The position numbers and the translations under genes are program-made. Positions 1-64,000 of a DNA stretch of 64,000 nucleotides are shown here, piece by piece. This DNA is from a bacterium. GTDB taxonomy: Bacteria; Eisenbacteria; RBG-16-71-46; CAIMUX01. Positions within the stretch are counted from its first letter, which is position 1, and the number at the start of each line of letters is the position of its first letter. Below the pieces are notes generated by a model. That model ran no database searches and was not told the origin of the DNA. It worked only from the letters and a program-made list of their open reading frames with translations. Location of the stretch: contig JAUIHP010000008.1 of NCBI GenBank assembly GCA_030431975.1, positions 44,318 to 108,317 on the forward strand, in the 5' to 3' direction.

Positions 1-1367
<1,367 letters not shown>

Positions 1368-1393
<26 letters not shown>

Positions 1394-3092
1394 TCTCGTG
1401 CGTCCTTTCTTCTTCCGTCTGAGGAATCTCGACGGCAATGCGGGCGCCCCCCTGGCTCTTGTTGCCAAGGATCAGTCGTCCGCCGTGTTGTTCCACGATC
1501 GAGTGAGAGAGATAGAGTCCGAGGCCGGTACCGTTGCCCTTCGTCGTGAAGAAGGGTTCAAAGGCGCGGCGCATTTGTTCTTCGCTGAGGCCGGGGCCTT
1601 CGTCCTCGACGATGAAGCGGAAGACCGGCGTCTCTTCCCAGACGAGGCTGACTTCCCCGCCGGAAGGACAGGCTTCGATGGCGTTTCGCACGAGGTTGAG
1701 CAGAACCTGCTCGATGCGTCCGCCGTCGCCCCAAATCTGCGCGCGATTCGGGCCGCCCACGGAAAGGCGAACTTCCTGTTCGCGAGCGAGCGGAAGCAAT
1801 CCGGTCCGAACCTTTTCCACGAGATCGGTGACCAGTAGCGGAGAGCGGTCCAGTGGACGGGGTTGCGTGTAGTCGAGAAGGTCCGCCACGATCGAGTTCA
1901 GTCGCTGCACTTCTCCCAGGACGTAACGAATGTCGCGTTGCTCGGGCGCCGCAGGCTCGAATGCTTTGGCCAGGTACTCGACGCCCGCGCCGATTCCCGC
2001 CAGGGGGTTGCGAATCTCGTGTGCGATTCCTGCGGCGAAGCGTCCCAATGCAGCCAGACGATCGAGGCGGTCGATCTCCTCTTCCATCTCACGAATCGGC
2101 GAGAGGTCGGTCAGGTTGACCACGATCCCACGGAACTGGGCGTCCTCATCACCAAGCATGGACACGGCAACGTTGAAGGGAACGCGACGATCTTCGATGG
2201 AGACCGAGATCTCCTTCGGCCCGGGCACCTGCTGCCGGTCGAGAATCCCCGAGAGGTGCTCGACTAGCGGACTTGCGTGATCTTGGTAGGCAGCAATCGA
2301 GGTTCCGCGGAGGTCGGCCGTCCTTCCTCCAAGCACCCGGACGGCGCCCGCATTGGCTTCGAGTACGTTTCCAGTCGCATCCAAGGCCAGGACGCCGTCC
2401 TGCATCGCCTCCAGGAGCTGCCGGCGAAAGTGAGCCGCACGATCCATCTCTTCGCGGTGCGAAAGCGTTTCGATCATGTCGGCGACGCGGCGGGCAATTT
2501 CCTGCGGGCTCCAGTCGGCGTCTTCCTCGTCGATGCCGCTCATGCAGAGATAGCCCAAGAGCGGATTGCGGCGGTCGGAGACGCCGGCGTGTTCCAGCGG
2601 AAGAACCCACCGATAACGGCTGGGATGTGTGCTGGCGGCGCCGGAATCACCCGGGCCTCGTCGGGCTTCCAGTTCGCCCGCATCTTCCGGAACCTGATGG
2701 CCGCTCCAGTCGATGCGGCCCAGGTTTTCCGCCCGTCCGTTCTCGCTGGCGTAGTAGGCTTGGTGTGCCGACTTTCCGCCACGAACGATCAGAACTTCCC
2801 CGACGGACAGGACACCACACAGGTAGTCGGCGAGCATGAGCAACGTCGTGTCGGAATCCCGGCCGCGGAGTAGCGCCCCCATCAGCTCGTGAAGGCTGGC
2901 GCGCACGATACGGTCTCTGAGGACACGACGCCGGAGTTGCTCCGCCGTTTCGACGACGCGCGAAAGCACTTCCGGCGCGCTCTCGTGGGTCAGCAGCGGA
3001 AGGTCGGCCAGCTCGGGAACGACCGAGCTCAGAGCCTCGACTTCAGACTGTACGGACTCCCACTCGTCAGAGCGGGCTTCGGCAGTGGACAT
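1368..3092 (-). CDS. soluble sensor histidine kinase (GAF-like N-terminus, PAS, HisKA, HATPase_c)
   Basis: 574-aa ORF. H-box FAAGIAHEIRNPL, N-box LLNLVRNAIEA, G-boxes EDEGPGL and GTGLGL, PAS-like LLEAMQDGVLALDATGNVLEAN. No hydrophobic segments. SD GGGAGAA lies 7 nt before the ATG. Confidence 0.9.
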
Positions 3093-3240
3093 GGGCGATT
3101 TCTCCCTGGCTGGGACGCATTTTTCCCATGTCTACTTGATCGAATGTTTGGACTCGGAACTTGAGGGTGGATTGACCCAGGGATGGGGAAAGTGACCCGA
3201 CGGCGAGACAACGGAACGCAAACGCCGGAACGTCGGAAGG

Positions 3241-3282
3241 CCAAAGGAAGGCGGCCGCCCCGAGCGTCGACTCGGAGCGGCC
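3241..3282 (-). terminator. hairpin downstream of clpB (possible intrinsic terminator)
   Basis: GGCCGCCCCGAG / CTCGGAGCGGCC 12-bp stem (one mismatch) with a 6-nt loop. On the minus strand it is followed by GCCTTCCTTTGG, which is only a weak T tract. Confidence 0.4.
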
Positions 3283-3362
3283 GTCTTGCTAGGTCGCCCA
3301 TAGATCTTCGATCCGCTGGATCTCTGATCACGGAACCTTGGATTCCCTGTGAACCGTGGTTC

Positions 3363-6020
<2,658 letters not shown>

Positions 6021-6070
6021 CTTCGACTCGATCTCCCAACTTGAGCCTGACTATGAATCGGCATCATGAA

Positions 6071-6187
6071 CCGGAACTACGATCCGGAACTACAAACCGG
6101 AACTACAAACCGGAACTACAAACCGGAACTACAAACCGGAACTACAATCCGGAGCTACAAACCGGAACTACGAACCGGAACTACGAA
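6071..6187. repeat. perfect-register tandem repeat, 13 bp x 9 (CCGGAACTACAAA), 51 bp upstream of the clpB start
   Basis: Read directly: units ccggaactacgat, ccggaactacaaa x4, ccggaactacaat, ccggagctacaaa, ccggaactacgaa x2. Confidence 0.97.
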
Positions 6188-6364
6188 CCGGCGCCCGTTG
6201 AACGGAAATGGCGGACGCCACGACGCGCCCGGACGGTGTTCTGTCGTCCGAGCGCACAGTAGGTTGGATGCCGAATGTTCTGAATCGGTGGGCGGAAGCG
6301 TGGAAAATTCTTCCGTGGGTCTGAGCCGGATCGAGCGCCGAAGAAAAGTCCGCGACGGATCGCC

Positions 6365-7414
6365 TTAGCGGAGGTGGGAGAAGAGAGACGCGTTTTCCTT
6401 CACCCAGGCCGTGATGCGCCGGACGCCTTCCTTGGGCGTAACCTCGGGGCTCCACCCCAGCTCTTTCTGAGCTTTCCGGATGTCGCTGATGTAGACCTTC
6501 TGGTCGCTCGGGCGCCAGGGACCCGTGGCCGGCTCGACACCATGGCCGAGTTCGTCCAACGCACCGAGCAGCTCGCGTAGCGAAAGGGTGAATTCCGAAC
6601 CGCCGCCCATGTTGTAGACGCCGTGCTTGGGTCCCCTCTCGAGAAAGGCCTCGTAGGCCCGGACGAGATCACCCGCCCAAAGGACGTCGCGCACCTGCTT
6701 GCCGTCGCCAAAGACCGTCAGTGGAGCACCGCGGAGCGCCGCGATGATGAACCAGGCCACCCAGCCCTGATCTTCCATGCCGAACTGATGCGTTCCGAAG
6801 ATGCAGGACATACGGAAGACACCGGAACGGATTCCGTAGAGATGAGCAAAGTCCTGTGCGTACAGGTCACCGGTCAGCTTGGAGCAGCCGTAGGGCGTGT
6901 GTTCGCAGAGGTCGACGCCGAACGTTTCGGGGATGCCGTGAGTGAAATCGCCGGTGAACTGGTAGCGGCTCTCCAGCTCTTCGATCGGAACCTGGTTGAC
7001 GTTCTCGCCATAGACCTTGTTCGTCGAGCAGTAGAGGAATGCCGCCTTCCCGCCGGTCTTACGGATGGCGTCCAGGACGTTGAAGGTCCCGAGTGCATTG
7101 ACGCTGAAGTCCGTTGCCGGGTCGACGGTCGAGGTGGTCACGGCTGTCTGGGCCGCGGCGTGCAGGACCGCGTCACATCCGTCAACGGCGTCATCGACGA
7201 TGGAACTCTCCCGTACATCTCCGCGGATCCGCTCGATGCGTGATTCGTCGCCGAGACGGTTCCAGTTGTAGTCGAAGTTCGGATCTTCCTTCTTCAGCAA
7301 CTGTCCGCGGGAGAGGTTGTCGAGAATGCGGACGTCCCAGCCTTTGGAGGCGAAGTGAAGCGCGGCGTGGGAACCGATGAAGCCTGCGCCGCCTGTGATG
7401 AGGATCTTGCTCAT
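6365..7414 (-). CDS. NAD-dependent sugar epimerase (extended SDR, CDP-paratose 2-epimerase-like)
   Basis: ITGGAGFIGS Rossmann motif, STNKVYG, YGCSKL (YxxxK), DQGWVAWF, GDGKQVRDVL. SD GGGAAAGG lies 5 nt before the ATG. Confidence 0.8.
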   Translation of the reverse strand: MSKILITGGAGFIGSHAALHFASKGWDVRILDNLSRGQLLKKEDPNFDYNWNRLGDESRIERIRGDVRESSIVDDAVDGCDAVLHAAAQTAVTTSTVDPATDFSVNALGTFNVLDAIRKTGGKAAFLYCSTNKVYGENVNQVPIEELESRYQFTGDFTHGIPETFGVDLCEHTPYGCSKLTGDLYAQDFAHLYGIRSGVFRMSCIFGTHQFGMEDQGWVAWFIIAALRGAPLTVFGDGKQVRDVLWAGDLVRAYEAFLERGPKHGVYNMGGGSEFTLSLRELLGALDELGHGVEPATGPWRPSDQKVYISDIRKAQKELGWSPEVTPKEGVRRITAWVKENASLFSHLR

Positions 7415-7470
7415 GATGACCTTTCCCGCCGCCTTCCGTACGCGGCTGATCGGTCATCGTAGCCGGGATC

Positions 7471-8484
7471 TCACGGAGTGGAAACCGTATCCTTCGATGG
7501 ACCCGCCCAGCGCCCGCGGTCCGGGCGGAGCGGGATCTCCAGACCAAACTGGTGGAGATCGCCGAGCTCCGCCTCGCTTCGGAAGGCGTAGGCCACGCGG
7601 ACGCCGGCGTGCTCGGCGCGCAGTCCCGCGGACCAGTCGAAGTCACTTTCCACTCCGCCGGAGCTGGCGGCGATTCCGCCGAGAAGCGAGAGCCAGGGGC
7701 GCGTCCGGAGTTCCGTACCCAGATGGAAGAGACTCTCGTCGGCTCCCAGTTCCGCTCCGACACCCACGCGGAAGGCCGGCAGGACCCATCCTTCGACGTC
7801 GCCGCGCACGCGGGTCGGAAGGTCCCATTCTCCGCTGGCTGTACCGGTCTCGGATTCAAAGGACGCGACCTGGACGTCGGTGACGGCGGCGCCAACGGCC
7901 CACTGTCCGTCCGACCAGCGCAGGCCGGCCGAGCCGCCCAGTGCGCCGATCGGGGACGTCGGGTCTTCCAGGCGGAAGTAACGGGAGCCCAGCCCCAACG
8001 TGAGCCCATGGCCGAGGTGGGCTCCCAAGGAGAGGCCGAGGCTCCACTCCGAAACGCTGAAGGCGCCGGTCGAAATCCCGGCTTCGTCGTAGCCGGGCAG
8101 GCTGGGCCCGTGAGCGAAGCCGAGATTGGCCCCGAATCCGAAGCGGCTGGTCAGGGGCGTGGCGACCGAGGCCCACTCGCGCGAAAGATCGCCGGCCCAC
8201 GAGAGGTGGCTGAAGGACGCGGTGGGGCGCTGAAAGCCTGCGGCCAGAGCGGGATTGTTGACGTCGGATCCGGACCGGATGTCGGTGGCTGCGAAGCCAC
8301 CCTGGGTCGCCTGCTCGTAGGGATCCAGTGCGAGATTTCGGGTTCCGAAGGTCTCGGCCGCTTCCGTGTCCACGGGAGCCGAGAGGAGAAAACAAGAGGC
8401 GGTGGCACCCGCGAAGACCTGGAAGAAAGTGCCCGTGGCTGCGGCGAGGGATCGGGGCGGGGATTTCCAGGTTCTTTGTGACAT
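7471..8484 (-). CDS. outer-membrane beta-barrel protein, PorV/PorQ-like (tentative)
   Basis: Signal peptide, then GGFAATDIRSGSDVNNPALAAG resembling the PorV/PorQ N-terminal motif. The remainder shows alternating G/A/S-hydrophobic beta-strand patterns. Confidence 0.5.
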   Translation of the reverse strand: MSQRTWKSPPRSLAAATGTFFQVFAGATASCFLLSAPVDTEAAETFGTRNLALDPYEQATQGGFAATDIRSGSDVNNPALAAGFQRPTASFSHLSWAGDLSREWASVATPLTSRFGFGANLGFAHGPSLPGYDEAGISTGAFSVSEWSLGLSLGAHLGHGLTLGLGSRYFRLEDPTSPIGALGGSAGLRWSDGQWAVGAAVTDVQVASFESETGTASGEWDLPTRVRGDVEGWVLPAFRVGVGAELGADESLFHLGTELRTRPWLSLLGGIAASSGGVESDFDWSAGLRAEHAGVRVAYAFRSEAELGDLHQFGLEIPLRPDRGRWAGPSKDTVSTP

Positions 8485-8828
8485 ACCGTACCTGTAGTCA
8501 GGACCGTGCCAAGGTCGGTCCAGTTGCGCCCCGTTCGTAGACTACAGCAATGTAAGCTTTTCCGACACTCGGGATTCGGGCTGAACCAACGCCGCGCCCA
8601 CAGACGGTGGGATTCGCACGGTCGGCGATGCAAGATGCCGACCGGGTGGACGCCATCGCGAAAGGGTTTGGCGATCTTTGGCCCTAGGGGAAAACCCCTA
8701 ACGCACGGGCGTGCGAAGCGCAGTTTCGGACATGAAGATCGCAAACGGACCTGGTCAGGATCCAGCCGCCTCCCTCTCCCGAAAGGGCGGCGGCTTCAAC
8801 CCCGATAGCGCTCCCCAGAAGGACGACG

Positions 8829-8860
8829 AAAAAACGGCCCCGCCGAGAAGGCGAGGCCGT
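8829..8860 (-). terminator. rho-independent terminator after the aminotransferase gene
   Basis: The minus strand reads ACGGCCTCGCC-TTCT-CGGCGGGGCCGT followed by TTTTTT, about 30 nt after the stop at 8889. Confidence 0.75.
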
Positions 8861-8888
8861 CATCGGGTTCGGCTCGTACTTTCGAGGG

Positions 8889-10004
8889 CTACTGCTTGGC
8901 GACCCATCCTTTGATCGTCTCGATGACGTAGCCCTGCTGATCTGGCGTCATCTCCGGGAAGATCGGGATGGAGAGAGCTTCCTTGGCCGCGTTCTCCGAC
9001 ACCGGGTGGTCTCCTTCCATCCCTTCCAGACACTGGAAGGCCGGAAGCAGGTGGAGCGGGTAGGGATAGTAGACCTCGCTGCCGATCCCGTGTTCCTTGA
9101 GGTGTTCGCGCAGAGCGTCACGTTCGCCCTTCTGGACCCGGATCGTGTACTGGTTGTAGACGTGATCGCCTTCGACCGTCTTCTTCGGGCACACGATGCC
9201 GTCGATTGGGCCCAGGGCCTCGTCGTAGTTCCGAGCGTTGGTCTGACGAGCTTTGGCCCAATCACTCAGATGCTCGAGCTTGATCATGAGGATGGCGGCC
9301 TGAATGGCATCGAGACGGCTGTTGAAACCGACTTCCTCGTTGTAGTACTTCGTTCGCGCGCCGTGAACCCGGAGCATGCGGAGGTTGGACTCGATCTCCT
9401 CGCTGCTCGTCGTGATCATTCCGCCGTCGCCGTTTCCACCGAGGTTCTTCGTCGGATAGAAAGAGAAGCAGGCGGTATCGCCGAGGGATCCGATCCGACG
9501 GCCTTTGTAGGTCGAACCAATGGACTGGGCGGCGTCTTCGATGACGGCGATGCCGCGGCTCTTGCAAAGATCGAGAATCGGATCCATCTCCGCGGACTGA
9601 CCGAAGAGGTGCACCGGCATCACGGCTTTGGTCTTGTCCGTGATGGCTCTTTCGAGAGCGGCGGGACTCATGTTGAAGCTGTCCTCGTCGACGTCGACGA
9701 AAACAGGCACGGCGCGGGCGTTGACGATAGCGCCGGCCGAGGCGAAGAAGGTGAAGGTCGGGCAGATGACTTCATCACCCGGCTGCAGGTGAAGCGCGCG
9801 GATGGAGAGCAGCAACGCGTCCGTTCCCGAGGCACAACCGATGGCGGCGTTGGCGCCGACCCGGTCGGCAATCATTCCTTCCAACTCTTTGACCTTGGGG
9901 CCGAGGATCCATGCACCCGAAGCCAGCGTTTCGTCCACTGCTTTCATGATCGGCTCGCGCAGAGCCTGATACTGTGCTTTGAGGTCTAGCAGGGGTACTT
10001 GCAT
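8889..10004 (-). CDS. DegT/DnrJ/EryC1/StrS-family PLP sugar aminotransferase (WbpE/PglE-like)
   Basis: MQVPLLDLKAQYQALREPI, GCASGTDALLLS, PTFTFFASAGAI. The second ATG (10004) has SD GAAGGA 9 nt upstream; the ORF-track start at 10013 is an alternative. Confidence 0.9.
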   Translation of the reverse strand: MQVPLLDLKAQYQALREPIMKAVDETLASGAWILGPKVKELEGMIADRVGANAAIGCASGTDALLLSIRALHLQPGDEVICPTFTFFASAGAIVNARAVPVFVDVDEDSFNMSPAALERAITDKTKAVMPVHLFGQSAEMDPILDLCKSRGIAVIEDAAQSIGSTYKGRRIGSLGDTACFSFYPTKNLGGNGDGGMITTSSEEIESNLRMLRVHGARTKYYNEEVGFNSRLDAIQAAILMIKLEHLSDWAKARQTNARNYDEALGPIDGIVCPKKTVEGDHVYNQYTIRVQKGERDALREHLKEHGIGSEVYYPYPLHLLPAFQCLEGMEGDHPVSENAAKEALSIPIFPEMTPDQQGYVIETIKGWVAKQ

Positions 10005-10106
10005 TTTGTTCATTCCTTCACGCGCTGCGCGCGGTTTTGATCCTCTCGATTCGGTCCTGTTTCCTGCGGCTTCCTGCGGTCCGCGTCGAAGTCCGGAGCG
10101 GTCGGG

Positions 10107-10916
10107 TTACTCCGGCCAATCCTGATTCTTCAGGAGTTGTTCTTCGGGCACGTCCCGAAACTTGCGGGCCGGGTTACCCAGAAAGATGACCCCGCTCGGC
10201 ACGTCTTTGGTCACAACCGATCCGGCGGCGACGACGCCGTCTTCTTCGATCGTCTTGCCCGGAAGGATGACCGAGCCGACGCCGATGCGTCCGCCCTTCT
10301 TCACCGTCACACCTTTGAAGTGCTTGAGGCGTTCTTCCGTCCGGCCAATGTAGTTGTCATTGGAGGTCGCCACCTGGGGCGCGACGAAGACGCGGTCTTC
10401 GATCGTCGAGTAGGCGGTGATGTAACTCTCCGTCTCGAGCTTGCAGTAGCGACCGACGGTGCAGTCGTTCTCGACGACAACTCCGCGACCGACGATGGTG
10501 AACTCCCCGATCTGAACCCTTTCCCGAAGCGAAGCCTGGTCCGCGACGAGGATGGCTCCGTCCAGGCGGCAACCCCGGTAGACGGTGGCGTGGGTTCCGA
10601 TGAGACAGCGGTCTCCGATGAAGGCTGGATCCAGTTGCTGGGTCGGCTTCAGGATGCTGTTCACCGCGCGAAGCGGCCACTTCCCGATGACGACGTGGTC
10701 GTCGATCCGGATCTCGTTTCCGATCTGTGAATCCGGGTGGATGACGACACCGTGCCCGATCTGGCAGTTGTTCCCGATGGTGACACCCTTGGACACCACG
10801 ACATGGTGGCCGACCTTGCAGTTGTCGCCGATGACGGCACCCGCTTCGATGATCGAACCGAGGCCGATCTCGGTACCTGCGCCGACCTTGGCTTCCGGGT
10901 CGATGACGGCTTGCAT
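10107..10916 (-). CDS. left-handed beta-helix (hexapeptide-repeat) acyltransferase, WbpD-like
   Basis: Repeated [LIV]G-x4 hexapeptides (IGLGSIIEAGAVIGDNCKVGHHVVV, IGNNCQIGHGVVI). Trimmed to internal ATG 10916 because the upstream 81 codons are Ser/Arg-rich and fall within the 85-bp gap to, and the 3-prime end of, the upstream gene (stop 11002). Confidence 0.85.
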   Translation of the reverse strand: MQAVIDPEAKVGAGTEIGLGSIIEAGAVIGDNCKVGHHVVVSKGVTIGNNCQIGHGVVIHPDSQIGNEIRIDDHVVIGKWPLRAVNSILKPTQQLDPAFIGDRCLIGTHATVYRGCRLDGAILVADQASLRERVQIGEFTIVGRGVVVENDCTVGRYCKLETESYITAYSTIEDRVFVAPQVATSNDNYIGRTEERLKHFKGVTVKKGGRIGVGSVILPGKTIEEDGVVAAGSVVTKDVPSGVIFLGNPARKFRDVPEEQLLKNQDWPE

Positions 10917-11001
10917 GAATCTCTGCTCTCTTTCTTGTCTGCTGAGAAGCCCTAACTCCTCGCCCGCTTCCGCGGTCGACGAGGAGTTCCCAATCAGCCT
11001 G

Positions 11002-12018
11002 CTAGGCGATGTCGACGGGTTCGCCGCCGCGTTCCAGGGAACGCTGTCCCGCTTCCAGAATCTTGACCACGGTGAGTCCGCTCTCCCCGTCGGTGCGCGG
11101 CCGTTTGCGGTCGCGAACGCAGTCGACGAAGTGTTGGCACTCGATCTTGAGCGGCTCACTCATCTTGATCTGCGGAATGGCGATCTCACCGAAACGGAGC
11201 GCCGGAGCCTGATCGTAGGAAACGAAGTCCGGAGTCTCGACGCCCTTGTCATAGACGCGAATCTTTTCGGACGGTTCCATGTCGTCGAAGACAGCCATCT
11301 TTTTGCTACCGACGAGAGTCGTCTTGCGAATCTTGTGCGGATCGAGCCAGCTTACATGGATATTGGCGACGCGTCCGCTGGGATAGCGAATATTGAGGAA
11401 GACGACGTCCTCGATCTTTTCCTGGACGTAAGCTCCCCCACGCGCGCTCACACTTTGCGGCTCCTCGTCGAAAAGCAAACCGACGACGGAAATGTCATGC
11501 GGCGCGAAACTCCACATGGAATTCTCGTCCTGCCGAATCGAACCGAGATTCAATCGCTGCGAGTAGATGTAGTGAAGGTCGCCGAGCTGCCCCTCATCCG
11601 TCAGTGTCTTCAGGTACTCGACGGCTGGGTGGTAGAGCAGAAGGTGTCCGACCATGACGACGCGATCTGTCTTCTTCGCCGCAGCCAGGATGGCAGAGCC
11701 TTCTTCGGAAGAGAGCGCCATCGGCTTCTCGAGAAAAACGTCCCTTCCGCTCTCCAGCGCCTGAATCCCGAGCGGTGCGTGCGTGACCGCCGACGAGGCG
11801 ATGACGACGGCGTCCAGATCCTTGCGTCCGAGCATTTCTTCGAAACTGTCCGTGACGAAAACGTCCGGATACTGATCCTTCGCGCCCTGCAGGAGCTTGG
11901 GATCGCGATCGCAGACGGCATCGAGACGACAGCTTGAAAGCGTGGCGAAGTTACGGAGGTGGTTCTTGCCCCAACGACCGATTCCGACGATTCCGATCGA
12001 AGGTACGTTGTCACTCAT
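11002..12018 (-). CDS. Gfo/Idh/MocA-family NAD-binding oxidoreductase (WbpB-like)
   Basis: IGIVGIGRWGKNH Rossmann motif and EKPMA motif. ATG 12018 forms an ATGA overlap with the upstream stop. Confidence 0.9.
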   Translation of the reverse strand: MSDNVPSIGIVGIGRWGKNHLRNFATLSSCRLDAVCDRDPKLLQGAKDQYPDVFVTDSFEEMLGRKDLDAVVIASSAVTHAPLGIQALESGRDVFLEKPMALSSEEGSAILAAAKKTDRVVMVGHLLLYHPAVEYLKTLTDEGQLGDLHYIYSQRLNLGSIRQDENSMWSFAPHDISVVGLLFDEEPQSVSARGGAYVQEKIEDVVFLNIRYPSGRVANIHVSWLDPHKIRKTTLVGSKKMAVFDDMEPSEKIRVYDKGVETPDFVSYDQAPALRFGEIAIPQIKMSEPLKIECQHFVDCVRDRKRPRTDGESGLTVVKILEAGQRSLERGGEPVDIA

Positions 12019-12992
12019 TGCAGCATCTCCTTGGACTCCTGGAACCAACCGACGGTCTTTTCCAGACCTTCGCGGAAGGTGACGCGGGGAGAGAACCCCA
12101 GCTCGGCCTTGGCGCGATCGATTCCCGCCTGCGAGTCTTTGACGTCGCCCTTGCGCGCGTCGCGGAACTCCGGATCGATCTGGGTACCGATGATGGACTG
12201 GAGCTGTTCGAGCAGCTCGAGCAGGGAAATCCGGTCACCGCAGGCTACGTTGTAGACGCCGCCGTCATGGCCCTTCCCGGTCAAAGCCAGGACGTTGGCG
12301 TCGACGACGTTGGCGATGAAGGTAAAGTCCCGCGTCTGCTTTCCGTCTCCGAAGACGGTCGGCCGTTCCCCGCGCAGGATGGCCCGCGCGAAAAGCGGAA
12401 TGACCGCCGCGTACTGCGAGTCCGGATTCTGACGCGGACCAAAGACGTTGAAGTAGCGCAGGGTCAGAGTCGGGAGACCGTAGAGCTCGCTGTAGAGCGT
12501 GCAGTAGGTCTCCCCCATCTGCTTGCTCAGCGCATACGGCGACTTCGGCGCCGGGCGCATCGATTCAACCTTGGGCAGTTCGGGCTGATCACCGTAGACA
12601 CTCGAAGAACCGGCAAAGACGAGGCGCCTTACCTTGCGGCGGCGCGCGGCCTCGAGGAGGTGAAGCGTTCCCGTCGTGTTCACTTCGTGTGTCGTGGTCG
12701 GCGATTGGATGGAGCGCTCGACACTGGGAAGCGCCGCCTGATGGACGACGTGGGTCACGTCCTCCATCGCGTCTTCCACAGCCTGTGCGTCCCGTAGGTC
12801 GCATTCGGCAACTTGCAGACGACTTGCGTCACCGCAACGGCGTCCGAGTTCCTCGACCGTACGACGGTTTCCCGTCGAGAAATTGTCGAGGATCCGGACG
12901 CGGTTACCGTCCATCAACAGTCGCTCTGCAATGTGTCCGCCGATGAAACCGGCACCGCCTGTCACGAGGATCCATTCGCTCTCTGAAATCAT
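12015..12992 (-). CDS. NAD-dependent nucleotide-sugar 4-epimerase (WbpP/TviC-like extended SDR)
   Basis: VTGGAGFIGGH, SSSVYG, YALSKQ (YxxxK), RYFNVFGPRQ, GDGKQTRDFT. Confidence 0.9.
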   Translation of the reverse strand: MISESEWILVTGGAGFIGGHIAERLLMDGNRVRILDNFSTGNRRTVEELGRRCGDASRLQVAECDLRDAQAVEDAMEDVTHVVHQAALPSVERSIQSPTTTHEVNTTGTLHLLEAARRRKVRRLVFAGSSSVYGDQPELPKVESMRPAPKSPYALSKQMGETYCTLYSELYGLPTLTLRYFNVFGPRQNPDSQYAAVIPLFARAILRGERPTVFGDGKQTRDFTFIANVVDANVLALTGKGHDGGVYNVACGDRISLLELLEQLQSIIGTQIDPEFRDARKGDVKDSQAGIDRAKAELGFSPRVTFREGLEKTVGWFQESKEMLQ

Positions 12993-13034
12993 CCGATTCT
13001 CCTTGGGACTTGTTAGCCTCAGGCTCCTCTCGAG

Positions 13035-14330
13035 TTAGATCCGCAAGAGCTTGGGATCATTGCTGTGCGGCAGACAGTTGCGCGTATCGACGAGGGTCGG
13101 CACCTTGGAAAGCACCCACTCGTAGTCGATGCCCTTGTGGGCCGTCGTCACGACGACGCAGTGGACCCCGGACAGGGTCTCATCATTCAACGGAACGGAC
13201 TCCATGGTCGAGTCTTCGATCCGAAGGCTGGAAACGTACGGGTCGTGATAGACGACGTCCGCTCCCATCCGGCGCAGAATCTCGATGACGTCCAACGCCG
13301 GCGACTCGCGTACATCGTCGATGTCGGACTTGTAGGCAACGCCCAGGGCAAGGACGCGGCTTCCGCGAACGGAGCGCTCGATGTTGTTGAGAGCCTGCGA
13401 AACGAGAGTGCCGACGTAGTCGGGCATCGAGCCGTTGACGACTCCGGCAAGTTCGATGAAACGCGCTTCAAAACCGGACGCCCTAGCCTTCCACGAAAGA
13501 TAGAACGGGTCGACCGGGATGCAGTGACCGCCCAGGCCCGGGCCCGGATAGAAGGGCATGAAGCCGAAAGGCTTGGTGGCGGCTGCGTCGATCACTTCCC
13601 AGACGTTGATGTCCATCTTGTTGCACATCAACGCGAGTTCATTGACGAGACCGATATTGACGCTGCGGTAGGTGTTTTCGAGAAGCTTGACCATCTCGGC
13701 AACCTGCGGCGAGCTGACGGGCACCACCGTGTCGATCGAGGTCGAGTAGAGAGCCTTTGCGACTTCGCTACAGGCCGGAGTTACGCCTCCGACGACCTTG
13801 GGAATGTTCTTGGTCTGGTACTGCGGGTTGCCCGGATCGACGCGCTCGGGCGAGAAACCGAGGAAGAAGTCCTCACCGACCTTGAGACCGGTGGCCTCGA
13901 GCTCGGGGAGGACGAGTTCGACCGTTGTTCCCGGGTAGGTCGTGCTTTCGAGCAGGACCAGCTGCGGAGCATGCAGACGTTCCTTGATCTCCGAGACGGC
14001 CTGAACGATGTAGGAAACGTCAGGATCTTTCGTCTTACGCAGCGGAGTCGGTACACAGATATTGACCGTGTCGACCTCGGAGAGAAGGTCGAAGTCCGTC
14101 GTCGGTCGGAAGAGACCTTCCTTGACGAACCGGTCGACTTCCGCAGACGGAACGTCCTTGATGTAGGACACGCCGTCCCGCAGCTCACCGACGCGTGCGG
14201 CGTCGACGTCGAAACCGGTCACCTTGAACCCGGCTTTGCAGAACTCCATGACCAGGGGCAATCCAACGTACCCCAGTCCCAGCACCCCGAGGTGCGCTTC
14301 GCGGCTTTCGATCTTTGCAAGCAACGTCAT
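13035..14330 (-). CDS. UDP-N-acetyl-hexosamine 6-dehydrogenase family (WbpA/WecC/TviB-like)
   Basis: GVLGLGYVGLPL, VNICVPTPL, ESTTYPGTT, FSPERVDPGN, GGHCIPVDP (catalytic Cys). Confidence 0.9.
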   Translation of the reverse strand: MTLLAKIESREAHLGVLGLGYVGLPLVMEFCKAGFKVTGFDVDAARVGELRDGVSYIKDVPSAEVDRFVKEGLFRPTTDFDLLSEVDTVNICVPTPLRKTKDPDVSYIVQAVSEIKERLHAPQLVLLESTTYPGTTVELVLPELEATGLKVGEDFFLGFSPERVDPGNPQYQTKNIPKVVGGVTPACSEVAKALYSTSIDTVVPVSSPQVAEMVKLLENTYRSVNIGLVNELALMCNKMDINVWEVIDAAATKPFGFMPFYPGPGLGGHCIPVDPFYLSWKARASGFEARFIELAGVVNGSMPDYVGTLVSQALNNIERSVRGSRVLALGVAYKSDIDDVRESPALDVIEILRRMGADVVYHDPYVSSLRIEDSTMESVPLNDETLSGVHCVVVTTAHKGIDYEWVLSKVPTLVDTRNCLPHSNDPKLLRI

Positions 14331-14457
14331 CTCAATAGTCTCCTCGTCGCCCTTATCGACGCCGTAGGTGTCCTTCCTTCGATCCCATTCTGGAGACCGA
14401 GTCGGTGAGGTGTCTTTTTCGCGGGGGAATCCCGTCCCAGCACGACCGTTTTCGTCG

Positions 14458-15222
14458 CTATCGGATGAGTAGGTAGATACCGGCTCCGAAAAGTGCGCCC
14501 ACGACCGTGTTGGCGAAGTTCAAACCTCCGTGCGGCAACATTTTCCGACCCCAGGTTCCGGCCAGGCTCTCCATGAAGTTTCCAAGAAACCCGCCCAGCC
14601 CAACCGCAGCGGCGCCCTTCCAAGAGATGACCCCGAGGCCTGCGCCCACAACCCCGAGAACGAATGCGGCTCCCAGCCCTCCGAGGAGTCCCTCCATGGA
14701 AACGGCTCCCTCCGTTCCTACCGGGACCGCCCGGAAAGTCCGCAAGGATACCGTATTCCGACCATAAAGCTGCCCGATTTCGGAGCTGGATGTGTCGGAA
14801 GCGGCTGCGGCGAAGCTGGCCACGAAGGCGACCCACAGAACGGCCTCGGCGAGGAGACCGTCCATGGTGTTCAGATCGAGGGTGCCGGAGCGGACGAGGA
14901 CCGCCCGCAGGATGAGAATGAGTAGGCCCGTGCCGCAGTTGGCGAGGACGTGACTGCTTCCCCGTCGGCCGCCCTGCTCTTCGGCCACGCCCTTGGCGGC
15001 CTTGGCTGAGTATCCAAGGCGGGTCACGGCGGTGCCCCAGAGGAAGAAGGCCGTCAGGATGAAGAAGCCGCCCAACCCTCCCAGCCAAAGGACGAGAGCG
15101 CCGAACGGGACTCCGGCGATGAAGGCGGACCTCCGGACCCAACCGAGCGCGAGAGCCAGGCCGCCGAGTCCCAGGGGGAGGCCGACGATCCAGGGCCAGG
15201 CGGCGGGAGGTGACAAGTCCAC
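14458..15222 (-). CDS. DUF92/TIGR00297-family integral membrane protein
   Basis: Polytopic. SEIGQLYG and EGAVSMEGLLGG motifs are typical of the family. GTG start lies 2 nt after the upstream stop. Confidence 0.7.
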   Translation of the reverse strand: MDLSPPAAWPWIVGLPLGLGGLALALGWVRRSAFIAGVPFGALVLWLGGLGGFFILTAFFLWGTAVTRLGYSAKAAKGVAEEQGGRRGSSHVLANCGTGLLILILRAVLVRSGTLDLNTMDGLLAEAVLWVAFVASFAAAASDTSSSEIGQLYGRNTVSLRTFRAVPVGTEGAVSMEGLLGGLGAAFVLGVVGAGLGVISWKGAAAVGLGGFLGNFMESLAGTWGRKMLPHGGLNFANTVVGALFGAGIYLLIR

Positions 15223-15224
15223 GT

Positions 15225-16220
15225 TCAGTCTCCCCAGGTGTCGAGGCCGCGGACCCAGTCCACGGTCTCGCCGATGGCGGTTTCAAAGGGCGTGATCTGG
15301 TAGCCAAGGGCCCGTTCGGCCCGTTCCGAGGAGTAGGACCAGTGTTCGCGGTAGACGCCGGCCACGCCTTTGGTCAACTCCGGGGGCTTTCCGGTGAAAG
15401 CGGCACCCCACTCCATGAGCTTTCCGAGCGCTTCGGCCACGCCGACCGGGATCTTCTTGAAGGATTCCGGCCGGTTGAGCCGCTTGTAGATCGCGGAGAG
15501 CACGTCGTTGAGTCGGACGTTCTCGCCACCCAGGATGTAGCGGTGTCCTGCCATCCCCCGCTCCATGGCCGAGATGTGGCCGTCGACGACGTCGGGGACG
15601 TAGCCGTAGCTCCAGACCTGCTCGCCCGATCCGACCCTCCCTGGAAAGGTGCCTTCGCGAATCCAGTAGATCATTTTGCCGAGGAGGTTTCCGTCGGTGC
15701 AGCCCCCGGGACCGAAGAGGACGGTCGGGTAGAGGGTGACGATCGGGAGGCCCTTGTCGAGATACTTGTCCGTGATCTGGTCGGCCAGATACTTCGTCCG
15801 CTCGTAGTCCGTATAGAAACGGCTGCGGGTAGCGCGGGCATCTTCGTCGATCGGGGTCGGGGTCGGAGATGGCCCGATGCTGAGAAAACTCGAGGTATGG
15901 ACGATCTTGGAGACGCCGGCCCGCGCACACGCTCCGAGCAGGGCTTCGTAGGCTTCGACGTTGTGACGGTCGAACTCCCGCCGGTCCTTGGACCAGGTCT
16001 TCACCATGGCGGCCGCGTGGACGACGACCTGGCACTGTCGAAGATCGTTTGGCTCAGGGGGCGCTTTGGCCAGATCGCCCTCGACCCACCGCAGCGGGAC
16101 GGATGGGTCCGCCTGCTGGGGCCGCCGGGTCAGCGCCGTGACCTCGTGTCCCGCGTCGAGAAGGGCGCGGAGCAACGTCCCGCCCAGATAACCTGTTCCA
16201 CCGGTCAGAAAAACCTTCAA
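15225..16220 (-). CDS. NAD-dependent epimerase/dehydratase (dihydroflavonol-reductase/HpnA-like SDR)
   Basis: KVFLTGGTGYLGG Rossmann motif and YERTKYLAD (YxxxK). I place the start at TTG 16220 (SD GGGAAGGGAAG upstream); the 37 codons further upstream in the ORF track look non-coding. Confidence 0.8.
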   Translation of the reverse strand: MKVFLTGGTGYLGGTLLRALLDAGHEVTALTRRPQQADPSVPLRWVEGDLAKAPPEPNDLRQCQVVVHAAAMVKTWSKDRREFDRHNVEAYEALLGACARAGVSKIVHTSSFLSIGPSPTPTPIDEDARATRSRFYTDYERTKYLADQITDKYLDKGLPIVTLYPTVLFGPGGCTDGNLLGKMIYWIREGTFPGRVGSGEQVWSYGYVPDVVDGHISAMERGMAGHRYILGGENVRLNDVLSAIYKRLNRPESFKKIPVGVAEALGKLMEWGAAFTGKPPELTKGVAGVYREHWSYSSERAERALGYQITPFETAIGETVDWVRGLDTWGD

Positions 16221-16443
16221 GGCAACACTTCCCTTCCCCACTCGTAAGCATCGGTGGGGGAGATAGCAAACCTTGACGATACGAAGAACAAGGGACGGTT
16301 GCAATTCGAGACCGGGGTCAAACCGAATGCCCACAATTCAGGGTTTTTGGGCCGAACCGTTCCTTTAAATCGGTGTATGCTACGAAAATAGCACTCTACG
16401 TCGGCCTTTCGGGGCCGACGGCACCCTGGCCACGGGAGTCGCA

Positions 16444-18075
16444 ATGAGCGGAAAGCGTATCTTCTACACGGCGACCACCACTGCGGCGGTCGTCGGAATC
16501 CTCGCCGGCTTCGTCTTTCTGGGTAATGTTCTCGCCTACGGAAAGACGATCTACAGCCAGCTCGGAGTTTTTTCCCAAGTCCTGTCCTACATCAGTGACA
16601 ACTACGTCGACGAGGTCGACGGAGAAGAGCTGATCGACGGGGCCATCACGGGAATGCTCGAAGAGCTGGACCCCCACAGCAACTATCTCGACGCTGACCG
16701 GTTCGGCCGTATGCAGGAGCGGAATCGGGGTACCTACTACGGGATCGGGGTCTCCTTCGACATCGTCGAGGGCCGGCTGACCGTCATCTCCCCCATCGAA
16801 GGCTCACCCAGCTACAAGTTGGGGATCAAAGCCGGGGACGTCATCGCCCGGATCGAGGGCGAATCCGCTCAGGACATCACCCGGGAAGAGGTTTTCGACA
16901 AGCTGCGTGGACCGCGCGGGACGACGGTCAACGTCTCGGTCGTGCGTGAGGGCGTGGACGAACTCATCGACTTCGACATCGTTCGCGATGAGATTCCGAT
17001 CTACTCCGTCCCCTATCACTTCATGCTTTCCGACAACATCGGCTACGTCCGGATGAACCGCTTCAGCGCCACGACCAGCGACGAGCTGGCAGAGGCCATC
17101 ACCATGCTCCAGGGCGAGGGCATGGAGCAGCTCATTCTCGACCTTCGTGGCAACTCCGGTGGTTATCTCAATGAGGCCATTGAGGTTGCGGACATGTTCC
17201 TCTCCGCCGGCCGCAAGGTCGTCTATACCCGTGGACGCCTGCCGGACGCCAGCGAGGACTACTACACGACCGGCCGCGGCCGCTTCCTCGACCAGCCGCT
17301 CATCGTGATGGTCGACCATGGAAGCGCCTCCGCCTCCGAGATCGTCTCCGGAGCCCTGCAGGATTGGGACCGGGGACTCATCGTCGGGCAGACCACCTTC
17401 GGCAAGGGACTGGTCCAGCGCCAGTACCGCCTCAAGAACGGCGCGGCTCTGCTCCTGACGGTAGCCCGCTACTACACCCCGAGCGGCCGGCTCATCCAGC
17501 GGGACTACTCCGACCGGGATGCCTACCTCTCTGCGGCGAACATCGACGAGGAGACGGATTCCGAGGTCCTGGCCGAAGCCGACACCACGCGGGCCAAGTT
17601 CATGACCGCGGGTAAGCGCACGGTCCTCGGCGGTGGCGGAATCGCCCCGGACGTCGAACTCGATCTCCCCTATCCCAGCTCGGAGATCACGACATCGCTC
17701 AACCAGCAGCGCGCTTTCTTCGACTTCGCTCCGGTCTTTGTGGCCGCAAAGAAGCTGGACGGAAAGCAGATCGACTTCACCGACTTCCGCAAGAACTTCG
17801 ACATCAGTGATGGCGACATCGCCGATTTCGAGCAGTTCATGGAAGAAAAGGACCTCGAGTTCCACACGGACTCTTTGGCCGTCCATCAGGACCTGGTCGA
17901 GCGTTGGATCAAGGCCGAGGTGGCCGGTAACCTCTGGGGTTCCCCGGAGCGGTACCACATCATCCTCGAGGCCGATCCGGAGTTGCAGGAAGCCATGAGC
18001 CTGCTTCCCAAGGCCAAGCTGATGGCCGGAAAGGACGCTGCAGGCGAGCCGGGACCGTACATCGGGCAGAACTAA
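16444..18075 (+). CDS. S41 carboxyl-terminal processing (tail-specific) protease with PDZ domain
   Basis: N-terminal TM anchor, PDZ (GSPSYKLGIKAGDVIARIEG), LILDLRGNSGGYL, catalytic-Ser region SASASEIVSGALQD, TFGKGLVQ. Confidence 0.92.
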   Translation: MSGKRIFYTATTTAAVVGILAGFVFLGNVLAYGKTIYSQLGVFSQVLSYISDNYVDEVDGEELIDGAITGMLEELDPHSNYLDADRFGRMQERNRGTYYGIGVSFDIVEGRLTVISPIEGSPSYKLGIKAGDVIARIEGESAQDITREEVFDKLRGPRGTTVNVSVVREGVDELIDFDIVRDEIPIYSVPYHFMLSDNIGYVRMNRFSATTSDELAEAITMLQGEGMEQLILDLRGNSGGYLNEAIEVADMFLSAGRKVVYTRGRLPDASEDYYTTGRGRFLDQPLIVMVDHGSASASEIVSGALQDWDRGLIVGQTTFGKGLVQRQYRLKNGAALLLTVARYYTPSGRLIQRDYSDRDAYLSAANIDEETDSEVLAEADTTRAKFMTAGKRTVLGGGGIAPDVELDLPYPSSEITTSLNQQRAFFDFAPVFVAAKKLDGKQIDFTDFRKNFDISDGDIADFEQFMEEKDLEFHTDSLAVHQDLVERWIKAEVAGNLWGSPERYHIILEADPELQEAMSLLPKAKLMAGKDAAGEPGPYIGQN

Positions 18076-18112
18076 GCGACGGATCAAAACCGCAAAATCA
18101 GACCTCGCTGTT

Positions 18113-18148
18113 GCGCGCCTTCCGAGTTTCGGAGGGCGCGCTTCTCAT
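18113..18148 (+). terminator. hairpin terminator after the S41 protease gene
   Basis: GCGCGCCTTCCGA-GTT-TCGGAGGGCGCGC (13-bp stem with one G-T pair) followed by TTCTCATT, 38 nt after the stop. Confidence 0.6.
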
Positions 18149-18179
18149 TGAGTCACCACCGCCTCGGCCCCGGGCGATT

Positions 18180-18680
18180 GAGCGACAACCACACCGATCG
18201 CGGACTTATGCAGCCTGGCGTACCCGTAGCGGGTGTGATCGAGCGATAACCACACCGATCGCGGACTTATGCAGCGCGGCGTTCCCGCAGCGGGTGTGAT
18301 CGAGCGATAACCACACCGATCGCAGACTTATGCAGCTTGGCGTACCCGCAGCGGGTGCGATTGATCGATAACCACACCGATCGCGGGATTATGCAGCTTG
18401 GCGTACCCGCAGCGGGTGCAACTGAGCGATAACCTCACCGATCCCGTACTTATGCAGCGCGGCGTACCCGTAGCGGGTGTAATTGAGCGATAATCTCACC
18501 GAGCGCGGACTTATGCAGCTTGGCGCACCCGTAGCGGGTGCAACTGAGCGATAACCACACCGATCGCGGACCTATTCAGCCCGGCATACCCGCGGCGGGT
18601 GTGATTGAGCGATAACCACCCCGATCGCGGACTTATGCAGGGCGGTGCACTCGTTACGGGTGTGAGTGAGCGAAAACTCG
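18180..18680. repeat. tandem array, 61 bp x 8 plus a degenerate ninth unit (array 1)
   Basis: Units begin at 18180, 18241, 18302 and so on. Consensus GAGCGATAACCACACCGATCGCGGACTTATGCAGCnnGGCGTACCCGyAGCGGGTGyrayy, each with an ACCCGC-A-GCGGGT palindrome. Lies between two convergent genes. Confidence 0.97.
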
Positions 18681-18759
18681 GATGGCTCCGGGATGCACGC
18701 TGCTCACCAGTGTATGAGTCCACGGTTCGGGGCCGGAGCCGTCCGGGCCGTTGAGGCTG

Positions 18760-21700
18760 TCAGTTGAGAACGAGGATTCTGAGGGTGGCCTGGTCGCTCA
18801 GTGTTTCGGCGCGAATGAAATAGACGCCGGCGGTGGCTCGTGCAGAGAACACGCTTTCCAAGTCGACGACAACATCAGCGCCGTCGTTGCTCAACGCTAT
18901 CCGGGTTGCATCGACTTCCCTTCCGCTTACGTCAAAGATTCTTAAGCGTGCTTCGTTCCAAGGACCGGATGTGCCGTTTAGCCGAATGACCGGCCAGTTC
19001 CTCGACGGCTGGGATGAGACCGGCTCGATCCAAAGTCGCTCCTTGAATCGGTCGTTCTGAGCGGTCCCGTCTGGGTCGACGGTGTCGTCGATCTGTCCGG
19101 CCAGTGCCTGAAGCAGCCTTCGAAGTTCGGGCGGCGCGGACTCTGGTAGTAGGACGAGCATCTCTTGTGCGGCTGCGACCATCGTGGGGGAATCCAAAGC
19201 ATCGCCGCCGTTCGCGACGTTCGCAGCGCCCACGGCATTCGCCCCGTTCGGGCCGTTCGTACCGTTCTCGTCACTCGCCCCGTTCGTGCCGCTAGCACCG
19301 TTCGCGCCGCTCGTGCCGTACGCACCGTTCTTGTCATTCGCGGCGTTAGTGCCGCTAGCACCGTTCTCGTCATTCGCGCTGTTCGTGCCGCTAGCACCGT
19401 TCTCGTCATTCGCGCCGTTCGTGCCGTTTGCACCGTTTTCGTTGTTCGCGCCGTTACTGTCATTTGCGTCACTGACGCCGCTCGCTCGACCTTCTGTGGA
19501 TTCAGGCTCACCCAACTCGGGATTGGCTCTCCGGCTGTCAACCGAACTCCCTCGCTGATCGGGCGCAAACCCCAGCACCCGCCGGTCCTTCTTCCAGTTC
19601 GACACCAGGCCGAGAATGTCCTTGGCATCGACCGTTCCCGAGCCGTCGCAATCGGCGTAGGCTGCCGACGGGACGTCCCACGGATCGACCCTGCTTGGCT
19701 CCCAGTCGAGACCGGACTCTCCCGACTGGCTTCGGGACGGCCCGGTCATGCCCCAGCTCCGTCCCAACGCGAGCAGGTCGCGGCCGTCGACGACCCCGTC
19801 GTTGTCCGCGTCCCCGGGCCATGTGAAGTACGGAATGGGTCCGGTCCACGCGGCCACGTGGTGTGACGGAGTTCCGCCGACGAAGATGAAATCGCCGCCA
19901 ACGTAGAGCGAGCCGTTCCAGGACTCCAATGCATAGACGGCTGACGGATCTTCCGGAGTCAGGGGCTCGACGCCTCCTCCAAACGGGTTCCAGGTCGACC
20001 CGTCCCAGACGGCGAGGTGGGATGCCGGCTTCCCGTCGGCGACGCTGAACTCTCCGCCGGCAACGAGTCGGCCGTCGTGAACGGTGACCGTGTGGACCGG
20101 TCCGTCGAAAGAGTCACCGACGGCCGTCCAATCGGTGCCGTTCCATCGGGCGCAGTTGGCCACCGCCGCGTCGCCGGCTCGGGTCAAAGATCCGGCGGCG
20201 ATCAGGTCTCCTTCGTAGATCGTGAAGTCGCGGACTTCTCCGTCGACGCCGCTTCCCAGAGGTTCGTACCCGAATCCGTTCCAGAGGACGATGCGCTGTG
20301 CGTCGACTCCACCTGCCGAGGCGAAGTCACCGGCAATGACGAGGTCGTCGTGATAGACCTGCAGCGCTCTACCGGTGTCGTCGAGGCCGGCGCCGAAGGG
20401 AGTCCATAACGAGCCATCCCACGTCGCAATCCGGCTGGCAGGACGGTTGCCGGCTCGACGAAACGCGCCGGTGGCCACGACCTGATCGTTCCAGACCGTC
20501 AGATCCCAGACGACGGCGGCGGCGCCACCACCGGGAGTGAGCCATTCGTTGTCGCTGCGGTAGGCGACATGACGACTGGCGCGTCCCTCGAAGAAGGTAA
20601 AGAGTCCCCCGGCGAAGATCTCTCCCGGTCGTGTGGTCGCAGTGTGTACGCGGCCGTTGAAGTTGGCTTCCAGATCAAGCCACTCCCCGCCGTTCCACAT
20701 CGAGCAACGCTCGCCCGCCCGACGTCCGGCCCGCTCGAAGTCTCCCCCGGCGATCAGAAAGCCATCTCCGGCCGTCAAGGCAAAGACGGGCCCGTCCATT
20801 CCGAATCCGACGCCGATCGGGTTCCATGACCGGCCGCCCCATGTCGCGAGGCCGTAGGCGCTGTGCCCACCCGCACGGATGAAGGTTCCTCCGGCAATCA
20901 GAGCGGAACCGAAGTTCTCAATATCGTTGATCTGTCCGTCCGAGACGATCCCGCTGGAAAACGATCTCCACGTCGTGCCGTCCCACCAGGCGATCTTGTT
21001 GATGCCCAGTCCCCCGACGTTACTGAAGGCGCCGGCGAGAACCAGGTCCTCGCCGTAGAACTCGATGTCCCAGATCGTGGGGTCGATTCCCGTGATTCGG
21101 GCTCCCATCGTTTCCCAACTTGCTCCGTCCCAGATTCCGAAGGACCGCAAGGGCACGTCCAGGTCATCCCTTCGGAAGTTTCCGCCGACGGCCAGTCCGG
21201 CATCCGTCGGGCGCAACGCCAGTACAACTCCGTCGACTCCTCCGTCAATGCTCGCCCAACCAGCGTCGGTCCAGTGGATGAGTCCTGAGGATGAAACGTC
21301 CTTCGTTCCGCGAAAACTACCTCCGACTGCGACCCCGCTTTCAAACGAAGCCAACGCTTCGACCGTCGCGGGAACTCCGTCGTACTGCGGAATCAGTCCT
21401 GCGCCCAGCCCAGTCCACTCGGTCCCATCCCAAACGGCGAAACCGTTGGCCAGTTGGTCTCCGGCGTGCGTGAATTCTCCTCCGACGAAGAGACGGTCGT
21501 CCTGGGCGAGGACGGTCCGGACGATGCAACGATCGGGGTCGTCGCGGTTTTCCAGTTCCGCGCCGAGTGCGGTCCAGCCCTCGGAACTGAGGAGGGCCAG
21601 GGACTGAGCCGGAGTCGAGTCGACCTGTCGGAACTGTCCGGCGGCGACGAGCTGTCCCTGGAAAATCGCCCATTCGAGAACGGGACCGTCGAAGTCCGCG

Positions 21701-21930
21701 AGAGCTTCCCATTCCGACCCGGTCCAGATGGCTGCGTTCGAGGCGCGGACCGACCCGGCCTGGTGGAAACTTCCCCCGATGAGGAGGCCGTCGTTCCAGG
21801 CCTCGAGCGCGTGGATTTCCCCGATCACGCCCTGAATGTCGAACGCGTCCGACCAGGAGGCCGCGCCTTCTCCGACTGCCGACGACGACCAGGCGAGGAG
21901 CAGGAGAATGACCCACGTTGCATCCCTCAT
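18760..21930 (-). CDS. secreted multi-blade beta-propeller protein with dockerin-like module, N/G/A-rich linker and T9SS-type (FlgD-Ig-like) C-terminal domain
   Basis: Signal peptide MRDATWVILLLLAWSSSAVG. More than 12 reiterations of the pattern GG-F-x-AG-x5-IA-WDG-x-W-x-LG. Two EF-hand-like segments, GDADNDGVVDGRDLLALGRSW and ADCDGSGTVDAKDILGLVSNW. Tail LRIFDVSGREV...AGVYFIRAE...LRILVLN. ATGA overlap with the upstream gene. Confidence 0.85.
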   Translation of the reverse strand: MRDATWVILLLLAWSSSAVGEGAASWSDAFDIQGVIGEIHALEAWNDGLLIGGSFHQAGSVRASNAAIWTGSEWEALADFDGPVLEWAIFQGQLVAAGQFRQVDSTPAQSLALLSSEGWTALGAELENRDDPDRCIVRTVLAQDDRLFVGGEFTHAGDQLANGFAVWDGTEWTGLGAGLIPQYDGVPATVEALASFESGVAVGGSFRGTKDVSSSGLIHWTDAGWASIDGGVDGVVLALRPTDAGLAVGGNFRRDDLDVPLRSFGIWDGASWETMGARITGIDPTIWDIEFYGEDLVLAGAFSNVGGLGINKIAWWDGTTWRSFSSGIVSDGQINDIENFGSALIAGGTFIRAGGHSAYGLATWGGRSWNPIGVGFGMDGPVFALTAGDGFLIAGGDFERAGRRAGERCSMWNGGEWLDLEANFNGRVHTATTRPGEIFAGGLFTFFEGRASRHVAYRSDNEWLTPGGGAAAVVWDLTVWNDQVVATGAFRRAGNRPASRIATWDGSLWTPFGAGLDDTGRALQVYHDDLVIAGDFASAGGVDAQRIVLWNGFGYEPLGSGVDGEVRDFTIYEGDLIAAGSLTRAGDAAVANCARWNGTDWTAVGDSFDGPVHTVTVHDGRLVAGGEFSVADGKPASHLAVWDGSTWNPFGGGVEPLTPEDPSAVYALESWNGSLYVGGDFIFVGGTPSHHVAAWTGPIPYFTWPGDADNDGVVDGRDLLALGRSWGMTGPSRSQSGESGLDWEPSRVDPWDVPSAAYADCDGSGTVDAKDILGLVSNWKKDRRVLGFAPDQRGSSVDSRRANPELGEPESTEGRASGVSDANDSNGANNENGANGTNGANDENGASGTNSANDENGASGTNAANDKNGAYGTSGANGASGTNGASDENGTNGPNGANAVGAANVANGGDALDSPTMVAAAQEMLVLLPESAPPELRRLLQALAGQIDDTVDPDGTAQNDRFKERLWIEPVSSQPSRNWPVIRLNGTSGPWNEARLRIFDVSGREVDATRIALSNDGADVVVDLESVFSARATAGVYFIRAETLSDQATLRILVLN

Positions 21931-22847
21931 TCCTCGATCTCCAGCATCGTGGCCAACACCACCGGAGGCGCCGAGTCGGCCGACTCGAACGCCACCACAG
22001 ATATAGGGAGCGCGACGGCCCCGGCGTCCCCAGCCAGAAAACGAAACGATCCGACGATCCCCGCTCCAGTCAGGGTCGGCCCGCCGCGAATCGACGAGAC
22101 GGCGACGGTCGTGACCTCCACACCTCCCATTGGAACATTCACCCCTCCAATTGGCACTTTCTCCCCTCCGATTGGCACTTCCTCCTCTCGGATTGGCACT
22201 TCCGCCTCCCGAGGCTCTGTCTGACAGAGGAAAAGCGTTTCCGCCCCGAAGAGGGATTCCGAGGTGCAGTCTTCGAGAGGCACCTCATGGACGAACTCGA
22301 TCACGACCCCGCTCAGTCCCGTCGTTCCTGTCACCCACAGGTTTAGTTCGAGTTCCTCTTCAGGCGACCAACGCGCACGCCGGGGTTCCCAACCGATGTA
22401 CGGCGATTTGGGAATGGACGTCGTGACGGACACGGAATCGGCATCGCTCTCATGGCCGGCCTGGTCGACAACCGTGAGGGCGTAAACGTAGTGGTGTCCG
22501 GGTGAGACCCACTCATCGGTCCAGGTCGTATCCGTTTGGACGAAGATCTCGTCCCAGAGAACGGTCTCCGCGGAGCCTTCTTCTGCGCGTGGCCGGCTGG
22601 ACGGCGGACCCGCGGAGTTCGACGGCGCGAAGCCTCCTCCGTGTTGGAGACTGCCGCGGCGGCTCCGGTAGACCCGGTAGCCGGCGAAGTCCGATTCCGG
22701 GGCGGGTTGCCAAGTGAGTTGTACGGAGAGTTCCGCGCCTGCGACGTCCAGTGCGGGACGAGACGGCGGGTCATCGGTCAGCGGCGGTTCACTCGACGAA
22801 GAGCAACCCGCGACAATGAGGAGGACGACAATGAAGACTCGATCCAT
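21927..22847 (-). CDS. lipoprotein with FN3 domain and C-terminal cohesin-like beta-sandwich (tentative)
   Basis: Trimmed to ATG 22847: MDRVFIVVLLIVAGC (lipobox). FN3 signature LTWQPAPESDFAGYRVYR...HYVYALTVVD. C-terminal LELNLWVTGTTGLSGVVIEFVHE...GAGIVGSFRFLAGDAGAVALPISVVAF resembles cohesin strands. Carries a 21-bp in-frame repeat (VPIGGEK, VPIGGVN, VPMGGVE). Confidence 0.75.
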   Translation of the reverse strand: MDRVFIVVLLIVAGCSSSSEPPLTDDPPSRPALDVAGAELSVQLTWQPAPESDFAGYRVYRSRRGSLQHGGGFAPSNSAGPPSSRPRAEEGSAETVLWDEIFVQTDTTWTDEWVSPGHHYVYALTVVDQAGHESDADSVSVTTSIPKSPYIGWEPRRARWSPEEELELNLWVTGTTGLSGVVIEFVHEVPLEDCTSESLFGAETLFLCQTEPREAEVPIREEEVPIGGEKVPIGGVNVPMGGVEVTTVAVSSIRGGPTLTGAGIVGSFRFLAGDAGAVALPISVVAFESADSAPPVVLATMLEIEE

Positions 22848-22856
22848 GGTGGGCAC

Positions 22857-23004
22857 GGGACCCGGGCCTCGAACTCCTGTTCGAGTGCCGGCAGGGACCG
22901 GGGCCAGGAACTCCTGTTCGAATGCCGGCGGGGACCGGGGCCTCGAACTCCTGTTCGAATGCCGGCAGGGACCGGGGCCTCGAACTCCTGTTCGAATGCC
23001 GGCG
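22857..23004 (-). repeat. intergenic tandem repeat, 37 bp x 4; each unit forms an AGGA-loop hairpin on the transcribed (minus) strand
   Basis: Units at 22857, 22894, 22931 and 22968. The minus strand reads TGCCGGCATTCGAAC-AGGA-GTTCGAGGCCCCGGTCCC. Stems are 7 bp perfect in unit 1, 6 bp plus one G-U pair in units 3 and 4, and 4 bp in unit 2. Confidence 0.95.
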
Positions 23005-23022
23005 CGCCACAAATGGCGCGCC
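23001..23022 (-). terminator. GC hairpin 15 nt after the FN3-gene stop (possible attenuator or terminator, no U tract)
   Basis: GGCGCGCCA-CAAA-TGGCGCGCC, a perfect 9-bp stem. Confidence 0.35.
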
Positions 23023-23037
23023 CTATGCATGCTTCTG

Positions 23038-25614
23038 CTACTGGTCGGCTTGGCCGCTCACGACGTTGGAATCTGTCGACAAGCGCTGCACCGAATCGAT
23101 GTCCTGATCGTACACCACCAGCTTGAAGAAGTAGACCGTGGAGTCCGAGTCCGCCACGAAGACGGTGTGGCCGGTCTGCTCCCTCTGATCGAATTGTGCC
23201 GCCTGGATGGGGAAGCTGCTGTCGCTGGTTCCCTGGAGCAGTCGGTACTCGTCGAAGTCGGCGTCGTCGTTCTGTGACCAGGCCAGGCTGATGCTGGTCG
23301 AAGTCGTCCCGGCGATCCGCAGTTCGACCGGGGTCGGCGCGCGGTTGGCCGTGATGAGCGAGCGCTCATTCGAACCGGTCGATCCGCCGGCGTCATCCTC
23401 GACGAAAACGCGGTAGTAGTACTGCGTGTTGTCGAGGAGTCCGGTGTCGGTGAAGGCGGTCACGTCCTGATCGAAGATCGAGCGGACGGCGGTCGACGCC
23501 GTGCTCACACCGGGTGAGGTGTCCCGGAAGACGCGGTACTGCTCGAAGTCGTGGACGTTGCTGCCGCTCCAACTGAGAGCCACCGACGGTGTCTGCGCTC
23601 CCCCGTCCTCACTCGGTGTGGACAGAGTGACGGCGGGTGGGTCGGCGTTCTGGGTACGAACGGAGAGTTCCGTACTTCCGGCTGTGTTACCTCCACGGTC
23701 GCGGACGAAGACCCGGTAGAAGTACTCGGTGTTTTCGACGAGACCGCGGTCGAGATAGCTTGTGGCGTCGGCGTCGGCGGCCGTCACGATGAGCGGAGAG
23801 TCCTCGGAGATTCCCGCGTCGGTGTCCCGCCGGACCTCATAGCGATCGAAGTCCAGATCCGTGTTCTCGGACCAGTTCAAAAGGACGCTTGTTTCACCCA
23901 CCGCGCCCGGATCGAAGAGGCTGACCGCCGTGGGCAGCCGGTCCGGCGTCGTAGCGCTAACCACGTTACTGGCCGACTCCGCGCCGAACTGATCGACGAC
24001 CAAAACGACATAGTAGTAGACACGGTTCTCTTCGATGTCCGCTCGATCGGTGAACGTGGTCGTCGTGATGTCGGTCAGGCGCGCGACCTGATTCCGGTCC
24101 GGATCGTTGAGAACGTCGCTGTCCAGGGCGCGAACGATGCGGTAGGCCGCAAAGTCCTCGGCGAAACTGCGGCTGAAGTTCAGTGTGATCGCTTCCTCGG
24201 AGACTTCTGTCGGCGGCTCAAGGACGATCGGATCCGGCGGCAGGTTGGCGCGGGGGCGGCCGCTGACTTCGTTGCTCGGAGTCCCGTTTCCGAAGGAGTC
24301 GCGAACCTCCACGACGTAGTAGTACGTCTTGTCCGGGTCGAGATTCTCGTCCGTGTAGCTGGTCTGGGCGCGGGAGAAGATCTCGGTGAGCAGACGCTTG
24401 TTGTCACTCTCGAAGACGCCGGGATCGTCGCCACGATAGACGCGGTAGTTGTTGAAACGGAGTGCGTCGGGCGCCTGATTCCAGCTGAGCGTGAGTTCTT
24501 GCGGGCTGGCGCTGGTCGGCGCGGCCAGAGTGACCGCTTCGGGCAGGACCGTTACGGTGAGCCGTCCGGCGGCGAGCCGCGGCGAAGCCGTATTCCCGGC
24601 CTGATCGGTGAAGAAGCCGGTGACGGTGTCTTCATAGAGCTGCAGGTCGTTCTCCACTTCGTAGTCGGCCGAATAGACGCCGTCGTCCGCGGTGGCGTCA
24701 CCGGAAGTGCCGTCGTCACGAAGGGTCACCTGCCGACCGTTCTCTCCGAGTTCGACGGTCGCGGTGCCGAACGCTTCATCTGCATCGAGTCGGATGCTCA
24801 GCGTCTGTCCGGGGACGACGTCTGTCGGCGAGAAGGTCACCGAAACGATCTCGGCCCGTGTGTCCAAATTGATTTGATCGGAGACGACGGGAGACGCGTT
24901 GCCTTCGGCGTCGAAGAATTGGGCGTAGACGGTCTTGTTGCCGTCACCGGGCGTGACGGTCCAATTCAGCACGGAGCTGAACGGACGGACGGCCTCTGAC
25001 TCCAGGTCGGCGTTGTTCGCGATCTTCATTCCCTGCGTTCCGCCTGGGGCTTGCGAGGTCAGTACGACTTGTCGGCTGTTCGTGCTTTCCTGTCCGTCCC
25101 CGAGGACGATTCCGAAGATGGCCGGAACGGCGGTGATGGCGTTGGACCGCGAGCCTTCCAGGCCGTTGCGAAGCACGGTCGAAACCTGGAAGCGGTAGGT
25201 CGTCCCGTTGTCGAGTCCGGTCATGCGGAGCGGCGGCGCGTCGGTCGAGTCGGCCCGCGTGGCAAAGGCGTCACCCGGTTCGAAACGGTAGATCCGGTAC
25301 TTCTCGATCTCGTCCACTTCGTCGAAGTTGCGAATGCTCCAGTTGAGGGTGACGGCGCGGCTTTCGACCGAGGCGCTGAGCTCCGTCGGAACCGGAGGCG
25401 TCAGTCCGCTGACGTCCGGGTCGGCGGGATTGCGCTCATCGGCGAGCGAGTGATCTTCAGAGCACCCCGAAGCCAGGATCAGTCCCAGACATGCGACCGC
25501 GAGAAACGTCCGGGCAGAGAGTGACCGCAGCTCTGCCGGCATCTGCAGTTCCAGCAGGTTCAAGGTACGGGCGGCGTGAGCCTTCAGTGACTTCATGATC
25601 GATGACATCTCCAC
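23038..25614 (-). CDS. cell-surface lipoprotein with about 6 FN3 domains and a central Ig-like region
   Basis: Lipobox LILASGC. Repeated FN3 signatures (LNWS..YRIYR, LSWNQ..YRVYR..YYYVVEV, LNWSE..YEVRR..YFYRVFV, LSWSG..YRVFR..YYYRVFV, LAWSQ..YRLLQ). GTG or ATG start near 25614-25608 with SD GGAAGG. Confidence 0.85.
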   Translation of the reverse strand: MEMSSIMKSLKAHAARTLNLLELQMPAELRSLSARTFLAVACLGLILASGCSEDHSLADERNPADPDVSGLTPPVPTELSASVESRAVTLNWSIRNFDEVDEIEKYRIYRFEPGDAFATRADSTDAPPLRMTGLDNGTTYRFQVSTVLRNGLEGSRSNAITAVPAIFGIVLGDGQESTNSRQVVLTSQAPGGTQGMKIANNADLESEAVRPFSSVLNWTVTPGDGNKTVYAQFFDAEGNASPVVSDQINLDTRAEIVSVTFSPTDVVPGQTLSIRLDADEAFGTATVELGENGRQVTLRDDGTSGDATADDGVYSADYEVENDLQLYEDTVTGFFTDQAGNTASPRLAAGRLTVTVLPEAVTLAAPTSASPQELTLSWNQAPDALRFNNYRVYRGDDPGVFESDNKRLLTEIFSRAQTSYTDENLDPDKTYYYVVEVRDSFGNGTPSNEVSGRPRANLPPDPIVLEPPTEVSEEAITLNFSRSFAEDFAAYRIVRALDSDVLNDPDRNQVARLTDITTTTFTDRADIEENRVYYYVVLVVDQFGAESASNVVSATTPDRLPTAVSLFDPGAVGETSVLLNWSENTDLDFDRYEVRRDTDAGISEDSPLIVTAADADATSYLDRGLVENTEYFYRVFVRDRGGNTAGSTELSVRTQNADPPAVTLSTPSEDGGAQTPSVALSWSGSNVHDFEQYRVFRDTSPGVSTASTAVRSIFDQDVTAFTDTGLLDNTQYYYRVFVEDDAGGSTGSNERSLITANRAPTPVELRIAGTTSTSISLAWSQNDDADFDEYRLLQGTSDSSFPIQAAQFDQREQTGHTVFVADSDSTVYFFKLVVYDQDIDSVQRLSTDSNVVSGQADQ

Positions 25615-25626
25615 TACCCCACCTTC

Positions 25627-26424
25627 CTAAAACTTCAGACGGAGACCGACGCGCGTCCGGTCTTCGTTCCAGTCGGCGGCCATTCCCAGATCGGTGCCCG
25701 GTTTCTCGGGCAGGGCTCCGCGATCCATGGGCGGCTGCGTTTGATACCCCTCGGGACCGTTGAAGAGTGCGTCGAGGAAAGCGATCCCATAGATTGCTGC
25801 GGCGCCGAGCATGGCCCGCTCGACGTTGTCGAAGGCGTCATTGGCTTCGCGGTCACGCTCTTCCAGCTCGGCCCGAAGCACAGGAATGGCATTGATACTT
25901 CGCGACTCCCGGTAGACTTCCGCGACGCGGTCGAAGTCGTCGACCTTGTCCTGATAGATCTCCCAGAAAACATAGACGCCGATAAGAGACAGGCCCTGCG
26001 CCACGGAGAACGCAGTGCCCCGCGAGGGCTTCTCGTTGTAACGCTGGCCCCACCCCGGCAGGAGAAGGCTGCGACCCGCCGCAGCAAACCGCGACTTCTT
26101 CCGCAGCTTGATGTGCAAATCCTGAACGCCACTGGGCCCCAGAACCATCTGTCGGGTCCACGGCGAGTAGCCGGGAGCCCAGGCCCGGACCAGGTACAAA
26201 CCATCCAGGGGACGGAAGACACTCCAGGGCGTCGTTCCCACGAATTCGTACTGACCTTTGACCTCCACGGTGACCCCAGGCGGGTCCGAGGTCACGGAAA
26301 GATACGGAAGCGAGGCTCCCTCCAGGAGGAGCGGGTCCTCCTGGGCCGCGGCGCTTCCCGCGACGGTCAGGGTCACGATCCCCAAAAGGATCCACAGTCT
26401 TCTCAGCATCCTTGCCTCCACCAT
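25627..26424 (-). CDS. PEGA-domain envelope protein
   Basis: Signal peptide, VTSDPPGVTVEVKG...VGTTPW (PEGA), LLLPGWGQRYN motif, C-terminus RVGLRLKF (OMP-like terminal Phe). Confidence 0.7.
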   Translation of the reverse strand: MVEARMLRRLWILLGIVTLTVAGSAAAQEDPLLLEGASLPYLSVTSDPPGVTVEVKGQYEFVGTTPWSVFRPLDGLYLVRAWAPGYSPWTRQMVLGPSGVQDLHIKLRKKSRFAAAGRSLLLPGWGQRYNEKPSRGTAFSVAQGLSLIGVYVFWEIYQDKVDDFDRVAEVYRESRSINAIPVLRAELEERDREANDAFDNVERAMLGAAAIYGIAFLDALFNGPEGYQTQPPMDRGALPEKPGTDLGMAADWNEDRTRVGLRLKF

Positions 26425-26569
26425 GCCACACCATTTCGTTCTTCAAGCCCGGCCAACGGAAACGACGCTCGACGACGGGGCCCCATCTGCCCCACGCCGA
26501 TGCCGGACCACCAGGCTCTCATCAGCTTGCCAGGCCAGGCCATTTTGCCGGGCCATCCCATTCCGTTAG

Positions 26570-27226
26570 CTAGGCCTTCTCGTTCCAGTAGTCCGCCTGG
26601 GCCTGTCCTTCGCCGCGGATCAACGTCCACGGTGTCAGCACGAAGACCTTGGCGTCGAGACCAAGCGAGACGCTGTCGACGTACTCGACATCGGCCCGAA
26701 TCCGAGCCGGCCAGTCGAGGCTCTTGCGTCCCCGAATCTGTGCCAAGCCGGTCACGCCCGGTTTGACCAGCAACCGCCTCTTCTGAAAATCATCGTATTG
26801 TTCGACCTGATACTCCAGCGTCGGCCGCGGACCAATCAGGCTCATCTCTCCCTTGAGGATGTTCAGGATCTGCGGCAGCTCGTCCAAACTCGTGGCGCGC
26901 AGCAGCTTCCCCATCCGCGTGACGCGCGGATCCCCGACTTCGACCAGGGCTCCGGCCCCCATCTTCGCGGCCCCGGGGACCATACTTCGGAACTTGTACA
27001 TCCGAAAGAGCTGCCCCATCTGACCGACCCGCTCCTGCACGAAGAAGGCCGGCCCCTTGGAGTCCAGCCGAACGAGGATGGCCAAGAGCAAGAAGAGCGG
27101 CCAGATCAGACACAGGACGAAGAACGCGAAAAGCCGGTCGAGCAGCGGCTTCAGGAACCGCGGATAGAACCCGGACGGAGGAAGCTGGCCCAGGCCGCCC
27201 GATTGCGCGGAGTGTTCCGTGCTCAT
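26570..27226 (-). CDS. small monotopic phosphoglycosyl transferase (bacterial sugar transferase, PglC/WbaP-C-like)
   Basis: [28 protein letters not shown] (re-entrant helix), [43 protein letters not shown]. Canonical motifs are intact. Confidence 0.92.
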
Positions 27227-27870
27227 GAGTCCCTCCGTTTGCGGTCGACGACACGGGCCGGGACCCCGAAGGCGGTGGCGCCTGCGTCCAAGTCTTCCAA
27301 AAGGACCGATCCGGGTCCCAGTTTCGATTCCGCCCCGAGTGTCTTTCCGGGTACGACGACCCCGCCCAACCCGATGAAGCTGGCTTCCTCCATCCGGACG
27401 AATCCGCCGAGATTGGCCCCGGGGCCGACGGTGGCAAACCCAGCCAGCTGATTGTCGTGTCCGACCGTGGCCCCCAAGTTAACGAGGGTGTGCGCGCCAA
27501 GACGGGTGGAAGCGGCAATGACGACCCCGGCGGCGATGACGGATCCGGGTCCCACTTCGACGTCGGAGTACAAAACCGCCTTGGGGTGCACTGCGGTGGC
27601 GTACTCCACGGAATGCGAAGCGAGGCGTTCCGCGATTCGTCGCCGCGGCTCCGGGTCTCCGACCCCAATGATGAAGTGGCAGTCGGTCCATTCCCCCGCC
27701 TGCTCGATGGTTCCAAGGACGGGCACGCCTGCAACTTCCGAACCGGCGCGTTCCGGAGAGTCATCGAGGAACCCGCGCACGTCGGTGCCGCCGATGGCTT
27801 CCCGTGCTCTCAGGATTTCCAGGACGCCCCGACCGTGGCCGCCGGCGCCGACGATGATGACGTCTTTCAC
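27223..27870 (-). CDS. NeuD/PglD-family sugar N-/O-acyltransferase (hexapeptide)
   Basis: Start at GTG 27870 (SD GGAAAGG 7 nt upstream): KDVIIVGAGGHGR, GFLDD, then hexapeptide repeats. GTGA overlap with the ACP stop and ATGA overlap with the PGT start. Confidence 0.85.
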   Translation of the reverse strand: MKDVIIVGAGGHGRGVLEILRAREAIGGTDVRGFLDDSPERAGSEVAGVPVLGTIEQAGEWTDCHFIIGVGDPEPRRRIAERLASHSVEYATAVHPKAVLYSDVEVGPGSVIAAGVVIAASTRLGAHTLVNLGATVGHDNQLAGFATVGPGANLGGFVRMEEASFIGLGGVVVPGKTLGAESKLGPGSVLLEDLDAGATAFGVPARVVDRKRRDS

Positions 27871-28121
27871 GACTTGGCCTTTCCTTCGACGAAACGGATG
27901 AGGCCACCGAGGCTGCCGAAGTTCTCTTCCCCGATTTCGTCGTCGCGAATCCGGATGTCGAAGCGGCCCTCGAGATCGCCGATGAGCTGGATCATCTTCA
28001 GCGAGCTGACGCCGAGGTCGCGAAGGTTCTCGGACGCGTCGCGGCTGGGATCGAGGTCGCGCGCACAAATCTCGGAAACGATCCGGGTCACTTCGTCCGC
28101 AGGGTGGTGGGTGCTGGTCAC
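27867..28121 (-). CDS. acyl carrier protein
   Basis: 84 aa from GTG 28121 (SD GAGGAAGGA 7 nt upstream). Phosphopantetheine-site motif DLGVSSLKMIQL. Hidden inside a longer spurious ORF (27867..28562) in the track. Confidence 0.8.
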   Translation of the reverse strand: MTSTHHPADEVTRIVSEICARDLDPSRDASENLRDLGVSSLKMIQLIGDLEGRFDIRIRDDEIGEENFGSLGGLIRFVEGKAKS

Positions 28122-28135
28122 GATGAAGTCCTTCC

Positions 28136-29458
28136 TCAGACGTGTTCTTTGGCCCGTTCCGGGGCGATCGGAGGCTCGACCGATTCCGAACCCGACTCCG
28201 ATGTTTCCTGGATCCCCGTATCTTTTCCCGTTAGTCCGCCGAAGACCCGAAGAAGAGTCTCCGCCTGCCGGGGCCGGTAATAGTGCTCGAGGACGAAGTC
28301 GCGGCCCTTGTTGCCTACCCTGTTTCTTTCTTCGGCGGACAGCGCCGCAACCTCGCGAAGCTTCTCGGCGAGTGCGGGACCGTTCTCGGCCGGCGTGCGC
28401 CAGCCTCCCTCGGAGACCTTGAGCATGCGGTCCATCTCTCCTTCCCCTGCGGCAACGACCACCGGTACACGGGCCGCCATGTAGTCGAAGATCTTGTTGG
28501 GAAGGGTCTGCCGGTTGTGCTCGTGTCCGCTGGCTGCAATGAGGGCAATGTCGGAGTGGCAAATCGCGGCGAAGGCGTCTTTTTTGGGTAGCGCGCCCAG
28601 AAAGTGCACGTTGTCGAGACCGTAGTCCCGAGCCTGGGCTTCCAGCCGCGGCCGGTCATCCCCGTCGCCGACAAAGACGAAGACGAAGCGAGGATCGTCT
28701 TTCAGTGCCCGCGCCCCTTCGACCAGGGTCGAAAGGTCGTTCCAGATCCCGTGAGCTCCGACATAGAGGCAAATGATCCTGTCCCCACGCCCTTCCCGGA
28801 ACCGCGCCAATGGGTTCTGGTCGGCGAAGGCGTCCGGATCCATCCAGTGGTCGACCCCGTTGCGGACGAGGTCCAGTTTGTCCTCGGGTACACCGTGACC
28901 CAAAATTCCTTCCTGAATGCCTTCCGTCACGGCGACCAGGTGGTCGGCCTTTCGGTAGAGGAACTGGGCAAGAGACTGCGTCCGCGAGACCCACTTGGGA
29001 TCCTTCATGACTCCCGCGGCGACGGCAGCTTCCGGCCACAGGTCCCGCAGCTCGAAGACGAAGGGCACCCGAAACCGTCGGGCCAGGACGTAGCCCGGGA
29101 CGCCGATGCTGAGCGGCGTGCTGGAGGCGAAAACGACATCCGGACGCTTGCGCACCGAACCGATGAGGGACGCGTGCGCGGCGTAGCTCCCGAAGAAGAG
29201 GAGCCGCTTCTTGAACGAGCCTTTGAAATGCCGGTAGACCCACAGACGATAGAGTTCGAATCCGTCCTCGTGCTTCCGCTTGGAATAGGTGCGGAAACGG
29301 TCGTTTTCCATGGCATCGCCGGTCTTGTAGTTGACGTTGCCGGTCAGGACGGTGACTTCGTGGCCGTGCTCGGCCCAGGCCCGCGCGAACTGATAGTGCC
29401 GGCTGGATCCCGCTTCGTCGGGGAAATTGAAGTACTGCGTGAGGTAAAGGATTCTCAT
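28136..29458 (-). CDS. GT4-family glycosyltransferase (WcaI/WbuB-like)
   Basis: MRILYLTQYFNFPDEAGSSRHYQFA N-terminus typical of WcaI-like GT4, and an E-x7-E region (EGEMDRMLKVSEGG). Confidence 0.85.
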   Translation of the reverse strand: MRILYLTQYFNFPDEAGSSRHYQFARAWAEHGHEVTVLTGNVNYKTGDAMENDRFRTYSKRKHEDGFELYRLWVYRHFKGSFKKRLLFFGSYAAHASLIGSVRKRPDVVFASSTPLSIGVPGYVLARRFRVPFVFELRDLWPEAAVAAGVMKDPKWVSRTQSLAQFLYRKADHLVAVTEGIQEGILGHGVPEDKLDLVRNGVDHWMDPDAFADQNPLARFREGRGDRIICLYVGAHGIWNDLSTLVEGARALKDDPRFVFVFVGDGDDRPRLEAQARDYGLDNVHFLGALPKKDAFAAICHSDIALIAASGHEHNRQTLPNKIFDYMAARVPVVVAAGEGEMDRMLKVSEGGWRTPAENGPALAEKLREVAALSAEERNRVGNKGRDFVLEHYYRPRQAETLLRVFGGLTGKDTGIQETSESGSESVEPPIAPERAKEHV

Positions 29459-30951
29459 CCCTTGTCCTCCAACGCATTGCCCGAAACGACCTCAGTCTGT
29501 CCCAAACTGGGTCGGACCCGGCCGTCCTGGACGAGGGTCACCCATGCCGCCCCGGCCAGTTGGTTGCTAAGATTGGCGACCAACTCACGTTGATCCCGGT
29601 CCAGCCGGACATTCTTGGGCGGCGCCAGGCCGAGGATGGCAAAGCAGACCTCGCCGTTTCGCAGCTCCGAGAAGTGGCGGAATCCATGCTCATCGACCAG
29701 GTCGAGGTTTTCGACGATCGCGGGCAGGTCGTCAAAGGCTCCGGGCCGGGCTGGTGACACGACGACGTTGCCGTCCCGTCGGATCAGGCGGTAAAGCGGA
29801 TTTCCTTCATCCAAGGCTTTCAGCGGAACGCTTCCCGTCGTCACCGGTTCGAGCTTGCCGGGGGCTCCGTCGGCGCTCGGAATCCAAAGAGAGAGTGCGC
29901 TCGGACCGAGCAGATCCTCGAGAATTCGCTGCAGTCCGCGAATCAATTCCTCAACCGGCCGTCCCGGGACCAGCGCCTGATTGGCACGGGCCCATTCTTT
30001 GCGGAAGTCCCAACGCGACGCGTAGAGATTGCGTTCGAATCGTTCGCTCAGCGGTCGGCGAAACGCCGGGACCAGAGAGAGCAGGGCAAAGATGAGAAGA
30101 AGAGTGGTTCCTCCGTACCGGAACCAGGTCAGACCGCGGTCGGGAAAGAACTGATGCACGATCTGCCCCGTTGCCGCCAGGGCGACGAGGAAGAGGCCGA
30201 GGCCGAGCAGAAGCAGGCTCGAGGTCCGAAGCGCCGCCGACTCCGGCAGGTTGCCGGTCGATGACGAACGGGAGAGCAGCAGCGGCCAACTCGCCACCGA
30301 AGTCGGGACGAGGACCAGCGATCCCAGAGCGAGGAGTTCCATGGGGAGCGCGCCGTAGAGCAGAAGCTGACTCGTGACCAACACCAGCGCCGTTCCGGCG
30401 AAAAGGGGCCCGAAGACCGCACGACTGAGCCCGTCGAGCCCGGCGCGTCGGGCCGCGCCCACCACGGCCTGCAGCCGAACGATGGAGTAGCAACCGACCA
30501 GCAGCAAAGCCACCGCCGTGGCCCTGGCCGGGCCGGGCGCCAAGGCAACGACCAGTTCCCCGTCGGCCCGGTTCAGGATTCCCGGTCCGGAGGAACTCAG
30601 AACCCACGCGAGCAGAAGAGCTCCTCCCAGCGAAGCCAGAAAGATCGCAACCGGTCCTCCGTCGGCCGTGTGCGAGGTCGCCTGCCCAAAGCGGACAGAG
30701 AAGATCGCGATCAGCGGAACGACGAGAACGACGGTGAAGAGGACCGTGCGTTGGAACCAGGCTTCGCGGGCCAGTGGGTGCTCCCCGAGCAAAGCGGAAA
30801 GCCAGGCCAAGGCGACCCCGATCGCGAGATAAAGCACGCCCATGGCCAGGCGGCCGCGGGGATGACCCCGCCCGACCTGAGCCAGGACGGCGGTCAGTGC
30901 GACCGCGCCCGAGGCGATCAAAGGAGCCGTCGATCCCAGGGCCCAATTCAT
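29455..30951 (-). CDS. PrsK-like polytopic membrane sensor with C-terminal GAF-like domain and no kinase core
   Basis: Trimmed to ATG 30951 (ATGA overlap with the upstream stop). About 9 hydrophobic helices, then RWDFRKEW and GEVCFAILGLAPP...LDRDQRELV, resembling the juxtamembrane and GAF part of PEP-CTERM-system kinase PrsK. The ORF stops where a HisKA domain would begin, and the next gene starts by ATGA overlap. Confidence 0.6.
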   Translation of the reverse strand: MNWALGSTAPLIASGAVALTAVLAQVGRGHPRGRLAMGVLYLAIGVALAWLSALLGEHPLAREAWFQRTVLFTVVLVVPLIAIFSVRFGQATSHTADGGPVAIFLASLGGALLLAWVLSSSGPGILNRADGELVVALAPGPARATAVALLLVGCYSIVRLQAVVGAARRAGLDGLSRAVFGPLFAGTALVLVTSQLLLYGALPMELLALGSLVLVPTSVASWPLLLSRSSSTGNLPESAALRTSSLLLLGLGLFLVALAATGQIVHQFFPDRGLTWFRYGGTTLLLIFALLSLVPAFRRPLSERFERNLYASRWDFRKEWARANQALVPGRPVEELIRGLQRILEDLLGPSALSLWIPSADGAPGKLEPVTTGSVPLKALDEGNPLYRLIRRDGNVVVSPARPGAFDDLPAIVENLDLVDEHGFRHFSELRNGEVCFAILGLAPPKNVRLDRDQRELVANLSNQLAGAAWVTLVQDGRVRPSLGQTEVVSGNALEDKG

Positions 30952-32492
30952 GAACCGGAGGGATCCTTCAGTTGCTCGATGAGCTGGGAAGCCTGCGACG
31001 AAATGGGAAGATCCGGATACCGGGAACGGAGTCGTTCCAGAATGGCCACCGCACCGGCGGGGTCCTCGAGTTCCTGGCCGCGGATGTTGGCGGCTTGCAG
31101 GTATGCGAACGGAGAGCGGCGGTCGCGCGGGTATTGCTCCGCCCTCTCGATCAATGTGTTCACCGCGTCCTCCCAACGTTCCAGTCGGACCCAAACGTCC
31201 ACCAGGTGGTCCAGGGTCGAAAGGTGAAGGCCCGACTGCGTCGGATCTCCCGCGGCGTCATCGATGATACGCCGATACTCGCCCGCCGCGCGAAGGAGTT
31301 CTGCCCGCGCTGCGGCCGGGTTTTGGTCCGTCTCGTAGAGATTGGCCAGCTCTTTGGGCGCGAGAAGCCCGGACTGGGTCCGTGGGAACTGGTTGGCCAC
31401 CGAACGATAGCGGCGCACGGCCTCTTCGGTCCGTCCCTGCGTTTCGTAGACCTTGGCCTGCAGAAACTGCGACTGGGACACGAGGTTGATGTCGTGCATG
31501 TACAGATCCTGAACCTTGTCGAAGGTGGCCAGCGCGGAGTCGATGAGGCCGGCCGCCCGTAGGGCGATCGCGGCCTGCATGAGGGCGCCGCCGGAGCGGG
31601 CGTCCCCCGCGTAGTCCCGGTGCAGTTCGAGGAAAAGTTCGGCCGCTCCCAGCGGATCCTTCCCGACCTGCAGCCGCATGTTGGCCTGCGATTCCATGAT
31701 GGAAGGGATCATCGACTCGGCCGCTTCGGCCTGCCGCGCCTGGGTCAACACGGCATCGGCGTCGGCCGGTCTCCCCTGCAGGATGAACGCGTTGGCCTTC
31801 TGCAGCAGGGCGGCGACTTCCGCCGTCGTGCCGCGATGTTCCTTTGCGATGTCGTCGTAGAAAACGTGAGCCACCTCGAGTTCGGCTTTGGCCTCCGAGC
31901 CCTTCCCGATCGCGTCCAGGATCTCCGCTTTCTGGGTCGGCGCCTCCAGGACCAGCGGAAGGGGCTCGCCGTCCGGGTCGACGGGGGGAAGGATTTCGAC
32001 GACCTCGTCCAGAAGGCCCACGATGGCGTCCGGACTTCCGAAGTCCCGGTTGAGCTTGAGCAACTCCGCGTAGACCCGGGCCGTCACCGGTACGTCCCAG
32101 GGCGCCTGACGACGCACCTCATGCAGGGCGTCGATGGCTCCCGTCGAGTCGCTCAGGAAAATGATCCGCATGCGGGAAAGCCCGAGCGCGGCAGATCCCC
32201 GAACCTGTCCGAGAAGCTGAAGTTCGGCACTGTCTGCGGCAACGGCCTCCAGCGGAAAGTCGTCCAGAACCCGGCGGTAGGCGATCGATGCCTGCTCCGC
32301 CTGCGGCTGGGCCGCCTCGGGTTGCGAGTTGATCCGCCGCTCGAGTTGACGGGCCTTCCACAGGGCTCTCTCCGCCTCGTAGCGAACGGTGAGCGGTCCC
32401 CCCTCCCCGCAGGCAGAGAGCAGGAGGACGCCGACCAAGCCCCAACCCCAGAGACGACGAAGGCACCATAGGCGGTTCACATCTAGGCCCAT
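30948..32492 (-). CDS. TPR-repeat lipoprotein (PrsT-like, shorter)
   Basis: Trimmed to ATG 32492: MGLDVNRLWCLRRLWGWGLVGVLLLSAC lipobox. Multiple TPR-like A-x-Y/A-x-A helices (FLQAKVYETQGRTEEAVRRYRSV, FAYLQAANI). Confidence 0.7.
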   Translation of the reverse strand: MGLDVNRLWCLRRLWGWGLVGVLLLSACGEGGPLTVRYEAERALWKARQLERRINSQPEAAQPQAEQASIAYRRVLDDFPLEAVAADSAELQLLGQVRGSAALGLSRMRIIFLSDSTGAIDALHEVRRQAPWDVPVTARVYAELLKLNRDFGSPDAIVGLLDEVVEILPPVDPDGEPLPLVLEAPTQKAEILDAIGKGSEAKAELEVAHVFYDDIAKEHRGTTAEVAALLQKANAFILQGRPADADAVLTQARQAEAAESMIPSIMESQANMRLQVGKDPLGAAELFLELHRDYAGDARSGGALMQAAIALRAAGLIDSALATFDKVQDLYMHDINLVSQSQFLQAKVYETQGRTEEAVRRYRSVANQFPRTQSGLLAPKELANLYETDQNPAAARAELLRAAGEYRRIIDDAAGDPTQSGLHLSTLDHLVDVWVRLERWEDAVNTLIERAEQYPRDRRSPFAYLQAANIRGQELEDPAGAVAILERLRSRYPDLPISSQASQLIEQLKDPSGS

Positions 32493-33340
32493 GCCGCGTC
32501 TCCTTCCTCGGCCCGTCGCGCGCCATAGATTCGGATGATCGAACCGATGATGACGAAGTTGACGAGGACATAGATCAGGACCGCGCCTCCGATCATGGCC
32601 CCGACCAACTCCGGCGAGAGGCTTTGCACGACCCGGTCCGCTCTCCGCAGGACGAAGGACGTCGGGATCTGAAGCAGATTGGGAATGAAGACGACGAGCA
32701 AAGACGCGATCGGATACCGACCCAGGAACGCAAATCCCTGCCCCCATGCTTTGGGAACGGAACTCCCTTCGAGCAGCAGAAAGACGGGCGCATAGATGAA
32801 GAGCGACTCGATGAGGACCTGAAGGGCGAACGTCGAGTAGCGGATGAGACGAACCTGGTTGCCGGTCAGATCAGGCGAGTCGGCCCACAGCTTGGGCAAC
32901 TGCCAGGCCAGGGCGTAGAGCAACAGGATGAGAGGCAGTCGTACCAGCAGCAAGGGTAGGTACCGCTTGGCGACGACGGAGAACTCGTTGGGCCCGGTCA
33001 CGGCCTGCAGCTTCCGATCCGGATGCCGCCAGATGATGACGAGCGCCACGCCGATGAAGAACGTTCCGGCCAGAAAGTCGACCACGAGGTTGGTCTGCGA
33101 GAACAGCCCCGGGAGGGCGACGAAGAACTGCGGATAGTGCAGAACAGCCGGCCCTCCCATCCGCTCCAGAAGAGGGGCCAGGATCTCGACGAGACCGGGA
33201 CGGTAGAACTGCGAAAGCAGCAGGAGAACCAGTCCCTGCACCAAACCGAGGAGCAGGAACGGACGCCAGATACGCAGACGGCCGAGGTCGCGCAGACTCT
33301 CGACCCAGGCCCACAGGGCCAGGTTGATCTGGGAGAGCAA
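32483..33340 (-). CDS. polytopic membrane protein of unknown function
   Basis: 285 aa with about 6-7 hydrophobic segments and no motif I recognise. Embedded between EpsI and the TPR lipoprotein, with a 10-nt overlap downstream. Confidence 0.6.
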   Translation of the reverse strand: MLSQINLALWAWVESLRDLGRLRIWRPFLLLGLVQGLVLLLLSQFYRPGLVEILAPLLERMGGPAVLHYPQFFVALPGLFSQTNLVVDFLAGTFFIGVALVIIWRHPDRKLQAVTGPNEFSVVAKRYLPLLLVRLPLILLLYALAWQLPKLWADSPDLTGNQVRLIRYSTFALQVLIESLFIYAPVFLLLEGSSVPKAWGQGFAFLGRYPIASLLVVFIPNLLQIPTSFVLRRADRVVQSLSPELVGAMIGGAVLIYVLVNFVIIGSIIRIYGARRAEEGDAAWA

Positions 33341-33364
33341 AGAGGCCTCCTTTCCCCTCTCGCC

Positions 33365-33997
33365 TTAGGCCGGTTCTTCTGGGAAGAAACTCGGCAATAG
33401 CGGTGCGAACTCGCCGACCATCCGGTCGATCCACGAGCCGGCGGTCTTCTCGTCCGGGATCTCCAACGTGGAGATCCGGACAAAGGCGCCGAACGAACGG
33501 TTTTCCCGCAATCCCTGTAGGAACATCTGATCCCGAAACGTCCGGACTTCAGCCAAAGCCTTCTGGCCCGCTGTGTACCAGAAGTAGTTCACTTTCTCCA
33601 CCCGATCTCCGCGCACCGCCCGGAAGCGTTTCATCGGAACCGGGCCCAATGCAGTCTCCAGGGTCTCGTCGGGCAGAAACTCGACTTCGAAACCCTGGGA
33701 TTGATAGCAGAGAATCGGATCATGTGCACCGAGACGTGCATTTTCGAAGTACACGACCATCAGCCACAGCGGAACGCCGTCCGGTCTCTCGTAAAGCCTG
33801 GATAGAAACGCGTCCGCGGCAAGGTCGTCGACGACGGTCTGATCCAGTCCGAGTTCCGTTCCCGGAAGCCCGGCCAGACTCGCGGGGCAGGTCTCCAGGT
33901 GCGTCTCCCCCATCGATGTCGGAGGAAGAAGCGCCACGTACGCACCGAGCCCGAGCAACAGAAGCAGGGAGAAACCGATCTTGGCGCGGCTCAGCAT
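33365..33997 (-). CDS. EpsI-family exosortase-associated protein
   Basis: N-terminal anchor and HDPILCYQSQGFE (H-x-P-x2-C motif of EpsI). Its start overlaps the exosortase stop by 7 nt. Confidence 0.8.
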   Translation of the reverse strand: MLSRAKIGFSLLLLLGLGAYVALLPPTSMGETHLETCPASLAGLPGTELGLDQTVVDDLAADAFLSRLYERPDGVPLWLMVVYFENARLGAHDPILCYQSQGFEVEFLPDETLETALGPVPMKRFRAVRGDRVEKVNYFWYTAGQKALAEVRTFRDQMFLQGLRENRSFGAFVRISTLEIPDEKTAGSWIDRMVGEFAPLLPSFFPEEPA

Positions 33998-34974
33998 CGC
34001 AGCAACCTTTGCGCAAGGAACAGAAGGCCGAGTGCCGGAACGAGCATGACGAGTCCGCCGACATCATGGAAAAGCCCGGACGCGGTCTCTGTGTCGATGA
34101 TGGCGGCGACCAGACAAATCGAGGTGATCCGGGCCACGTTGACGACGACCGCGATGGGAAGCGCCGAGGCAAAGAGCAGAAGCCGCTGCCACCAGGAACC
34201 TTTGCCGAAGTATCCGAAGATCGCGCCCAGTGCCATGAGGGCGATGAGATAGCTCATCCCGCTGCAGGCATTCTCGACGGTGAGTTGGCCGCTCGGAAAG
34301 TAGAGGTCCATTCCACGCTGGACGACCGCGGCTCCCATGGCCTGGGACAGCTTCACCGAGTAGTCGGCTGCGACCTCCTTCAGACGAAAGCTCACGCCGT
34401 TCATGAAGATGGGAAGAGCCGGCACCATGAAGAGCAGAAAGACGATCGGAAAGGCGACACGGCGCAGGATCCGCGCGCCGAACCAGGTCCAGACCAATCC
34501 GGCGACGGTCAGGACGAAGGCCCACCCTTGAAAGATGGTCACGTCGCCGCGAATTCCGATGACCTGCAGAAGAACGCCGGCGGTCAGGAGCGGCAGCCCA
34601 AACCACGACGACTGCATGGGCGTACGAAGAAGATCGTCCCTCCGGTGCCAAACCAGAAAGATGGAGAGCGGAAGAACGAAGAACCCGTGCGAGTAGTTGT
34701 CGTTGTTCCACCAGGCCAGGACCAGCGCATGAAAGGTTTGATAGAAACCCGCTGCCAAAAGAAGGATGGCAACCAGTCCGGCCGGCTGAAACCACTTCGG
34801 GATATCCACGCCCGGCCGCGGTTCGTCGGCTCGATTCGTTCCCTCGCCCTTGCCGCCTTCTCCCTTCTTTTCTGTCGGTTTCGGGGACGCCGCGGGCGCG
34901 GCCGGTCCCTTGAACCGGTCGGAAACCGCGGGCCCGGCCGCGGAGGAGAAGTTTCCTGACGAGGCGCTATCCAC
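33991..34974 (-). CDS. exosortase (EpsH/Xrt family)
   Basis: WWNNDNYSHGFFVLPLSIFLVW, catalytic-Cys region ENACSGMSYLIAL, VVVNVARITSI. About 8 TM segments. The N-terminal ~55 aa are a G/K/P-rich extension, so the true start (GTG 34974) is uncertain. Confidence 0.88.
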   Translation of the reverse strand: MDSASSGNFSSAAGPAVSDRFKGPAAPAASPKPTEKKGEGGKGEGTNRADEPRPGVDIPKWFQPAGLVAILLLAAGFYQTFHALVLAWWNNDNYSHGFFVLPLSIFLVWHRRDDLLRTPMQSSWFGLPLLTAGVLLQVIGIRGDVTIFQGWAFVLTVAGLVWTWFGARILRRVAFPIVFLLFMVPALPIFMNGVSFRLKEVAADYSVKLSQAMGAAVVQRGMDLYFPSGQLTVENACSGMSYLIALMALGAIFGYFGKGSWWQRLLLFASALPIAVVVNVARITSICLVAAIIDTETASGLFHDVGGLVMLVPALGLLFLAQRLLRC

Positions 34975-37174
34975 GCGCCTGCTTCCTGTTCGAGTAGTTG
35001 TAGCCGTAGGACTTGTAGCTGTAGTAGTACGGCAGCGCGGAGGTCACGTCGTTCAGGAGCACCCCGGCCAGGTTGTCCCGGAACTCCTTCTGCATCTCGA
35101 CGCTGCGTCGAACCATCTCGCGCGGCGTCACGCCGGCCTTGACCACGATGAGGACTGCGTCGACCTCCGGTCCGATGACCAGAGGATCCGGAACCGGCAG
35201 GTTCGGCGGAGAGTCGATGATGACCCGGTCGAAGCGGTTGCCCAGTTCGTCCAGGAACCACCGGACCCGGTCCGTCGTGATGCACTCCCCGACTTCCTCG
35301 TCACGGACCATCGGCAGAATGGTCAGGTTCGGGCGGATCCAGGTCTGACCGACCGACTCATTCCATTCACGACGCTGCAGGATGGTTCCGACGTGGCTCT
35401 CGCCGACCTCGAGACCAATCTTCGCGGCCACGGTGGGGCGGCGAGCGTCCATGTCGACCAACGCGATTCGTTCGTCCGACAGCTCCTTGGCCATGGTCAG
35501 CGCCAGACACACACTCGCGGTGGACTTTCCTTCTTCGGACCGCGCACTCGTCAATAGGATCGAACTCGGACTTTCGTTGCCGTAACGAAGCAGTGCCAGT
35601 GCGCTCTTTCTGAACTCCTGATAGCCCGGAGAGTCGGCGAGAAATCGCTCGAAGGCCGCGCGTTGCTTGTCCGGGTCCCGGCCGTCCGAGGCGATGCCTT
35701 CCAGCTCCGGAATGGTCCCGACGACGCGCACTCCGATTCGTTCCTCCGTCTCTTTGATGTCACGCAGGGACTGATCGTGCTGTTCGAGCACGAACGCCCC
35801 GAGGACACCGAGAACGAGACCGCCAATGAAGGAGAGGATGATCATGGGCGTACGACGCGGCTTCACCGGCTTCAGCGGATGCTGGGGCGGATCGATGACG
35901 GAGATCTTCTCACCCGCGGAGCTTTCCTCCAGAGCCAGCGAGAACTGCGCCGTGGTGATCTGCTGTTCAAAGGCCTCGAAGATGCGTCGTGCCTGCTCGA
36001 CTTCCTGGACGAGACGATTCTCTTCCAGGCTGGCCCCGGGCATCGACGTAACCGATCCCTGGTACTTGCGGATCTCCCGGTCGAGCTCGGCCGCGCGCGT
36101 CTGGGCCAGTCGCATCTGCACGCTGGCCGCCAGATAGTCGAGAGCGGCCGGGTTGGGAGCTTCCTGGGCCGCAGCCGCGCGAGCTTCCGAAACAAGGCGG
36201 GCCAACTGAATGGCGAGGTTCTCCGGAGACTGGTCCCGCGAAGCTCCGAGGAGACTTTGACGGACGTACTCTCTTTCCAGGTTCTCACCGCGTGAAACCA
36301 CAGCGCCGAGGGCACCCGAACGGAGCTTGGCGTCGAGGCTCTGCGAGGAAACACCCATCCCCTGTCCGGCGGCCTGCGTTGCCTGGCCGCCGAAACGCGC
36401 GATGTCGGCGCGAGCCTGGCGACGAAGTTCGTCGGCTTCGGAGAGGTTGTCCGGGCCAACCAAGCCCGGCGTCACCGAACGCGAGGCCTGGCCGCGACGG
36501 AAGCGTTCGAGGCGGGCCTCCGCTTCGTCCAACTCTCGCTTGGCATCGAGCAACTGCGTCTGACCGAACTCTTCACCGACGCGGATGGCTGCCGTTTGGG
36601 AACGACGATTGGCCTCGATGATTCCGACGACGAGGTTGCTGACCAGCCGGTAACAGCGTCCGGGGTCATAGTCGTTCGCTTGGACAATGATGCGATTGTC
36701 GTCCTCGGCGCGGACCCGGATGACCTGACGAAGGGTGCGATGGAGACGCAGCTCGACCAGTTCGTCCACCGTCAGGTCGGGATACTTCTTCTGGTTCTTC
36801 TCGGCCCAGTTGCGGGTTGACGTGTCGTTACGCATTCCCGTGGCGTCGATGACGCTGTTGAGGAAGTCGGCCGACTGGATCTGCGTTTCCATTCGCATCA
36901 GCCGTTCCTGCAACGACGGGTTGGTCACAAAGGGTTCGAGCTGACGGTTGAGCTGGGTGGGCAGCTCGACCATGAGAGCGGCAGAGCACGAATAAACCGG
37001 CTTCATGATCCGCGGCATGGTGACGACGATGCCGGCGATTCCGGCCAACAGGGTCGGCACGATGACCAGCCACTTGCGGCGCCAGAGCAACTGGAGATAG
37101 GCCCGGAGATCGACCGTCTCCTTCATCGGAGGCCGTTGCTCGGCGGAAGCGTTCGGATATTCGGGGTTTTGCAT
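34967..37174 (-). CDS. polysaccharide co-polymerase / BY-kinase (Wzc/GumC/EpsF-EpsG-like fusion)
   Basis: Wzz-type N-terminus (LRAYLQLLWRRKWLVIV), long coiled-coil periplasmic region, second TM, Walker A SARSEEGKST, A-prime LVDMDARRP, Walker B VIIDSPP, Tyr-rich tail LPYYYSYKSYGYNYS. Confidence 0.9.
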   Translation of the reverse strand: MQNPEYPNASAEQRPPMKETVDLRAYLQLLWRRKWLVIVPTLLAGIAGIVVTMPRIMKPVYSCSAALMVELPTQLNRQLEPFVTNPSLQERLMRMETQIQSADFLNSVIDATGMRNDTSTRNWAEKNQKKYPDLTVDELVELRLHRTLRQVIRVRAEDDNRIIVQANDYDPGRCYRLVSNLVVGIIEANRRSQTAAIRVGEEFGQTQLLDAKRELDEAEARLERFRRGQASRSVTPGLVGPDNLSEADELRRQARADIARFGGQATQAAGQGMGVSSQSLDAKLRSGALGAVVSRGENLEREYVRQSLLGASRDQSPENLAIQLARLVSEARAAAAQEAPNPAALDYLAASVQMRLAQTRAAELDREIRKYQGSVTSMPGASLEENRLVQEVEQARRIFEAFEQQITTAQFSLALEESSAGEKISVIDPPQHPLKPVKPRRTPMIILSFIGGLVLGVLGAFVLEQHDQSLRDIKETEERIGVRVVGTIPELEGIASDGRDPDKQRAAFERFLADSPGYQEFRKSALALLRYGNESPSSILLTSARSEEGKSTASVCLALTMAKELSDERIALVDMDARRPTVAAKIGLEVGESHVGTILQRREWNESVGQTWIRPNLTILPMVRDEEVGECITTDRVRWFLDELGNRFDRVIIDSPPNLPVPDPLVIGPEVDAVLIVVKAGVTPREMVRRSVEMQKEFRDNLAGVLLNDVTSALPYYYSYKSYGYNYSNRKQARG

Positions 37175-37205
37175 GTCCGTCTTTCGTCCTACCGGTTCCG
37201 AGTCT

Positions 37206-38246
37206 CTAATTGTTGTTCTCGTCGTCGTTGTTCGTCAGCACGTCACGAATGAGGATCAGATTGAGAAGATCCCGCGATGCGTCCAGCGTCCCGCGAAGCG
37301 CGGTCAGCGCGACCTGTGCGACGTTCGGGTCCCGTATCGGGACATGGATCGAGTCACCCGGGCGAATCTCGGGTCCGCCGCGTCCGCTCTGCAGTTCGCG
37401 TTCCAGGTCCACCCTCATGAGGAAGGTGCCCCCGCTCTGATCGGCGGCCAGGACCTCGATCTCGTTCCAGTTGGCGACCGGAGAAAGGCCCCCCGCCACC
37501 GCCAAAGCCTGGAAGAGGGTCATGTTGGAACTGACTCCGATCGGGCCTGACGCACCGACTGCGCCCATGACGTAGGCCGAGCCGGCTCCCAGTCCGCCAC
37601 CCACTCCGCCGCCGACCGCGCCCGCGCCGCCCGGGACGATGATGAGGTCGTCGCGCTGCAGGCCGGGCAGGCCCCTGAGGTCACCCGTTTCCACAGCTCG
37701 GGAAATGTCGACCGGGATCGTCCGCTGAGCGTCCCCATCCCTACGTACGATACGGACGCCGGAAAGGTCCGCCGTCGGTCCCAGTCCGCCGGCCTGTGCC
37801 AGCAGGTCCATGATCTCCGGGATCTTTTCGAATGAGTAGCGGCCGGGACTGGCCACTTCTCCGGCCAGGAAGACCTTCTGGCTGTTGAAGGCAACGACGC
37901 TGATCGTGACCTGAGCCGTTCGGCGCAGGTTGTTGTAGATCTCACGCTCCAGATCGCGGGCCAGGGTCGTGGTCGTCTTCCCTGCCGCCATGACATCTCC
38001 CAGCGGCGGGAAGCTGATCGTCCCGTTGACACGCACGACCACGGTCCGGCTGAGCTGCGGATTCTCCCAGACGCTGACGCCCAGGACGTCGTCGGGGCCG
38101 AGCACGTACTCCTCGTCCGCGCGAGCCGATCCCGCCAATCCCGCCAAAAGGAGAGTGACGAACGTGCAAAGGCCGACGAGAACCTGCAGCGGTCTCCAGC
38201 CGTTCCACGAGGCTTGATGCGATGTGCTTTCCCTAGCCGCAATCAT
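37206..38246 (-). CDS. polysaccharide export protein (Wza/EpsE-like: Poly_export + SLBB)
   Basis: Trimmed to ATG 38246 (ATGA overlap). Signal peptide, then YVLGPDDVLGVSVWENPQLS...VNGTISFPPLGDVMAAGKT. Confidence 0.88.
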   Translation of the reverse strand: MIAARESTSHQASWNGWRPLQVLVGLCTFVTLLLAGLAGSARADEEYVLGPDDVLGVSVWENPQLSRTVVVRVNGTISFPPLGDVMAAGKTTTTLARDLEREIYNNLRRTAQVTISVVAFNSQKVFLAGEVASPGRYSFEKIPEIMDLLAQAGGLGPTADLSGVRIVRRDGDAQRTIPVDISRAVETGDLRGLPGLQRDDLIIVPGGAGAVGGGVGGGLGAGSAYVMGAVGASGPIGVSSNMTLFQALAVAGGLSPVANWNEIEVLAADQSGGTFLMRVDLERELQSGRGGPEIRPGDSIHVPIRDPNVAQVALTALRGTLDASRDLLNLILIRDVLTNNDDENNN

Positions 38247-40786
38247 TTCTCGACCTTCTCCTCTCCCCGCAGCAGTTGCGGGATCGTCTTTCGGATGGTC
38301 TCCATGTCCATTCCGAGTCCGCCAAATTTTCCGTAGTAGCCGTCGTAGAGTTCGGCCAGGTCGCGGTCTTCGTCCTGGCTGCCGTTGGCGAAGACCTGGC
38401 CCAGCCCCACGAGTCCCGGTCGGCACGAGTGGATGTAGGCCATGGTCCAGTCTTCCGTGTAGCTCGCTTCCTCGGCCAGTCGGGCACTGGGGCCCACCAG
38501 GCTCATCTGGCCGCGAATCACGTTCCAGAGATAGAGGACGCGGTCCAAACGCCAGCGACGCATGAAACCGAGCAGCGCCTTCTGACGGCCGTTGGGCTGT
38601 CCCTCCGACTGAACGCGGTAGCAAACGAAGATCGGTCCGGGAAGGTCGCGTTGGCGACGGTCGTTTCCGCGGCGGTCGATCGGAATGGCGGCGCCGTCCT
38701 CACCCCGCCGGCGACGGTCCTGCCTCCGGCGATTTCGTCCCAAACGCTCTTCGCGAACGAAACGGACCCGAGCGGATCCGGCCAGGCGATAGAGCAGCAG
38801 GCTGAGGAGAACGACCGGCATCAGGAGAAGGAGCAATCCGCCCGCGACCGCGACGTCGACGAAGCGTTTGACCTTGGGCTCCTTCTTCTGCCGGCGCACC
38901 CTACGCCGGTCCGGAGCCTCTTCGCCGAGAGTGACCGCTTCCCGCTGGTCCGGAAGCTGCGCGACCTCGATCTGACGGTACTCCGGAACAAGGGTGCCGA
39001 GCCCCTCCCGAAGTTCTTCGGCGCTGGCGTGGTGAGCCATGGCCACCAGTTGATCGACCTGCTTGCGGACGGACTCCGGCTCGACCGGATCCAGTTCCCA
39101 GTGGAAGATCTTTGCGTGCTTGGTCATCCGGGTCTGTTCGGAGTCGGAGAGCAGTTCCTCTTCCAGCTTCTCGCCCGGACGCAGACCGATGAAGCGAATG
39201 GGAATGTCGATGCCCGGACGCAGTCCCGAAAGCCGGATAAGCTGTTCGGCCACGTCGACGATGCGAACCTGCTCGCCCATGTCGAGGACGAAGACGTTGC
39301 CGCTCTCGCCGAGAAGTCCCGCCTGGATGACGAGCTGACTCGCCTCCGGAATGGTCATGAAATAACGGCGCGCTTCCGGATGGGTCACGGTCAGCGGGCC
39401 GCCTCCGGCAAGCTGACGTTTGAAGATGGGCAGCACCGAGCCTTCGCTTCCCAGTACGTTTCCGAAACGAACGGCGCAGAACTTCGTGTTCGACTTGCCG
39501 TCCATGGCCATGCCCTGAAGCACGATTTCGCAGGCGCGTTTCGACGCCCCCATGACGTTGGTCGGATTGACCGCCTTGTCCGTCGAGACAAGGACGACGG
39601 TCGCCACGCCGTGCCGGGCCGCCGCCTGGGCCACGTTGCGGGTGCCGTGAATGTTGTTGAGGATCGCTTCCCGCGGCGCGTTCTCGAGCAGGTTGACGTG
39701 CTTGTGCGCGGCCGCGTGAAAGACGAACTCCGGCTCGTGGATGCGCATCAGTTCGTCGACGCCGAACTCGTCCTTGACGTCCCCGACGGCGTAGAGCACT
39801 TCCAGCTCGCCGTGGTGTTCCGCCATCTCGAGACCCAGATAGGTCAGGCGATTCTCGTTGTGGTCGACGGCGACCAGCTTGGCCGGTTTGAACTTCGCGA
39901 GCTGGCGGCAGAGTTCCGAACCGATGGAGCCGGCAGCGCCCGTCACCAGAACCGTCTCTCCCCCGATTCGGTGGGAGATGCCTTCGAAGTCGACGGAGAC
40001 GGGATCACGTCCGAGGAGGTCCTCGATCCGGATCTCGCGGACCTGGCCGAGAGCGCCCTTGCCCCGGGTGTAGTCGGAGAGCGCGGGAACGGTACGGCAG
40101 GTAACGCCCGCTTCCTGGCAGTAGGTCACGATCTGTCGGACGAGCCCGGCCGGCGCGGATGGGGCCGCAATCAGGACTTCGTTGATCCGCCGCTCTTCGA
40201 TGAGATGAGGGATGTCGATCATCGCGCCGAGAACGGGCGTGTTCTGAATCTTCCGTCCCTTCTTGGCCGGGTCGTCATCGACGAAACCGATCGGGGCTTC
40301 CTGCCGCCTCTGCAGCTCGTTGGCCAGCGTGGCTCCGACATCGCCTGCCCCCGCGATGAGCACCCGCCCGTCGCTGGGAGCGAACCGGCGTCCCTGCGCG
40401 TTGCGGAGCATCTTCCACATGAGACGGCTGGCCAGAATCAGGCCGGTTCCCAGCATCCAAAGCAGGATGACGACGCTTTTGGGGAACGGCTGCTGGCCCG
40501 GAATGAGGTTGAGCAGGAAGACAACGAAAAACCCGAAGAACATCGTCCGGAAGATGGAGAGGAACGTCGAGGTTCCGGCGTATCGCCACAGGGTCCGGTT
40601 GACTCCGCTCAAGTTGAGCAGGATCAGGATGCCAAGGATGTAGAACGGGGCGACCCGTCCATACGAGTCGAGAAAGCGTGCGGGGATGTCACCGTCGAAG
40701 CGGAGCGCAAGCGAGGCCACGCCAGCGGCCGCCAGGAGCCCCGCGTCGATTAGATTGAGAACGACAAGTTTCCATCGGCGCGTCAA
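38243..40786 (-). CDS. fusion: membrane-anchored PglF/CapD/WbpM-like UDP-sugar 4,6-dehydratase + C-terminal degenerate phosphoglycosyl-transferase domain
   Basis: 4 N-terminal TMs, VLIAGAGDVG, VLVTGAAGSIGSEL, STDKAVNPTNVMGASKR, VRFGNVLGSEGSV (CapD). Then KRFVDVAVAGGLLLLLMPVVLL plus RLDRVLYLWNVIRGQMSLVGPSA (PGT-like, with DE changed to DR and PRP changed to PSA) and an Arg-rich insert RNRRRQDRRRRGED...RRGNDRRQRD. Confidence 0.85.
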   Translation of the reverse strand: MTRRWKLVVLNLIDAGLLAAAGVASLALRFDGDIPARFLDSYGRVAPFYILGILILLNLSGVNRTLWRYAGTSTFLSIFRTMFFGFFVVFLLNLIPGQQPFPKSVVILLWMLGTGLILASRLMWKMLRNAQGRRFAPSDGRVLIAGAGDVGATLANELQRRQEAPIGFVDDDPAKKGRKIQNTPVLGAMIDIPHLIEERRINEVLIAAPSAPAGLVRQIVTYCQEAGVTCRTVPALSDYTRGKGALGQVREIRIEDLLGRDPVSVDFEGISHRIGGETVLVTGAAGSIGSELCRQLAKFKPAKLVAVDHNENRLTYLGLEMAEHHGELEVLYAVGDVKDEFGVDELMRIHEPEFVFHAAAHKHVNLLENAPREAILNNIHGTRNVAQAAARHGVATVVLVSTDKAVNPTNVMGASKRACEIVLQGMAMDGKSNTKFCAVRFGNVLGSEGSVLPIFKRQLAGGGPLTVTHPEARRYFMTIPEASQLVIQAGLLGESGNVFVLDMGEQVRIVDVAEQLIRLSGLRPGIDIPIRFIGLRPGEKLEEELLSDSEQTRMTKHAKIFHWELDPVEPESVRKQVDQLVAMAHHASAEELREGLGTLVPEYRQIEVAQLPDQREAVTLGEEAPDRRRVRRQKKEPKVKRFVDVAVAGGLLLLLMPVVLLSLLLYRLAGSARVRFVREERLGRNRRRQDRRRRGEDGAAIPIDRRGNDRRQRDLPGPIFVCYRVQSEGQPNGRQKALLGFMRRWRLDRVLYLWNVIRGQMSLVGPSARLAEEASYTEDWTMAYIHSCRPGLVGLGQVFANGSQDEDRDLAELYDGYYGKFGGLGMDMETIRKTIPQLLRGEEKVEK

Positions 40787-41152
40787 AGGAGCACTCCTAA
40801 GGGCATGCGGCCTCTCATGGTGCAGTCAGTCATTGTCTCTCTCAGCTCGAGTCAGGTCAAACCCCGACTGGACAAACCAGTGCCGGCCCGGGGCCACCCG
40901 CGGCCACGACGCTTCCCACGTCTGTCTCTTCGTCCGTTGACCGTGTTTTCTTTCACCCAGTTACGCCTCCCGACCCGACTCTCTGAAGGGAAGTCACCGC
41001 GAGAGCGGCTTCCGGCCGTCGGCAGAAAACGGGTATCCCGCAATTATGGCACAACGCCATGTGAGGGCGGAGTTTGGAAAACGTAGCTCAATCAGTTTCT
41101 CATCCGTCCGGCAGTAGGGCTCACCTTGACGGCCCTGCCGGGAGGTTCGAGA

Positions 41153-41977
41153 ATGGCAAGCGGCAGTTTTTTCCGGCGACGACAGGGATGGGACATGGAC
41201 GACTTCGGCGATCAATCCACAGATCCGGCATCGGGCGAGAAAGAAGTTCAGCGAGACGCGCAGCGACAAGCTGATCGAAAGGAGCCCGGCTTCCCGGCCC
41301 GGGTCTTCGCCCTCTTCACCCAGCCTCGCGCCGCCTTCGGGCGCCCCCGGGGACCGGCGTTCTGGATTCCACCCCTGATCCTCTTCATCGTGACCATCGT
41401 CGCATCGTCCGTCCTGCTTGCGGATCTGAACAACCAGATGGTGGTCGAATTCGTCGAGGACTCGACGTTCATGAGCGATGCCGACAAAGAGCGGGCACTG
41501 GAGTCGATGGAGGTCGAGCCTTCCGTCGGACGTTCGATCTTGAACGGACTCTTCGGTGCAGGTTTCAGCGTGCTCGTTTCGATCTTCCTTCTGGGAGCGC
41601 TCTACTACGCCGGTGTCAACTTCGGTCTGGGAGCGACCGCCGGCTATTTCGACATTGTCGGTGTGCTCTCGCTTTCGTCCGTCGCTCTAGCCTTGCGGGA
41701 GTGGATCACCCTACCGATCAAACTGGCGCAGCAGACCCTTCAGATCTACACCGGCCCCGCCGCGCTCTTCGAACCCGGATCCTCGATACCGTTCATCATC
41801 GCCGGATTCTTCGACGTCTTCGATCTCTTCAATCTGTTTCTCATCACGGTCGGGTTGTCGGTGGTGGCCAAGATTCGGTGGCAGCGCACGGTGATCATCG
41901 TGGGCGTCTTCTGGATTCTATGGTGCGGGATGCGGCTGATTGCCAAGCTCAGCCCGTTGGGAGCGCTGACCTCGTAG
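41153..41977 (+). CDS. Yip1-domain membrane protein
   Basis: SD GGAGG lies 7 nt before ATG 41153. Five hydrophobic helices after a charged N-terminus, a typical Yip1/DUF1282 topology. Confidence 0.6.
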   Translation: MASGSFFRRRQGWDMDDFGDQSTDPASGEKEVQRDAQRQADRKEPGFPARVFALFTQPRAAFGRPRGPAFWIPPLILFIVTIVASSVLLADLNNQMVVEFVEDSTFMSDADKERALESMEVEPSVGRSILNGLFGAGFSVLVSIFLLGALYYAGVNFGLGATAGYFDIVGVLSLSSVALALREWITLPIKLAQQTLQIYTGPAALFEPGSSIPFIIAGFFDVFDLFNLFLITVGLSVVAKIRWQRTVIIVGVFWILWCGMRLIAKLSPLGALTS

Positions 41978-42011
41978 CCTGAGGGCCGTCCGCCGGGAGG
42001 ACCGTCGCCGG

Positions 42012-42073
42012 TCGTGCCGGCCGTGTTGGTCGTGCCCGCCGTGTCGGTCGTGCGGGCCGTGCCGGTCGTGAAC
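42012..42073. repeat. 18-bp tandem repeat x 3.4 (GGTCGTGCCGGCCGTGTT) in a convergent intergenic region
   Basis: Read directly. Followed by a 28-bp-spaced direct repeat AACTCTCGGCGGG at 42073 and 42101. Confidence 0.9.
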
Positions 42074-42187
42074 TCTCGGCGGGAGCGATGTCGCTTGAAA
42101 CTCTCGGCGGGGGAATGTCGGTCGTTATCGCCGCACTCACCCCCCCATTTGCGAAACGTAAGCTGTAGCGATCAGACAATCAGGCGA

Positions 42188-42718
42188 TCAGGCCCGCAGG
42201 AGCAGTTGCAGGAACATGTCCTGGTGCAGTTGCCATTCCTCCTGATCCTTCATCACGAACTGGACGAGGTCGATCCTGCGGCCTTCCTCGAGCGTCTCCA
42301 TAAGCGCCTTGAGCACCTCTTTCATCGCGACCATGGCATCCCCGTGAACCCCGTGATGCAACGGATGAATGAGAATCTCTCGGATCTTCTTGGTTTCGCA
42401 CTGCTCGATGAGGGCCTGGGTGGCCTTTCCCCCGGCCTCGGGCACCCACGTCAGGTCCTGTCCGCAAACGGCGAGGTGGAAGAGCGTCTCGAAGCCGGTT
42501 CCCGTTCCTGGAGTGGAAACGGTTTCTCCTGCCGCGACCGGACCCTGGCGGACCGCTTCCAACTCGAGGTCGTTACCCAGTGACTTCTTGAGTTCGAGAC
42601 CGGGTCCAGCGCCCATCCAAAGGTGGTCGTTGGCGGGGATGGCCAAAGCCGGCCCCTCCTTCGGCATCTTCTCGGCGAGCACCCATCCAATCCGGCTGTT
42701 GACTACGTTGAAGGTCAC
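42188..42718 (-). CDS. macro-domain (ADP-ribose-binding/processing) protein
   Basis: LAIPANDHLWMGAGPGLELKK (AN-x-L-x2-G-G-G-like) and a later IHPLHHGVHG segment match macro-domain layout. Confidence 0.55.
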   Translation of the reverse strand: MTFNVVNSRIGWVLAEKMPKEGPALAIPANDHLWMGAGPGLELKKSLGNDLELEAVRQGPVAAGETVSTPGTGTGFETLFHLAVCGQDLTWVPEAGGKATQALIEQCETKKIREILIHPLHHGVHGDAMVAMKEVLKALMETLEEGRRIDLVQFVMKDQEEWQLHQDMFLQLLLRA

Positions 42719-42736
42719 GAGTATTCCTCTCCTACC

Positions 42737-43951
42737 ATGACGGGCTATTGGCTAAGCCGAGCTCTGCTCTTCGGAGCAATCCTGCTCCTGACCCTGACCC
42801 TCTATCCGCTGGTCGGGCCGCTTCCGTTCTTTCTGGCTGCCTGTATCCTGTGGGTTCCGCTTCGGCGCACCGACGAAGGGCATGCCGTCCTTGGAGTCCT
42901 GCTCCTTCTGACGACGTTTTGGATTCTCCACCAGCTGAGGTGGATTGTCTATCCTCTGGTCGCCGGGATGCTGATCGCGTACTGGTTGGATCCGCTCGTC
43001 GATCGCTTCGAGAACTGGAAAATCCCTCGTGCCGCCGGAGCCGCGGTTTCTCTGCTTCCGATCGGACTCTTCATCGCGCTGGTCATCGTCGTTCTGGTGC
43101 CGACTCTCGTCGGGCAGTTTGAAGAGATTGCGGAGAAGATTCCCGGCGCCGTTGACAGCATCCAACGATCTTTGCGCCCCCATGTGGAGCGTCTGACCCT
43201 CTTCGGTACCAACGCCGAAGGAACGCCTGCGTGGCTGGAGCGGCTGCTCGGGCATGTCGAATCGATTCTCGAGGCGGCCGTCACCGGCGTCACCGGCTTG
43301 TCGCGTGGGGTCACCCGGGCCATTCAGTGGTTGGGGATGATCTTCCTCACTCCTGTGCTCGCCTATTACCTGTTGGTCGACTGGGACCGGATCCGTAACG
43401 GCATCGTCGGCCTCGTTCCGCCGCGTCATCGCGCCACGACGGAGAAGGTGAACGATGACATTCAGGACATCCTTCCCCGCTACCTTCGGGGTCAGTTCAT
43501 CGTCGCCGGAATCCAGACGGTCCTCTTCAGCGTCGGGTTTCTTCTGGCGGGTCTTCCCGAGGCCCTGGCACTCGGCTTCCTGGCCGGGATCTTCTCGCTC
43601 ATTCCTGTACTCGGGCTTTGGCTGACAGTGATCGTCGTCGGTCTTTCGGCCGCCATCACGCCGGACCCGCTGATCTCGCTGGCCAAGGTCGGGGGCGTCC
43701 TCCTGGTCGTGCAGTTTCTGGAGGGACAGGTTCTGGTGCCTCGAATCCAGGGGACCGGACTGGGCCTGCATCCCTTCCTCGTCCTGCTGGCTGTGCTCGC
43801 GTCCGGTCTATTGATGGGCTTCGTCGGGGTCATCCTGGCCGTGCCGCTTTTGGCCGTGGCGGCGGCATCCTGGCCGCGCATTCGGCAGGCCTACGTCGAG
43901 AGCTCGCTCTATCAGGGCCCGCCGGAGTCTACGGCGGCGCAGTCGGAGTAG
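42737..43951 (+). CDS. AI-2E family transporter (PerM/UPF0118)
   Basis: Trimmed to ATG 42737. About 8 TMs. YLRGQFIVAGIQTVLFSVGF, LIPVLG and FLEGQVLVPRI motifs. Confidence 0.85.
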   Translation: MTGYWLSRALLFGAILLLTLTLYPLVGPLPFFLAACILWVPLRRTDEGHAVLGVLLLLTTFWILHQLRWIVYPLVAGMLIAYWLDPLVDRFENWKIPRAAGAAVSLLPIGLFIALVIVVLVPTLVGQFEEIAEKIPGAVDSIQRSLRPHVERLTLFGTNAEGTPAWLERLLGHVESILEAAVTGVTGLSRGVTRAIQWLGMIFLTPVLAYYLLVDWDRIRNGIVGLVPPRHRATTEKVNDDIQDILPRYLRGQFIVAGIQTVLFSVGFLLAGLPEALALGFLAGIFSLIPVLGLWLTVIVVGLSAAITPDPLISLAKVGGVLLVVQFLEGQVLVPRIQGTGLGLHPFLVLLAVLASGLLMGFVGVILAVPLLAVAAASWPRIRQAYVESSLYQGPPESTAAQSE

Positions 43952-44049
43952 CCATGTAGGTAACAGAAGGCGCCGTCCGGCATGAAGCGGAACGGACCTC
44001 GGGTCTCAACCCGGAAGACACGGATCGAGAGAACGACCGTCGCAATCGC

Positions 44050-44548
44050 AAATTTGCAAATGCACGATAATCTTACCGATCCCGGACTTATGCAGACGGC
44101 CACACCCGCAGCGGGTGCAAAAGCCTGATAACCTCACGTTTCTCGGGCTTATGCAGACGGCCGCACCCGGCAAGCGAGCAAACGCCCGATAATCGCACCG
44201 ATCCCGGACTTATGCAGCCGGCCGCACCCCGTAGCGGGTGCAAATGCCCGATAATCACACCAATCCCGGTCTTATGCAGACGGTCACACCCATAGCGGGT
44301 GCAAGTGCGCGATAACCTCACCGATCCCGGACTTATGCAGACGGCCACACCCGCAGCGGGTGCAAATGCCCGATAATCACACCGATCCCGGACTTATGCG
44401 GACAGCCACACCCGCAGCGGGTGCAAGTGCGCGATAACCTCACCGATCCCGGACTTATGCAGACGGCCACACCCGTAGCGGGTGCAAATGCACGATAGCC
44501 TCACCGATCCCGGACTTATGCGGACAGCCACACCCGCAGCGGGTGCAA
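44050..44548. repeat. tandem array, about 61 bp x 8 (array 2), same family and orientation as array 1
   Basis: Consensus GATAAyCwCACCGATCCCGGACTTATGCAGACGGCCACACCCGCAGCGGGTGCAArTGCnC, each with the CACCCGC-A-GCGGGTG palindrome. Alternating unit subtypes suggest a 122-bp super-period. Lies between convergent genes. Confidence 0.97.
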
Positions 44549-44648
44549 GGGGGGCGGCGGTTCCACTGTGCGGTTGCCCATTCGACGTGGAAGGGGCGGG
44601 ATGATGGATCGGAAGCATGCGTGGGTCAGACTCCCACCTGTGGCGGAT

Positions 44649-44779
44649 CAAGCGAACCGGGGAATCGAGCGAATCGGGGAATCAATTGAATCGGGGAATG
44701 ACTTAAATCGGGCGAGTCAAACGAATCGCGGGGATCAGGACAATCAAGCGAATCGGGCGAATTGAATGAATCGGTGGGC
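44649..44779. repeat. degenerate ~17-bp tandem repeat x ~7 (core GAATCGGGGAAT)
   Basis: caagcgaaccggggaat, cgagcgaatcggggaat, caattgaatcggggaat, gacttaaatcgggcgag and so on, read directly. Confidence 0.85.
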
Positions 44780-44812
44780 TCCAGACAATCGATTCAATCA
44801 AGCTGAACCAGG

Positions 44813-45358
44813 TCAGATATGCATCCCGCCCTTCATCCATTCGGGAGCGAACGGAAGGGCGCTCCAGCGTTCGGCCAGATGATGTCCGATGTCGTTCGGG
44901 AGGACCGAGGCTGCGGCCTCTACGCCTGGACCGAGGTACGGCAGGACTTTGGAATCAGCGAGAGTCGTACTTCCCTCGTCGGCCAACAAGACGAGAGCGC
45001 CGGCCAGGACGATAACCAGAAGAAATCCTCGAAGCGCTCCGACGCCCAACCCCATGAGCCGGCTGGGAAAGCCGGGCGACTTCCCTTCCCAAACGTGTGC
45101 GAGGAGTCCGCCGGCGAGCACGGTCAGGGCGAAGACGGCCAGGAAGAGTGCCACGAACAAGATGGCAAGACCGATCTCGGTTTGAATGAAGCTGACGCCG
45201 ATCTGCTCGGCCAGGTCACCGGTGAAGCGCATTCCGGCCACGACGCCGAGGACGAGCCCGACCAGTGAAAACAGCTCGCGGAAGAACCCGTTGCGGAGGC
45301 CGGCCAGGGCCGTGAGAACGAAGGCCAGAGCCAATAGAATGTCGACCAGTACCGTCAT
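44813..45358 (-). CDS. cvpA: CvpA-family membrane protein
   Basis: MTVLVDILLALAFVLTALAGLRNGFFRELFSLVGLVLG, a typical CvpA N-terminus. 4 TMs. Confidence 0.8.
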   Translation of the reverse strand: MTVLVDILLALAFVLTALAGLRNGFFRELFSLVGLVLGVVAGMRFTGDLAEQIGVSFIQTEIGLAILFVALFLAVFALTVLAGGLLAHVWEGKSPGFPSRLMGLGVGALRGFLLVIVLAGALVLLADEGSTTLADSKVLPYLGPGVEAAASVLPNDIGHHLAERWSALPFAPEWMKGGMHI

Positions 45359-45487
45359 GGAAAGCGTCCTTTCCCCCCATTCACGGTTGAATCTTGCGCG
45401 CAGCTCTCGAGACGGTCCGCAATAACCGGGTTCGAACTTACCCTGTCCCGAGCCCGAACTCGTTCCGCTTCGGCCGCAGTTCCTCTC

Positions 45488-46876
45488 CTACCGCGACAGT
45501 AGAACCATCCGGCCTGTTCGGTCGTCGATACTCGGACCGGTCAAACGGTAGTGATAGACACCGGCCGCAGCGCGGTCCCCGTCGTCTTTCCGACCGTCCC
45601 AAACCCAGGCCTGCTCCCCGCTGTGGAACGAACGCGTCCCCATATCACGGACGACACGCCCAGCCGAATCGACGATGACCAGGCCAACGTCATAGCTCTC
45701 CCGATCCGTCGGAAGGATGAACCGAATTGAAGTTTCCGGTGAGAAAGGATTCGGGACGTTGGGCAGAACGTCCACCTTTGCGGGAAGCGTGTCCGCGACA
45801 TCGGTCGGGGATTCCTCCACCGTGATCCAGATCGGAGCGGACCAGGCGAGATCGCCGTCGACCTGGCGTCCTTTGACGAAGTAGTAGTGCTCGGCCCCGA
45901 CTTCGAGCCCGCTCTGGAAGAACGAAGCGGAGATCGAGGGTCCAATCTCGACGTGCGTGTCGACGATCTCGCCGTCTTTCCATAGCTCGAGTCTGTTGCA
46001 AAGAGTCGAACCATTCAGGGAAGTCACTGTGGCTTCGAAGGTCACAAACTGGGGAACGGTGATCTCGGAACCCATGAGGTCGTCACCGACGCGGAACTCG
46101 ATTTGGATCAGGTCCCCTTCCGGCCTTTGCTCCATGGCAAAGACTCGGCGGGAGCGCATCGCCTCGAAGACGGCGTCCCGGGTCAGTTCCGTTGCGTAGA
46201 CACCGGTCAGATAGATCCGATTCGCGTCGTTGCTGTTCTGCTGGTTGCCCCAGTTCGCCTGGTGATTGTCCTGATTTCCGTAGGGCGCGAGCTTCCACCC
46301 GTTGTCCAGCGCCTGGATCCAGATGTCCTCGTAGTCCCCGCTGTAGAAACCGTTCACAACCTCGATGCCGTACATCGAACCTTCGTACGAGGGATCGTAG
46401 GCCAGGCTGTTGAAGTGGGTGCCGTAGGTCGGGTTGGGATGGCAATACTGGCCGATCCCGTTGTTCTGGATGATGAAGTTGTAGGTCGCGGGCAGGTTCG
46501 TCGTGGAATTCGGATTCTTGACGTCACAGGCGTGGATGTTGAGGTGCCCGAAGTCGTTGAGAATCCCGAATTCCTGGGACCGCAGGGCGATGAATTCACC
46601 GGGGACATTGTTGCTGTTGGCCGAGGTCCCGAGAAAGCTCCACTCGCTGGCGGAGGTCATGTGGGTGTGGTCGCTGATGGCCAAAATGTCGATCCCCGCG
46701 GTGTTGCGGGCATAGTCGTAGGCGTCATCCGGAGGACCGGCCCCGTCGGACAACGACGAGTGGGAGTGGAAGTTCCCCCAGTACAGGTTGTAACTGGTGC
46801 CGCCCGCGATCGCGGCCTCCGCCAGGAGACCGGTCGCGAGGATGCCAACGAATGCGACATGGAGTGGGTGGCGCAT
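45488..46876 (-). CDS. secreted PHP-domain metallo-phosphoesterase (CehA/McbA-like) with T9SS-type (FlgD-Ig-like) C-terminal domain
   Basis: Signal peptide. YWGNFHSHSSLSDG and ILAISDHTH (PHP metal ligands). C-terminus LPNVPNPFSPETSIRF...AGVYHYRL...GRMVLLSR. Confidence 0.8.
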   Translation of the reverse strand: MRHPLHVAFVGILATGLLAEAAIAGGTSYNLYWGNFHSHSSLSDGAGPPDDAYDYARNTAGIDILAISDHTHMTSASEWSFLGTSANSNNVPGEFIALRSQEFGILNDFGHLNIHACDVKNPNSTTNLPATYNFIIQNNGIGQYCHPNPTYGTHFNSLAYDPSYEGSMYGIEVVNGFYSGDYEDIWIQALDNGWKLAPYGNQDNHQANWGNQQNSNDANRIYLTGVYATELTRDAVFEAMRSRRVFAMEQRPEGDLIQIEFRVGDDLMGSEITVPQFVTFEATVTSLNGSTLCNRLELWKDGEIVDTHVEIGPSISASFFQSGLEVGAEHYYFVKGRQVDGDLAWSAPIWITVEESPTDVADTLPAKVDVLPNVPNPFSPETSIRFILPTDRESYDVGLVIVDSAGRVVRDMGTRSFHSGEQAWVWDGRKDDGDRAAAGVYHYRLTGPSIDDRTGRMVLLSR

Positions 46877-47121
46877 GAAGACTCTCCCCGTTGTTTTGGA
46901 TTGCGCAGCCGTAAGGGTAGCACACGATAAGAAAGCGGCACCCCCGGAATCGAAACGATCGGTCAGCGGCGTAGCGGCACGACGACGGCCGCGCCCGCTA
47001 ACGCTTCTCTGGCCGTCCCGAACTGTGATCTTCGCGCACCGCGGCGCACCCAGCCGCGTTGGGCGGATCCTGGGAACGGGTCAACGAGAGTGACGGGATC
47101 CACGAGAGCCGCATTCGCGCG

Positions 47122-47955
47122 TTAGAAGTCGAAGCTGGATTGTGGGCGCTCTTCGCCGTCCAGGATGTCGACGAGGACCGTATCGCCCTTCCCCGCCCCG
47201 ATGCGGCGATCGGCCCGCCCCCCGGTAACCGCGATCTCCAGCAACTCGGAGGATCCGAAGAGAGCCAGGACGCCGCCCTGTCCCCCTTCCTCGTAGGAAC
47301 CCGTGACCCGATCGATGACCTTTCCATTGATCCGGATCCGGACGTTGCGCCCTTCGACGAGGGACGTGAATGTCTCCCTGCCGATGTTCGTGATGATGTT
47401 CCCGAACGAGTCGATGTACAGAACCTGCCCGGCAATCTGATTGGGGTAGGTCTTCGGGACGGGTAACGAAGCGCTGACCGGGTCGTTGATCTCCCGCCCA
47501 AACTCAGCCGGAGCAATCCCCCGTGCCAGGTAGGCAGCGGCGGGCGCAAAGACATCCCGACCGTGAAATGTGTTGCTGATGTCTGCCAGCATCAGGCTGG
47601 CGTTCTCGATGACGTGAATGGCCGCGACGTTGGCATGCTCGAAGATCCGCGTGAAGGTGCCGTTGTCGGGCCCGACGAAGTAGTGTTCTTCCGTCGACAC
47701 GATGATCGGCCGGCGAGCCGTCCCGACCCCAGGGTCGACGACGGCGACGTGAATCGAACCCACCGGGAAAAACGGGTAGGCCGTCTCCAGAACGAGCGAG
47801 GCTTCGAGAATGTCCTGAGGCGATACATGGTGGGTGATGTCGACGACGCGAACGTCCGGAAAGATGCGAAGGGCAACGCCCTTCATCGTGCCGACGTAGC
47901 TGTCTTCGATTCCGAAGTCGGTCGTTAGGCTGATCACACCGCAGGGTGGCTTCAT
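47122..47955 (-). CDS. SAM hydroxide adenosyltransferase / SAM hydrolase family (DUF62)
   Basis: ISLTTDFGIEDSYVGTMKGV, HVAVVDPGVGT and FVGPDNG motifs. Confidence 0.88.
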   Translation of the reverse strand: MKPPCGVISLTTDFGIEDSYVGTMKGVALRIFPDVRVVDITHHVSPQDILEASLVLETAYPFFPVGSIHVAVVDPGVGTARRPIIVSTEEHYFVGPDNGTFTRIFEHANVAAIHVIENASLMLADISNTFHGRDVFAPAAAYLARGIAPAEFGREINDPVSASLPVPKTYPNQIAGQVLYIDSFGNIITNIGRETFTSLVEGRNVRIRINGKVIDRVTGSYEEGGQGGVLALFGSSELLEIAVTGGRADRRIGAGKGDTVLVDILDGEERPQSSFDF

Positions 47956-48320
47956 GGGCTGGTTGAATCTCCGTCCGCAGGGGCTGTTCTCGTGTTCGCG
48001 TGGAGCCAGGCCAGATAGTCGGGGAGTCCTCCGCGCACATCGAAGACCAGGAACTCAGGCACGTCGTAGGGATGGATCTCATTCAGGCGGGACTCGAGTT
48101 CCTCGAGCCGGTCGCGGGAGGTCTTGATCAGGAGCAGCCGTTCCTGCTCGCTCGAGACCTTGCCTTCCCACCGAAAGACGGAGGTGACTGGCCCTGTCGT
48201 GGTGACGCATGCGGCCAGACGGGATTCGACGAGCACGCGCGCCGTTGCCGCGGCATCCTCATCCGTCCCCACCGTCGTCAGGGCGAGACAGGCCCCTGAA
48301 TCCTCTTCCCCGTCGGTCAT
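47952..48320 (-). CDS. cutA: divalent-cation tolerance protein CutA
   Basis: Trimmed to ATG 48320. LAACVTTTGPVTSVFRWEGKV...LLIKT...HPYDVPE. ATGA overlap with the downstream gene. Confidence 0.85.
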   Translation of the reverse strand: MTDGEEDSGACLALTTVGTDEDAAATARVLVESRLAACVTTTGPVTSVFRWEGKVSSEQERLLLIKTSRDRLEELESRLNEIHPYDVPEFLVFDVRGGLPDYLAWLHANTRTAPADGDSTSP

Positions 48321-48486
48321 GGAGGCGCAGTGTAGTGAGGGTGTTAGGTCCACGCAAGGATCCGAGCCCGAAAGCAGAAAACCGCACAGGAACTGAGCCC
48401 TGTGCGGCATCCGATCGCTCGATATCTGATCGAATCGGTTCGCGCTGAAGCGAGATCTAGTCCGTCAGCGCAAGAACGAACTCGAA

Positions 48487-48993
48487 CTAGGCAGCGCGAC
48501 GCATCTTCGTGGAGCGCGTCCGGCTGGTCGCCGAGTTGCGGCGAGCGGCCGTGGTCCGGCTGGCGGAGGTCCGGCCCGCCGTGGACCGAGCGGTGGTGCT
48601 CCGACCCGTCGTGGCCTTGCCACGGGCGGTGGAGGCGCTGCGGGAACGGCTCGTCGAAGAGGTGCGAGCCCGCATCGTCGTGCTCTTGCCCTTGGAGTTC
48701 CAGTTGGAACGGGAGCTCTTGGCCGTGGTGCTCGAGGAACGGGTCTTCGACGTGGTCTTTGCAGAAGACTTCGCCGTGGTCGTACCGCTCTTCTGGCACT
48801 CCTTGTAGGTGTTCCGGAAGGAGTTCCACTCGATCATGAGGACCTTCTGGGACGAACCCTTCGGCTTCCACCAGCAGCACTCAACGTTGTTCTTCTTGAC
48901 GAAGTTCGTGACCGAAGCCGAGGTCTTGCAACCCTTGTAGCCCTTCTTGGCAATCTGCTTCGGGTCGATCATCGTGTAGTTCTTGTTGATCAT
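48487..48993 (-). CDS. small, extremely basic protein: ~75-aa Cys/Trp/Lys N-domain plus ~95-aa Ser/Thr/Arg-rich tail; unknown function
   Basis: SD AAGGGGGA lies 10 nt before ATG 48993. Strong G/C third-position codon bias in this frame (AAG, TAC, TGC, ACC, TCG and so on). Sequence MINKNYTMIDPKQIAKKGYKGCKT...ECCWWKPKG...YKECQKSG, then TTAKSSAKTTSKTRSSS...RSRSAST...RTRSTKMRRAA. Confidence 0.7.
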   Translation of the reverse strand: MINKNYTMIDPKQIAKKGYKGCKTSASVTNFVKKNNVECCWWKPKGSSQKVLMIEWNSFRNTYKECQKSGTTTAKSSAKTTSKTRSSSTTAKSSRSNWNSKGKSTTMRARTSSTSRSRSASTARGKATTGRSTTARSTAGRTSASRTTAARRNSATSRTRSTKMRRAA

Positions 48994-49195
48994 CTGGGAC
49001 AGGTCCCCCTTTTTTGGACACGCGGTCCAACCATGGTTTTGATACCCCAACAGGGTTCGTCCCGAAGACCAGTCGACTTGAGCGTTTTCTTCCGGGTGGG
49101 TTGCAGAAATCGCCTCCCGGTCCGTGTTGGCCGTTTCGGAACCGGCGGCGATCGCGCGATCACTGGCGAATCAACGCGCGGATTCGACGACTCGA

Positions 49196-50611
49196 CTACA
49201 TGTCGGGATGTTCGAGGCGGTATCGCCACAGGAGCAGAAGACGCGAAGAAGTCTCACCCCAGAGGTCGCGCCGACTGCTTCGTACCCAGACCAAAGAGTC
49301 GCTCTCGGCAGGCGCGATCCAGAGAGTTTCGGCCGCCGTTGCGGTCTCGACGGCGAGACCGAGTTCGGGTTCGAGCCGCTTCGGTGGATCGAGCGGATAC
49401 TCTCTCCATTGCAACGCGAGCAGGTTTTCGAGATCGCGCTCGAGGTCCTGCGGCCGTCCCACCGGCCGGGATCCAGGTTCGCGTCGCCATCGCTCGTCGG
49501 CCAGGACGTAAGCCGGCGCGTTCGAGCCGGACTGCCCCGACTCCGCCGACTGGCCCGAATGCTCCGACTCCACCGACTCCACCGACTCCGAGGACTGCGA
49601 GGACTGCCCCGACTCCCAAGACACGTACCCGTCAGGATCGAGGAACGTCACACTTTGGACCGGCCCCTCTCCCAAATGGAGGAGATGGACGTTGGCCAGT
49701 CGCGGCCAACCGTCGACCATGTCCCGGTAGAAGTCACTGGGGAAGCGGCCCACGCAGTCCCGGCGGGCCGGACGGACGTAGATCTCTTCCTGATCCGGGG
49801 TGGGATGACCAACCCACAACGTGTCCGACCTCTCGTTGTGATGGATGATCCAGGTGGCTCGGGGGGGATCCAGACCGAGGCGCGAACGATCGACATCGGC
49901 CGGCTCATAACTGCTGATGAGAGGACCCCGAAACTGGCGGATGACCCGATTGATGGGAAGGGCCGCCAACTCCAGGTTTGCCGGGACCCGAGACCACCAC
50001 TCTTCGCGACTCTCGCGGGCTGCGACCAACCGACGGCCGCCCGCGATAACCTCGATCGAGTCCACAACCGGTGAACGAATCGGAAGCACCTGCGGATGGC
50101 GGAGATCGTCGATCTCGGGTACGAACGACTTGAAGGTGCTGAACGACCGAAGGACGACGACACCGGGACCGGTGGACGTCGATGCGTAGACCTTGCCCCC
50201 GGTGGGCACGGAGTCCCCGACAGCCAGGGTCCACGTGGCCCCTCCTTCCGCCTCCATGATGAACTCGTGATGGGGCGGCTCCAGTCCGAACTCTGCGGGG
50301 TCGGCATCGGGCAGACCCCGCAGGACCTTGAGTTGGCGTGCCGCCCGCACACTCTCGAGAAAACGCGTCGGGTCCGCGCGATCTTCCAACGGACGGCGAA
50401 GGAAGTACTGGTCGCCTTCTTTCTCGACGAAGGTCTCGACGCTTCCGTCATCCCCGCCGCCGAGGAACTGAAGAGAGTGCGTTTCCTCGAACTCTTCGGG
50501 AGCGGTATAGACCGTCAGGTCCAGTTCCTCGACGGGGCGACTGCGCAGCCACAGCCACCAGGCCACCATGCCGACGAGGAGAACCAGGAGAACGATGCGG
50601 GTCGATGTCAT
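49196..50611 (-). CDS. DUF4340-domain protein (GldG-associated)
   Basis: N-terminal anchor MTSTRIVLLVLLVGMVAWWLW. Motifs such as PAEFGLEPP and LAVGDSVPTGGKVYAS are typical of DUF4340. Carries an in-frame S/E/Q-rich insert from a 12-bp repeat. Confidence 0.7.
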   Translation of the reverse strand: MTSTRIVLLVLLVGMVAWWLWLRSRPVEELDLTVYTAPEEFEETHSLQFLGGGDDGSVETFVEKEGDQYFLRRPLEDRADPTRFLESVRAARQLKVLRGLPDADPAEFGLEPPHHEFIMEAEGGATWTLAVGDSVPTGGKVYASTSTGPGVVVLRSFSTFKSFVPEIDDLRHPQVLPIRSPVVDSIEVIAGGRRLVAARESREEWWSRVPANLELAALPINRVIRQFRGPLISSYEPADVDRSRLGLDPPRATWIIHHNERSDTLWVGHPTPDQEEIYVRPARRDCVGRFPSDFYRDMVDGWPRLANVHLLHLGEGPVQSVTFLDPDGYVSWESGQSSQSSESVESVESEHSGQSAESGQSGSNAPAYVLADERWRREPGSRPVGRPQDLERDLENLLALQWREYPLDPPKRLEPELGLAVETATAAETLWIAPAESDSLVWVRSSRRDLWGETSSRLLLLWRYRLEHPDM

Positions 50612-52156
50612 CTAACGCCTGCGGATCCACTGGAAGAAGCCGAAGGCAAACGCCAGCAAAGGAAAGACCACGAGCTGAAGATAGAAAATTGCCGTCAGTC
50701 CACTGCCCGATACCTTGAGCGGTGTTCCCGCGAAGTTGAAGGTCGGAAACTTGAGGAGGAACTCTCGCTCGGTCAGCCAGCCAAAGACACGGCTGGCAAA
50801 TGCAGGGTTGCCGTAGAGTCCGAACAGGTCGTCGCGGAGGAAGTCGCTGTCTCCGACCACGACGATTCGCCCGTAGGGTCGCTCGGCCACACCATCTGCA
50901 GGTGTGCGCGGACCGTTGGCTTCCCACTCGAGAGCCGTCGCGGCGGAGTGGACGCGTCGGGGACCGTTGGCTGTGCGCGTTCCGGGTTCGACCGGAACCG
51001 CCCGGTTGCCGGTTTTCAAAATGTCGATCCCGTTTGTTCCGAAGATCGGCTTGGGGGCCAGAGACACTTCCCGGGTGGATCGCAGGACAACCCCCGCCGC
51101 CAATTGCCGCGTGATTTCGTGATCGGCGAGCCCCAACGCCGCGATGGCGACGGCGTCGTCACCGAGCTCCAGAGCGCGGCTCAGCTGTCCCTCGTCGATG
51201 ATCTCGTTGTTGGGAAGAAGAATCCCACGGGACTCGAGCAGATCCTCCAGGCCCGACTCCACGCCCGGATCGAGGAACGCGGCCAGTCGCCCTCCCCGGA
51301 TGAGAAATCGTTCGATGGCCTGAACTTCTCCCGGAAGCAGGGCCGTCGTCGGGCCGGCGACAACGACGACGCGAATGTGGTCGGGGATGTTGATGAGGTC
51401 GTTGCTGTCCAGGCGCCCGACATCGATGCCGCTATCGATGAGCTGCGATCGGAAGTTGGTAAAGCCGGGTCGATCGGGAGCGAACTCCCCGTGGTCGATG
51501 GTAAAGGCCACGGTGGGACGCCGCGGGTCTTCGACCCGCAGAATGGCCTGCGTCACGTCCGGTTCGAGCAGCTCATCGACGACTTCGGTGGCGTCTCCCG
51601 CGCGAACGAGGATGGTGTTGATCTGCGGGGTGCCGTACTCCCGCGCCTTGTCGGGCTCTCTCTCCGGATCGATCCGCCTCGTTCGGATGTTCGAGACCGT
51701 CGTGCGATAGGCGTCGAGCATGGCGTCCACTCGAAGCCGCAATTGGTCGTTGTCGCGAACGAACGCGACCATTTCGATATCCGACTCGACTTCGGCCAAC
51801 GCGTCCTTCGAAGTCTGACTCAGTTCGTGGATCTTCCGCTCGGTCGCGTCAAATCGGATGCTCTGAAGTCCCAAGGCCGCCGCCGCCACCATGAGGATGA
51901 GCCCGAGAAGCAGCCAGGTCCCACTCGGCCCCGGCTCTGCGAGCTGCCGCACCCGACCGGCAGCATGGCGCAACTGCGCAGCAGCGCGAACCAGGGTCAG
52001 GACGAGCACACTGGCCGCAGCCACGAACAGCAGCTTGGGCGGAATGGCCTCCGGACCCGAAAGGGATTGCAGGAACCCCGCAGTCAGAAAAAGAAACGCC
52101 GACAGAACGAGAAACGGGAGATAACGGCTGTCGCTCTCCTGCATCATCCCTGCCAC
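50612..52156 (-). CDS. GldG-like ABC-transporter auxiliary protein
   Basis: N- and C-terminal TM anchors, VVVVAGP...L...E...FL..GG...F, VVVGDSDFLRD, a typical GldG layout. Confidence 0.75.
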   Translation of the reverse strand: MAGMMQESDSRYLPFLVLSAFLFLTAGFLQSLSGPEAIPPKLLFVAAASVLVLTLVRAAAQLRHAAGRVRQLAEPGPSGTWLLLGLILMVAAAALGLQSIRFDATERKIHELSQTSKDALAEVESDIEMVAFVRDNDQLRLRVDAMLDAYRTTVSNIRTRRIDPEREPDKAREYGTPQINTILVRAGDATEVVDELLEPDVTQAILRVEDPRRPTVAFTIDHGEFAPDRPGFTNFRSQLIDSGIDVGRLDSNDLINIPDHIRVVVVAGPTTALLPGEVQAIERFLIRGGRLAAFLDPGVESGLEDLLESRGILLPNNEIIDEGQLSRALELGDDAVAIAALGLADHEITRQLAAGVVLRSTREVSLAPKPIFGTNGIDILKTGNRAVPVEPGTRTANGPRRVHSAATALEWEANGPRTPADGVAERPYGRIVVVGDSDFLRDDLFGLYGNPAFASRVFGWLTEREFLLKFPTFNFAGTPLKVSGSGLTAIFYLQLVVFPLLAFAFGFFQWIRRR

Positions 52157-52932
52157 CTCACAAGGTCCAACCCGCGAAGCGCGACGGCGAGCAGAATGAG
52201 CGACGCTCCCAGAAGAAAGGCGACGTCACCCATATCGAGGATGCCGCTGGTCAGCGTTCGAAACCGGCTTTCGACCGAAAGGAACTCGATCGCATCCCGC
52301 AGCCAACGCGGGGCACTGGAGACCATGTTGGGCCCGGTGAGAAGGATGAGAAGCCCTCCCATGGACAGGACCGCGGCCTCGATTGGCGACCGCGTCAGAA
52401 TGGAGACGAGAGTTCCGAAGCTGACGAAGAGGAACCCCGTGAGCGTCAATCCCAGAAGACCGACCAGAGCGGCAGGCCAGTCCGGTGTCGTAATCCAGGC
52501 GAGGATCCCGGCTTGGATGAGAAAGATCGAGAAACAACCGATCAGTGCGAGAAAGGCGCCCCCCACCTTGCCGATCAGGAGGTCGGACCCGGACAGCGGT
52601 TGGCTCATCAGAAGCTCGAGGTTCCCAGTCCGGCGCTCCTCCGCGAAGCTACGCATCGTAAGAAGCGGAACGAAAAGGATGAGCAGAACACCGCCCGTGT
52701 AGTTGAAGGTTTCGGCGATGACCCAGTCGTTGATGTGGAGTCCGGCCGGTCCCGCCTGAAGATTCGGTTGGCGGGCAGTCAGAATGAGTGCCTCCCGAAA
52801 CCTCGAAAGCACCAGCATGAAGATGAGGCCGGCCGAGACCCAGAACGACCCGACGATCAGGGCGCCGCTCGGTGACCAGAGAAGTCCCTGTGCCTCTCGA
52901 GCGGCGATGTGCATTGACGAAGGCAACCTCAT
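52144..52932 (-). CDS. ABC-2-type permease (GldF-like)
   Basis: Trimmed to ATG 52932 (ATGA overlap). FAEERRTGNLELLMSQPLS motif. 6 TMs. Confidence 0.8.
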   Translation of the reverse strand: MRLPSSMHIAAREAQGLLWSPSGALIVGSFWVSAGLIFMLVLSRFREALILTARQPNLQAGPAGLHINDWVIAETFNYTGGVLLILFVPLLTMRSFAEERRTGNLELLMSQPLSGSDLLIGKVGGAFLALIGCFSIFLIQAGILAWITTPDWPAALVGLLGLTLTGFLFVSFGTLVSILTRSPIEAAVLSMGGLLILLTGPNMVSSAPRWLRDAIEFLSVESRFRTLTSGILDMGDVAFLLGASLILLAVALRGLDLVRWQG

Positions 52933-54047
52933 CCGGCTTCTCCCAACGTGAGCTGACGGAAGGCTGCTTCCAGACCGGCCGTCCCGGTTCTCAACTCCAA
53001 GAGTTCCCATCCGCAACGCACGGCGTCAGAGAGAAACTCATCGACGAGTTCCGGCTCGAGGGTCGCTTCGTAGAAGAGGGCTGCGTTAGTCGTGACCGGA
53101 TCCGTCGTCGCTGCCCCGCCCGTGGCCGCACCGGTCGTGGCTGCGTCGGTTGGTATGGTCTCGGCTGCGGCGTCATCAGTCCTCGCCGCGTCGGTCATGA
53201 TTGCATCAGTCACGCTGCTGCTCTCACCCTTGCCGCGGCCCTCACCCGCTGCGACCAGTCGATACTTGTCCCGGAGAGCCGGTTCGATCCGACTCGCCGC
53301 GGCCCGGATCCGGACCCACCGAACCGACTCGTCGGTCGAAGCCAGGTCGGACGGCCGCCGGCTGGCCACGACCTTCCCCTTGCTGAGAATCGTGACCCGG
53401 TCGCAGATGGCCAGGGCTTCGGGAAGGATGTGTGTCGAAAGCAGAATCGCGCGGTCCCTGCCCAGACTACGAATCAGTTCGCGGAAGTCGTGAATCTGGT
53501 TCGGATCGAGCCCCGCACTGGGCTCATCCAGCACCAGAACCTGGGGGTCACTGAGGAGCGCCTGTCCCAGACCCACCCGTTGCCGGTAGCCGCGCGACAG
53601 ATTGCCGCAGGGACGCGTGGCAACGTCCTCCAGGGAAAGCTGGCCGACGACTCGGTCGACCGCCTCCGTCGGGTTGTCGACTCCCTTGATCTGCGCGAAA
53701 TGTCTCAGGTACCCACGGACGTCCATCTCGGGGTAAAGGCGAAGCGCTTCGGGCATGTAACCGAGACGCGCCCGCGCTTCCGGTCCCTCGCGATAGACGT
53801 CCCGTCCGTCGAGTAGGACCTGGCCGGAGTCCGGATACTGAAACCCGATGAGCATGCGCAACGTGGTCGACTTCCCGGCGCCGTTGGGGCCGAGCAGTCC
53901 ATGGATCTCTCCGCGATGGACGGAAAAGGAAACATCATCGACCGCTTGAACCGGGCCGTAGGCCTTCGACAAGTGGCGGGCCACGACCCATTCTTTGGCT
54001 TTTGTTTCGAGAGCGACGTTTTCGTCGGCGGTCTCCGGACCCTTCAA
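52929..54047 (-). CDS. ABC transporter ATP-binding protein (GldA-like) with T/A/D-rich insertion in the C-terminal domain
   Basis: GLLGPNGAGKSTT (Walker A), LSRGYRQRVGL (signature), VLVLDEPSAGLD (Walker B). TTG start with SD GGAGGA. Confidence 0.9.
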   Translation of the reverse strand: MKGPETADENVALETKAKEWVVARHLSKAYGPVQAVDDVSFSVHRGEIHGLLGPNGAGKSTTLRMLIGFQYPDSGQVLLDGRDVYREGPEARARLGYMPEALRLYPEMDVRGYLRHFAQIKGVDNPTEAVDRVVGQLSLEDVATRPCGNLSRGYRQRVGLGQALLSDPQVLVLDEPSAGLDPNQIHDFRELIRSLGRDRAILLSTHILPEALAICDRVTILSKGKVVASRRPSDLASTDESVRWVRIRAAASRIEPALRDKYRLVAAGEGRGKGESSSVTDAIMTDAARTDDAAAETIPTDAATTGAATGGAATTDPVTTNAALFYEATLEPELVDEFLSDAVRCGWELLELRTGTAGLEAAFRQLTLGEAG

Positions 54048-54172
54048 CGTTCCTCCACTTGAGATCCCCGGCCGGAGTCGGCTACTCTTTAAGATACCGA
54101 AGGGGGATCGGTTCTCAAGTGCCGATCCCGATTTGTCTCCACCAAACTCAGCTCAACCTTTTGGAGGAGCCC

Positions 54173-55540
54173 ATGCGATCACGGGGCGATTGCAGGACTT
54201 CCGGCCTGGGCTGCACTCTGCGCGTCCGGGCCTTCCTGGCGACCTTAGGTTGCCTCGCTCTCCTTTTGTCCGGAAATCCGACCGCCCACGCAGCGGATGT
54301 CCCGCTCGGGACGGACACATTTCCATGCCCGGACGACCTGCGTCCCCGTACCGAGTTCTGGCTCCGCATTTTCTCCGAGTTTGGGCGCACCGAAAAGGTG
54401 CTTCACGACAATCGCTATCCCTGGATCATCTATGAGGTCATCGACGTCTACGGACTGGATCGCGACCAGGCCAAAGACAAGGAGAAGATCCGGATCGCCT
54501 ACTACGAGCAGACGCTCGACGACATGGCGACCAAGCCCGCCGCCCAGTTCAGCAAGGATCAGAAACGGATCGCCGCCCTCCTGTCTTCCATACCGGACGA
54601 AGCGCGGTTCACGCGGGCCAAGGACCGGCTGCGCACCCAGACCGGGATTCGCGAGAACTTTGAAGCAGGCCTGCGCCGCTCCGGTCGCTACCTCGGGTTC
54701 ATTCATCAGGAACTGGCCGAGGCGGGAGTCCCTGCAGAGATCGCCTTCCTCCCCCATGTCGAGTCGTCGTTCAACGCCTCGATTCGTTCCCACGCGGGAG
54801 CGGTCGGTCTCTGGCAGTTCACCCGTGGCGCAGGCCGGAACTATATGACCATCGAGTCGGACATCGACGAGCGCCGCGATCCGTATGCGGCAACGCGAGC
54901 AGCTGCCAACTATCTCAAGAACAGCCACAACAAACTCGGAAGTTGGCCTCTGGCCGTGGTCAGCTACAACTACGGACTGGCCGGTGTGCGCCGGGCCATG
55001 AATCAGCTGCGCACCGATGACATCTCCGCGGTACTGCACGGCTATGACGGCCCCCGCTTCGGTTTCGCCTCACAAAACTTCTACTGCGAGTTTCTGGCCG
55101 CGATCGAGATCGGTCGCAATCCGGAGCGTTACTTCCCTGACCTCGTCCTGGATCCGACCGAGTTCCCCATGGAGTTCCGACTGGATCAGTACGTGAAGAT
55201 GAGCACCCTGGCCGACGCGATGGGGATCAGCCTCGAGGAAATGAAGTCCTGGAATCCGGCGCTTGGCAGTTCGTACGTAAAGGGAGACCGTTGGATTCCC
55301 AAAGGCCACGTTGTCCGTCTTCCCATGAACATCAACTCTCCCGGCGAGCTCTTCGCCACGATTCCTCTGGAAGATCGACGGGATCGTCCGCCGACGCCGC
55401 GAGGCCACAAGGTCGTGCGCGGAGACACGCTGAGCAAGATCGCTCAGCGCTACCGGGTGAGCCTGGCGGAGCTTCGTGCCGCCAACGGCATTCACAATCA
55501 GGACCGGATCTTCCCCGGGCAGGTGCTCGTCCTTCCGTAA
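54173..55540 (+). CDS. membrane-bound lytic murein transglycosylase (MltD-like: SLT domain + LysM)
   Basis: SD GGAGGAG lies before ATG 54173. Signal peptide. PHVESSFN...GAVGLWQF (SLT catalytic Glu region). C-terminal LysM HKVVRGDTLSKIAQRYRVSLAELRAANGI. Confidence 0.88.
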   Translation: MRSRGDCRTSGLGCTLRVRAFLATLGCLALLLSGNPTAHAADVPLGTDTFPCPDDLRPRTEFWLRIFSEFGRTEKVLHDNRYPWIIYEVIDVYGLDRDQAKDKEKIRIAYYEQTLDDMATKPAAQFSKDQKRIAALLSSIPDEARFTRAKDRLRTQTGIRENFEAGLRRSGRYLGFIHQELAEAGVPAEIAFLPHVESSFNASIRSHAGAVGLWQFTRGAGRNYMTIESDIDERRDPYAATRAAANYLKNSHNKLGSWPLAVVSYNYGLAGVRRAMNQLRTDDISAVLHGYDGPRFGFASQNFYCEFLAAIEIGRNPERYFPDLVLDPTEFPMEFRLDQYVKMSTLADAMGISLEEMKSWNPALGSSYVKGDRWIPKGHVVRLPMNINSPGELFATIPLEDRRDRPPTPRGHKVVRGDTLSKIAQRYRVSLAELRAANGIHNQDRIFPGQVLVLP

Positions 55541-55657
55541 GACTGACCCGGTAGGTCATGAGTGCTCACACTGTCGTCGAGTTCGCTCGGCGACCATGGT
55601 TGGACGGCCAGAAAGTCCCCTGGGAACCCGCCGACACCGCCTTCATTGCCGGTGCCG

Positions 55658-56569
55658 TCACGCCCAGCCTTGGTCACCGGTGTCTAACAGTCGTCGCGCT
55701 AGTCGCGTTCCGAATTCGTCGATGTCCGGCTCCGCCTGAAGGTCGTGAAACCCTCCCCGCACCCATTCGAAATGCCCACAGCGATGCGAAGCAATGAGCT
55801 TCTCGTTGTGCTTTGCGTCGACGACCCGGTCGTGGTCGCCCTGAAAGCAGAGGACGGGTACGCGCACGCGTCGTAGCTGGAATTCGGACTTTGCGATGAG
55901 AACCTGGGCCCATAGATGGGACCGGGCGTCGAACCCCGGGGTTCCCAGCGGATCGGCGCCGAGAGCCTGTTGGCGAACGTCATCGGCGCAGATGCGAATG
56001 CCGCGGGCGACCGGAGTCGCGTAGGTCTTGGCCCGGTTGCCGAGATGAAAGGCCATGTCGATCATCTCTCCCAGCGGCAGATAGTACGGTCGAAACGCCG
56101 GGGCGAGTAGGACGATGCCGCGAACGGCTGGGCCCGCAGCATCTTCAAACGCGACCGCGTTTGCAGCGAACAGAGCCGCGAGGCAACCACCGAGGCTGGT
56201 CCCCATGATCCAGGTCCCGCTCGCGGCGTTTGCGGCCTTTGCAGCGTTTGCAGGGTTTCCGGCGCTCGCGGCGCTTTCGGGGTCCGCCCGCAACGACGTC
56301 GAAGCCCGAAGCATCTCGGCGACCGCATCCAACAACCCACCCGGGCTGGGTATGTGCGATTCGGGTTTGTCTCTTCCAGAGGCGGGATCGGGCAGCCGGC
56401 GTTTCCCGTGTCCGGGCAGATCACCGGCGGTGACGAACAGATCTTGGTCTGCAAGAGATTCGGCAAGAGGAGCGACCCAACCGGAGTGCGCTCCCAGGCC
56501 GTGGACGTAGAGGACATGCTGAGGCGATGCGGGATCGCCCCAGCAACGAAGGTCTATGGTTCGAGCCAA
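55658..56569 (-). CDS. alpha/beta-fold hydrolase
   Basis: HVLYVHGLGAHSG and nucleophile elbow GTSLGG. Late Asp/His region (GDHDRVV, GGFHDL). A/N-rich in-frame insert. Confidence 0.75.
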   Translation of the reverse strand: MARTIDLRCWGDPASPQHVLYVHGLGAHSGWVAPLAESLADQDLFVTAGDLPGHGKRRLPDPASGRDKPESHIPSPGGLLDAVAEMLRASTSLRADPESAASAGNPANAAKAANAASGTWIMGTSLGGCLAALFAANAVAFEDAAGPAVRGIVLLAPAFRPYYLPLGEMIDMAFHLGNRAKTYATPVARGIRICADDVRQQALGADPLGTPGFDARSHLWAQVLIAKSEFQLRRVRVPVLCFQGDHDRVVDAKHNEKLIASHRCGHFEWVRGGFHDLQAEPDIDEFGTRLARRLLDTGDQGWA

Positions 56570-58668
56570 GCTCGGAAGGAACCGAGGTTGCCGGCCGAGT
56601 CCCGAGCCTGAACCACAACCCAGTTTCCGTTGGCTTCGCTCTCCAGCGGAAGGTCGACTTCGAACTGTTCTTCCGCGCTGTCGAGCAATCCGTCCGCCGG
56701 GTGAATGCCCTGGAACGGTCCGCCGTCGACGGAAACCTGAATTGCGCGCAAAGGCGAGTCGGCATCGACGGCCTTCCCGCTGACTTTGAGTTTCAGAGCA
56801 TCCCGACGGGCCTTGAGGTTGACGACCGACGGCGGAGCATTGTCGACCTGGAACGGCGGCGACACACGCACGGCAGTCAGTCCCTCCCCGGGCGCGTTGG
56901 AAAGCGCATCAGACGCCGTGACGCGGACCTCGTATCGTCCGTTGGGAAGCAGACCCGTCTCGAGGGTGTACCCGGACGAATCATGATCCCGAACCAGAAG
57001 GCGGAAGTTCTCCTCGCCCACCTGCCGGATCTCCAGCTTGTAGGTCAGTTGATCGCCGTCAGGGTCATCCCCCTCCCACACGATGGAACGAAGTTGCTGC
57101 ACCCAGTCGGGCACGCCCTCCGGAGGAAGCGTATTCGCACGACCGGACGCGCCCATCGAGTAGTCGACCTGGATGCCACCCGGAAGCACCTGGGAGACGG
57201 CGCCGCTTCCGCGGTCCATTCGGAAACTGGCGTCCGACGAGGAAAGGGAAAGCCGGCGAATGGCTGGCTGACGGTTCGCGGCCAGATACGGGACACGAAC
57301 GGAGCGCAGGACGACGTCCCGTGCCTTTTCGCTGTCGAAAGTCGCGCGCCACTGGAGGTAGCGCCCAGGAGGCGACTGGACCTGGGCCGCTTTGTTCCCC
57401 CCGACGACCGCGTCCCACTCGCTCCAGGACTTGTCCGGAAGAGAGGTGTAACCGGATCGGGTCTCGAAGCGAATGGATTCGCTCTGACCGTCCGCGTTCC
57501 AACTGAGCTTGCCCCATCGGGCCTGGTCTTTGGCGTCGAGAACCTCAGAGAGCAGGGTGGCTTCCTTGGCGCGAGAGGGGCCGAGTCGATAGATGTTCCC
57601 GGGGTTCCCGGTACCGGCGTAGATCTGTCCCTTGCTCTTCAGCAGGCTGAGGACCTGATCCTCTTCGGCTCTCCACAAAACAGATTCGAGTCCGTCCGCG
57701 TCGACGCGGTAGACGGCGGCCGCACCGCCGGTGGCGGCGAGGAACCCTCCACCCTCTTCGGCGATGAGGTCGTGAATGGTCCGTTCCGGGCACTCCCAAA
57801 CCGGACGGACCGCGCCGTCCGCGTCGAGGCGATAGACCTGGGCCGCGGGGTCCTTCCCACCTGCGGGCGTCGTTTCTTCGGCGCGACCCATGCCCGGGTT
57901 GGCTGCGAAGTACCAGCCTCCGTCGCCCGTGGACACGAGGTCGACGATCTCTTCTTCCTGAGCGTCATAGGCAATGCGCACGTTGCCCGAACCCGGGTCG
58001 ATCTCCAGCACAAGGCCACGTCCGTTCGTTCCGGCCCACAGACGCTTCCCATCAGGCGAAAGAGCGAGGCGACGGACGTGGGTATCCCCGGTTTCAGCAA
58101 CGACGTCCGTCTTACCGTCCCGGGCGATGCGGTAGATGCGACCTCGTTCGCCGGCTGCAACATAGATCGTGCCGTCGGGTGCCGCCAGCAGGTCGAAGAC
58201 GAGCCCTTCCGGAACGGTGAAGAGAGTCTCCTGATCACCGTTCGGGGAGATACGCACGACGGTTCCGGCCGGGGCGCCGGCGACGAACACATCGCCGGAG
58301 GCGTTGGCGCCGAGAGCAAAGAGTTCATAGTTGTAAAGCGTCGCGAGAGTCTCGACGCCTTCCCCACCCAGGCGGTACACCTTGCCTTGATCACCTGAGG
58401 AAAACACGACCTGCCCCCGAACTTCGGCGAGGCGCCAAACCGTTCGGGCTTCCGCCTGGCCCAACGATTCGGCCTTGGGTCCCAGCCGGACTTCTCCTGT
58501 CTGCGAGAGTTCGACTCCCTGCAGTTCTAGCTTGCGAAAGGCCGGGTAGCCCTCGGTTCGGAAGAATCGAGTGCGGACGGCCTCGCTCTCGGTGGCGGAT
58601 GCAGCGAGCAGTGCGCCCGCTCCCATCAGGAACATCCCTGTCCTGGCGACGGCGAGAACTCGGTTCAA
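56554..58668 (-). CDS. secreted beta-propeller protein with C-terminal Ig/FN3-like domains
   Basis: TTG start with SD GAGGAG 8 nt upstream. Signal peptide. Reiterated motifs of the type G-x-VYR/IYRI...DG; C-terminal beta-sandwich-like segments (LTYKLEIRQVGEE, YEVRVTASD). Confidence 0.7.
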   Translation of the reverse strand: MNRVLAVARTGMFLMGAGALLAASATESEAVRTRFFRTEGYPAFRKLELQGVELSQTGEVRLGPKAESLGQAEARTVWRLAEVRGQVVFSSGDQGKVYRLGGEGVETLATLYNYELFALGANASGDVFVAGAPAGTVVRISPNGDQETLFTVPEGLVFDLLAAPDGTIYVAAGERGRIYRIARDGKTDVVAETGDTHVRRLALSPDGKRLWAGTNGRGLVLEIDPGSGNVRIAYDAQEEEIVDLVSTGDGGWYFAANPGMGRAEETTPAGGKDPAAQVYRLDADGAVRPVWECPERTIHDLIAEEGGGFLAATGGAAAVYRVDADGLESVLWRAEEDQVLSLLKSKGQIYAGTGNPGNIYRLGPSRAKEATLLSEVLDAKDQARWGKLSWNADGQSESIRFETRSGYTSLPDKSWSEWDAVVGGNKAAQVQSPPGRYLQWRATFDSEKARDVVLRSVRVPYLAANRQPAIRRLSLSSSDASFRMDRGSGAVSQVLPGGIQVDYSMGASGRANTLPPEGVPDWVQQLRSIVWEGDDPDGDQLTYKLEIRQVGEENFRLLVRDHDSSGYTLETGLLPNGRYEVRVTASDALSNAPGEGLTAVRVSPPFQVDNAPPSVVNLKARRDALKLKVSGKAVDADSPLRAIQVSVDGGPFQGIHPADGLLDSAEEQFEVDLPLESEANGNWVVVQARDSAGNLGSFRAWLEP

Positions 58669-58695
58669 GATTCGATCTCCTCTCTTGGACCTGGC

Positions 58696-60783
58696 TTACT
58701 GGGCGGCGATGTCGAGCAGGACGATCGAACCGCTCGAAAGAACATACGGAGTGTCGTGGTGACGCTCTTCCAGAAGTCCCAACGACGTGGGCTGGATTCC
58801 GCCGGGGCGGGATCCTCTGGAGGCCGCCGCGACCATGGACGGCGGGAGTGAAGACAGCTCGACTCCCTGCAGCAGGACTCCCGGGCTTGCGTCATAGACG
58901 CGGACGGTCAGCTTGGAATCGTCGGGCATGCGCTCGATAAGTTCGACCATCTGGTCCAGCGAATGCGGAACGAACCGATCCGGAATGCGCTCCTGATCCC
59001 ACGTCGCGAACTCGGAGTTGGCCCCGACGTAGATGCGCAGGGAACGTCCGGCCCACTGCGGCGGAATCTCGATGTCAAAGGTCCGGGTTTCGCTCTGGCC
59101 CCGGAACGGCTCGATGGTCGCCGATACGGTGACGACATCGCCGGTGTGGGCGCGCCGGTGGGTGGAGTGCACGTCGGTGATGCGAGCCTCGGGGTTGCCG
59201 CGCTCGTAGTCGACCGTGACGTGCAATGAGTCGATGTGCACCGGTTCCCATGGATTGATGGAGACGAGAACGGCCGGCAACGTAATGTCCGCTCCCAGCG
59301 CGGTTCCCGGAACGTCCGCTGCGATCCGCTCCACCCTCCTGACGCTGCGTCCGCCGAAGAACACTTCGGTTTCGGTCCGGATGGACGCGTCACCGGAAAC
59401 CCAACCCTCAGCGAGGTAGCTGTTCGTCACCGTCCACGGAAGGAAGAACGGCGTCAGCATCGGATGACGGGCCAGGGAGTAGTTGAAGTTGTCCGTTTTG
59501 CCCTCGTCGTCGTGAACGGAAACGGTCACGGGAATGACGCTCGGAACCTCGCCATGCGTTCCGGCCACGCCGGGACGGCGATCGTTCCAGATGCCTCCCA
59601 GTTCCCCGGTCGAACTTCCCATCTTCATCGAGACCGACCGGTTGGCCAGGACCGTATGAATCCATGCGCCGGTCATCGGGAAGGCCACGGCGCCGGACTG
59701 AATCATGGGATGACCGAACGCAACGATGCGGTCTCCCTCGACATGGGTCACGGTTCCGATCGCCACGATGTCCGCGTCCCCACCGATCATCCGTAGTCCG
59801 ACGGCCGAACCCGGCTCGAGTCGGGAGGTTTCCATGTCGTCCAGTGAGCGACGCCCGGATGCAACGGGACTGGCAGCGAAGCCCAGGTTACCGAGGACCT
59901 CGGTCATTTCGGAGTGCAGTCGTGGGGACCAACCGGAAAACGAAATCGGTGTGCCGATCGGGGTCAGTCCGTCGGCCACTTCTGTCCGGTCGACCAATGG
60001 AACGGCGGCGATTCCCGGATCAAAGGACGTCGGCTGCGACGGCGCGTCGGACAAGAACGCCCCCTCGGCCGTGGAAGACGCGACGAACGCGTTCCAGGCA
60101 GCGTCGAAAGGAAGCACGGAGGTCGCCATCCCGGTGTGATAGGAGTCGCCGCTGGACGGAGTGGTGAAGGAACTTGAAGACGGCGACTTCCCGGTCCGCG
60201 GCGCGATCGCTTGCCGGGTATCACCCAAGCTGGGGTAGGCGCCTTCGGCGGCCGGCCCGAGGTTGTCCATCAGGGTCAGCATCTCCCCAATGGGCGTGAT
60301 GGCCCCGATCGGATCTTTGGCTCCGGGATAGGCGAAGGCGATCGCACCGAGCAACCGCCCGTCGATATAGACCGGCGAGCCGCTCATCCCCTGGCTGATC
60401 CCGGTGTGCTCGAGAAACTCCCCCTCGCCGCGGAAGAGAATGAGGTCGCCCTGCGGGCGTGCCGACTCGAGAACTCCAATAATCTCGATCCCGAACTCTT
60501 CAATCTCGGATCCTTGAAAGACGCTGCGACCGACACCACGCATTCCAGGTGCGACCTCTTCCACGGGGAAGGTTTCGACGGCAGAGGCCGGCCCGCCAAT
60601 GAACAGAGTGACGGCTGCAAGGACGAGGGCCTGCCACTGCGCCCGAAACAGGGATGCCCTTGGACGAGGCGGCCCATCCGACCGTGGCGATCGAAAGTCC
60701 AATCGCCCACCCACTCGGCGCCTGGCGCGGTGAAGGCGGCATTGGACGAATCCAGGGCCGCGACCGAGGGTCGTCTTGATCAT
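58696..60783 (-). CDS. SpoIVB-like S55-family serine peptidase domain protein (large, secreted)
   Basis: GISQGMSGSPVYIDGRLLGAIAF matches the S55/trypsin-like catalytic-Ser motif. N-terminal hydrophobic anchor. Confidence 0.65.
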   Translation of the reverse strand: MIKTTLGRGPGFVQCRLHRARRRVGGRLDFRSPRSDGPPRPRASLFRAQWQALVLAAVTLFIGGPASAVETFPVEEVAPGMRGVGRSVFQGSEIEEFGIEIIGVLESARPQGDLILFRGEGEFLEHTGISQGMSGSPVYIDGRLLGAIAFAYPGAKDPIGAITPIGEMLTLMDNLGPAAEGAYPSLGDTRQAIAPRTGKSPSSSSFTTPSSGDSYHTGMATSVLPFDAAWNAFVASSTAEGAFLSDAPSQPTSFDPGIAAVPLVDRTEVADGLTPIGTPISFSGWSPRLHSEMTEVLGNLGFAASPVASGRRSLDDMETSRLEPGSAVGLRMIGGDADIVAIGTVTHVEGDRIVAFGHPMIQSGAVAFPMTGAWIHTVLANRSVSMKMGSSTGELGGIWNDRRPGVAGTHGEVPSVIPVTVSVHDDEGKTDNFNYSLARHPMLTPFFLPWTVTNSYLAEGWVSGDASIRTETEVFFGGRSVRRVERIAADVPGTALGADITLPAVLVSINPWEPVHIDSLHVTVDYERGNPEARITDVHSTHRRAHTGDVVTVSATIEPFRGQSETRTFDIEIPPQWAGRSLRIYVGANSEFATWDQERIPDRFVPHSLDQMVELIERMPDDSKLTVRVYDASPGVLLQGVELSSLPPSMVAAASRGSRPGGIQPTSLGLLEERHHDTPYVLSSGSIVLLDIAAQ

Positions 60784-60971
60784 GCGTTGCGTCCTCCGTG
60801 GGGGCCCAAGGGCCCGGGGGTGCCGGGGTGGTCGGGCTTTCCCTGCCCGATCTGCGCGAATGCCTTCGTGGATCTTCCTACGCGCCTTTGTCCCACACGG
60901 TTCCCAGCCCCCGCGGCGGCGTCGGGTTGAGTCTTGTTCGGAAGACTCCTAGAATCCGTGCTCCAGTATCT

Positions 60972-61886
60972 GTGAACGTACGTCCACCCGTCGAGGTCAT
61001 CTTGAAGATCAGCGGCTTTTCCTTCGTCCGCAATGCGGTCAAGCTCGCCTACCCCATCGCCGAAGCGATCGAGTCGGCTCTTCCCCTGGTCGATGAGTTC
61101 GTCATCGCCGTGGGAGAATCCGATGACGGCACCGTCGATCGGATTCGCGCGATCGGAGACCCGAAGGTCCGAATCATCGAGACGGAATGGAACCCCGACC
61201 ATTTCGTCCACGGCCATATCAACGCCGTCCAGACCAACATCGCCATGGACGCCTGCAGCGGGGACTGGGGCGTCTACCTGCAGGCCGATGAGGTCTTCCA
61301 CGAAGACGACCTCCCCAAGATCCGTCGGGCCATGGAGGAAAACCTCGATCGTCCGGAGGTCGAGGGACTTCTGTTCGACTACCTGCACTTCTGGGGCGAC
61401 TTCGATCATTTCCATTGGACCCGAAACTGGTACCGGCATGAAGTTCGTGCCGTTCGCCTCGACGGACGCGTCCGCTCCTGGAAGTCGGCTCAGGGATTCC
61501 GAAAGGACGAACGGAAGCTGCACGTCCGGCCTTGCGGGGCCCGGGTCTTCCACTACGGCTGGGTTCGCCCCCCGGAAACGATGAAGAAGAAGACCATCGC
61601 CCTCGACCGGCTCCATCATCCCGAAGACTGGGTCCAGAAGCGGCACTCCGATGGAGAACGTCCGTTTGACTACGGGCCGTTGGATCATCTGAAGGTCTTC
61701 GAGAACACGCACCCCGCCGTGATGAAGGACTGGATCGCTTCCAAGGACTGGCGCGCCGAAGATTATCGGCGCGAAGGCACAAGCCATGAGCACAACCAAT
61801 TCGGTGTCCGGCTCCTTTCCTGGATCGAAAACCACGTCCTGCATCACCGGATCGGCGAGTATCGGAACTACGTCCTGATCAAGTGA
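60972..61886 (+). CDS. GT2-like glycosyltransferase (SpsA-fold)
   Basis: ISGFSFVRNA...LVDEFVIAVGESDDGT...YLQADEVFHEDD (DxD-type). The start (GTG 60972) is uncertain; the ORF-track start at 60798 adds an implausible G/P-rich leader. Confidence 0.6.
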   Translation: MNVRPPVEVILKISGFSFVRNAVKLAYPIAEAIESALPLVDEFVIAVGESDDGTVDRIRAIGDPKVRIIETEWNPDHFVHGHINAVQTNIAMDACSGDWGVYLQADEVFHEDDLPKIRRAMEENLDRPEVEGLLFDYLHFWGDFDHFHWTRNWYRHEVRAVRLDGRVRSWKSAQGFRKDERKLHVRPCGARVFHYGWVRPPETMKKKTIALDRLHHPEDWVQKRHSDGERPFDYGPLDHLKVFENTHPAVMKDWIASKDWRAEDYRREGTSHEHNQFGVRLLSWIENHVLHHRIGEYRNYVLIK

Positions 61887-61892
61887 CGGCTA

Positions 61893-61927
61893 GGTGGGGC
61901 AGCTGCCCCACCCACTCCCTCTTTTTC
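61893..61927 (+). terminator. palindromic hairpin plus T tract after the GT2-like gene
   Basis: GGTGGGGCAG/CTGCCCCACC is a perfect 10-bp palindrome. CTTTTTC lies 9 nt downstream, so the T tract is somewhat distant. Confidence 0.5.
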
Positions 61928-62142
61928 GTTATCGGTCGCTGAGTGTCCGTGGTTGACGCTCCGGCGCGTCGCGGGGAGGCCGGCCGGAGACGTTCCCCGA
62001 AGTAGGTGGCTCCCCGCCGTGGCCTCGGTGCCCGTCGCATGCCGCACACCAGTCGGAGCCACCCTGAAGAGCCGGTGTGCGGCCAGGGCGATGTGTGATC
62101 GAAGCCCGGTTGGAAGCGCTGGGGAACGCTTGGAAACGGACT

Positions 62143-63015
62143 CTAGAAGAGGTAGACGCGAAGCCCAACGTGGGCCTGGACGCCGGAGTAATCCAGCTCC
62201 ATCGGGACCGTTCGGAACAGCTCGACATCTTCCTGGTCATTGGCCTGGATGGGGTCGATGAAAGCATTCCGCAGGAAGCTGCGGTCCGACAGATCCCGTC
62301 CTTCCGGGACATCGTCCCCGTCGCGGTCGACGGCAGGATCATCGACGTTGGTGATGGACCACTCATACGAGTCCGAATCGATGTCGACCTTGAGCCCGCG
62401 GTAGCCGAGATCCCCGGCGAGGGTGAATCTCTCGTTCAGAACGAGCTCCGCTTCGAATGCGGCGACGACACCCGCGCCGGTGCCGTCAAAAGTCAGCGAC
62501 TCGCGGCGAAGGATTCCCGCTTCGACCGTTCGGTGCTCGTGCGTAATTTCGAGTTCTGCGGAGGTCGCCATCACTCCTCCGCCGCCGACGCAGAAGCGCA
62601 CGTTCTCGAAGGGTCGCCACGGAATGCGGTAGAAGATTCGCGCCTGCAGAAAGCTCGCGCTCGGTTTGATGTCGATGACCTCGTCGAAATCGACTCCGGT
62701 CGAGGCAATGGTGCTGCCTCCGCCGAACGACAGCATCCACGGTCCGAAAAGGTCCGCGCGCACGTCGTAGATGAAGTTGAATCCGCTGCCGAGGTTGTCG
62801 AGTGTGTCCCACCGCTGCGATCGCATGTAGACGTTGCCGCGGTCGATCTCGTCGTTGACCGTTCCCATGGCGAGCGAGGTCGCTCCCAGCTGTCCCGTCA
62901 GGGAGAACCGGGCCGTGGGGTCATAGGCGAAGACTGCCGGAGCCACGAGCGCGCAAAGGCACGCGGCGCCCAAGGTCTGACTTGCCAGCAGCTTGAAGGA
63001 TTTACTTAAAGTCAT
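62143..63015 (-). CDS. outer-membrane beta-barrel protein
   Basis: Trimmed to ATG 63015. Signal peptide ending AVFA, alternating beta-strand pattern, C-terminal VGLRVYLF (terminal Phe). Confidence 0.7.
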   Translation of the reverse strand: MTLSKSFKLLASQTLGAACLCALVAPAVFAYDPTARFSLTGQLGATSLAMGTVNDEIDRGNVYMRSQRWDTLDNLGSGFNFIYDVRADLFGPWMLSFGGGSTIASTGVDFDEVIDIKPSASFLQARIFYRIPWRPFENVRFCVGGGGVMATSAELEITHEHRTVEAGILRRESLTFDGTGAGVVAAFEAELVLNERFTLAGDLGYRGLKVDIDSDSYEWSITNVDDPAVDRDGDDVPEGRDLSDRSFLRNAFIDPIQANDQEDVELFRTVPMELDYSGVQAHVGLRVYLF

Positions 63016-63120
63016 AGTTCCCCACATCTGTCCCAACCCCTTGGCCAGAAGCACCGGTCGCCCGCGCACTATATCAACGGCGGGTACCAGCGATCAACCA
63101 CCCGCGACCCTGCTCAGATC

Positions 63121-64000
63121 TCAGTGCCTCAGTAGTTTGGAGACGACGGTAGCGACCTTGTCGTCCGGGACCACATTCTGCTCGCCGGTGCGGAGCTCTT
63201 TCAGTGTCCATTCGCCGCGGGCGGCTTCGTCCGTCCCCTGGAAGACGACAATAGGAATTCCCCTCTTGTCCGCGACGCCGATCTGCTTTCCCAGTTTTCC
63301 GTGCCGATAGACCACCTCGGTTGCAATTCCGGCGTTCCGGAGACGGCCGGTCATCCGGAGAGCCGCAGCTTCGTCGTCGTCGGAAAAACGGAGCACCAAG
63401 ACCTGTGTGGCCGTCGATCTCTCCGACGTCTTTCCCATCTGTTCGAGAGCGGTGAGGATGCGGTCGAACCCGATGGCAGCGCCCACGGCCGGCAGAGACT
63501 CCGGAGAGAAGACGCTGATCAGGTCATCGTAGCGTCCACCCCCGGCCAGGCTTCCGATGTGCGGAAGCTCGTCGACAAAGGCCTCGTAGACGGCGCCGGT
63601 GTAATAGTCGAGGCCACGAGCCAGCGACAAACGAAACTCGAAGCGATCGAGCGGAGCACCCAACGCATCCAGACATTCCCAGATCCGGAGGAGATCCGCG
63701 CAGCCCTCCTGGATACCGGAGTCGTCGTAGGCTTCCCGCAGCGCTTCGATCTCGGTCCGACCACCTTTCGGGTGTTGCAGGAATTCGAGCAGAAGCCCGC
63801 GTGCTTCCTTTGGAATCTCCTCCCGCTCGAACTCGGCCTCGATGCCCTCCTCGCCGACTTTGTCGACCTTGTCGATGGCCCGGAGGACGGCGGGACCGGC
63901 TTCCTGCGGCAGCCCGGCCGCGGCGACCATTCCCTCGAGGATGCGGCGGTGATTGACCCGAACCTTGGCCGTTCCGAGACCCAGGCCGTCGATGACTTCG
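63121..64000 (-). CDS. hisS: histidine--tRNA ligase, 5-prime end beyond the window
   Basis: RGLDYYTG, GGGRYDDL, AVGAAIGFDRI (class II motif 3), anticodon-binding tail. The reading frame stays open to position 64000 (EVIDGLGLGTAKVRVNHRRILEG). Confidence 0.93.
   Translation of the reverse strand, partial: EVIDGLGLGTAKVRVNHRRILEGMVAAAGLPQEAGPAVLRAIDKVDKVGEEGIEAEFEREEIPKEARGLLLEFLQHPKGGRTEIEALREAYDDSGIQEGCADLLRIWECLDALGAPLDRFEFRLSLARGLDYYTGAVYEAFVDELPHIGSLAGGGRYDDLISVFSPESLPAVGAAIGFDRILTALEQMGKTSERSTATQVLVLRFSDDDEAAALRMTGRLRNAGIATEVVYRHGKLGKQIGVADKRGIPIVVFQGTDEAARGEWTLKELRTGEQNVVPDDKVATVVSKLLRH

Follow-up and report, generated by a model that had tools for sequence, protein, structure and literature searches.

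Exosortase systems are widespread and, in biochemical terms, almost untouched. Wza and Wzc proteins (OPX and PCP-2a) operate in Wzx/Wzy-dependent pathways, e.g. those of the E. coli group 1 capsule and colanic acid, and the Campylobacter Pgl pathway runs through UDP-diNAc-bacillosamine by way of PglF, PglE, PglD, and PglC. The XrtA, or PEP-CTERM/EpsH, exopolysaccharide system is that of Haft et al. (2006, BMC Biol 4:29), as cited in PMC7468200; the latter paper also covers the anchoring of T9SS cargo through a linking sugar of the Wbp/Vim pathway, and speculates that exosortases join their cargo to a modified sugar. Non-cellulosomal cohesin-dockerin modules are those of Peer et al. (2009), as cited in PMC8542988, in which a cellulosome-like, T9SS-tailed complex was inferred for Cloacimonadota. 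Neither a cultured member of the Eisenbacteria nor a published description of the locus reported here was found in the literature.

The window, the whole 64-kb stretch of DNA analysed (from a 254-kb contig), contains an unbroken block of minus-strand genes at 18760-40786, as seen from the open reading frame listing and translation (Table 1). Our preferred reading, to which we assign a probability of about 0.7, is that the block is an XrtA-type exosortase/exopolysaccharide operon typical of Candidatus Eisenbacteria, with a conserved PEGA-FN3 pair and a recent G15/G16 add-on. On our assessment it is a lineage variant of a known system, and it does not appear to represent a novel mode of cargo anchoring for exosortases.

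Table 1. Features of the block, its flanks, and one nearby gene (positions in the window)
Feature	Product	Length	Position	Strand	Characteristics
G1	Membrane-anchored PglF/CapD-like nucleotide-sugar 4,6-dehydratase with degenerate PGT-like C-terminal domain	847 aa	38243-40786	-	
G2	Wza-like outer-membrane polysaccharide export protein	346 aa	37206-38246	-	PF02563 and two SLBB; ATGA overlap with G1
G3	Wzc-like chain-length determinant fused to tyrosine autokinase	735 aa	34967-37174	-	PF02706, PF13807
G4	Exosortase with low-complexity N-terminal extension	327 aa	33991-34974	-	PF09721, TIGR02602, TIGR03109
G5	EpsI, exosortase-associated	210 aa	33365-33997	-	TIGR02914 61.9 > 42.8; PF11984 82 bits
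G6	Six-helix conserved membrane protein	285 aa	32483-33340	-	Family not recognised
G7	TPR lipoprotein, PrsT analogue	514 aa	30948-32492	-	TPR_6, TPR_14; YbgF-like C-terminus; lipobox LLSAC
G8	Kinase-less PrsK-like protein, 9 membrane helices	498 aa	29455-30951	-	TIGR02916 40 bits
G9	GT4 glycosyltransferase	440 aa	28136-29458	-	PF13579, PF00534; WcaI-like
G10	Acyl carrier protein	84 aa	27867-28121	-	PF00550 42 bits; GTGA overlap with G11
G11	NeuD/PglD-family sugar N-acyltransferase	215 aa	27223-27870	-	TIGR03570 186.4 > 160.8; PF17836 PglD_N
G12	Small PglC-type polyprenyl-phosphate sugar-phosphate transferase	218 aa	26570-27226	-	PF02397 204.9 bits
G13	Secreted or membrane PEGA + DUF5683 protein	265 aa	25627-26424	-	PF08308 31 bits; PF18935 25 bits (just below cut-off)
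G14	FN3-repeat lipoprotein, choice-of-anchor X motif	~856 aa	23038-25614	-	fn3 106 bits in at least 4 stretches; NF041940 37.8 > 25
Repeat	Hairpin-forming 37-nt repeat, four tandem copies		22852-23003	.	TRF: 4.1 copies, 92% match
G15	Lipoprotein with one FN3 and a divergent cohesin domain	306 aa	21927-22847	-	Lipobox VAGC; ATGA overlap with G16
G16	Secreted beta-propeller, dockerin, low-complexity Asn/Gly/Ala spacer, T9SS-like C-terminal domain	1056 aa	18760-21930	-	
Flank	S41 peptidase, convergent		16444-18075	+	Bounds block
Flank	Divergent gene		41087-41977	+	Bounds block
DegT	Aminotransferase, near the block but outside it		8889-10013		

A previous sequence-only reading had described 17 consecutive coding sequences; the consecutive run on one strand stands, and the number of genes is 16, with G1 a single fused gene in the window and its orthologs alike. 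All nine start/stop overlaps it listed were verified, and the block is real and operon-like: on the minus strand, each of the six 4-nt junctions is either ATGA or GTGA, the other three overlaps are longer (8, 7, and 10 nt), and the only gaps exceeding 100 nt are those of 145 nt (26425-26569) and 190 nt (22848-23037). Gene order is kept in 10 further distinct loci, far above chance, and all 11 distinct Eisenbacteria-type loci show the arrangement G1-Wza-Wzc-Xrt-EpsI-G6-TPR-(G8 and/or Wzy_C)-(sugar genes)-PEGA-FN3. The convergent S41 peptidase gene lies downstream of the FN3 gene in every locus where that flank is visible (9/9).

G4 is a multi-helix protein of the EpsH family (PF09721, 213.4 > 25.7; TIGR02602, 170.9 > 105.55; TIGR04178, 67.8 > 23). 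Assignment of its Xrt subfamily by NCBIfam models, proposed in the sequence-only reading, gave XrtA (TIGR03109) as the best model with a score of 206.7, 1.3 bits short of the curated cut-off of 208. XrtA is also the top-scoring model for each member of the clade (190-215.5 bits; L002 207.3, L003 215.5, L030 203.9, L031 200.7, L029 190), and G4 is, as judged from these profile scores, placed at the XrtA boundary. C237 (ACSG), R282 (NxxR), and H303, which we take to be the catalytic residues from archaeosortase and exosortase studies, do not vary among 20 homologs with identities as low as 30%. Homologs 45-70% identical to G4 include those named Eisenbacteria, the next best being 39% identical. 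EpsI is encoded by a separate gene overlapping the exosortase gene by 7 nt, and the Wza and Wzc genes are directly upstream. The exosortase, which comes with EpsI and keeps its Cys, Arg, and His, would act on ordinary PEP-CTERM proteins whose genes lie in other parts of the genome, by analogy with relatives that have such genes next to the locus.

The domain calls that had marked the upstream half as an exosortase/EPS module were all found again with Pfam and NCBIfam. G1 combines PF02719 (366 bits), PF13727, and PF02397 (73.5 bits, residues 640-839); its PGT-like domain carries LDR in place of the catalytic LDE, together with an Arg-rich insertion of ~31 aa, both features being shared by 6/6 orthologs, all of which are fused. 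The best NCBIfam match of G2 is the XrtA/PEP-CTERM export protein TIGR03027 (130.6 bits, cut-off 180). G3 scores 123 bits against TIGR03007 and 88 bits against TIGR03018, in each case short of the cut-off, and its translation contains a Walker A motif (EEGKST), DxDxR, DSPP, and a Tyr-rich tail. G9 scores 99 bits against TIGR04063, the PEP-CTERM/XrtA system glycosyltransferase. The start of G10 is GTG at 28121, preceded by GGAAGGA, and its orthologs have 79-83 aa. In alignment, G12 has an intact DE dyad with LDELPQ and GPRP motifs. These domains support a route in which the G1 dehydratase, the PglD-like acyltransferase G11 with its own acyl carrier protein G10, and the DegT aminotransferase would yield a bacillosamine-like amino sugar. 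G12 would place this sugar on the lipid carrier, G9 would lengthen it, and the polymer would leave via G3 and G2. The coupling of G11 to an acyl carrier protein suggests that the acyl group is not acetyl.

The likelier start of G13 is ATG at 26409, preceded by GGAGG. Its orthologs match both the PEGA and DUF5683 families and always adjoin the FN3 gene. G14 has a lipobox (LASGC) whose Cys is invariant in the family alignment. Its full-length orthologs number 18 and are 46-64% identical, and the homologs in Zixibacteria and Krumholzibacteria are shorter. The sequence-only reading had raised synteny of the whole downstream block with xrt: this is borne out for the PEGA-FN3 pair, found in 11/11 Eisenbacteria-type loci and in three more distant exosortase loci (L008, L029, L030), and fails for the cohesin-like and propeller genes (3/9 loci). 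The pair is found, too, in polysaccharide loci of Zixibacteria and Krumholzibacteria that have a PGT and a sigma-54 regulator, and no exosortase was found within 10 kb of these (L006, L016-L023). Its occurrence without a nearby exosortase makes the pair look like a machinery or regulatory module rather than exosortase cargo. G13 and G14 would form an old, conserved envelope pair of a PGT-primed polysaccharide system, and gene neighbourhood points to an envelope scaffold or regulatory role, our confidence in the exact role being low.

Gene neighbourhood is likewise the basis for any role of G6, a protein with six hydrophobic helices and zero matches in Pfam or NCBIfam. Its gene comes after EpsI in all Eisenbacteria-type loci as well as in L008, L029, L030, and L082; in 6/8 Zixibacteria-type loci, the FN3 gene is followed by a G6-like gene. 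The position of G7 is conserved across all related loci. Residues 15-360 of G8 align solely to the N-terminal half of TIGR02916, and the G8 family profile matches the full-length PrsK of L008 over residues 5-344; HisKA and HATPase domains were not found in G8, a GAF domain is weak, and no homology was found to the Wzy_C proteins that occupy the same slot in L005 and L012. Full PrsK and PrsR are present in the relatives L008 and L029, and no PrsR is encoded in the block. G6, G7, and G8 may be accessories for sensing or assembly in this lineage. The window also encodes, at 2-3131, a generic histidine kinase with a PAS domain and a sigma-54 regulator.

The downstream proteins had been proposed to be anchored by lipoprotein, cohesin/dockerin, and T9SS-type means. 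Here the lipobox Cys of G14 and G15 (the latter invariant in its family alignment), the cohesin fold, and the dockerin stand; the T9SS tail of G16 is below cut-off (TIGR04183, 17.7 < 23), with no Pfam match (PF18962 and PF13860 were considered), and it can be aligned. Pfam Cohesin was not detected in G15 itself. Its C-terminal domain family profile has a cohesin, 5g5d, as its sole match in the PDB, and the family profile matches P0390, P0392, and P0393 carry PF00963. In the AlphaFold model (pLDDT 73.6), the top 39 Foldseek matches are all cohesins (E 2.7e-5, TM 0.5-0.66). At the level of this predicted model, the profile match, and PF00963 in family members, the cohesin fold of G15 is confirmed. 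The G16 propeller matches PF12768 (69.7 bits), and its dockerin (Dockerin_1, 24.5 > 22.9, residues 705-773) has duplicated calcium-binding loops, DADNDGVVDGRD and DCDGSGTVDAKD, in the translation. Residues 995-1055 of 1056 align with true T9SS tails, with common D..G+.V and GVYF motifs. No T9SS machinery genes were identified in the window. Another window protein (45488-47080) matches FlgD_ig (34.3 > 27), so this genome does employ tails of that type.

Among the nine loci with a visible operon end, G15 and G16 are either both present (the window, L003, and L010) or jointly missing (L005, L012/L035, L013, L015, L024, and L040). The pairing of an FN3-cohesin lipoprotein with a dockerin protein bearing a T9SS tail recurs on unrelated 42%-GC contigs (L027, L028), the dockerins being 37-40% identical to that of G16; these contigs are short (5.4-5.7 kb) and have no exosortase. 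From this distribution, G15/G16 is apparently an add-on, a separate two-gene module gained at the 3' end in one subclade. Riding on transcription of the operon, the pair would be expressed together, T9SS would export the G16 propeller, and its dockerin would, as predicted binding, dock onto the cohesin of lipid-anchored G15.

The layout of the block also bears on whether it consists of two or three independent head-to-tail transcription units (EPS/exosortase; PEGA-FN3; G15-G16) that are functionally unlinked. The sole sizeable gaps coincide exactly with the two unit boundaries, G15/G16 is a stand-alone module elsewhere, and the G14-G15 gap holds five hairpins, a 9-bp GC hairpin just past the G14 stop followed by the four tandem repeats (RNA fold z = -2.97 for the repeat region). 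However, this gap has no T-tract and no called terminator, no promoter-like or terminator-like site was called in either gap, and linkage of PEGA-FN3 to the exosortase/EPS genes persists down to 40% exosortase identity and survives rearrangement in L029 and L030; in L031 the PGT and PEGA genes overlap by 29 nt and the PEGA and FN3 genes by 4 nt. We consider independent units unlikely. A second difficulty concerns polymer assembly. Wza (OPX), Wzc with its kinase (PCP-2a), and an initiating PGT are all present in the block, and the earlier statement that Wzx, Wzy, and WaaL are absent is upheld by a Pfam domain search of every gene in the 64-kb window. Wzy_C genes occur in L005, L012/L035, L013, L015, L024, L029, L031, and L040; the window's subclade has none, while seven other Eisenbacteria-type loci have one. 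Because of this, and with only one glycosyltransferase, the pathway is incomplete as seen, a point against our preferred reading. The PEGA/DUF5683 protein, FN3 lipoprotein, and G6 could be imagined to supply the absent polymerase/flippase function, making the locus a self-contained non-canonical assembly pathway, and the set does accompany a PGT in three phyla. We give this idea hardly any credence, since a Wzy_C gene lies alongside PEGA-FN3 in those seven loci, G6 has six helices only, and none of the three proteins has detectable similarity to known flippases or polymerases.

The model taken from the sequence-only reading is that PEP-CTERM cargo is replaced by a new anchoring combination, the exosortase/EPS machine no longer serving PEP-CTERM proteins and being coupled instead to a lipoprotein, cohesin-dockerin, and T9SS-tailed surface layer. 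The reading's observation that PEP-CTERM tails are absent holds for all ORFs of the 64-kb window, in a scan that recovered the four true tails in related loci, and for the neighbourhoods of the closest relatives (L002, L003, L010). The subclade's locus is also without the PrsK kinase half, PrsR, and Wzy_C, and G15/G16 occupy the place of two PEP-CTERM genes in L008. Nevertheless, in L031, a close Eisenbacteria-type relative whose G8 is kinase-less too, a canonical PEP-CTERM gene is located ~400 nt upstream of the G1 ortholog (tail VTPVPEPATLVLLGTGLLGMCVRLRPSKK), and such genes lie beside the loci of L030 (TIGR02595, 27.3 > 16) and L008 (30.2 and 28.3 > 16); all three share the window's exosortase clade and PEGA-FN3 pair, so that local absence is unremarkable. 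Among unrelated exosortase loci, just one in four or so has a PEP-CTERM gene within 10 kb, and local absence therefore says little. The presumed catalytic residues are invariant, PEGA-FN3 is found without a nearby exosortase in other phyla, and G15/G16 is missing from six of nine loci, its pairing recurring elsewhere. A new coupling is thus quite improbable, and the claim of an alternative anchoring for exosortase cargo at this locus, tempting and unsupported, is now removed. Somewhat less improbable, and still doubtful, is a broader reading in which the PEGA/DUF5683 protein, the FN3 choice-of-anchor X protein, and G6 make up an undescribed envelope module that extends over Eisenbacteria, Zixibacteria, Krumholzibacteria, and related lineages and that is required by polysaccharide systems primed by a PGT and regulated by sigma-54, whether or not an exosortase is present; the window's subclade, having lost Wzy_C, the PrsK kinase half, and any PEP-CTERM gene nearby, would have been rewired to co-express a T9SS-exported propeller on a cohesin lipoprotein. 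The preferred reading, an XrtA-type operon with an add-on, has against it the missed XrtA cut-off, the sub-threshold T9SS tail of G16, a window without T9SS machinery, and 64 kb without a PEP-CTERM gene.

The analysis yields a map of the Eisenbacteria exosortase operon across the lineage. It brings out three uncharacterised families (G6, PEGA/DUF5683, and the FN3 lipoprotein) as fixed partners of polysaccharide loci in several candidate phyla, a natural kinase-less PrsK in G8, and, in G15/G16, a minimal cohesin-dockerin-T9SS pair amenable to in vitro work.

As in the XrtA/PEP-CTERM-EpsH system, the EpsH-family exosortase and EpsI are encoded within an EPS locus; the genes for export, chain length, kinase, and glycosyltransferase best match "PEP-CTERM/XrtA system" models; the locus includes a TPR lipoprotein and a membrane domain of the PrsK type; and relatives have full PrsK/PrsR and PEP-CTERM genes in the locus. 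The window differs in scoring at or below the curated cut-offs, in the fusion of chain-length determinant and kinase, in a PrsK without its kinase half and a locus without PrsR, in having no PEP-CTERM gene in 64 kb, and in the lineage-specific G6, PEGA/DUF5683, and FN3 lipoprotein genes fixed in the cluster. With Wzx/Wzy-dependent capsule and EPS loci it shares a Wza-like OPX, a Wzc-like PCP (Walker motifs, Tyr-rich tail), a PGT initiator, and a WcaI-like GT4, but no Wzx or Wzy is recognisable, whereas relatives have a Wzy_C/TIGR03097-like gene. Likeness to the Campylobacter Pgl pathway lies in the membrane-bound PglF/CapD-like dehydratase, DegT aminotransferase, PglD_N acyltransferase, and small single-helix PglC-type PGT; here, in contrast, the acyltransferase is translationally coupled to an acyl carrier protein, the aminotransferase lies outside the block, and the dehydratase carries a fused, degenerate PGT-like domain.

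Unlike T9SS anchoring by the Wbp/Vim pathway, the window has no identified VimA/VimE/VimF or PorU/PorV homolog; as in that system, Wbp-like genes (UDP-sugar dehydrogenase, GFO/IDH/MocA oxidoreductase, DegT, hexapeptide acetyltransferase) adjoin the locus of a T9SS-tailed protein, a link of neighbourhood. Like the non-cellulosomal modules and the Cloacimonadota complex, the window combines cohesin and dockerin outside any cellulosome in an FCB-group bacterium, with a T9SS-type C-terminal domain, which here is borne, unlike in either, by the dockerin protein. Compared with these systems, the pair is minimal and one-to-one, arises from overlapping genes, carries its cohesin on a small FN3 lipoprotein instead of a scaffoldin, and has as its head domain a beta-propeller in place of an enzyme with a recognisable fold.

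The block is a real and well-described operon-like unit, the XrtA-type locus typical of Eisenbacteria; the half that had seemed 'unusual' consists of a conserved accessory pair (G13 and G14, the PEGA-FN3 pair) plus an add-on module (G15/G16). ORF listing and translation show minus-strand genes running without a break over 18760-40786, limited by a convergent gene on one side and a divergent gene on the other (Table). The overlaps and the two sizeable gaps described in a sequence-only reading are all present: each 4-nt overlap (6/6) is an ATGA or GTGA of the coding strand, the three longer ones measure 8, 7 and 10 nt, and the other junctions, the two gaps excepted, span 12-31 nt. The run of consecutive minus-strand CDS also stands, but it comprises 16 genes rather than 17; G1 is a single 847-aa fusion in the window and in its orthologs. 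GC content is even over the window (0.60-0.66). A scan for sigma-54 promoters (TGGCAC-N5-TTGC) gave no convincing site 5' of G1 or within either gap, and a scan of 18000-28500 for sigma-70 promoters and terminators gave none in the gaps, with counts not above those of shuffles and a single strong hairpin, the shared terminator. Rfam returned only a chance-level match on 17900-23200.

Genes and other features of the window, with the genes of the block in transcription order
Feature	Position	Strand	Assignment
G1	38243-40786	minus	PglF/CapD-like dehydratase + PGT-like C-terminus (PF02719, 366 bits)
G1 PGT-like domain	38243-38900	minus	
G2		minus	Wza-like (TIGR03027, top NCBIfam match)
G3		minus	Wzc-like (TIGR03007, TIGR03018)
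G4		minus	Exosortase (PF09721, 213 bits; XrtA model 206.7, cut-off 208)
G5		minus	EpsI (TIGR02914, 61.9 > 42.8)
G6		minus	Six-helix protein without family
G7		minus	TPR lipoprotein (TPR_6, TPR_14)
G8		minus	PrsK N-terminal membrane half (TIGR02916, 40 bits)
G9		minus	GT4 (PF13579, PF00534)
G10		minus	ACP (PF00550, 42 bits)
G11		minus	NeuD/PglD acyltransferase (TIGR03570, 186.4 > 160.8)
G12		minus	Small PGT (PF02397, 205 bits)
G13		minus	PEGA + DUF5683
G14		minus	FN3-repeat lipoprotein, choice-of-anchor X motif (NF041940, 37.8 > 25)
G15		minus	One FN3 domain + C-terminal domain without Pfam/NCBIfam family
G16	18760-21930	minus	Rax2/DUF5122-type propeller; Dockerin_1 (24.5 > 22.9), two calcium-loop motifs; low-complexity spacer; T9SS tail below threshold (TIGR04183, 17.7 < 23)
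Gap of 145 nt	26425-26569		
Gap of 190 nt (G14-G15)	22848-23037		
37-nt tandem units	22852-23003		Four units
21-nt tandem repeat in G15	22123-22212		~4 copies
Repeats in G16	19202-19455		18, 36 and 63 nt
Shared terminator	18113-18141		Strong hairpin
61-nt tandem arrays	18176-18640; 44055-44548	same	7.6 and 8.1 copies, 83-86% match
S41 peptidase gene	16444-18075	plus	Convergent
Divergent gene	41087-41977	plus	
Kinase/regulator pair	2-3131	minus	PAS histidine kinase + sigma-54 response regulator
Nucleotide-sugar gene block	6365-16337	minus	Three epimerase/dehydratases, DUF92, UDP-sugar dehydrogenase, GFO/IDH/MocA oxidoreductase, hexapeptide acetyltransferase, DegT (8889-10013)
Signal-peptide proteins	7471-8484; 62143-63069	minus	No family match
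DUF3604-like protein	45488-47080	minus	FlgD_ig-type C-terminal domain (34.3 > 27)
Gliding-type ABC cluster	49196-54047	minus	GldG-like ABC auxiliary protein, ABC-2 permease, ABC ATPase, DUF4340

Domain calls with NCBIfam and Pfam bear out the exosortase/EPS module proposed for the upstream half, and a lipobox Cys is seen in the translations of G7, G14 and G15. Pfam annotation found no Wzx, Wzy or WaaL in the window, as had been claimed. The PGT-like domain of G1 is degenerate in 6/6 orthologs, with LDR in place of the catalytic LDE, loss of the KFRSM and GPRP motifs, and an Arg-rich insertion of ~31 aa; G12 keeps all PGT motifs.

Locus contexts from other MAGs and metagenome contigs (L numbers) were collected by exact-protein look-ups and by scanning a genome collection with the FN3 protein (11 closest sequences) and metagenomes with the exosortase, and were annotated by BLAST against the window's proteins. 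All 11 Eisenbacteria-type loci (window, L002, L003=L014, L005=L011, L010, L012/L035, L013, L015, L024, L031 and L040) share the order G1-Wza-Wzc-Xrt-EpsI-G6-TPR, then G8 and/or a Wzy_C gene, a variable GT4/ACP/acyltransferase/DegT/PGT section, PEGA/DUF5683 and the FN3 lipoprotein, and the convergent S41 peptidase gene ends every one whose downstream flank is visible. This common order, together with gene overlaps in L031 (PGT/PEGA 29 nt, PEGA/FN3 4 nt), makes the PEGA-FN3 pair a fixed part of the operon, so that its suspected membership is confirmed in 11/11 loci. The exosortase gene is broken into two ORFs in L005/L011 and L010, the latter also having split Wzc, PEGA, propeller and S41 genes, a pattern more like assembly indel errors than true pseudogenes.

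The G8 slot varies among these loci. The G8 family profile aligns to full-length PrsK from L008 over residues 5-344, members of the family have a weak GAF domain without HisKA or HATPase, and complete PrsK and PrsR fill the slot in L008 and L029. A Wzy_C/TIGR03097-like protein takes the place of G8 in L005 and L012, G8 and a Wzy_C gene occur together in L013, L015, L024, L031 and L040, and G8 stands alone in the window's subclade (window, L002, L003, L010). Profile-profile comparison with the Wzy_C proteins of L005/L012 (probability 0.1) showed that G8 is not homologous to them, dismissing it as a Wzy/WaaL relative. The kinase/regulator pair at the window's edge may be a stand-in for the missing PrsK/PrsR. 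Relatives have such a pair about as far from the locus, the regulator being so placed in L013, L015 and L024. The window's sigma-54 regulator is 55% identical to the regulator adjoining PEGA-FN3 in Krumholzibacteria.

The ~35 exosortase homologs at 45-70% identity, where named, are from Candidatus Eisenbacteria MAGs, and the next is at 39%. XrtA is the top subfamily model in every exosortase tested, with scores of 206.7 in the window, 207.3 in L002, 215.5 in L003, 203.9 in L030, 200.7 in L031 and 190 in L029, so that the clade straddles the cut-off of 208; the subfamily assignment sought for the window's enzyme is thus XrtA by best model, but below the cut-off. Cys237, Arg282 and His303 are invariant across 20 homologs, giving no sign of exosortase decay.

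The C-terminal scan of all six-frame ORFs in the 64-kb window found no PEP-CTERM tail, in agreement with the sequence-only reading. The same scan found 4 true PEP-CTERM tails in related loci; its first setting (hydrophobic fraction >= 0.6) was too strict for the L031 tail, and the relaxed rerun was also negative for the window. This local absence is expected, because only ~8 of ~30 unrelated exosortase loci in the metagenome scan have a PEP-CTERM gene within 10 kb, and it does not argue for a genome without PEP-CTERM cargo. Relatives do carry such genes beside the locus. About 400 nt upstream of its G1 ortholog, L031 has a gene for a 221-aa protein with the C-terminus VTPVPEPATLVLLGTGLLGMCVRLRPSKK; the L031 exosortase, G8 and Wzy_C have their nearest relatives in L015, a MAG named Candidatus Eisenbacteria, and L031 shares an upstream AI-2E-transporter/macro-domain context with the window. 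A PEP-CTERM gene (TIGR02595, 27.3 > 16) opens the PEGA-FN3 operon of L030, and in L008 PEGA-FN3 is followed by two (30.2 and 28.3 > 16). Literature searches combining Eisenbacteria with exosortase or PEP-CTERM were negative.

The downstream proteins had been tentatively read as a surface layer coupled to the exosortase and anchored by non-PEP-CTERM means. Linkage to the locus is kept even where PEGA-FN3 is relocated upstream of G1 (L029) or lies in a divergent operon (L030). The pair also occurs elsewhere with no exosortase within 10 kb: in Krumholzibacteria (L006), between Wza/Wzc and a PGT, histidine kinase and sigma-54 regulator, and in eight Zixibacteria-type loci (L016-L023), in which a PorV-like OMP stands before PGT, PEGA/DUF5683 and FN3, followed by a sigma-54 regulator and, in 6/8, with a G6-like protein in between. 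This distribution and the PEP-CTERM genes beside the locus in relatives speak against the coupled-layer reading. The behaviour of PEGA-FN3 is not that of exosortase cargo; the pair tracks a PGT-primed, sigma-54-regulated polysaccharide system in which an exosortase is locally present or absent by lineage. In the literature, the term DUF5683 was found in a single paper, on nematode receptors.

Linkage to xrt, proposed as a check for the whole cargo block, extends to G15/G16 only in the window, L003 and L010, where the two occur together; both are missing from L005, L012/L035, L013, L015, L024 and L040. Since Pfam Cohesin did not match the C-terminal domains of the G15 family, the cohesin call depends on profile searches, a PDB match and fold comparison: a profile of this domain from 8 family members has a single PDB match, a cohesin, and retrieves proteins annotated with PF00963, and the top 39 Foldseek matches of the G15 AlphaFold model (pLDDT 73.6, pTM 0.68) are cohesins. 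The cohesin-like domain proposed for G15 is thereby upheld. The T9SS-type C-terminal domain proposed for G16 is plausible, aligning to true T9SS tails but scoring below the TIGR04183 threshold. The DUF3604-like protein has a clear FlgD_ig-type domain, so T9SS-type tails are in use in the window's genome; in L001 and L002, homologous neighbours are found on the upstream side of the locus. G15 and G16 overlap by ATGA, and in L027 and L028, unrelated contigs of 42% GC, an FN3-cohesin lipoprotein gene adjoins one for a dockerin and T9SS-tail protein, the dockerins being 37-40% identical to that of G16. G15/G16 is a self-contained module, of predicted T9SS export and then predicted docking on the lipid-anchored cohesin, added to the operon end in one subclade.

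Several repeats lie in or near this module. The 21-nt repeat gives a VPIGGEK-like insertion in a cohesin loop of G15, missing from orthologs and of low AlphaFold confidence. The G16 repeats encode an Asn/Gly/Ala-rich spacer (NGANG-type) between dockerin and C-terminal domain, a source of spurious collagen-like matches and absent from the L003 ortholog. In the G14-G15 gap, a 9-bp GC hairpin directly follows the G14 stop, and the 37-nt units, each folding into a 7-bp hairpin, take up the rest; no T-tract is present. The 61-nt arrays bracket the locus, one starting ~120 nt past the G16 stop and the other ~3.3 kb upstream of G1, so that, with the 37-nt units, the add-on has repeat arrays at both ends. 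Whole 61-nt units repeat without spacers, ruling out CRISPR; the repeat was found in none of the related loci, has no Rfam match and folds no better than shuffles (z = 0.05).

Among the neighbouring genes, the GldG-like protein has a membrane helix and RRR at its C-terminus, a superficial mimic of a sorting tail, and one of the two signal-peptide proteins has a terminal aromatic residue typical of outer-membrane beta-barrels. Just past the S41 peptidase gene, the nucleotide-sugar block makes up a Wbp-like set for 2,3-diacetamido uronic acids; L003 and L005 have it beside the locus too.

Domain evidence supports synthesis of an amino-sugar primer by a Pgl-like route, with G1 PglF-like, the DegT protein PglE-like, G11 PglD-like and G12 PglC-like, together with one GT4, export by Wzc/Wza, and an intact exosortase accompanied by EpsI. 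The coupling of G10 and G11 hints that the sugar carries an acyl group delivered by the ACP, and the substrates of the exosortase are presumably PEP-CTERM proteins encoded elsewhere. PEGA/DUF5683, FN3 and G6 may together act as an envelope scaffold or a regulatory module, and G15/G16 as a co-expressed surface decoration. The most interesting parts are the PEGA/DUF5683-FN3-G6 set, which is uncharacterised, and the minimal cohesin-dockerin-T9SS pair. A related cohesin-dockerin/T9SS combination has been inferred for Cloacimonadota (PMC8542988), and the Wbp-like genes of the window (8889-14519) recall, by proximity only, the T9SS linking-sugar pathway (PMC7468200).

Follow-up and report, generated by a model that had tools for sequence, protein, structure and literature searches.

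In a 64,000-nucleotide stretch of Eisenbacteria DNA (the window), one gene joins a sugar-nucleotide dehydratase of the PglF/CapD type to a C-terminal domain that resembles a phosphoglycosyltransferase (PGT) with altered catalytic motifs. This locus raises the question of what such a domain does: whether it still acts as a PGT or is kept on the dehydratase in some other role. The coordinates of the fused gene, its parts and its neighbors are collected in Table 1.

Table 1. Features of the fused gene and its surroundings, with positions in the window.
Feature	Position	Strand	Remarks
Whole fused gene	38243..40786	(-)	847 aa: 4TM bundle, DUF, PglF-type dehydratase, PGT-like domain; stop codon included
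Four transmembrane helices, residues 1-135	40382..40786	(-)	AF2 helices 3-29, 36-59, 72-94, 103-133
Rossmann-like DUF (nucleotide-binding; CoA_binding_3, PglF/CapD type), residues 136-260	40007..40381	(-)	Pfam and N-module search
UDP-GlcNAc 4,6-dehydratase domain, intact, residues 261-600	38987..40006	(-)	TGAAGSIGS; S401-T402-D403-K404; M412
Linker, residues 601-637	38876..38986	(-)	Mean identity 0.32; pLDDT <50 at 615-630
PGT-like (Bac_transf) domain, residues 638-847	38246..38875	(-)	Pfam, phmmer, AF2 model
Re-entrant membrane helix, residues 638-669	38780..38875	(-)	D644-x12-P657; model helix 638-669
Arg-rich insert RNRRRQDRRRRGEDGAAIPIDRRGNDRRQRDLPG, residues 684-717	38636..38737	(-)	β1-β2 hairpin loop; sequence, conservation, AF2 model
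Dyad site D748-R749	38540..38545	(-)	Asp kept, Glu to Arg
GPRP-motif site G765-P766-S767-A768	38483..38494	(-)	Arg-Pro to Ser-Ala
Wza-like polysaccharide export protein (XrtA/PEP-CTERM export family)	37206..38240	(-)	Next gene downstream
Chain-length determinant fused to tyrosine autokinase	34967..37174	(-)	
Exosortase	33991..34974	(-)	XrtA model 206.7 bits vs cutoff 208
EpsI-family exosortase-associated protein	33365..33997	(-)	
PglD/NeuD-type sugar N-acetyltransferase	27223..28068	(-)	TIGR03570 185 bits vs cutoff 160.8; variable operon part
Canonical small PGT (PglC-like), motifs intact	26570..27226	(-)	Bac_transf 204.9 bits; PglC 1.2e-40
DegT aminotransferase	8889-10013		

A PglF/CapD-type dehydratase with an additional C-terminal domain

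The reading frame opens with a TTG codon, at a start position common to its homologs. Judged by sequence, residues 1-600 make up a complete, active-looking PglF/CapD-type UDP-GlcNAc 4,6-dehydratase, as an earlier note on this DNA had proposed. Pfam places CoA_binding_3 at residues 74-234 (2.2e-14) and Polysacc_synt_2 at residues 279-562 (1.4e-109), the dehydratase domain matches PglF (5BJU) with an E-value of 1.4e-80 and an identical STDKAV, and in Foldseek the model superposes on PglF-type structures with a target-normalised TM-score of 0.93-0.94 and an rmsd of about 2 A. The gene is the sole strong PF02719 match in the genome (369.7 bits; next best 60.6). Its architecture up to residue 600 (four transmembrane helices, CoA_binding_3 DUF, Polysacc_synt_2) is that of the membrane-bound dehydratases PglF of Campylobacter jejuni and CapD of Staphylococcus aureus, which lack the approximately 250 extra C-terminal residues formed by the linker and the PGT-like domain.

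Like the fused protein, the large monoPGTs (WbaP, WcaJ, EpsZ) and the XrtA-system family TIGR03013 (EpsB_2) carry a 4TM bundle, a DUF and a PGT domain on one chain. Unlike theirs, its N-terminal module is PglF-type by sequence: in a search with this module the best matches after the fused family were PF13727+PF02719 proteins of 609-670 aa, none of the 120 matches listed was an Lg-PGT, and the nearest non-fused relatives are stand-alone PglF/CapD-type proteins. The matches to TIGR03025 (its positions 5-241 against residues 16-253), TIGR03023 and TIGR03013 are weak, with NCBIfam scores far under the cutoffs (161.8 vs 295.6; 70.7 vs 393.4). At the C-terminal end, Bac_transf covers residues 640-839 over profile positions 1-178 of 179 (2e-20; 73.5 bits vs a cutoff of 27), which bears out the PGT layout read earlier. 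In the AF2 model of the protein (pTM 0.50) the arrangement of the domains is of low confidence.

PGT cores joined to another enzyme are known as bifunctional monoPGTs (Bi-PGTs), a class reportedly defined by O'Toole, Imperiali and Allen (PNAS 2021). As in the fused protein, the partner belongs to the same pathway; the available portions of PMC10942596, PMC10186338 and PMC11626204 describe acetyltransferases and glycosyltransferases as partners, and mention for Bi-PGTs neither a dehydratase partner nor a PGT half without the dyad Glu.

Single origin and purifying selection

A survey for the domain architecture, as advised earlier, found about 50 protein clusters carrying both Pfam domains, and the fused domain is present in 18 of the 206 genomes of the phylum. 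One branch splits the fused from the ordinary PGT domains (SH-aLRT 99), and the dehydratase domains are likewise split by one branch into the fused ones and the rest (99). The fusion has a single origin. Across seven pairs, dN/dS was 0.069-0.191 for the PGT-like domain and 0.020-0.165 for the dehydratase domain; the values for the linker were 0.17-0.54. The PGT-like domain is under purifying selection, and is constrained about like the dehydratase.

Catalytic motifs are replaced and the fold is kept

A phmmer search against the PDB aligned RRWRLDRVLYLWNV...GPSARL of the fused protein with RSLSLDELPQLFNV...GPRPLL of PglC (8e37/8g1n) at an E-value of 3e-10. The register is unshifted, so the losses noticed earlier at the Asp-Glu dyad (LDELPQ to LDRVLY) and at the GPRP motif (to GPSA) are real. 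The Pro-Gln after the dyad has become Leu-Tyr. Across 96 ordinary PGT domains, conservation at the dyad, Pro-Gln and Arg-Pro positions is 100% (D), 99% (E), 99% (P), 95% (Q), 99% (R) and 96% (P). PRP is named the 'nucleotide-binding motif' in the available text of PMC10186338. The KFRTM motif had been read in the wrong register: YKFRTM corresponds to YRVQSE, in which Arg724 conservatively replaces PglC K59, while the loss of the next conserved basic residue and of the Met (Q726 and E728) stands. Arg743 occupies the position of PglC R88, and the member P0001 keeps basic residues at both the K59 and the R88 position. A further loss, absent from the earlier note, is a deletion of about 19 residues after strand β2 and before the helix that follows, which removes the mobile loop and DPRxT.

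The residues that define the fold are kept, namely the DX12P re-entrant helix (a motif defined in PMC12802240, in the part available), the structural Asp815, Asp748 and Gly-Pro. The predicted structure retains the PGT fold, and its elements follow the order of an intact small PGT that bears the insert, except for the missing mobile loop. All of these are shared with the small monotopic PGTs (PglC) and with the catalytic domain of WbaP, from which the fused domain differs by the changes of dyad Glu to Arg, PRP to PSA and Pro-Gln to Leu-Tyr, by the lost basic residue and Met of KFRTM, by the deleted mobile loop with DPRxT and by a 34-aa Arg-rich loop.

Among 55 parsed fused members the dyad Glu is kept in a single one (P0126), with R, K, Q, A, H, L or T and mostly Arg or Lys in the others; the dyad Asp is kept in 53. 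This family-wide loss, under purifying selection, upholds the earlier framing of the domain as a pseudo-enzyme or a PGT of altered chemistry. Twelve positions of the C-terminal domain are invariant in the 55 sequences (G683, R687, R691, R692, R705, R706, R710, R711, G717, G765, P766 and P790). Near the dyad, none of the replacement residues is shared by all of these sequences, which is unlike a conserved alternative active site. Two natural deletions on long contigs, P0282 (810 aa) and P0283 (793 aa), retain the helix, the insert and the LDR helix but have lost MSLVGP and all that follows it; in the dehydratase tree they nest within the fused clade (100 for the pair, 97 for the 19-row fused set).

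The Arg-rich loop also occurs in intact small PGTs

The insert consists of 34 residues, rather than the roughly 45 given earlier, with 13 Arg, 6 Asp/Glu and a net charge of +7. It had been taken as a sign of degeneracy, a view that the comparison overturns: nine of the 12 invariant positions fall within it, and a counterpart sits at the identical hairpin position in 120/120 catalytically canonical small PGTs, whose named members are Planctomycetota. As the most conserved part of the PGT-like domain, present in intact small PGTs, the insert is not a product of decay, and given these counterparts it probably already existed before the fusion arose and catalytic residues were lost.

In these small PGTs, which form a large clade (270-336 aa; e.g. 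P0388 and P0134; named sources Schlesneria paludicola, Pirellulales and Planctomycetaceae), the insert is 36-45 aa long and occupies the same place as in the fused domain. It is flanked there by G-x-N and F-x-x-Y-K-F-R-T-M, and its (D/E)RR triplets recur in a hairpin loop predicted to be flexible. Unlike the fused protein they stand alone and are fully canonical, with KFRTM in 120/120, DExPQ in 119/120 and GP[RK]P in 120/120. The strict motif spacing of the fused family recurs in just 12 of the 120 inserts, and among the real proteins of this genome only the fused one has the strict insert motif. In the free tree the insert-bearing small PGTs are not sisters of the fused clade, and a single clade of the two was not rejected by the AU test (p 0.28). 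The insert has pLDDT <50 in the AF2 model, where its placement relative to the pocket is of low confidence.

The fused gene heads an exosortase operon

The fused gene heads an XrtA-type exosortase operon, and the order fused gene, export protein, chain-length determinant/kinase, exosortase, EpsI, orf and TPR is the same at 14/14 loci. The ORF of the export protein as listed reaches 38624, overlapping the fused gene; its true start is probably further downstream. The small PGT of the window, intact as described earlier, is found in the syntenic operon at only 4/14 related loci, and the PglD/NeuD-type acetyltransferase at 3/14. The other 10 loci showed no further PGT within the 12-20 kb fetched, one of them (L029) being cut by a contig end. 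Both same-genus genomes lack the small PGT in the operon, and their nearest homologs of it, which share 50-51% identity, are encoded on a different contig or at a distance of about 870 kb. Every genome checked has 3-6 canonical PGT-domain matches elsewhere.

Possible roles of the PGT-like domain

We put the probability at roughly one half that the PGT-like domain is a non-catalytic membrane-interface or ligand-binding module; it is probably a membrane anchor or sensor rather than an enzyme. We infer the loss of catalysis from the loss of the metal-ligand Glu, PRP, Pro-Gln and the mobile loop with DPRxT, the last of which forms the UDP-sugar pocket. The gene product is one inner-membrane protein of three modules, the first two forming the only dehydratase of this type in the genome, which would supply the XrtA-operon polysaccharide with its UDP-4-keto-6-deoxy-HexNAc precursor. 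The third module, a monotopic PGT fold, probably descends from a small PGT in which the Arg-rich hairpin loop was already present. In the DX12P helix, Asp815 and Gly-Pro it retains what folding and dipping into the cytoplasmic leaflet require, together with the dyad Asp and, in Arg724 and Arg743, part of the cluster that in PglC contacts the lipid-carrier phosphate. In the available text of PMC10859629, PglC uses a positively charged cluster of residues to bind the phosphate of Und-P, and in that of PMC12802240 its K59, R88 and R111 orient the substrates. The domain could thereby fasten the dehydratase at its C-terminal end to the membrane interface. The invariant basic loop and what is left of the basic pocket are predicted to bind a negatively charged ligand in the membrane, for which a polyprenyl (pyro)phosphate species or an anionic lipid is the most plausible candidate. 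Such binding might link the supply of precursor to assembly and export by the machinery of the adjacent genes. The PglF-like CapD is reported to be inhibited by lipid II and UDP-MurNAc-pentapeptide (PMC6441080, in the portion available), a precedent for the control of this dehydratase class by lipid intermediates.

Several observations speak against a non-catalytic domain and would also fit a working enzyme: the Asp in 53/55 members, the basic residues in place of K59 and R88, dN/dS as low as that of the dehydratase, the Asp-Glu of P0126, the retention of LP, N, GP(R/K)P and TGLAQV in the distant fused members P0220, P0298 and P0303, and a gene at the head of the operon at 14/14 loci with another PGT nearby at only four. 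The main alternative, if a rather doubtful one, is that the domain is an atypical, metal-independent PGT, so that one protein makes the modified UDP-sugar, loads it onto the lipid carrier and itself initiates the XrtA-operon polysaccharide. Asp748 would still be the nucleophile, and the cation at the Glu position, mostly Arg or Lys, together with hairpin-loop Arg would replace Mg2+ and the lost K/R; an insert coexisting with the full catalytic set in 120 small PGTs is compatible with catalysis. Against this, the present clade lacks PRP, Pro-Gln, the entire mobile loop with DPRxT and, in KFRTM, both the second basic residue and the Met. The Glu position varies across the family and no other pocket residue is invariant, so that a conserved substitute set of catalytic residues is missing; P0282 and P0283 do without half of the fold, and each genome checked has its canonical PGTs elsewhere.

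The earlier suggestion of a dead domain serving as a scaffold, which pairs with the small PGT and channels the dehydratase product to it after amination and acetylation, is unlikely. The pathway in the window does look complete, with a PglF-type dehydratase, a DegT aminotransferase, a PglD/NeuD-type acetyltransferase and a small PGT that, among solved structures, is closest to the diNAcBac-1-P transferase PglC. However, the fused gene is conserved regardless of this partner, which is missing from most syntenic operons including both of the same genus, and PglC is described as a functional monomer in the available text of PMC10942596.

Slightly less probable still, the basic hairpin loop could be a receptor for a soluble anionic signal such as a cyclic dinucleotide or another nucleotide, making the domain a sensor that switches the dehydratase. 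RxxD and RxxxR spacings occur in c-di-GMP binding sites, and the repeated (D/N)RRxx(D/E)RR of the loop holds both; its Arg pairs are invariant, its predicted flexibility in the fused protein and in intact small PGTs is as expected if it orders on binding, and the genome encodes seven GGDEF domains. The likeness to c-di-GMP motifs is loose, however, and the rarity of the strict motif in intact small-PGT inserts and its absence from the other real proteins of this genome also count against such a receptor.

Support for the junction

Positions 38200-40800 are matched without a single difference by a 21,131-nt Logan contig of runs X1 and X2, which may be the source samples, and short contigs bridge the junction near 38950-39000 in X3 (38953-39114, 0 differences) and X5 (38851-39001, 5 differences); no indels across the junction are listed in the contigs of these four runs. 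The frame is unbroken (771-1000 aa) in 16 of the 17 other domain-bearing genomes, and in the remaining one (G007) the match begins at a contig end, which cuts the frame to 236 aa. For practical purposes, the junction contigs, these recurring frames, the presence of both Pfam domains in about 50 clusters and a dN/dS of 0.07-0.19 refute a fusion created by misassembly or a frameshift, as well as a pseudogene remnant in decay, and no finding favored either.

A predicted dehydratase carries a C-terminal monotopic PGT fold

The fused gene encodes a protein with three Pfam domains (see the table), and the alignment to PF02397 and PF02719 that the earlier note had proposed places both of these domains above their cutoffs. 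At the N-terminus, the four-transmembrane bundle and the CoA_binding_3 DUF are present, as in PglF/CapD-type dehydratases. The dehydratase part matched C. jejuni PglF (5BJU) at E 1.4e-80, with an identical STDKAV stretch, and its AlphaFold model superposed on PglF (target-normalised TM-score 0.93-0.94, rmsd ~2 A). Among 55 sequences, T402, D403, K404 and M412 were invariant, as was the NAD motif T282-G283-x-x-G286-S287-I288-G289. The former four are equivalent to T395, D396, K397 and M405 of PglF, catalytic residue names that we took from PDB entry titles. In the 6.19-Mb genome, the fused protein is the sole strong Polysacc_synt_2 match (369.7 bits; the second reached 60.6). By these sequence criteria, residues 1-600 are a predicted PglF/CapD-type membrane UDP-GlcNAc 4,6-dehydratase. 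For the full-length model, the best 50 Foldseek matches were all SDR/dehydratase entries, and the fold of the C-domain found no confirmation by that route.

An assembly or frameshift artefact can be dismissed, as contigs of independent sequencing runs support both the gene and the junction: a 21,131-nt contig present in X1 and X2, two runs that may be the source samples, spans the gene and is identical to it (0 differences), short contigs bridge the junction at 38953-39114 (X3) and 38851-39001 (X5), and no indels were listed in the contig alignments of these four runs.

Features of the window and domains of the fused protein
Feature	Position	Strand	Remark
Fused gene	38243-40786	(-)	TTG start, 847 residues
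CoA_binding_3 domain	residues 74-234		Pfam 2.2e-14
Polysacc_synt_2 domain	residues 279-562		Pfam 1.4e-109, 366.2 bits vs cutoff 20.2
Bac_transf domain	residues 640-839		Pfam 2e-20, 73.5 bits vs cutoff 27, profile 1-178/179
Export protein, longest ORF	37206-38624	(-)	
ORF of 579 aa	29455-31194	(-)	without Pfam match
Small PGT	26570-27226	(-)	
PEGA, fibronectin-III-repeat and β-propeller/dockerin-like proteins	18760-26424	(-)	downstream of operon
Second sugar-nucleotide block	6365-16334	(-)	
Epimerase/dehydratases	6365-7414, 12015-12992, 15225-16334	(-)	
DegT aminotransferase	8889-10013	(-)	best NCBIfam match PseC, 250 bits, under cutoff
Hexapeptide acetyltransferase	10107-11159	(-)	
GFO/MocA oxidoreductase	11002-12048	(-)	
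UDP-sugar 6-dehydrogenase	13035-14330	(-)	
PAS histidine kinase and sigma-54 response regulator	2-3092	(-)	35 kb from operon

Catalytic motifs of the PGT-like domain are replaced in register

Section 8 of PMC12802240 describes the defining residues of monotopic PGTs, including the DX12P motif. This re-entrant helix motif (PglC D11 and P24) is kept as D644-x12-P657, P657 being invariant in a 26-sequence alignment. The structural Asp (PglC D168) is kept as D815 in ELYDGYY, opposite YDVYY of PglC, and was at least 90% conserved among 55 sequences. Judged from the match to the whole Pfam profile, the DX12P motif and the structural Asp, the fused C-domain is a monotopic PGT fold.

The phmmer alignment set RRWRLDRVLYLWNV...GPSARL of the fused protein opposite RSLSLDELPQLFNV...GPRPLL of PglC. 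The changes that had been noticed in the dyad context and from GPRP to GPSA are therefore in register, and the idea that the catalytic residues were kept in a shifted register fails on the same alignment, in which the changes are unshifted. In 96 ordinary PGT domains, i.e., those outside the fused family, the dyad region was conserved at 100% for D, 99% for E, 99% for P, 95% for Q and 99% for N, the GPRP positions at 100% for G-P, 99% for R and 96% for P, and K, R and M of KFRTM at 99% each; this count drew its 22 fused-family rows from phmmer, with the window's protein perhaps included twice, as P0001 and P0002.

We surveyed the dyad in 59 fused members, of which 55 were parsed and 4 were without a dyad region. 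The dyad Asp (PglC D93) is kept as D748 and in 53 of the 55, while the dyad Glu (PglC E94) is replaced by R749 and survives in 1/55, namely P0126; elsewhere the position holds R, K, Q, A, H, L or T. The Arg of PRP (R111 in the numbering of PMC12802240) is S767, giving GPSA, and R769, two residues further on, is invariant within the close clade only. At the K59 position, Lys is conservatively replaced by R724 (relatives have His or Arg), and the second basic residue and the M of KFRTM are replaced by Q726 and E728. The R88 position, five residues before the dyad Asp, is R743, which varies across the family; its neighbour R744 does not vary within the close clade. The mobile loop with DPRxT (~19 residues), which follows the KFRTM strand and precedes the dyad helix, is absent from the alignments. 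In the AlphaFold models, 4 residues lead from strand β2 to the next helix in the fused protein, compared with 23 in P0388, an intact small PGT. Across the family, PRP reads RP or KP in 8 members; in the window's clade it is SA, SAH or TA. LP, N, GP(R/K)P and TGLAQV persist in distant members, among them P0220, P0298 and P0303. The Glu was thus lost at the base of the family, with further losses in the window's clade.

The Arg-rich loop of the fused domain has a counterpart in intact small PGTs

The Arg-rich insert, previously put at ~45 aa, measured 34 residues (684-717), 13 of them Arg and 6 Asp/Glu. Nine of the 12 invariant C-domain positions among 55 diverse fused proteins fall in or beside it (G683, R687, R691, R692, R705, R706, R710, R711 and G717). 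The core motif [IVL][DN]RR..[DEQNK]RR occurred in 60/63 dehydratase-containing proteins of at least 760 aa, the exceptions being the variant P0303 and two proteins without any C-domain. Elsewhere in the window's genome, regex matches to the motif were off-frame Arg-rich translations only. AlphaFold placed the insert in the β1-β2 hairpin loop at a pLDDT of 44-46 (model mean 81.1, pTM 0.50).

A similar loop was present immediately before FVLYKLRTM in P0134, a PGT with the full catalytic set. The search with P0134 returned at least 120 small PGTs of 270-442 aa, with source names Schlesneria paludicola, Pirellulales and Planctomycetaceae. Among the matches listed, all 120 small PGTs had an insert of 36-45 aa at the same place together with the canonical motifs (KFRTM 120/120, DExPQ 119/120, GP[RK]P 120/120). 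The strict spacing of the fused family was found in only 12 of these 120 listed inserts; what the two groups of inserts share is thus their position, length and composition and the repetition of (D/E)RR triplets. In P0388, whose AlphaFold model matches PglC at E 1e-13, the insert also lies in the β1-β2 hairpin loop (pLDDT 49-59, model mean 75). We had considered the Arg-rich stretch as a collinear recoding of KFRTM and the mobile loop, an alignment given by a profile dominated by large PGTs (Lg-PGTs), and rejected it on P0134 and P0388, where the loop precedes an intact YKFRTM. An insertion and a deletion together thus account for the near-equal length to Lg-PGTs (+8 aa).

When the insert columns were removed, the fused domains and the insert-bearing small PGTs were each monophyletic (99 and 93, respectively) and were not sisters. 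The AU test did not reject one joint clade of the two (delta lnL 15.9, p 0.28), so a single origin of the loop in both groups is possible. A scan of 80 PGT loci for neighbouring PglF-type genes covered mostly ordinary PGTs, with a real insert in only 4/80 (34/80 were parsed by regex), and a dehydratase lay within 6 kb only at two ordinary small PGTs (L047 and L062). The insert-bearing clade is large and comprises P0377-P0494, P0134, P0218 and the loci L042 and L043; its members are of 270-336 aa, and the named ones are Planctomycetota. Shorter versions of the hairpin insert occurred in L044 and L050, those of two Gemmatimonadota loci measuring 23-25 aa. We found no description of the conserved (D/E)RR-rich hairpin insert of small PGTs in the searchable literature.

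Distribution, origin and selection of the fused family

The same architecture was recovered in 26 clusters by the C-terminal search and in 48 of the 120 matches listed by the N-terminal search. Source names, where given, were Candidatus Eisenbacteria and once Ignavibacteriaceae, and JGI automatic names combine 'NDP-sugar epimerase' with 'glycosyltransferase'. For the distant members, the names of the clusters told nothing further. The ESM Atlas search returned ordinary Bac_transf clusters only. At E <= 1e-25, the PGT-like domain was present in 18/206 genomes of the window's phylum, one copy each: 10/12 in family f1, 6/6 in f3, 1/1 in f7 and the window's own genome; at this threshold it was not found in 15 other families of the phylum. 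Past the fused family, the N-module best matched PF13727+PF02719 proteins of 609-670 aa (E 1e-43 to 1e-35), with 0 Lg-PGTs among the 120 matches listed; by homology, the N-module is PglF-type.

Two quick trees, made without bootstraps and with ordinary sequences picked for similarity to the query, fit one fusion event. The ML tree of 92 PGT domains parted 31 fused from 61 ordinary domains by one branch (SH-aLRT 99), with the window's clade on a further stem of length 1.25, and the dehydratase-domain tree parted 23 fused from 34 stand-alone proteins by one branch (99). For seven pairs, dN/dS (Nei-Gojobori) was 0.069-0.191 in the PGT-like domain, 0.020-0.165 in the dehydratase and 0.17-0.54 in the linker; the least saturated pair (dS ~0.64) gave 0.069, 0.020 and 0.211. 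Two truncated relatives, P0282 (810 aa; 19.6-kb contig) and P0283 (793 aa; 71-kb contig), form a pair (100) nested within the fused clade of the dehydratase tree. Both still have re-entrant helix, insert and LDR helix, are without MSLVGP and all beyond, and stop shortly past NV.RGH with a common tail. In this lineage, half of the PGT fold is evidently dispensable, and the helix and loop are not.

The exosortase operon keeps the fused gene first and lacks a constant small PGT

The operon runs from the fused gene through an export protein, a chain-length determinant/tyrosine kinase, an exosortase, EpsI and an unknown ORF to a TPR protein, and this order, with the fused gene first, was kept in 14/14 related loci. 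Matches to exosortase A, EpsI, the pepcterm export protein, the chain-length determinant and the tyrosine kinase all fall in one locus. Against the equivalog cutoffs, the NCBIfam scores were 206.7/208 for XrtA, 130.7/180 for export, 123.2/278.9 for chain length and 88.4/230.7 for the kinase; as every score is under its cutoff, we speak of an XrtA-like system, not a certified XrtA. The longest ORF of the export protein shares ~380 nt with the 3' end of the fused gene. Its true start is probably near 38100-38200, since homologs align from residue ~14-42 of the shorter version onward. No sigma-54 -24/-12 site was found at 40787-41125 upstream of the fused gene, and the window contained 37 matches vs 43 expected by chance.

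Behind the conserved part, the variable stretch of the window contains a GT4 glycosyltransferase, a PglD/NeuD-type acetyltransferase and the small PGT. The latter is intact and canonical, as claimed earlier (Bac_transf 204.9 bits; PglC match 1.2e-40), and the genome has four canonical Bac_transf domains (205-238 bits) plus the 75-bit fused one. The earlier note had also tied the fused domain specifically to 'the operon's true PGT'. A small PGT was present in only 4/14 syntenic loci (L034, L035, L036 and L038); L029, among the other ten, ends at a contig edge. It was absent from both same-genus loci; in those genomes, a homolog of 50-51% identity lies on a different contig or ~870 kb off. The partnership is therefore not a conserved feature of the fused gene.

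Several neighbours were noted in passing. The distant sigma-54 regulator scored 383.5 bits to the PEP-CTERM-box regulator model vs a cutoff of 502.6. The 579-aa ORF, kept in most syntenic loci, is without a kinase domain and matches only the N-terminal membrane part (6-347) of the model for PrsK, the histidine kinase of XrtA systems (2.4e-10). The PEGA-domain protein and the 858-aa fibronectin-III-repeat protein were kept in 12/14 syntenic loci; together with the 1056-aa β-propeller/dockerin-like protein, they may be exosortase cargo. In the sister family f2, the exosortase loci (L040 and L041) contain an exosortase, EpsI, a polysaccharide deacetylase (DUF3473), a TPR protein and a PrsK/PrsR-like pair, and no dehydratase, PGT or export gene is adjacent. 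L040 adjoins type II secretion genes.

The PGT-like domain as a candidate membrane-interface module

We favour, at a probability of roughly 0.5, the reading that the PGT-like domain is a non-catalytic membrane-interface module, because the pocket has lost its metal ligand and its nucleotide-sugar side, because no alternative residue set is conserved family-wide, and because half of the fold can go while the helix-plus-loop unit is absolutely conserved. Its most plausible ligand would be polyprenyl phosphate or an anionic lipid, given that basic residues remain in place of K59 and R88 and that PglC, in the relevant part of PMC10859629, grips the Und-P phosphate by a basic cluster. The inhibition of CapD by lipid II, cited in a passage of PMC6441080, may be a precedent for lipid control of the fused dehydratase.

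The main rival is an atypical PGT whose Glu-Mg2+ function would be filled by Arg or Lys. The kept dyad Asp, the strong constraint on the domain, the position of the gene at the operon head and the coexistence of the loop with catalysis in other PGTs all speak for it; we consider it less likely than the main reading. An active domain would be the first variant of PGT chemistry to lack the metal ligand.

A wider proposal, which we regard as a long shot, joins the two groups of proteins. The (D/E)RR-rich hairpin loop would be a ligand-gated regulator of a large undescribed monotopic PGT clade, sensing the polyprenyl-(pyro)phosphate pool or a nucleotide second messenger. The fused PGT fold, stripped of catalysis, would be a membrane-interface sensor that switches the PglF-type dehydratase, the first committed step of the exosortase-linked polysaccharide. 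The fusion would also hint, in the Rosetta-stone sense, at a physical pairing of stand-alone PglF-type dehydratases with small PGTs, and such pairing would explain the 4TM+DUF module common to both enzyme classes.

The partners of bifunctional PGTs (Bi-PGTs) described in the relevant parts of PMC10942596, PMC10186338, PMC11626204 and PMC11257628 are acetyltransferases and glycosyltransferases. In the full-text literature we found no description of the fusion, the dyad-less family or the loop; earlier cataloguing in the 2021 SSN survey is possible. The fused protein unites on one chain two enzyme classes whose common N-terminal module the WbaP structure paper found puzzling. Under purifying selection, the family has kept its fold and the Asp, has given up the Glu and the nucleotide-binding parts, and conserves absolutely an Arg-rich loop whose counterpart is found in many intact small PGTs. 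Loop-bearing intact enzymes, partial-motif fusions, mostly motif-less fusions and helix-plus-loop truncations form a natural separation-of-function series, and the loop can be tested as a putative regulatory or lipid-sensing element of PGTs.

Other sugar genes in the window and the genome

The second sugar-nucleotide block resembles a WbpA/B/E/D-type pathway to a di-N-acetylated uronic acid. Its DegT aminotransferase may serve the PglF-type pathway as well. Elsewhere in the same genome (contig C28 of G000), a canonical large PGT and a GGDEF gene lie ~3 kb apart, at 28617-29213 and 32121-32585.
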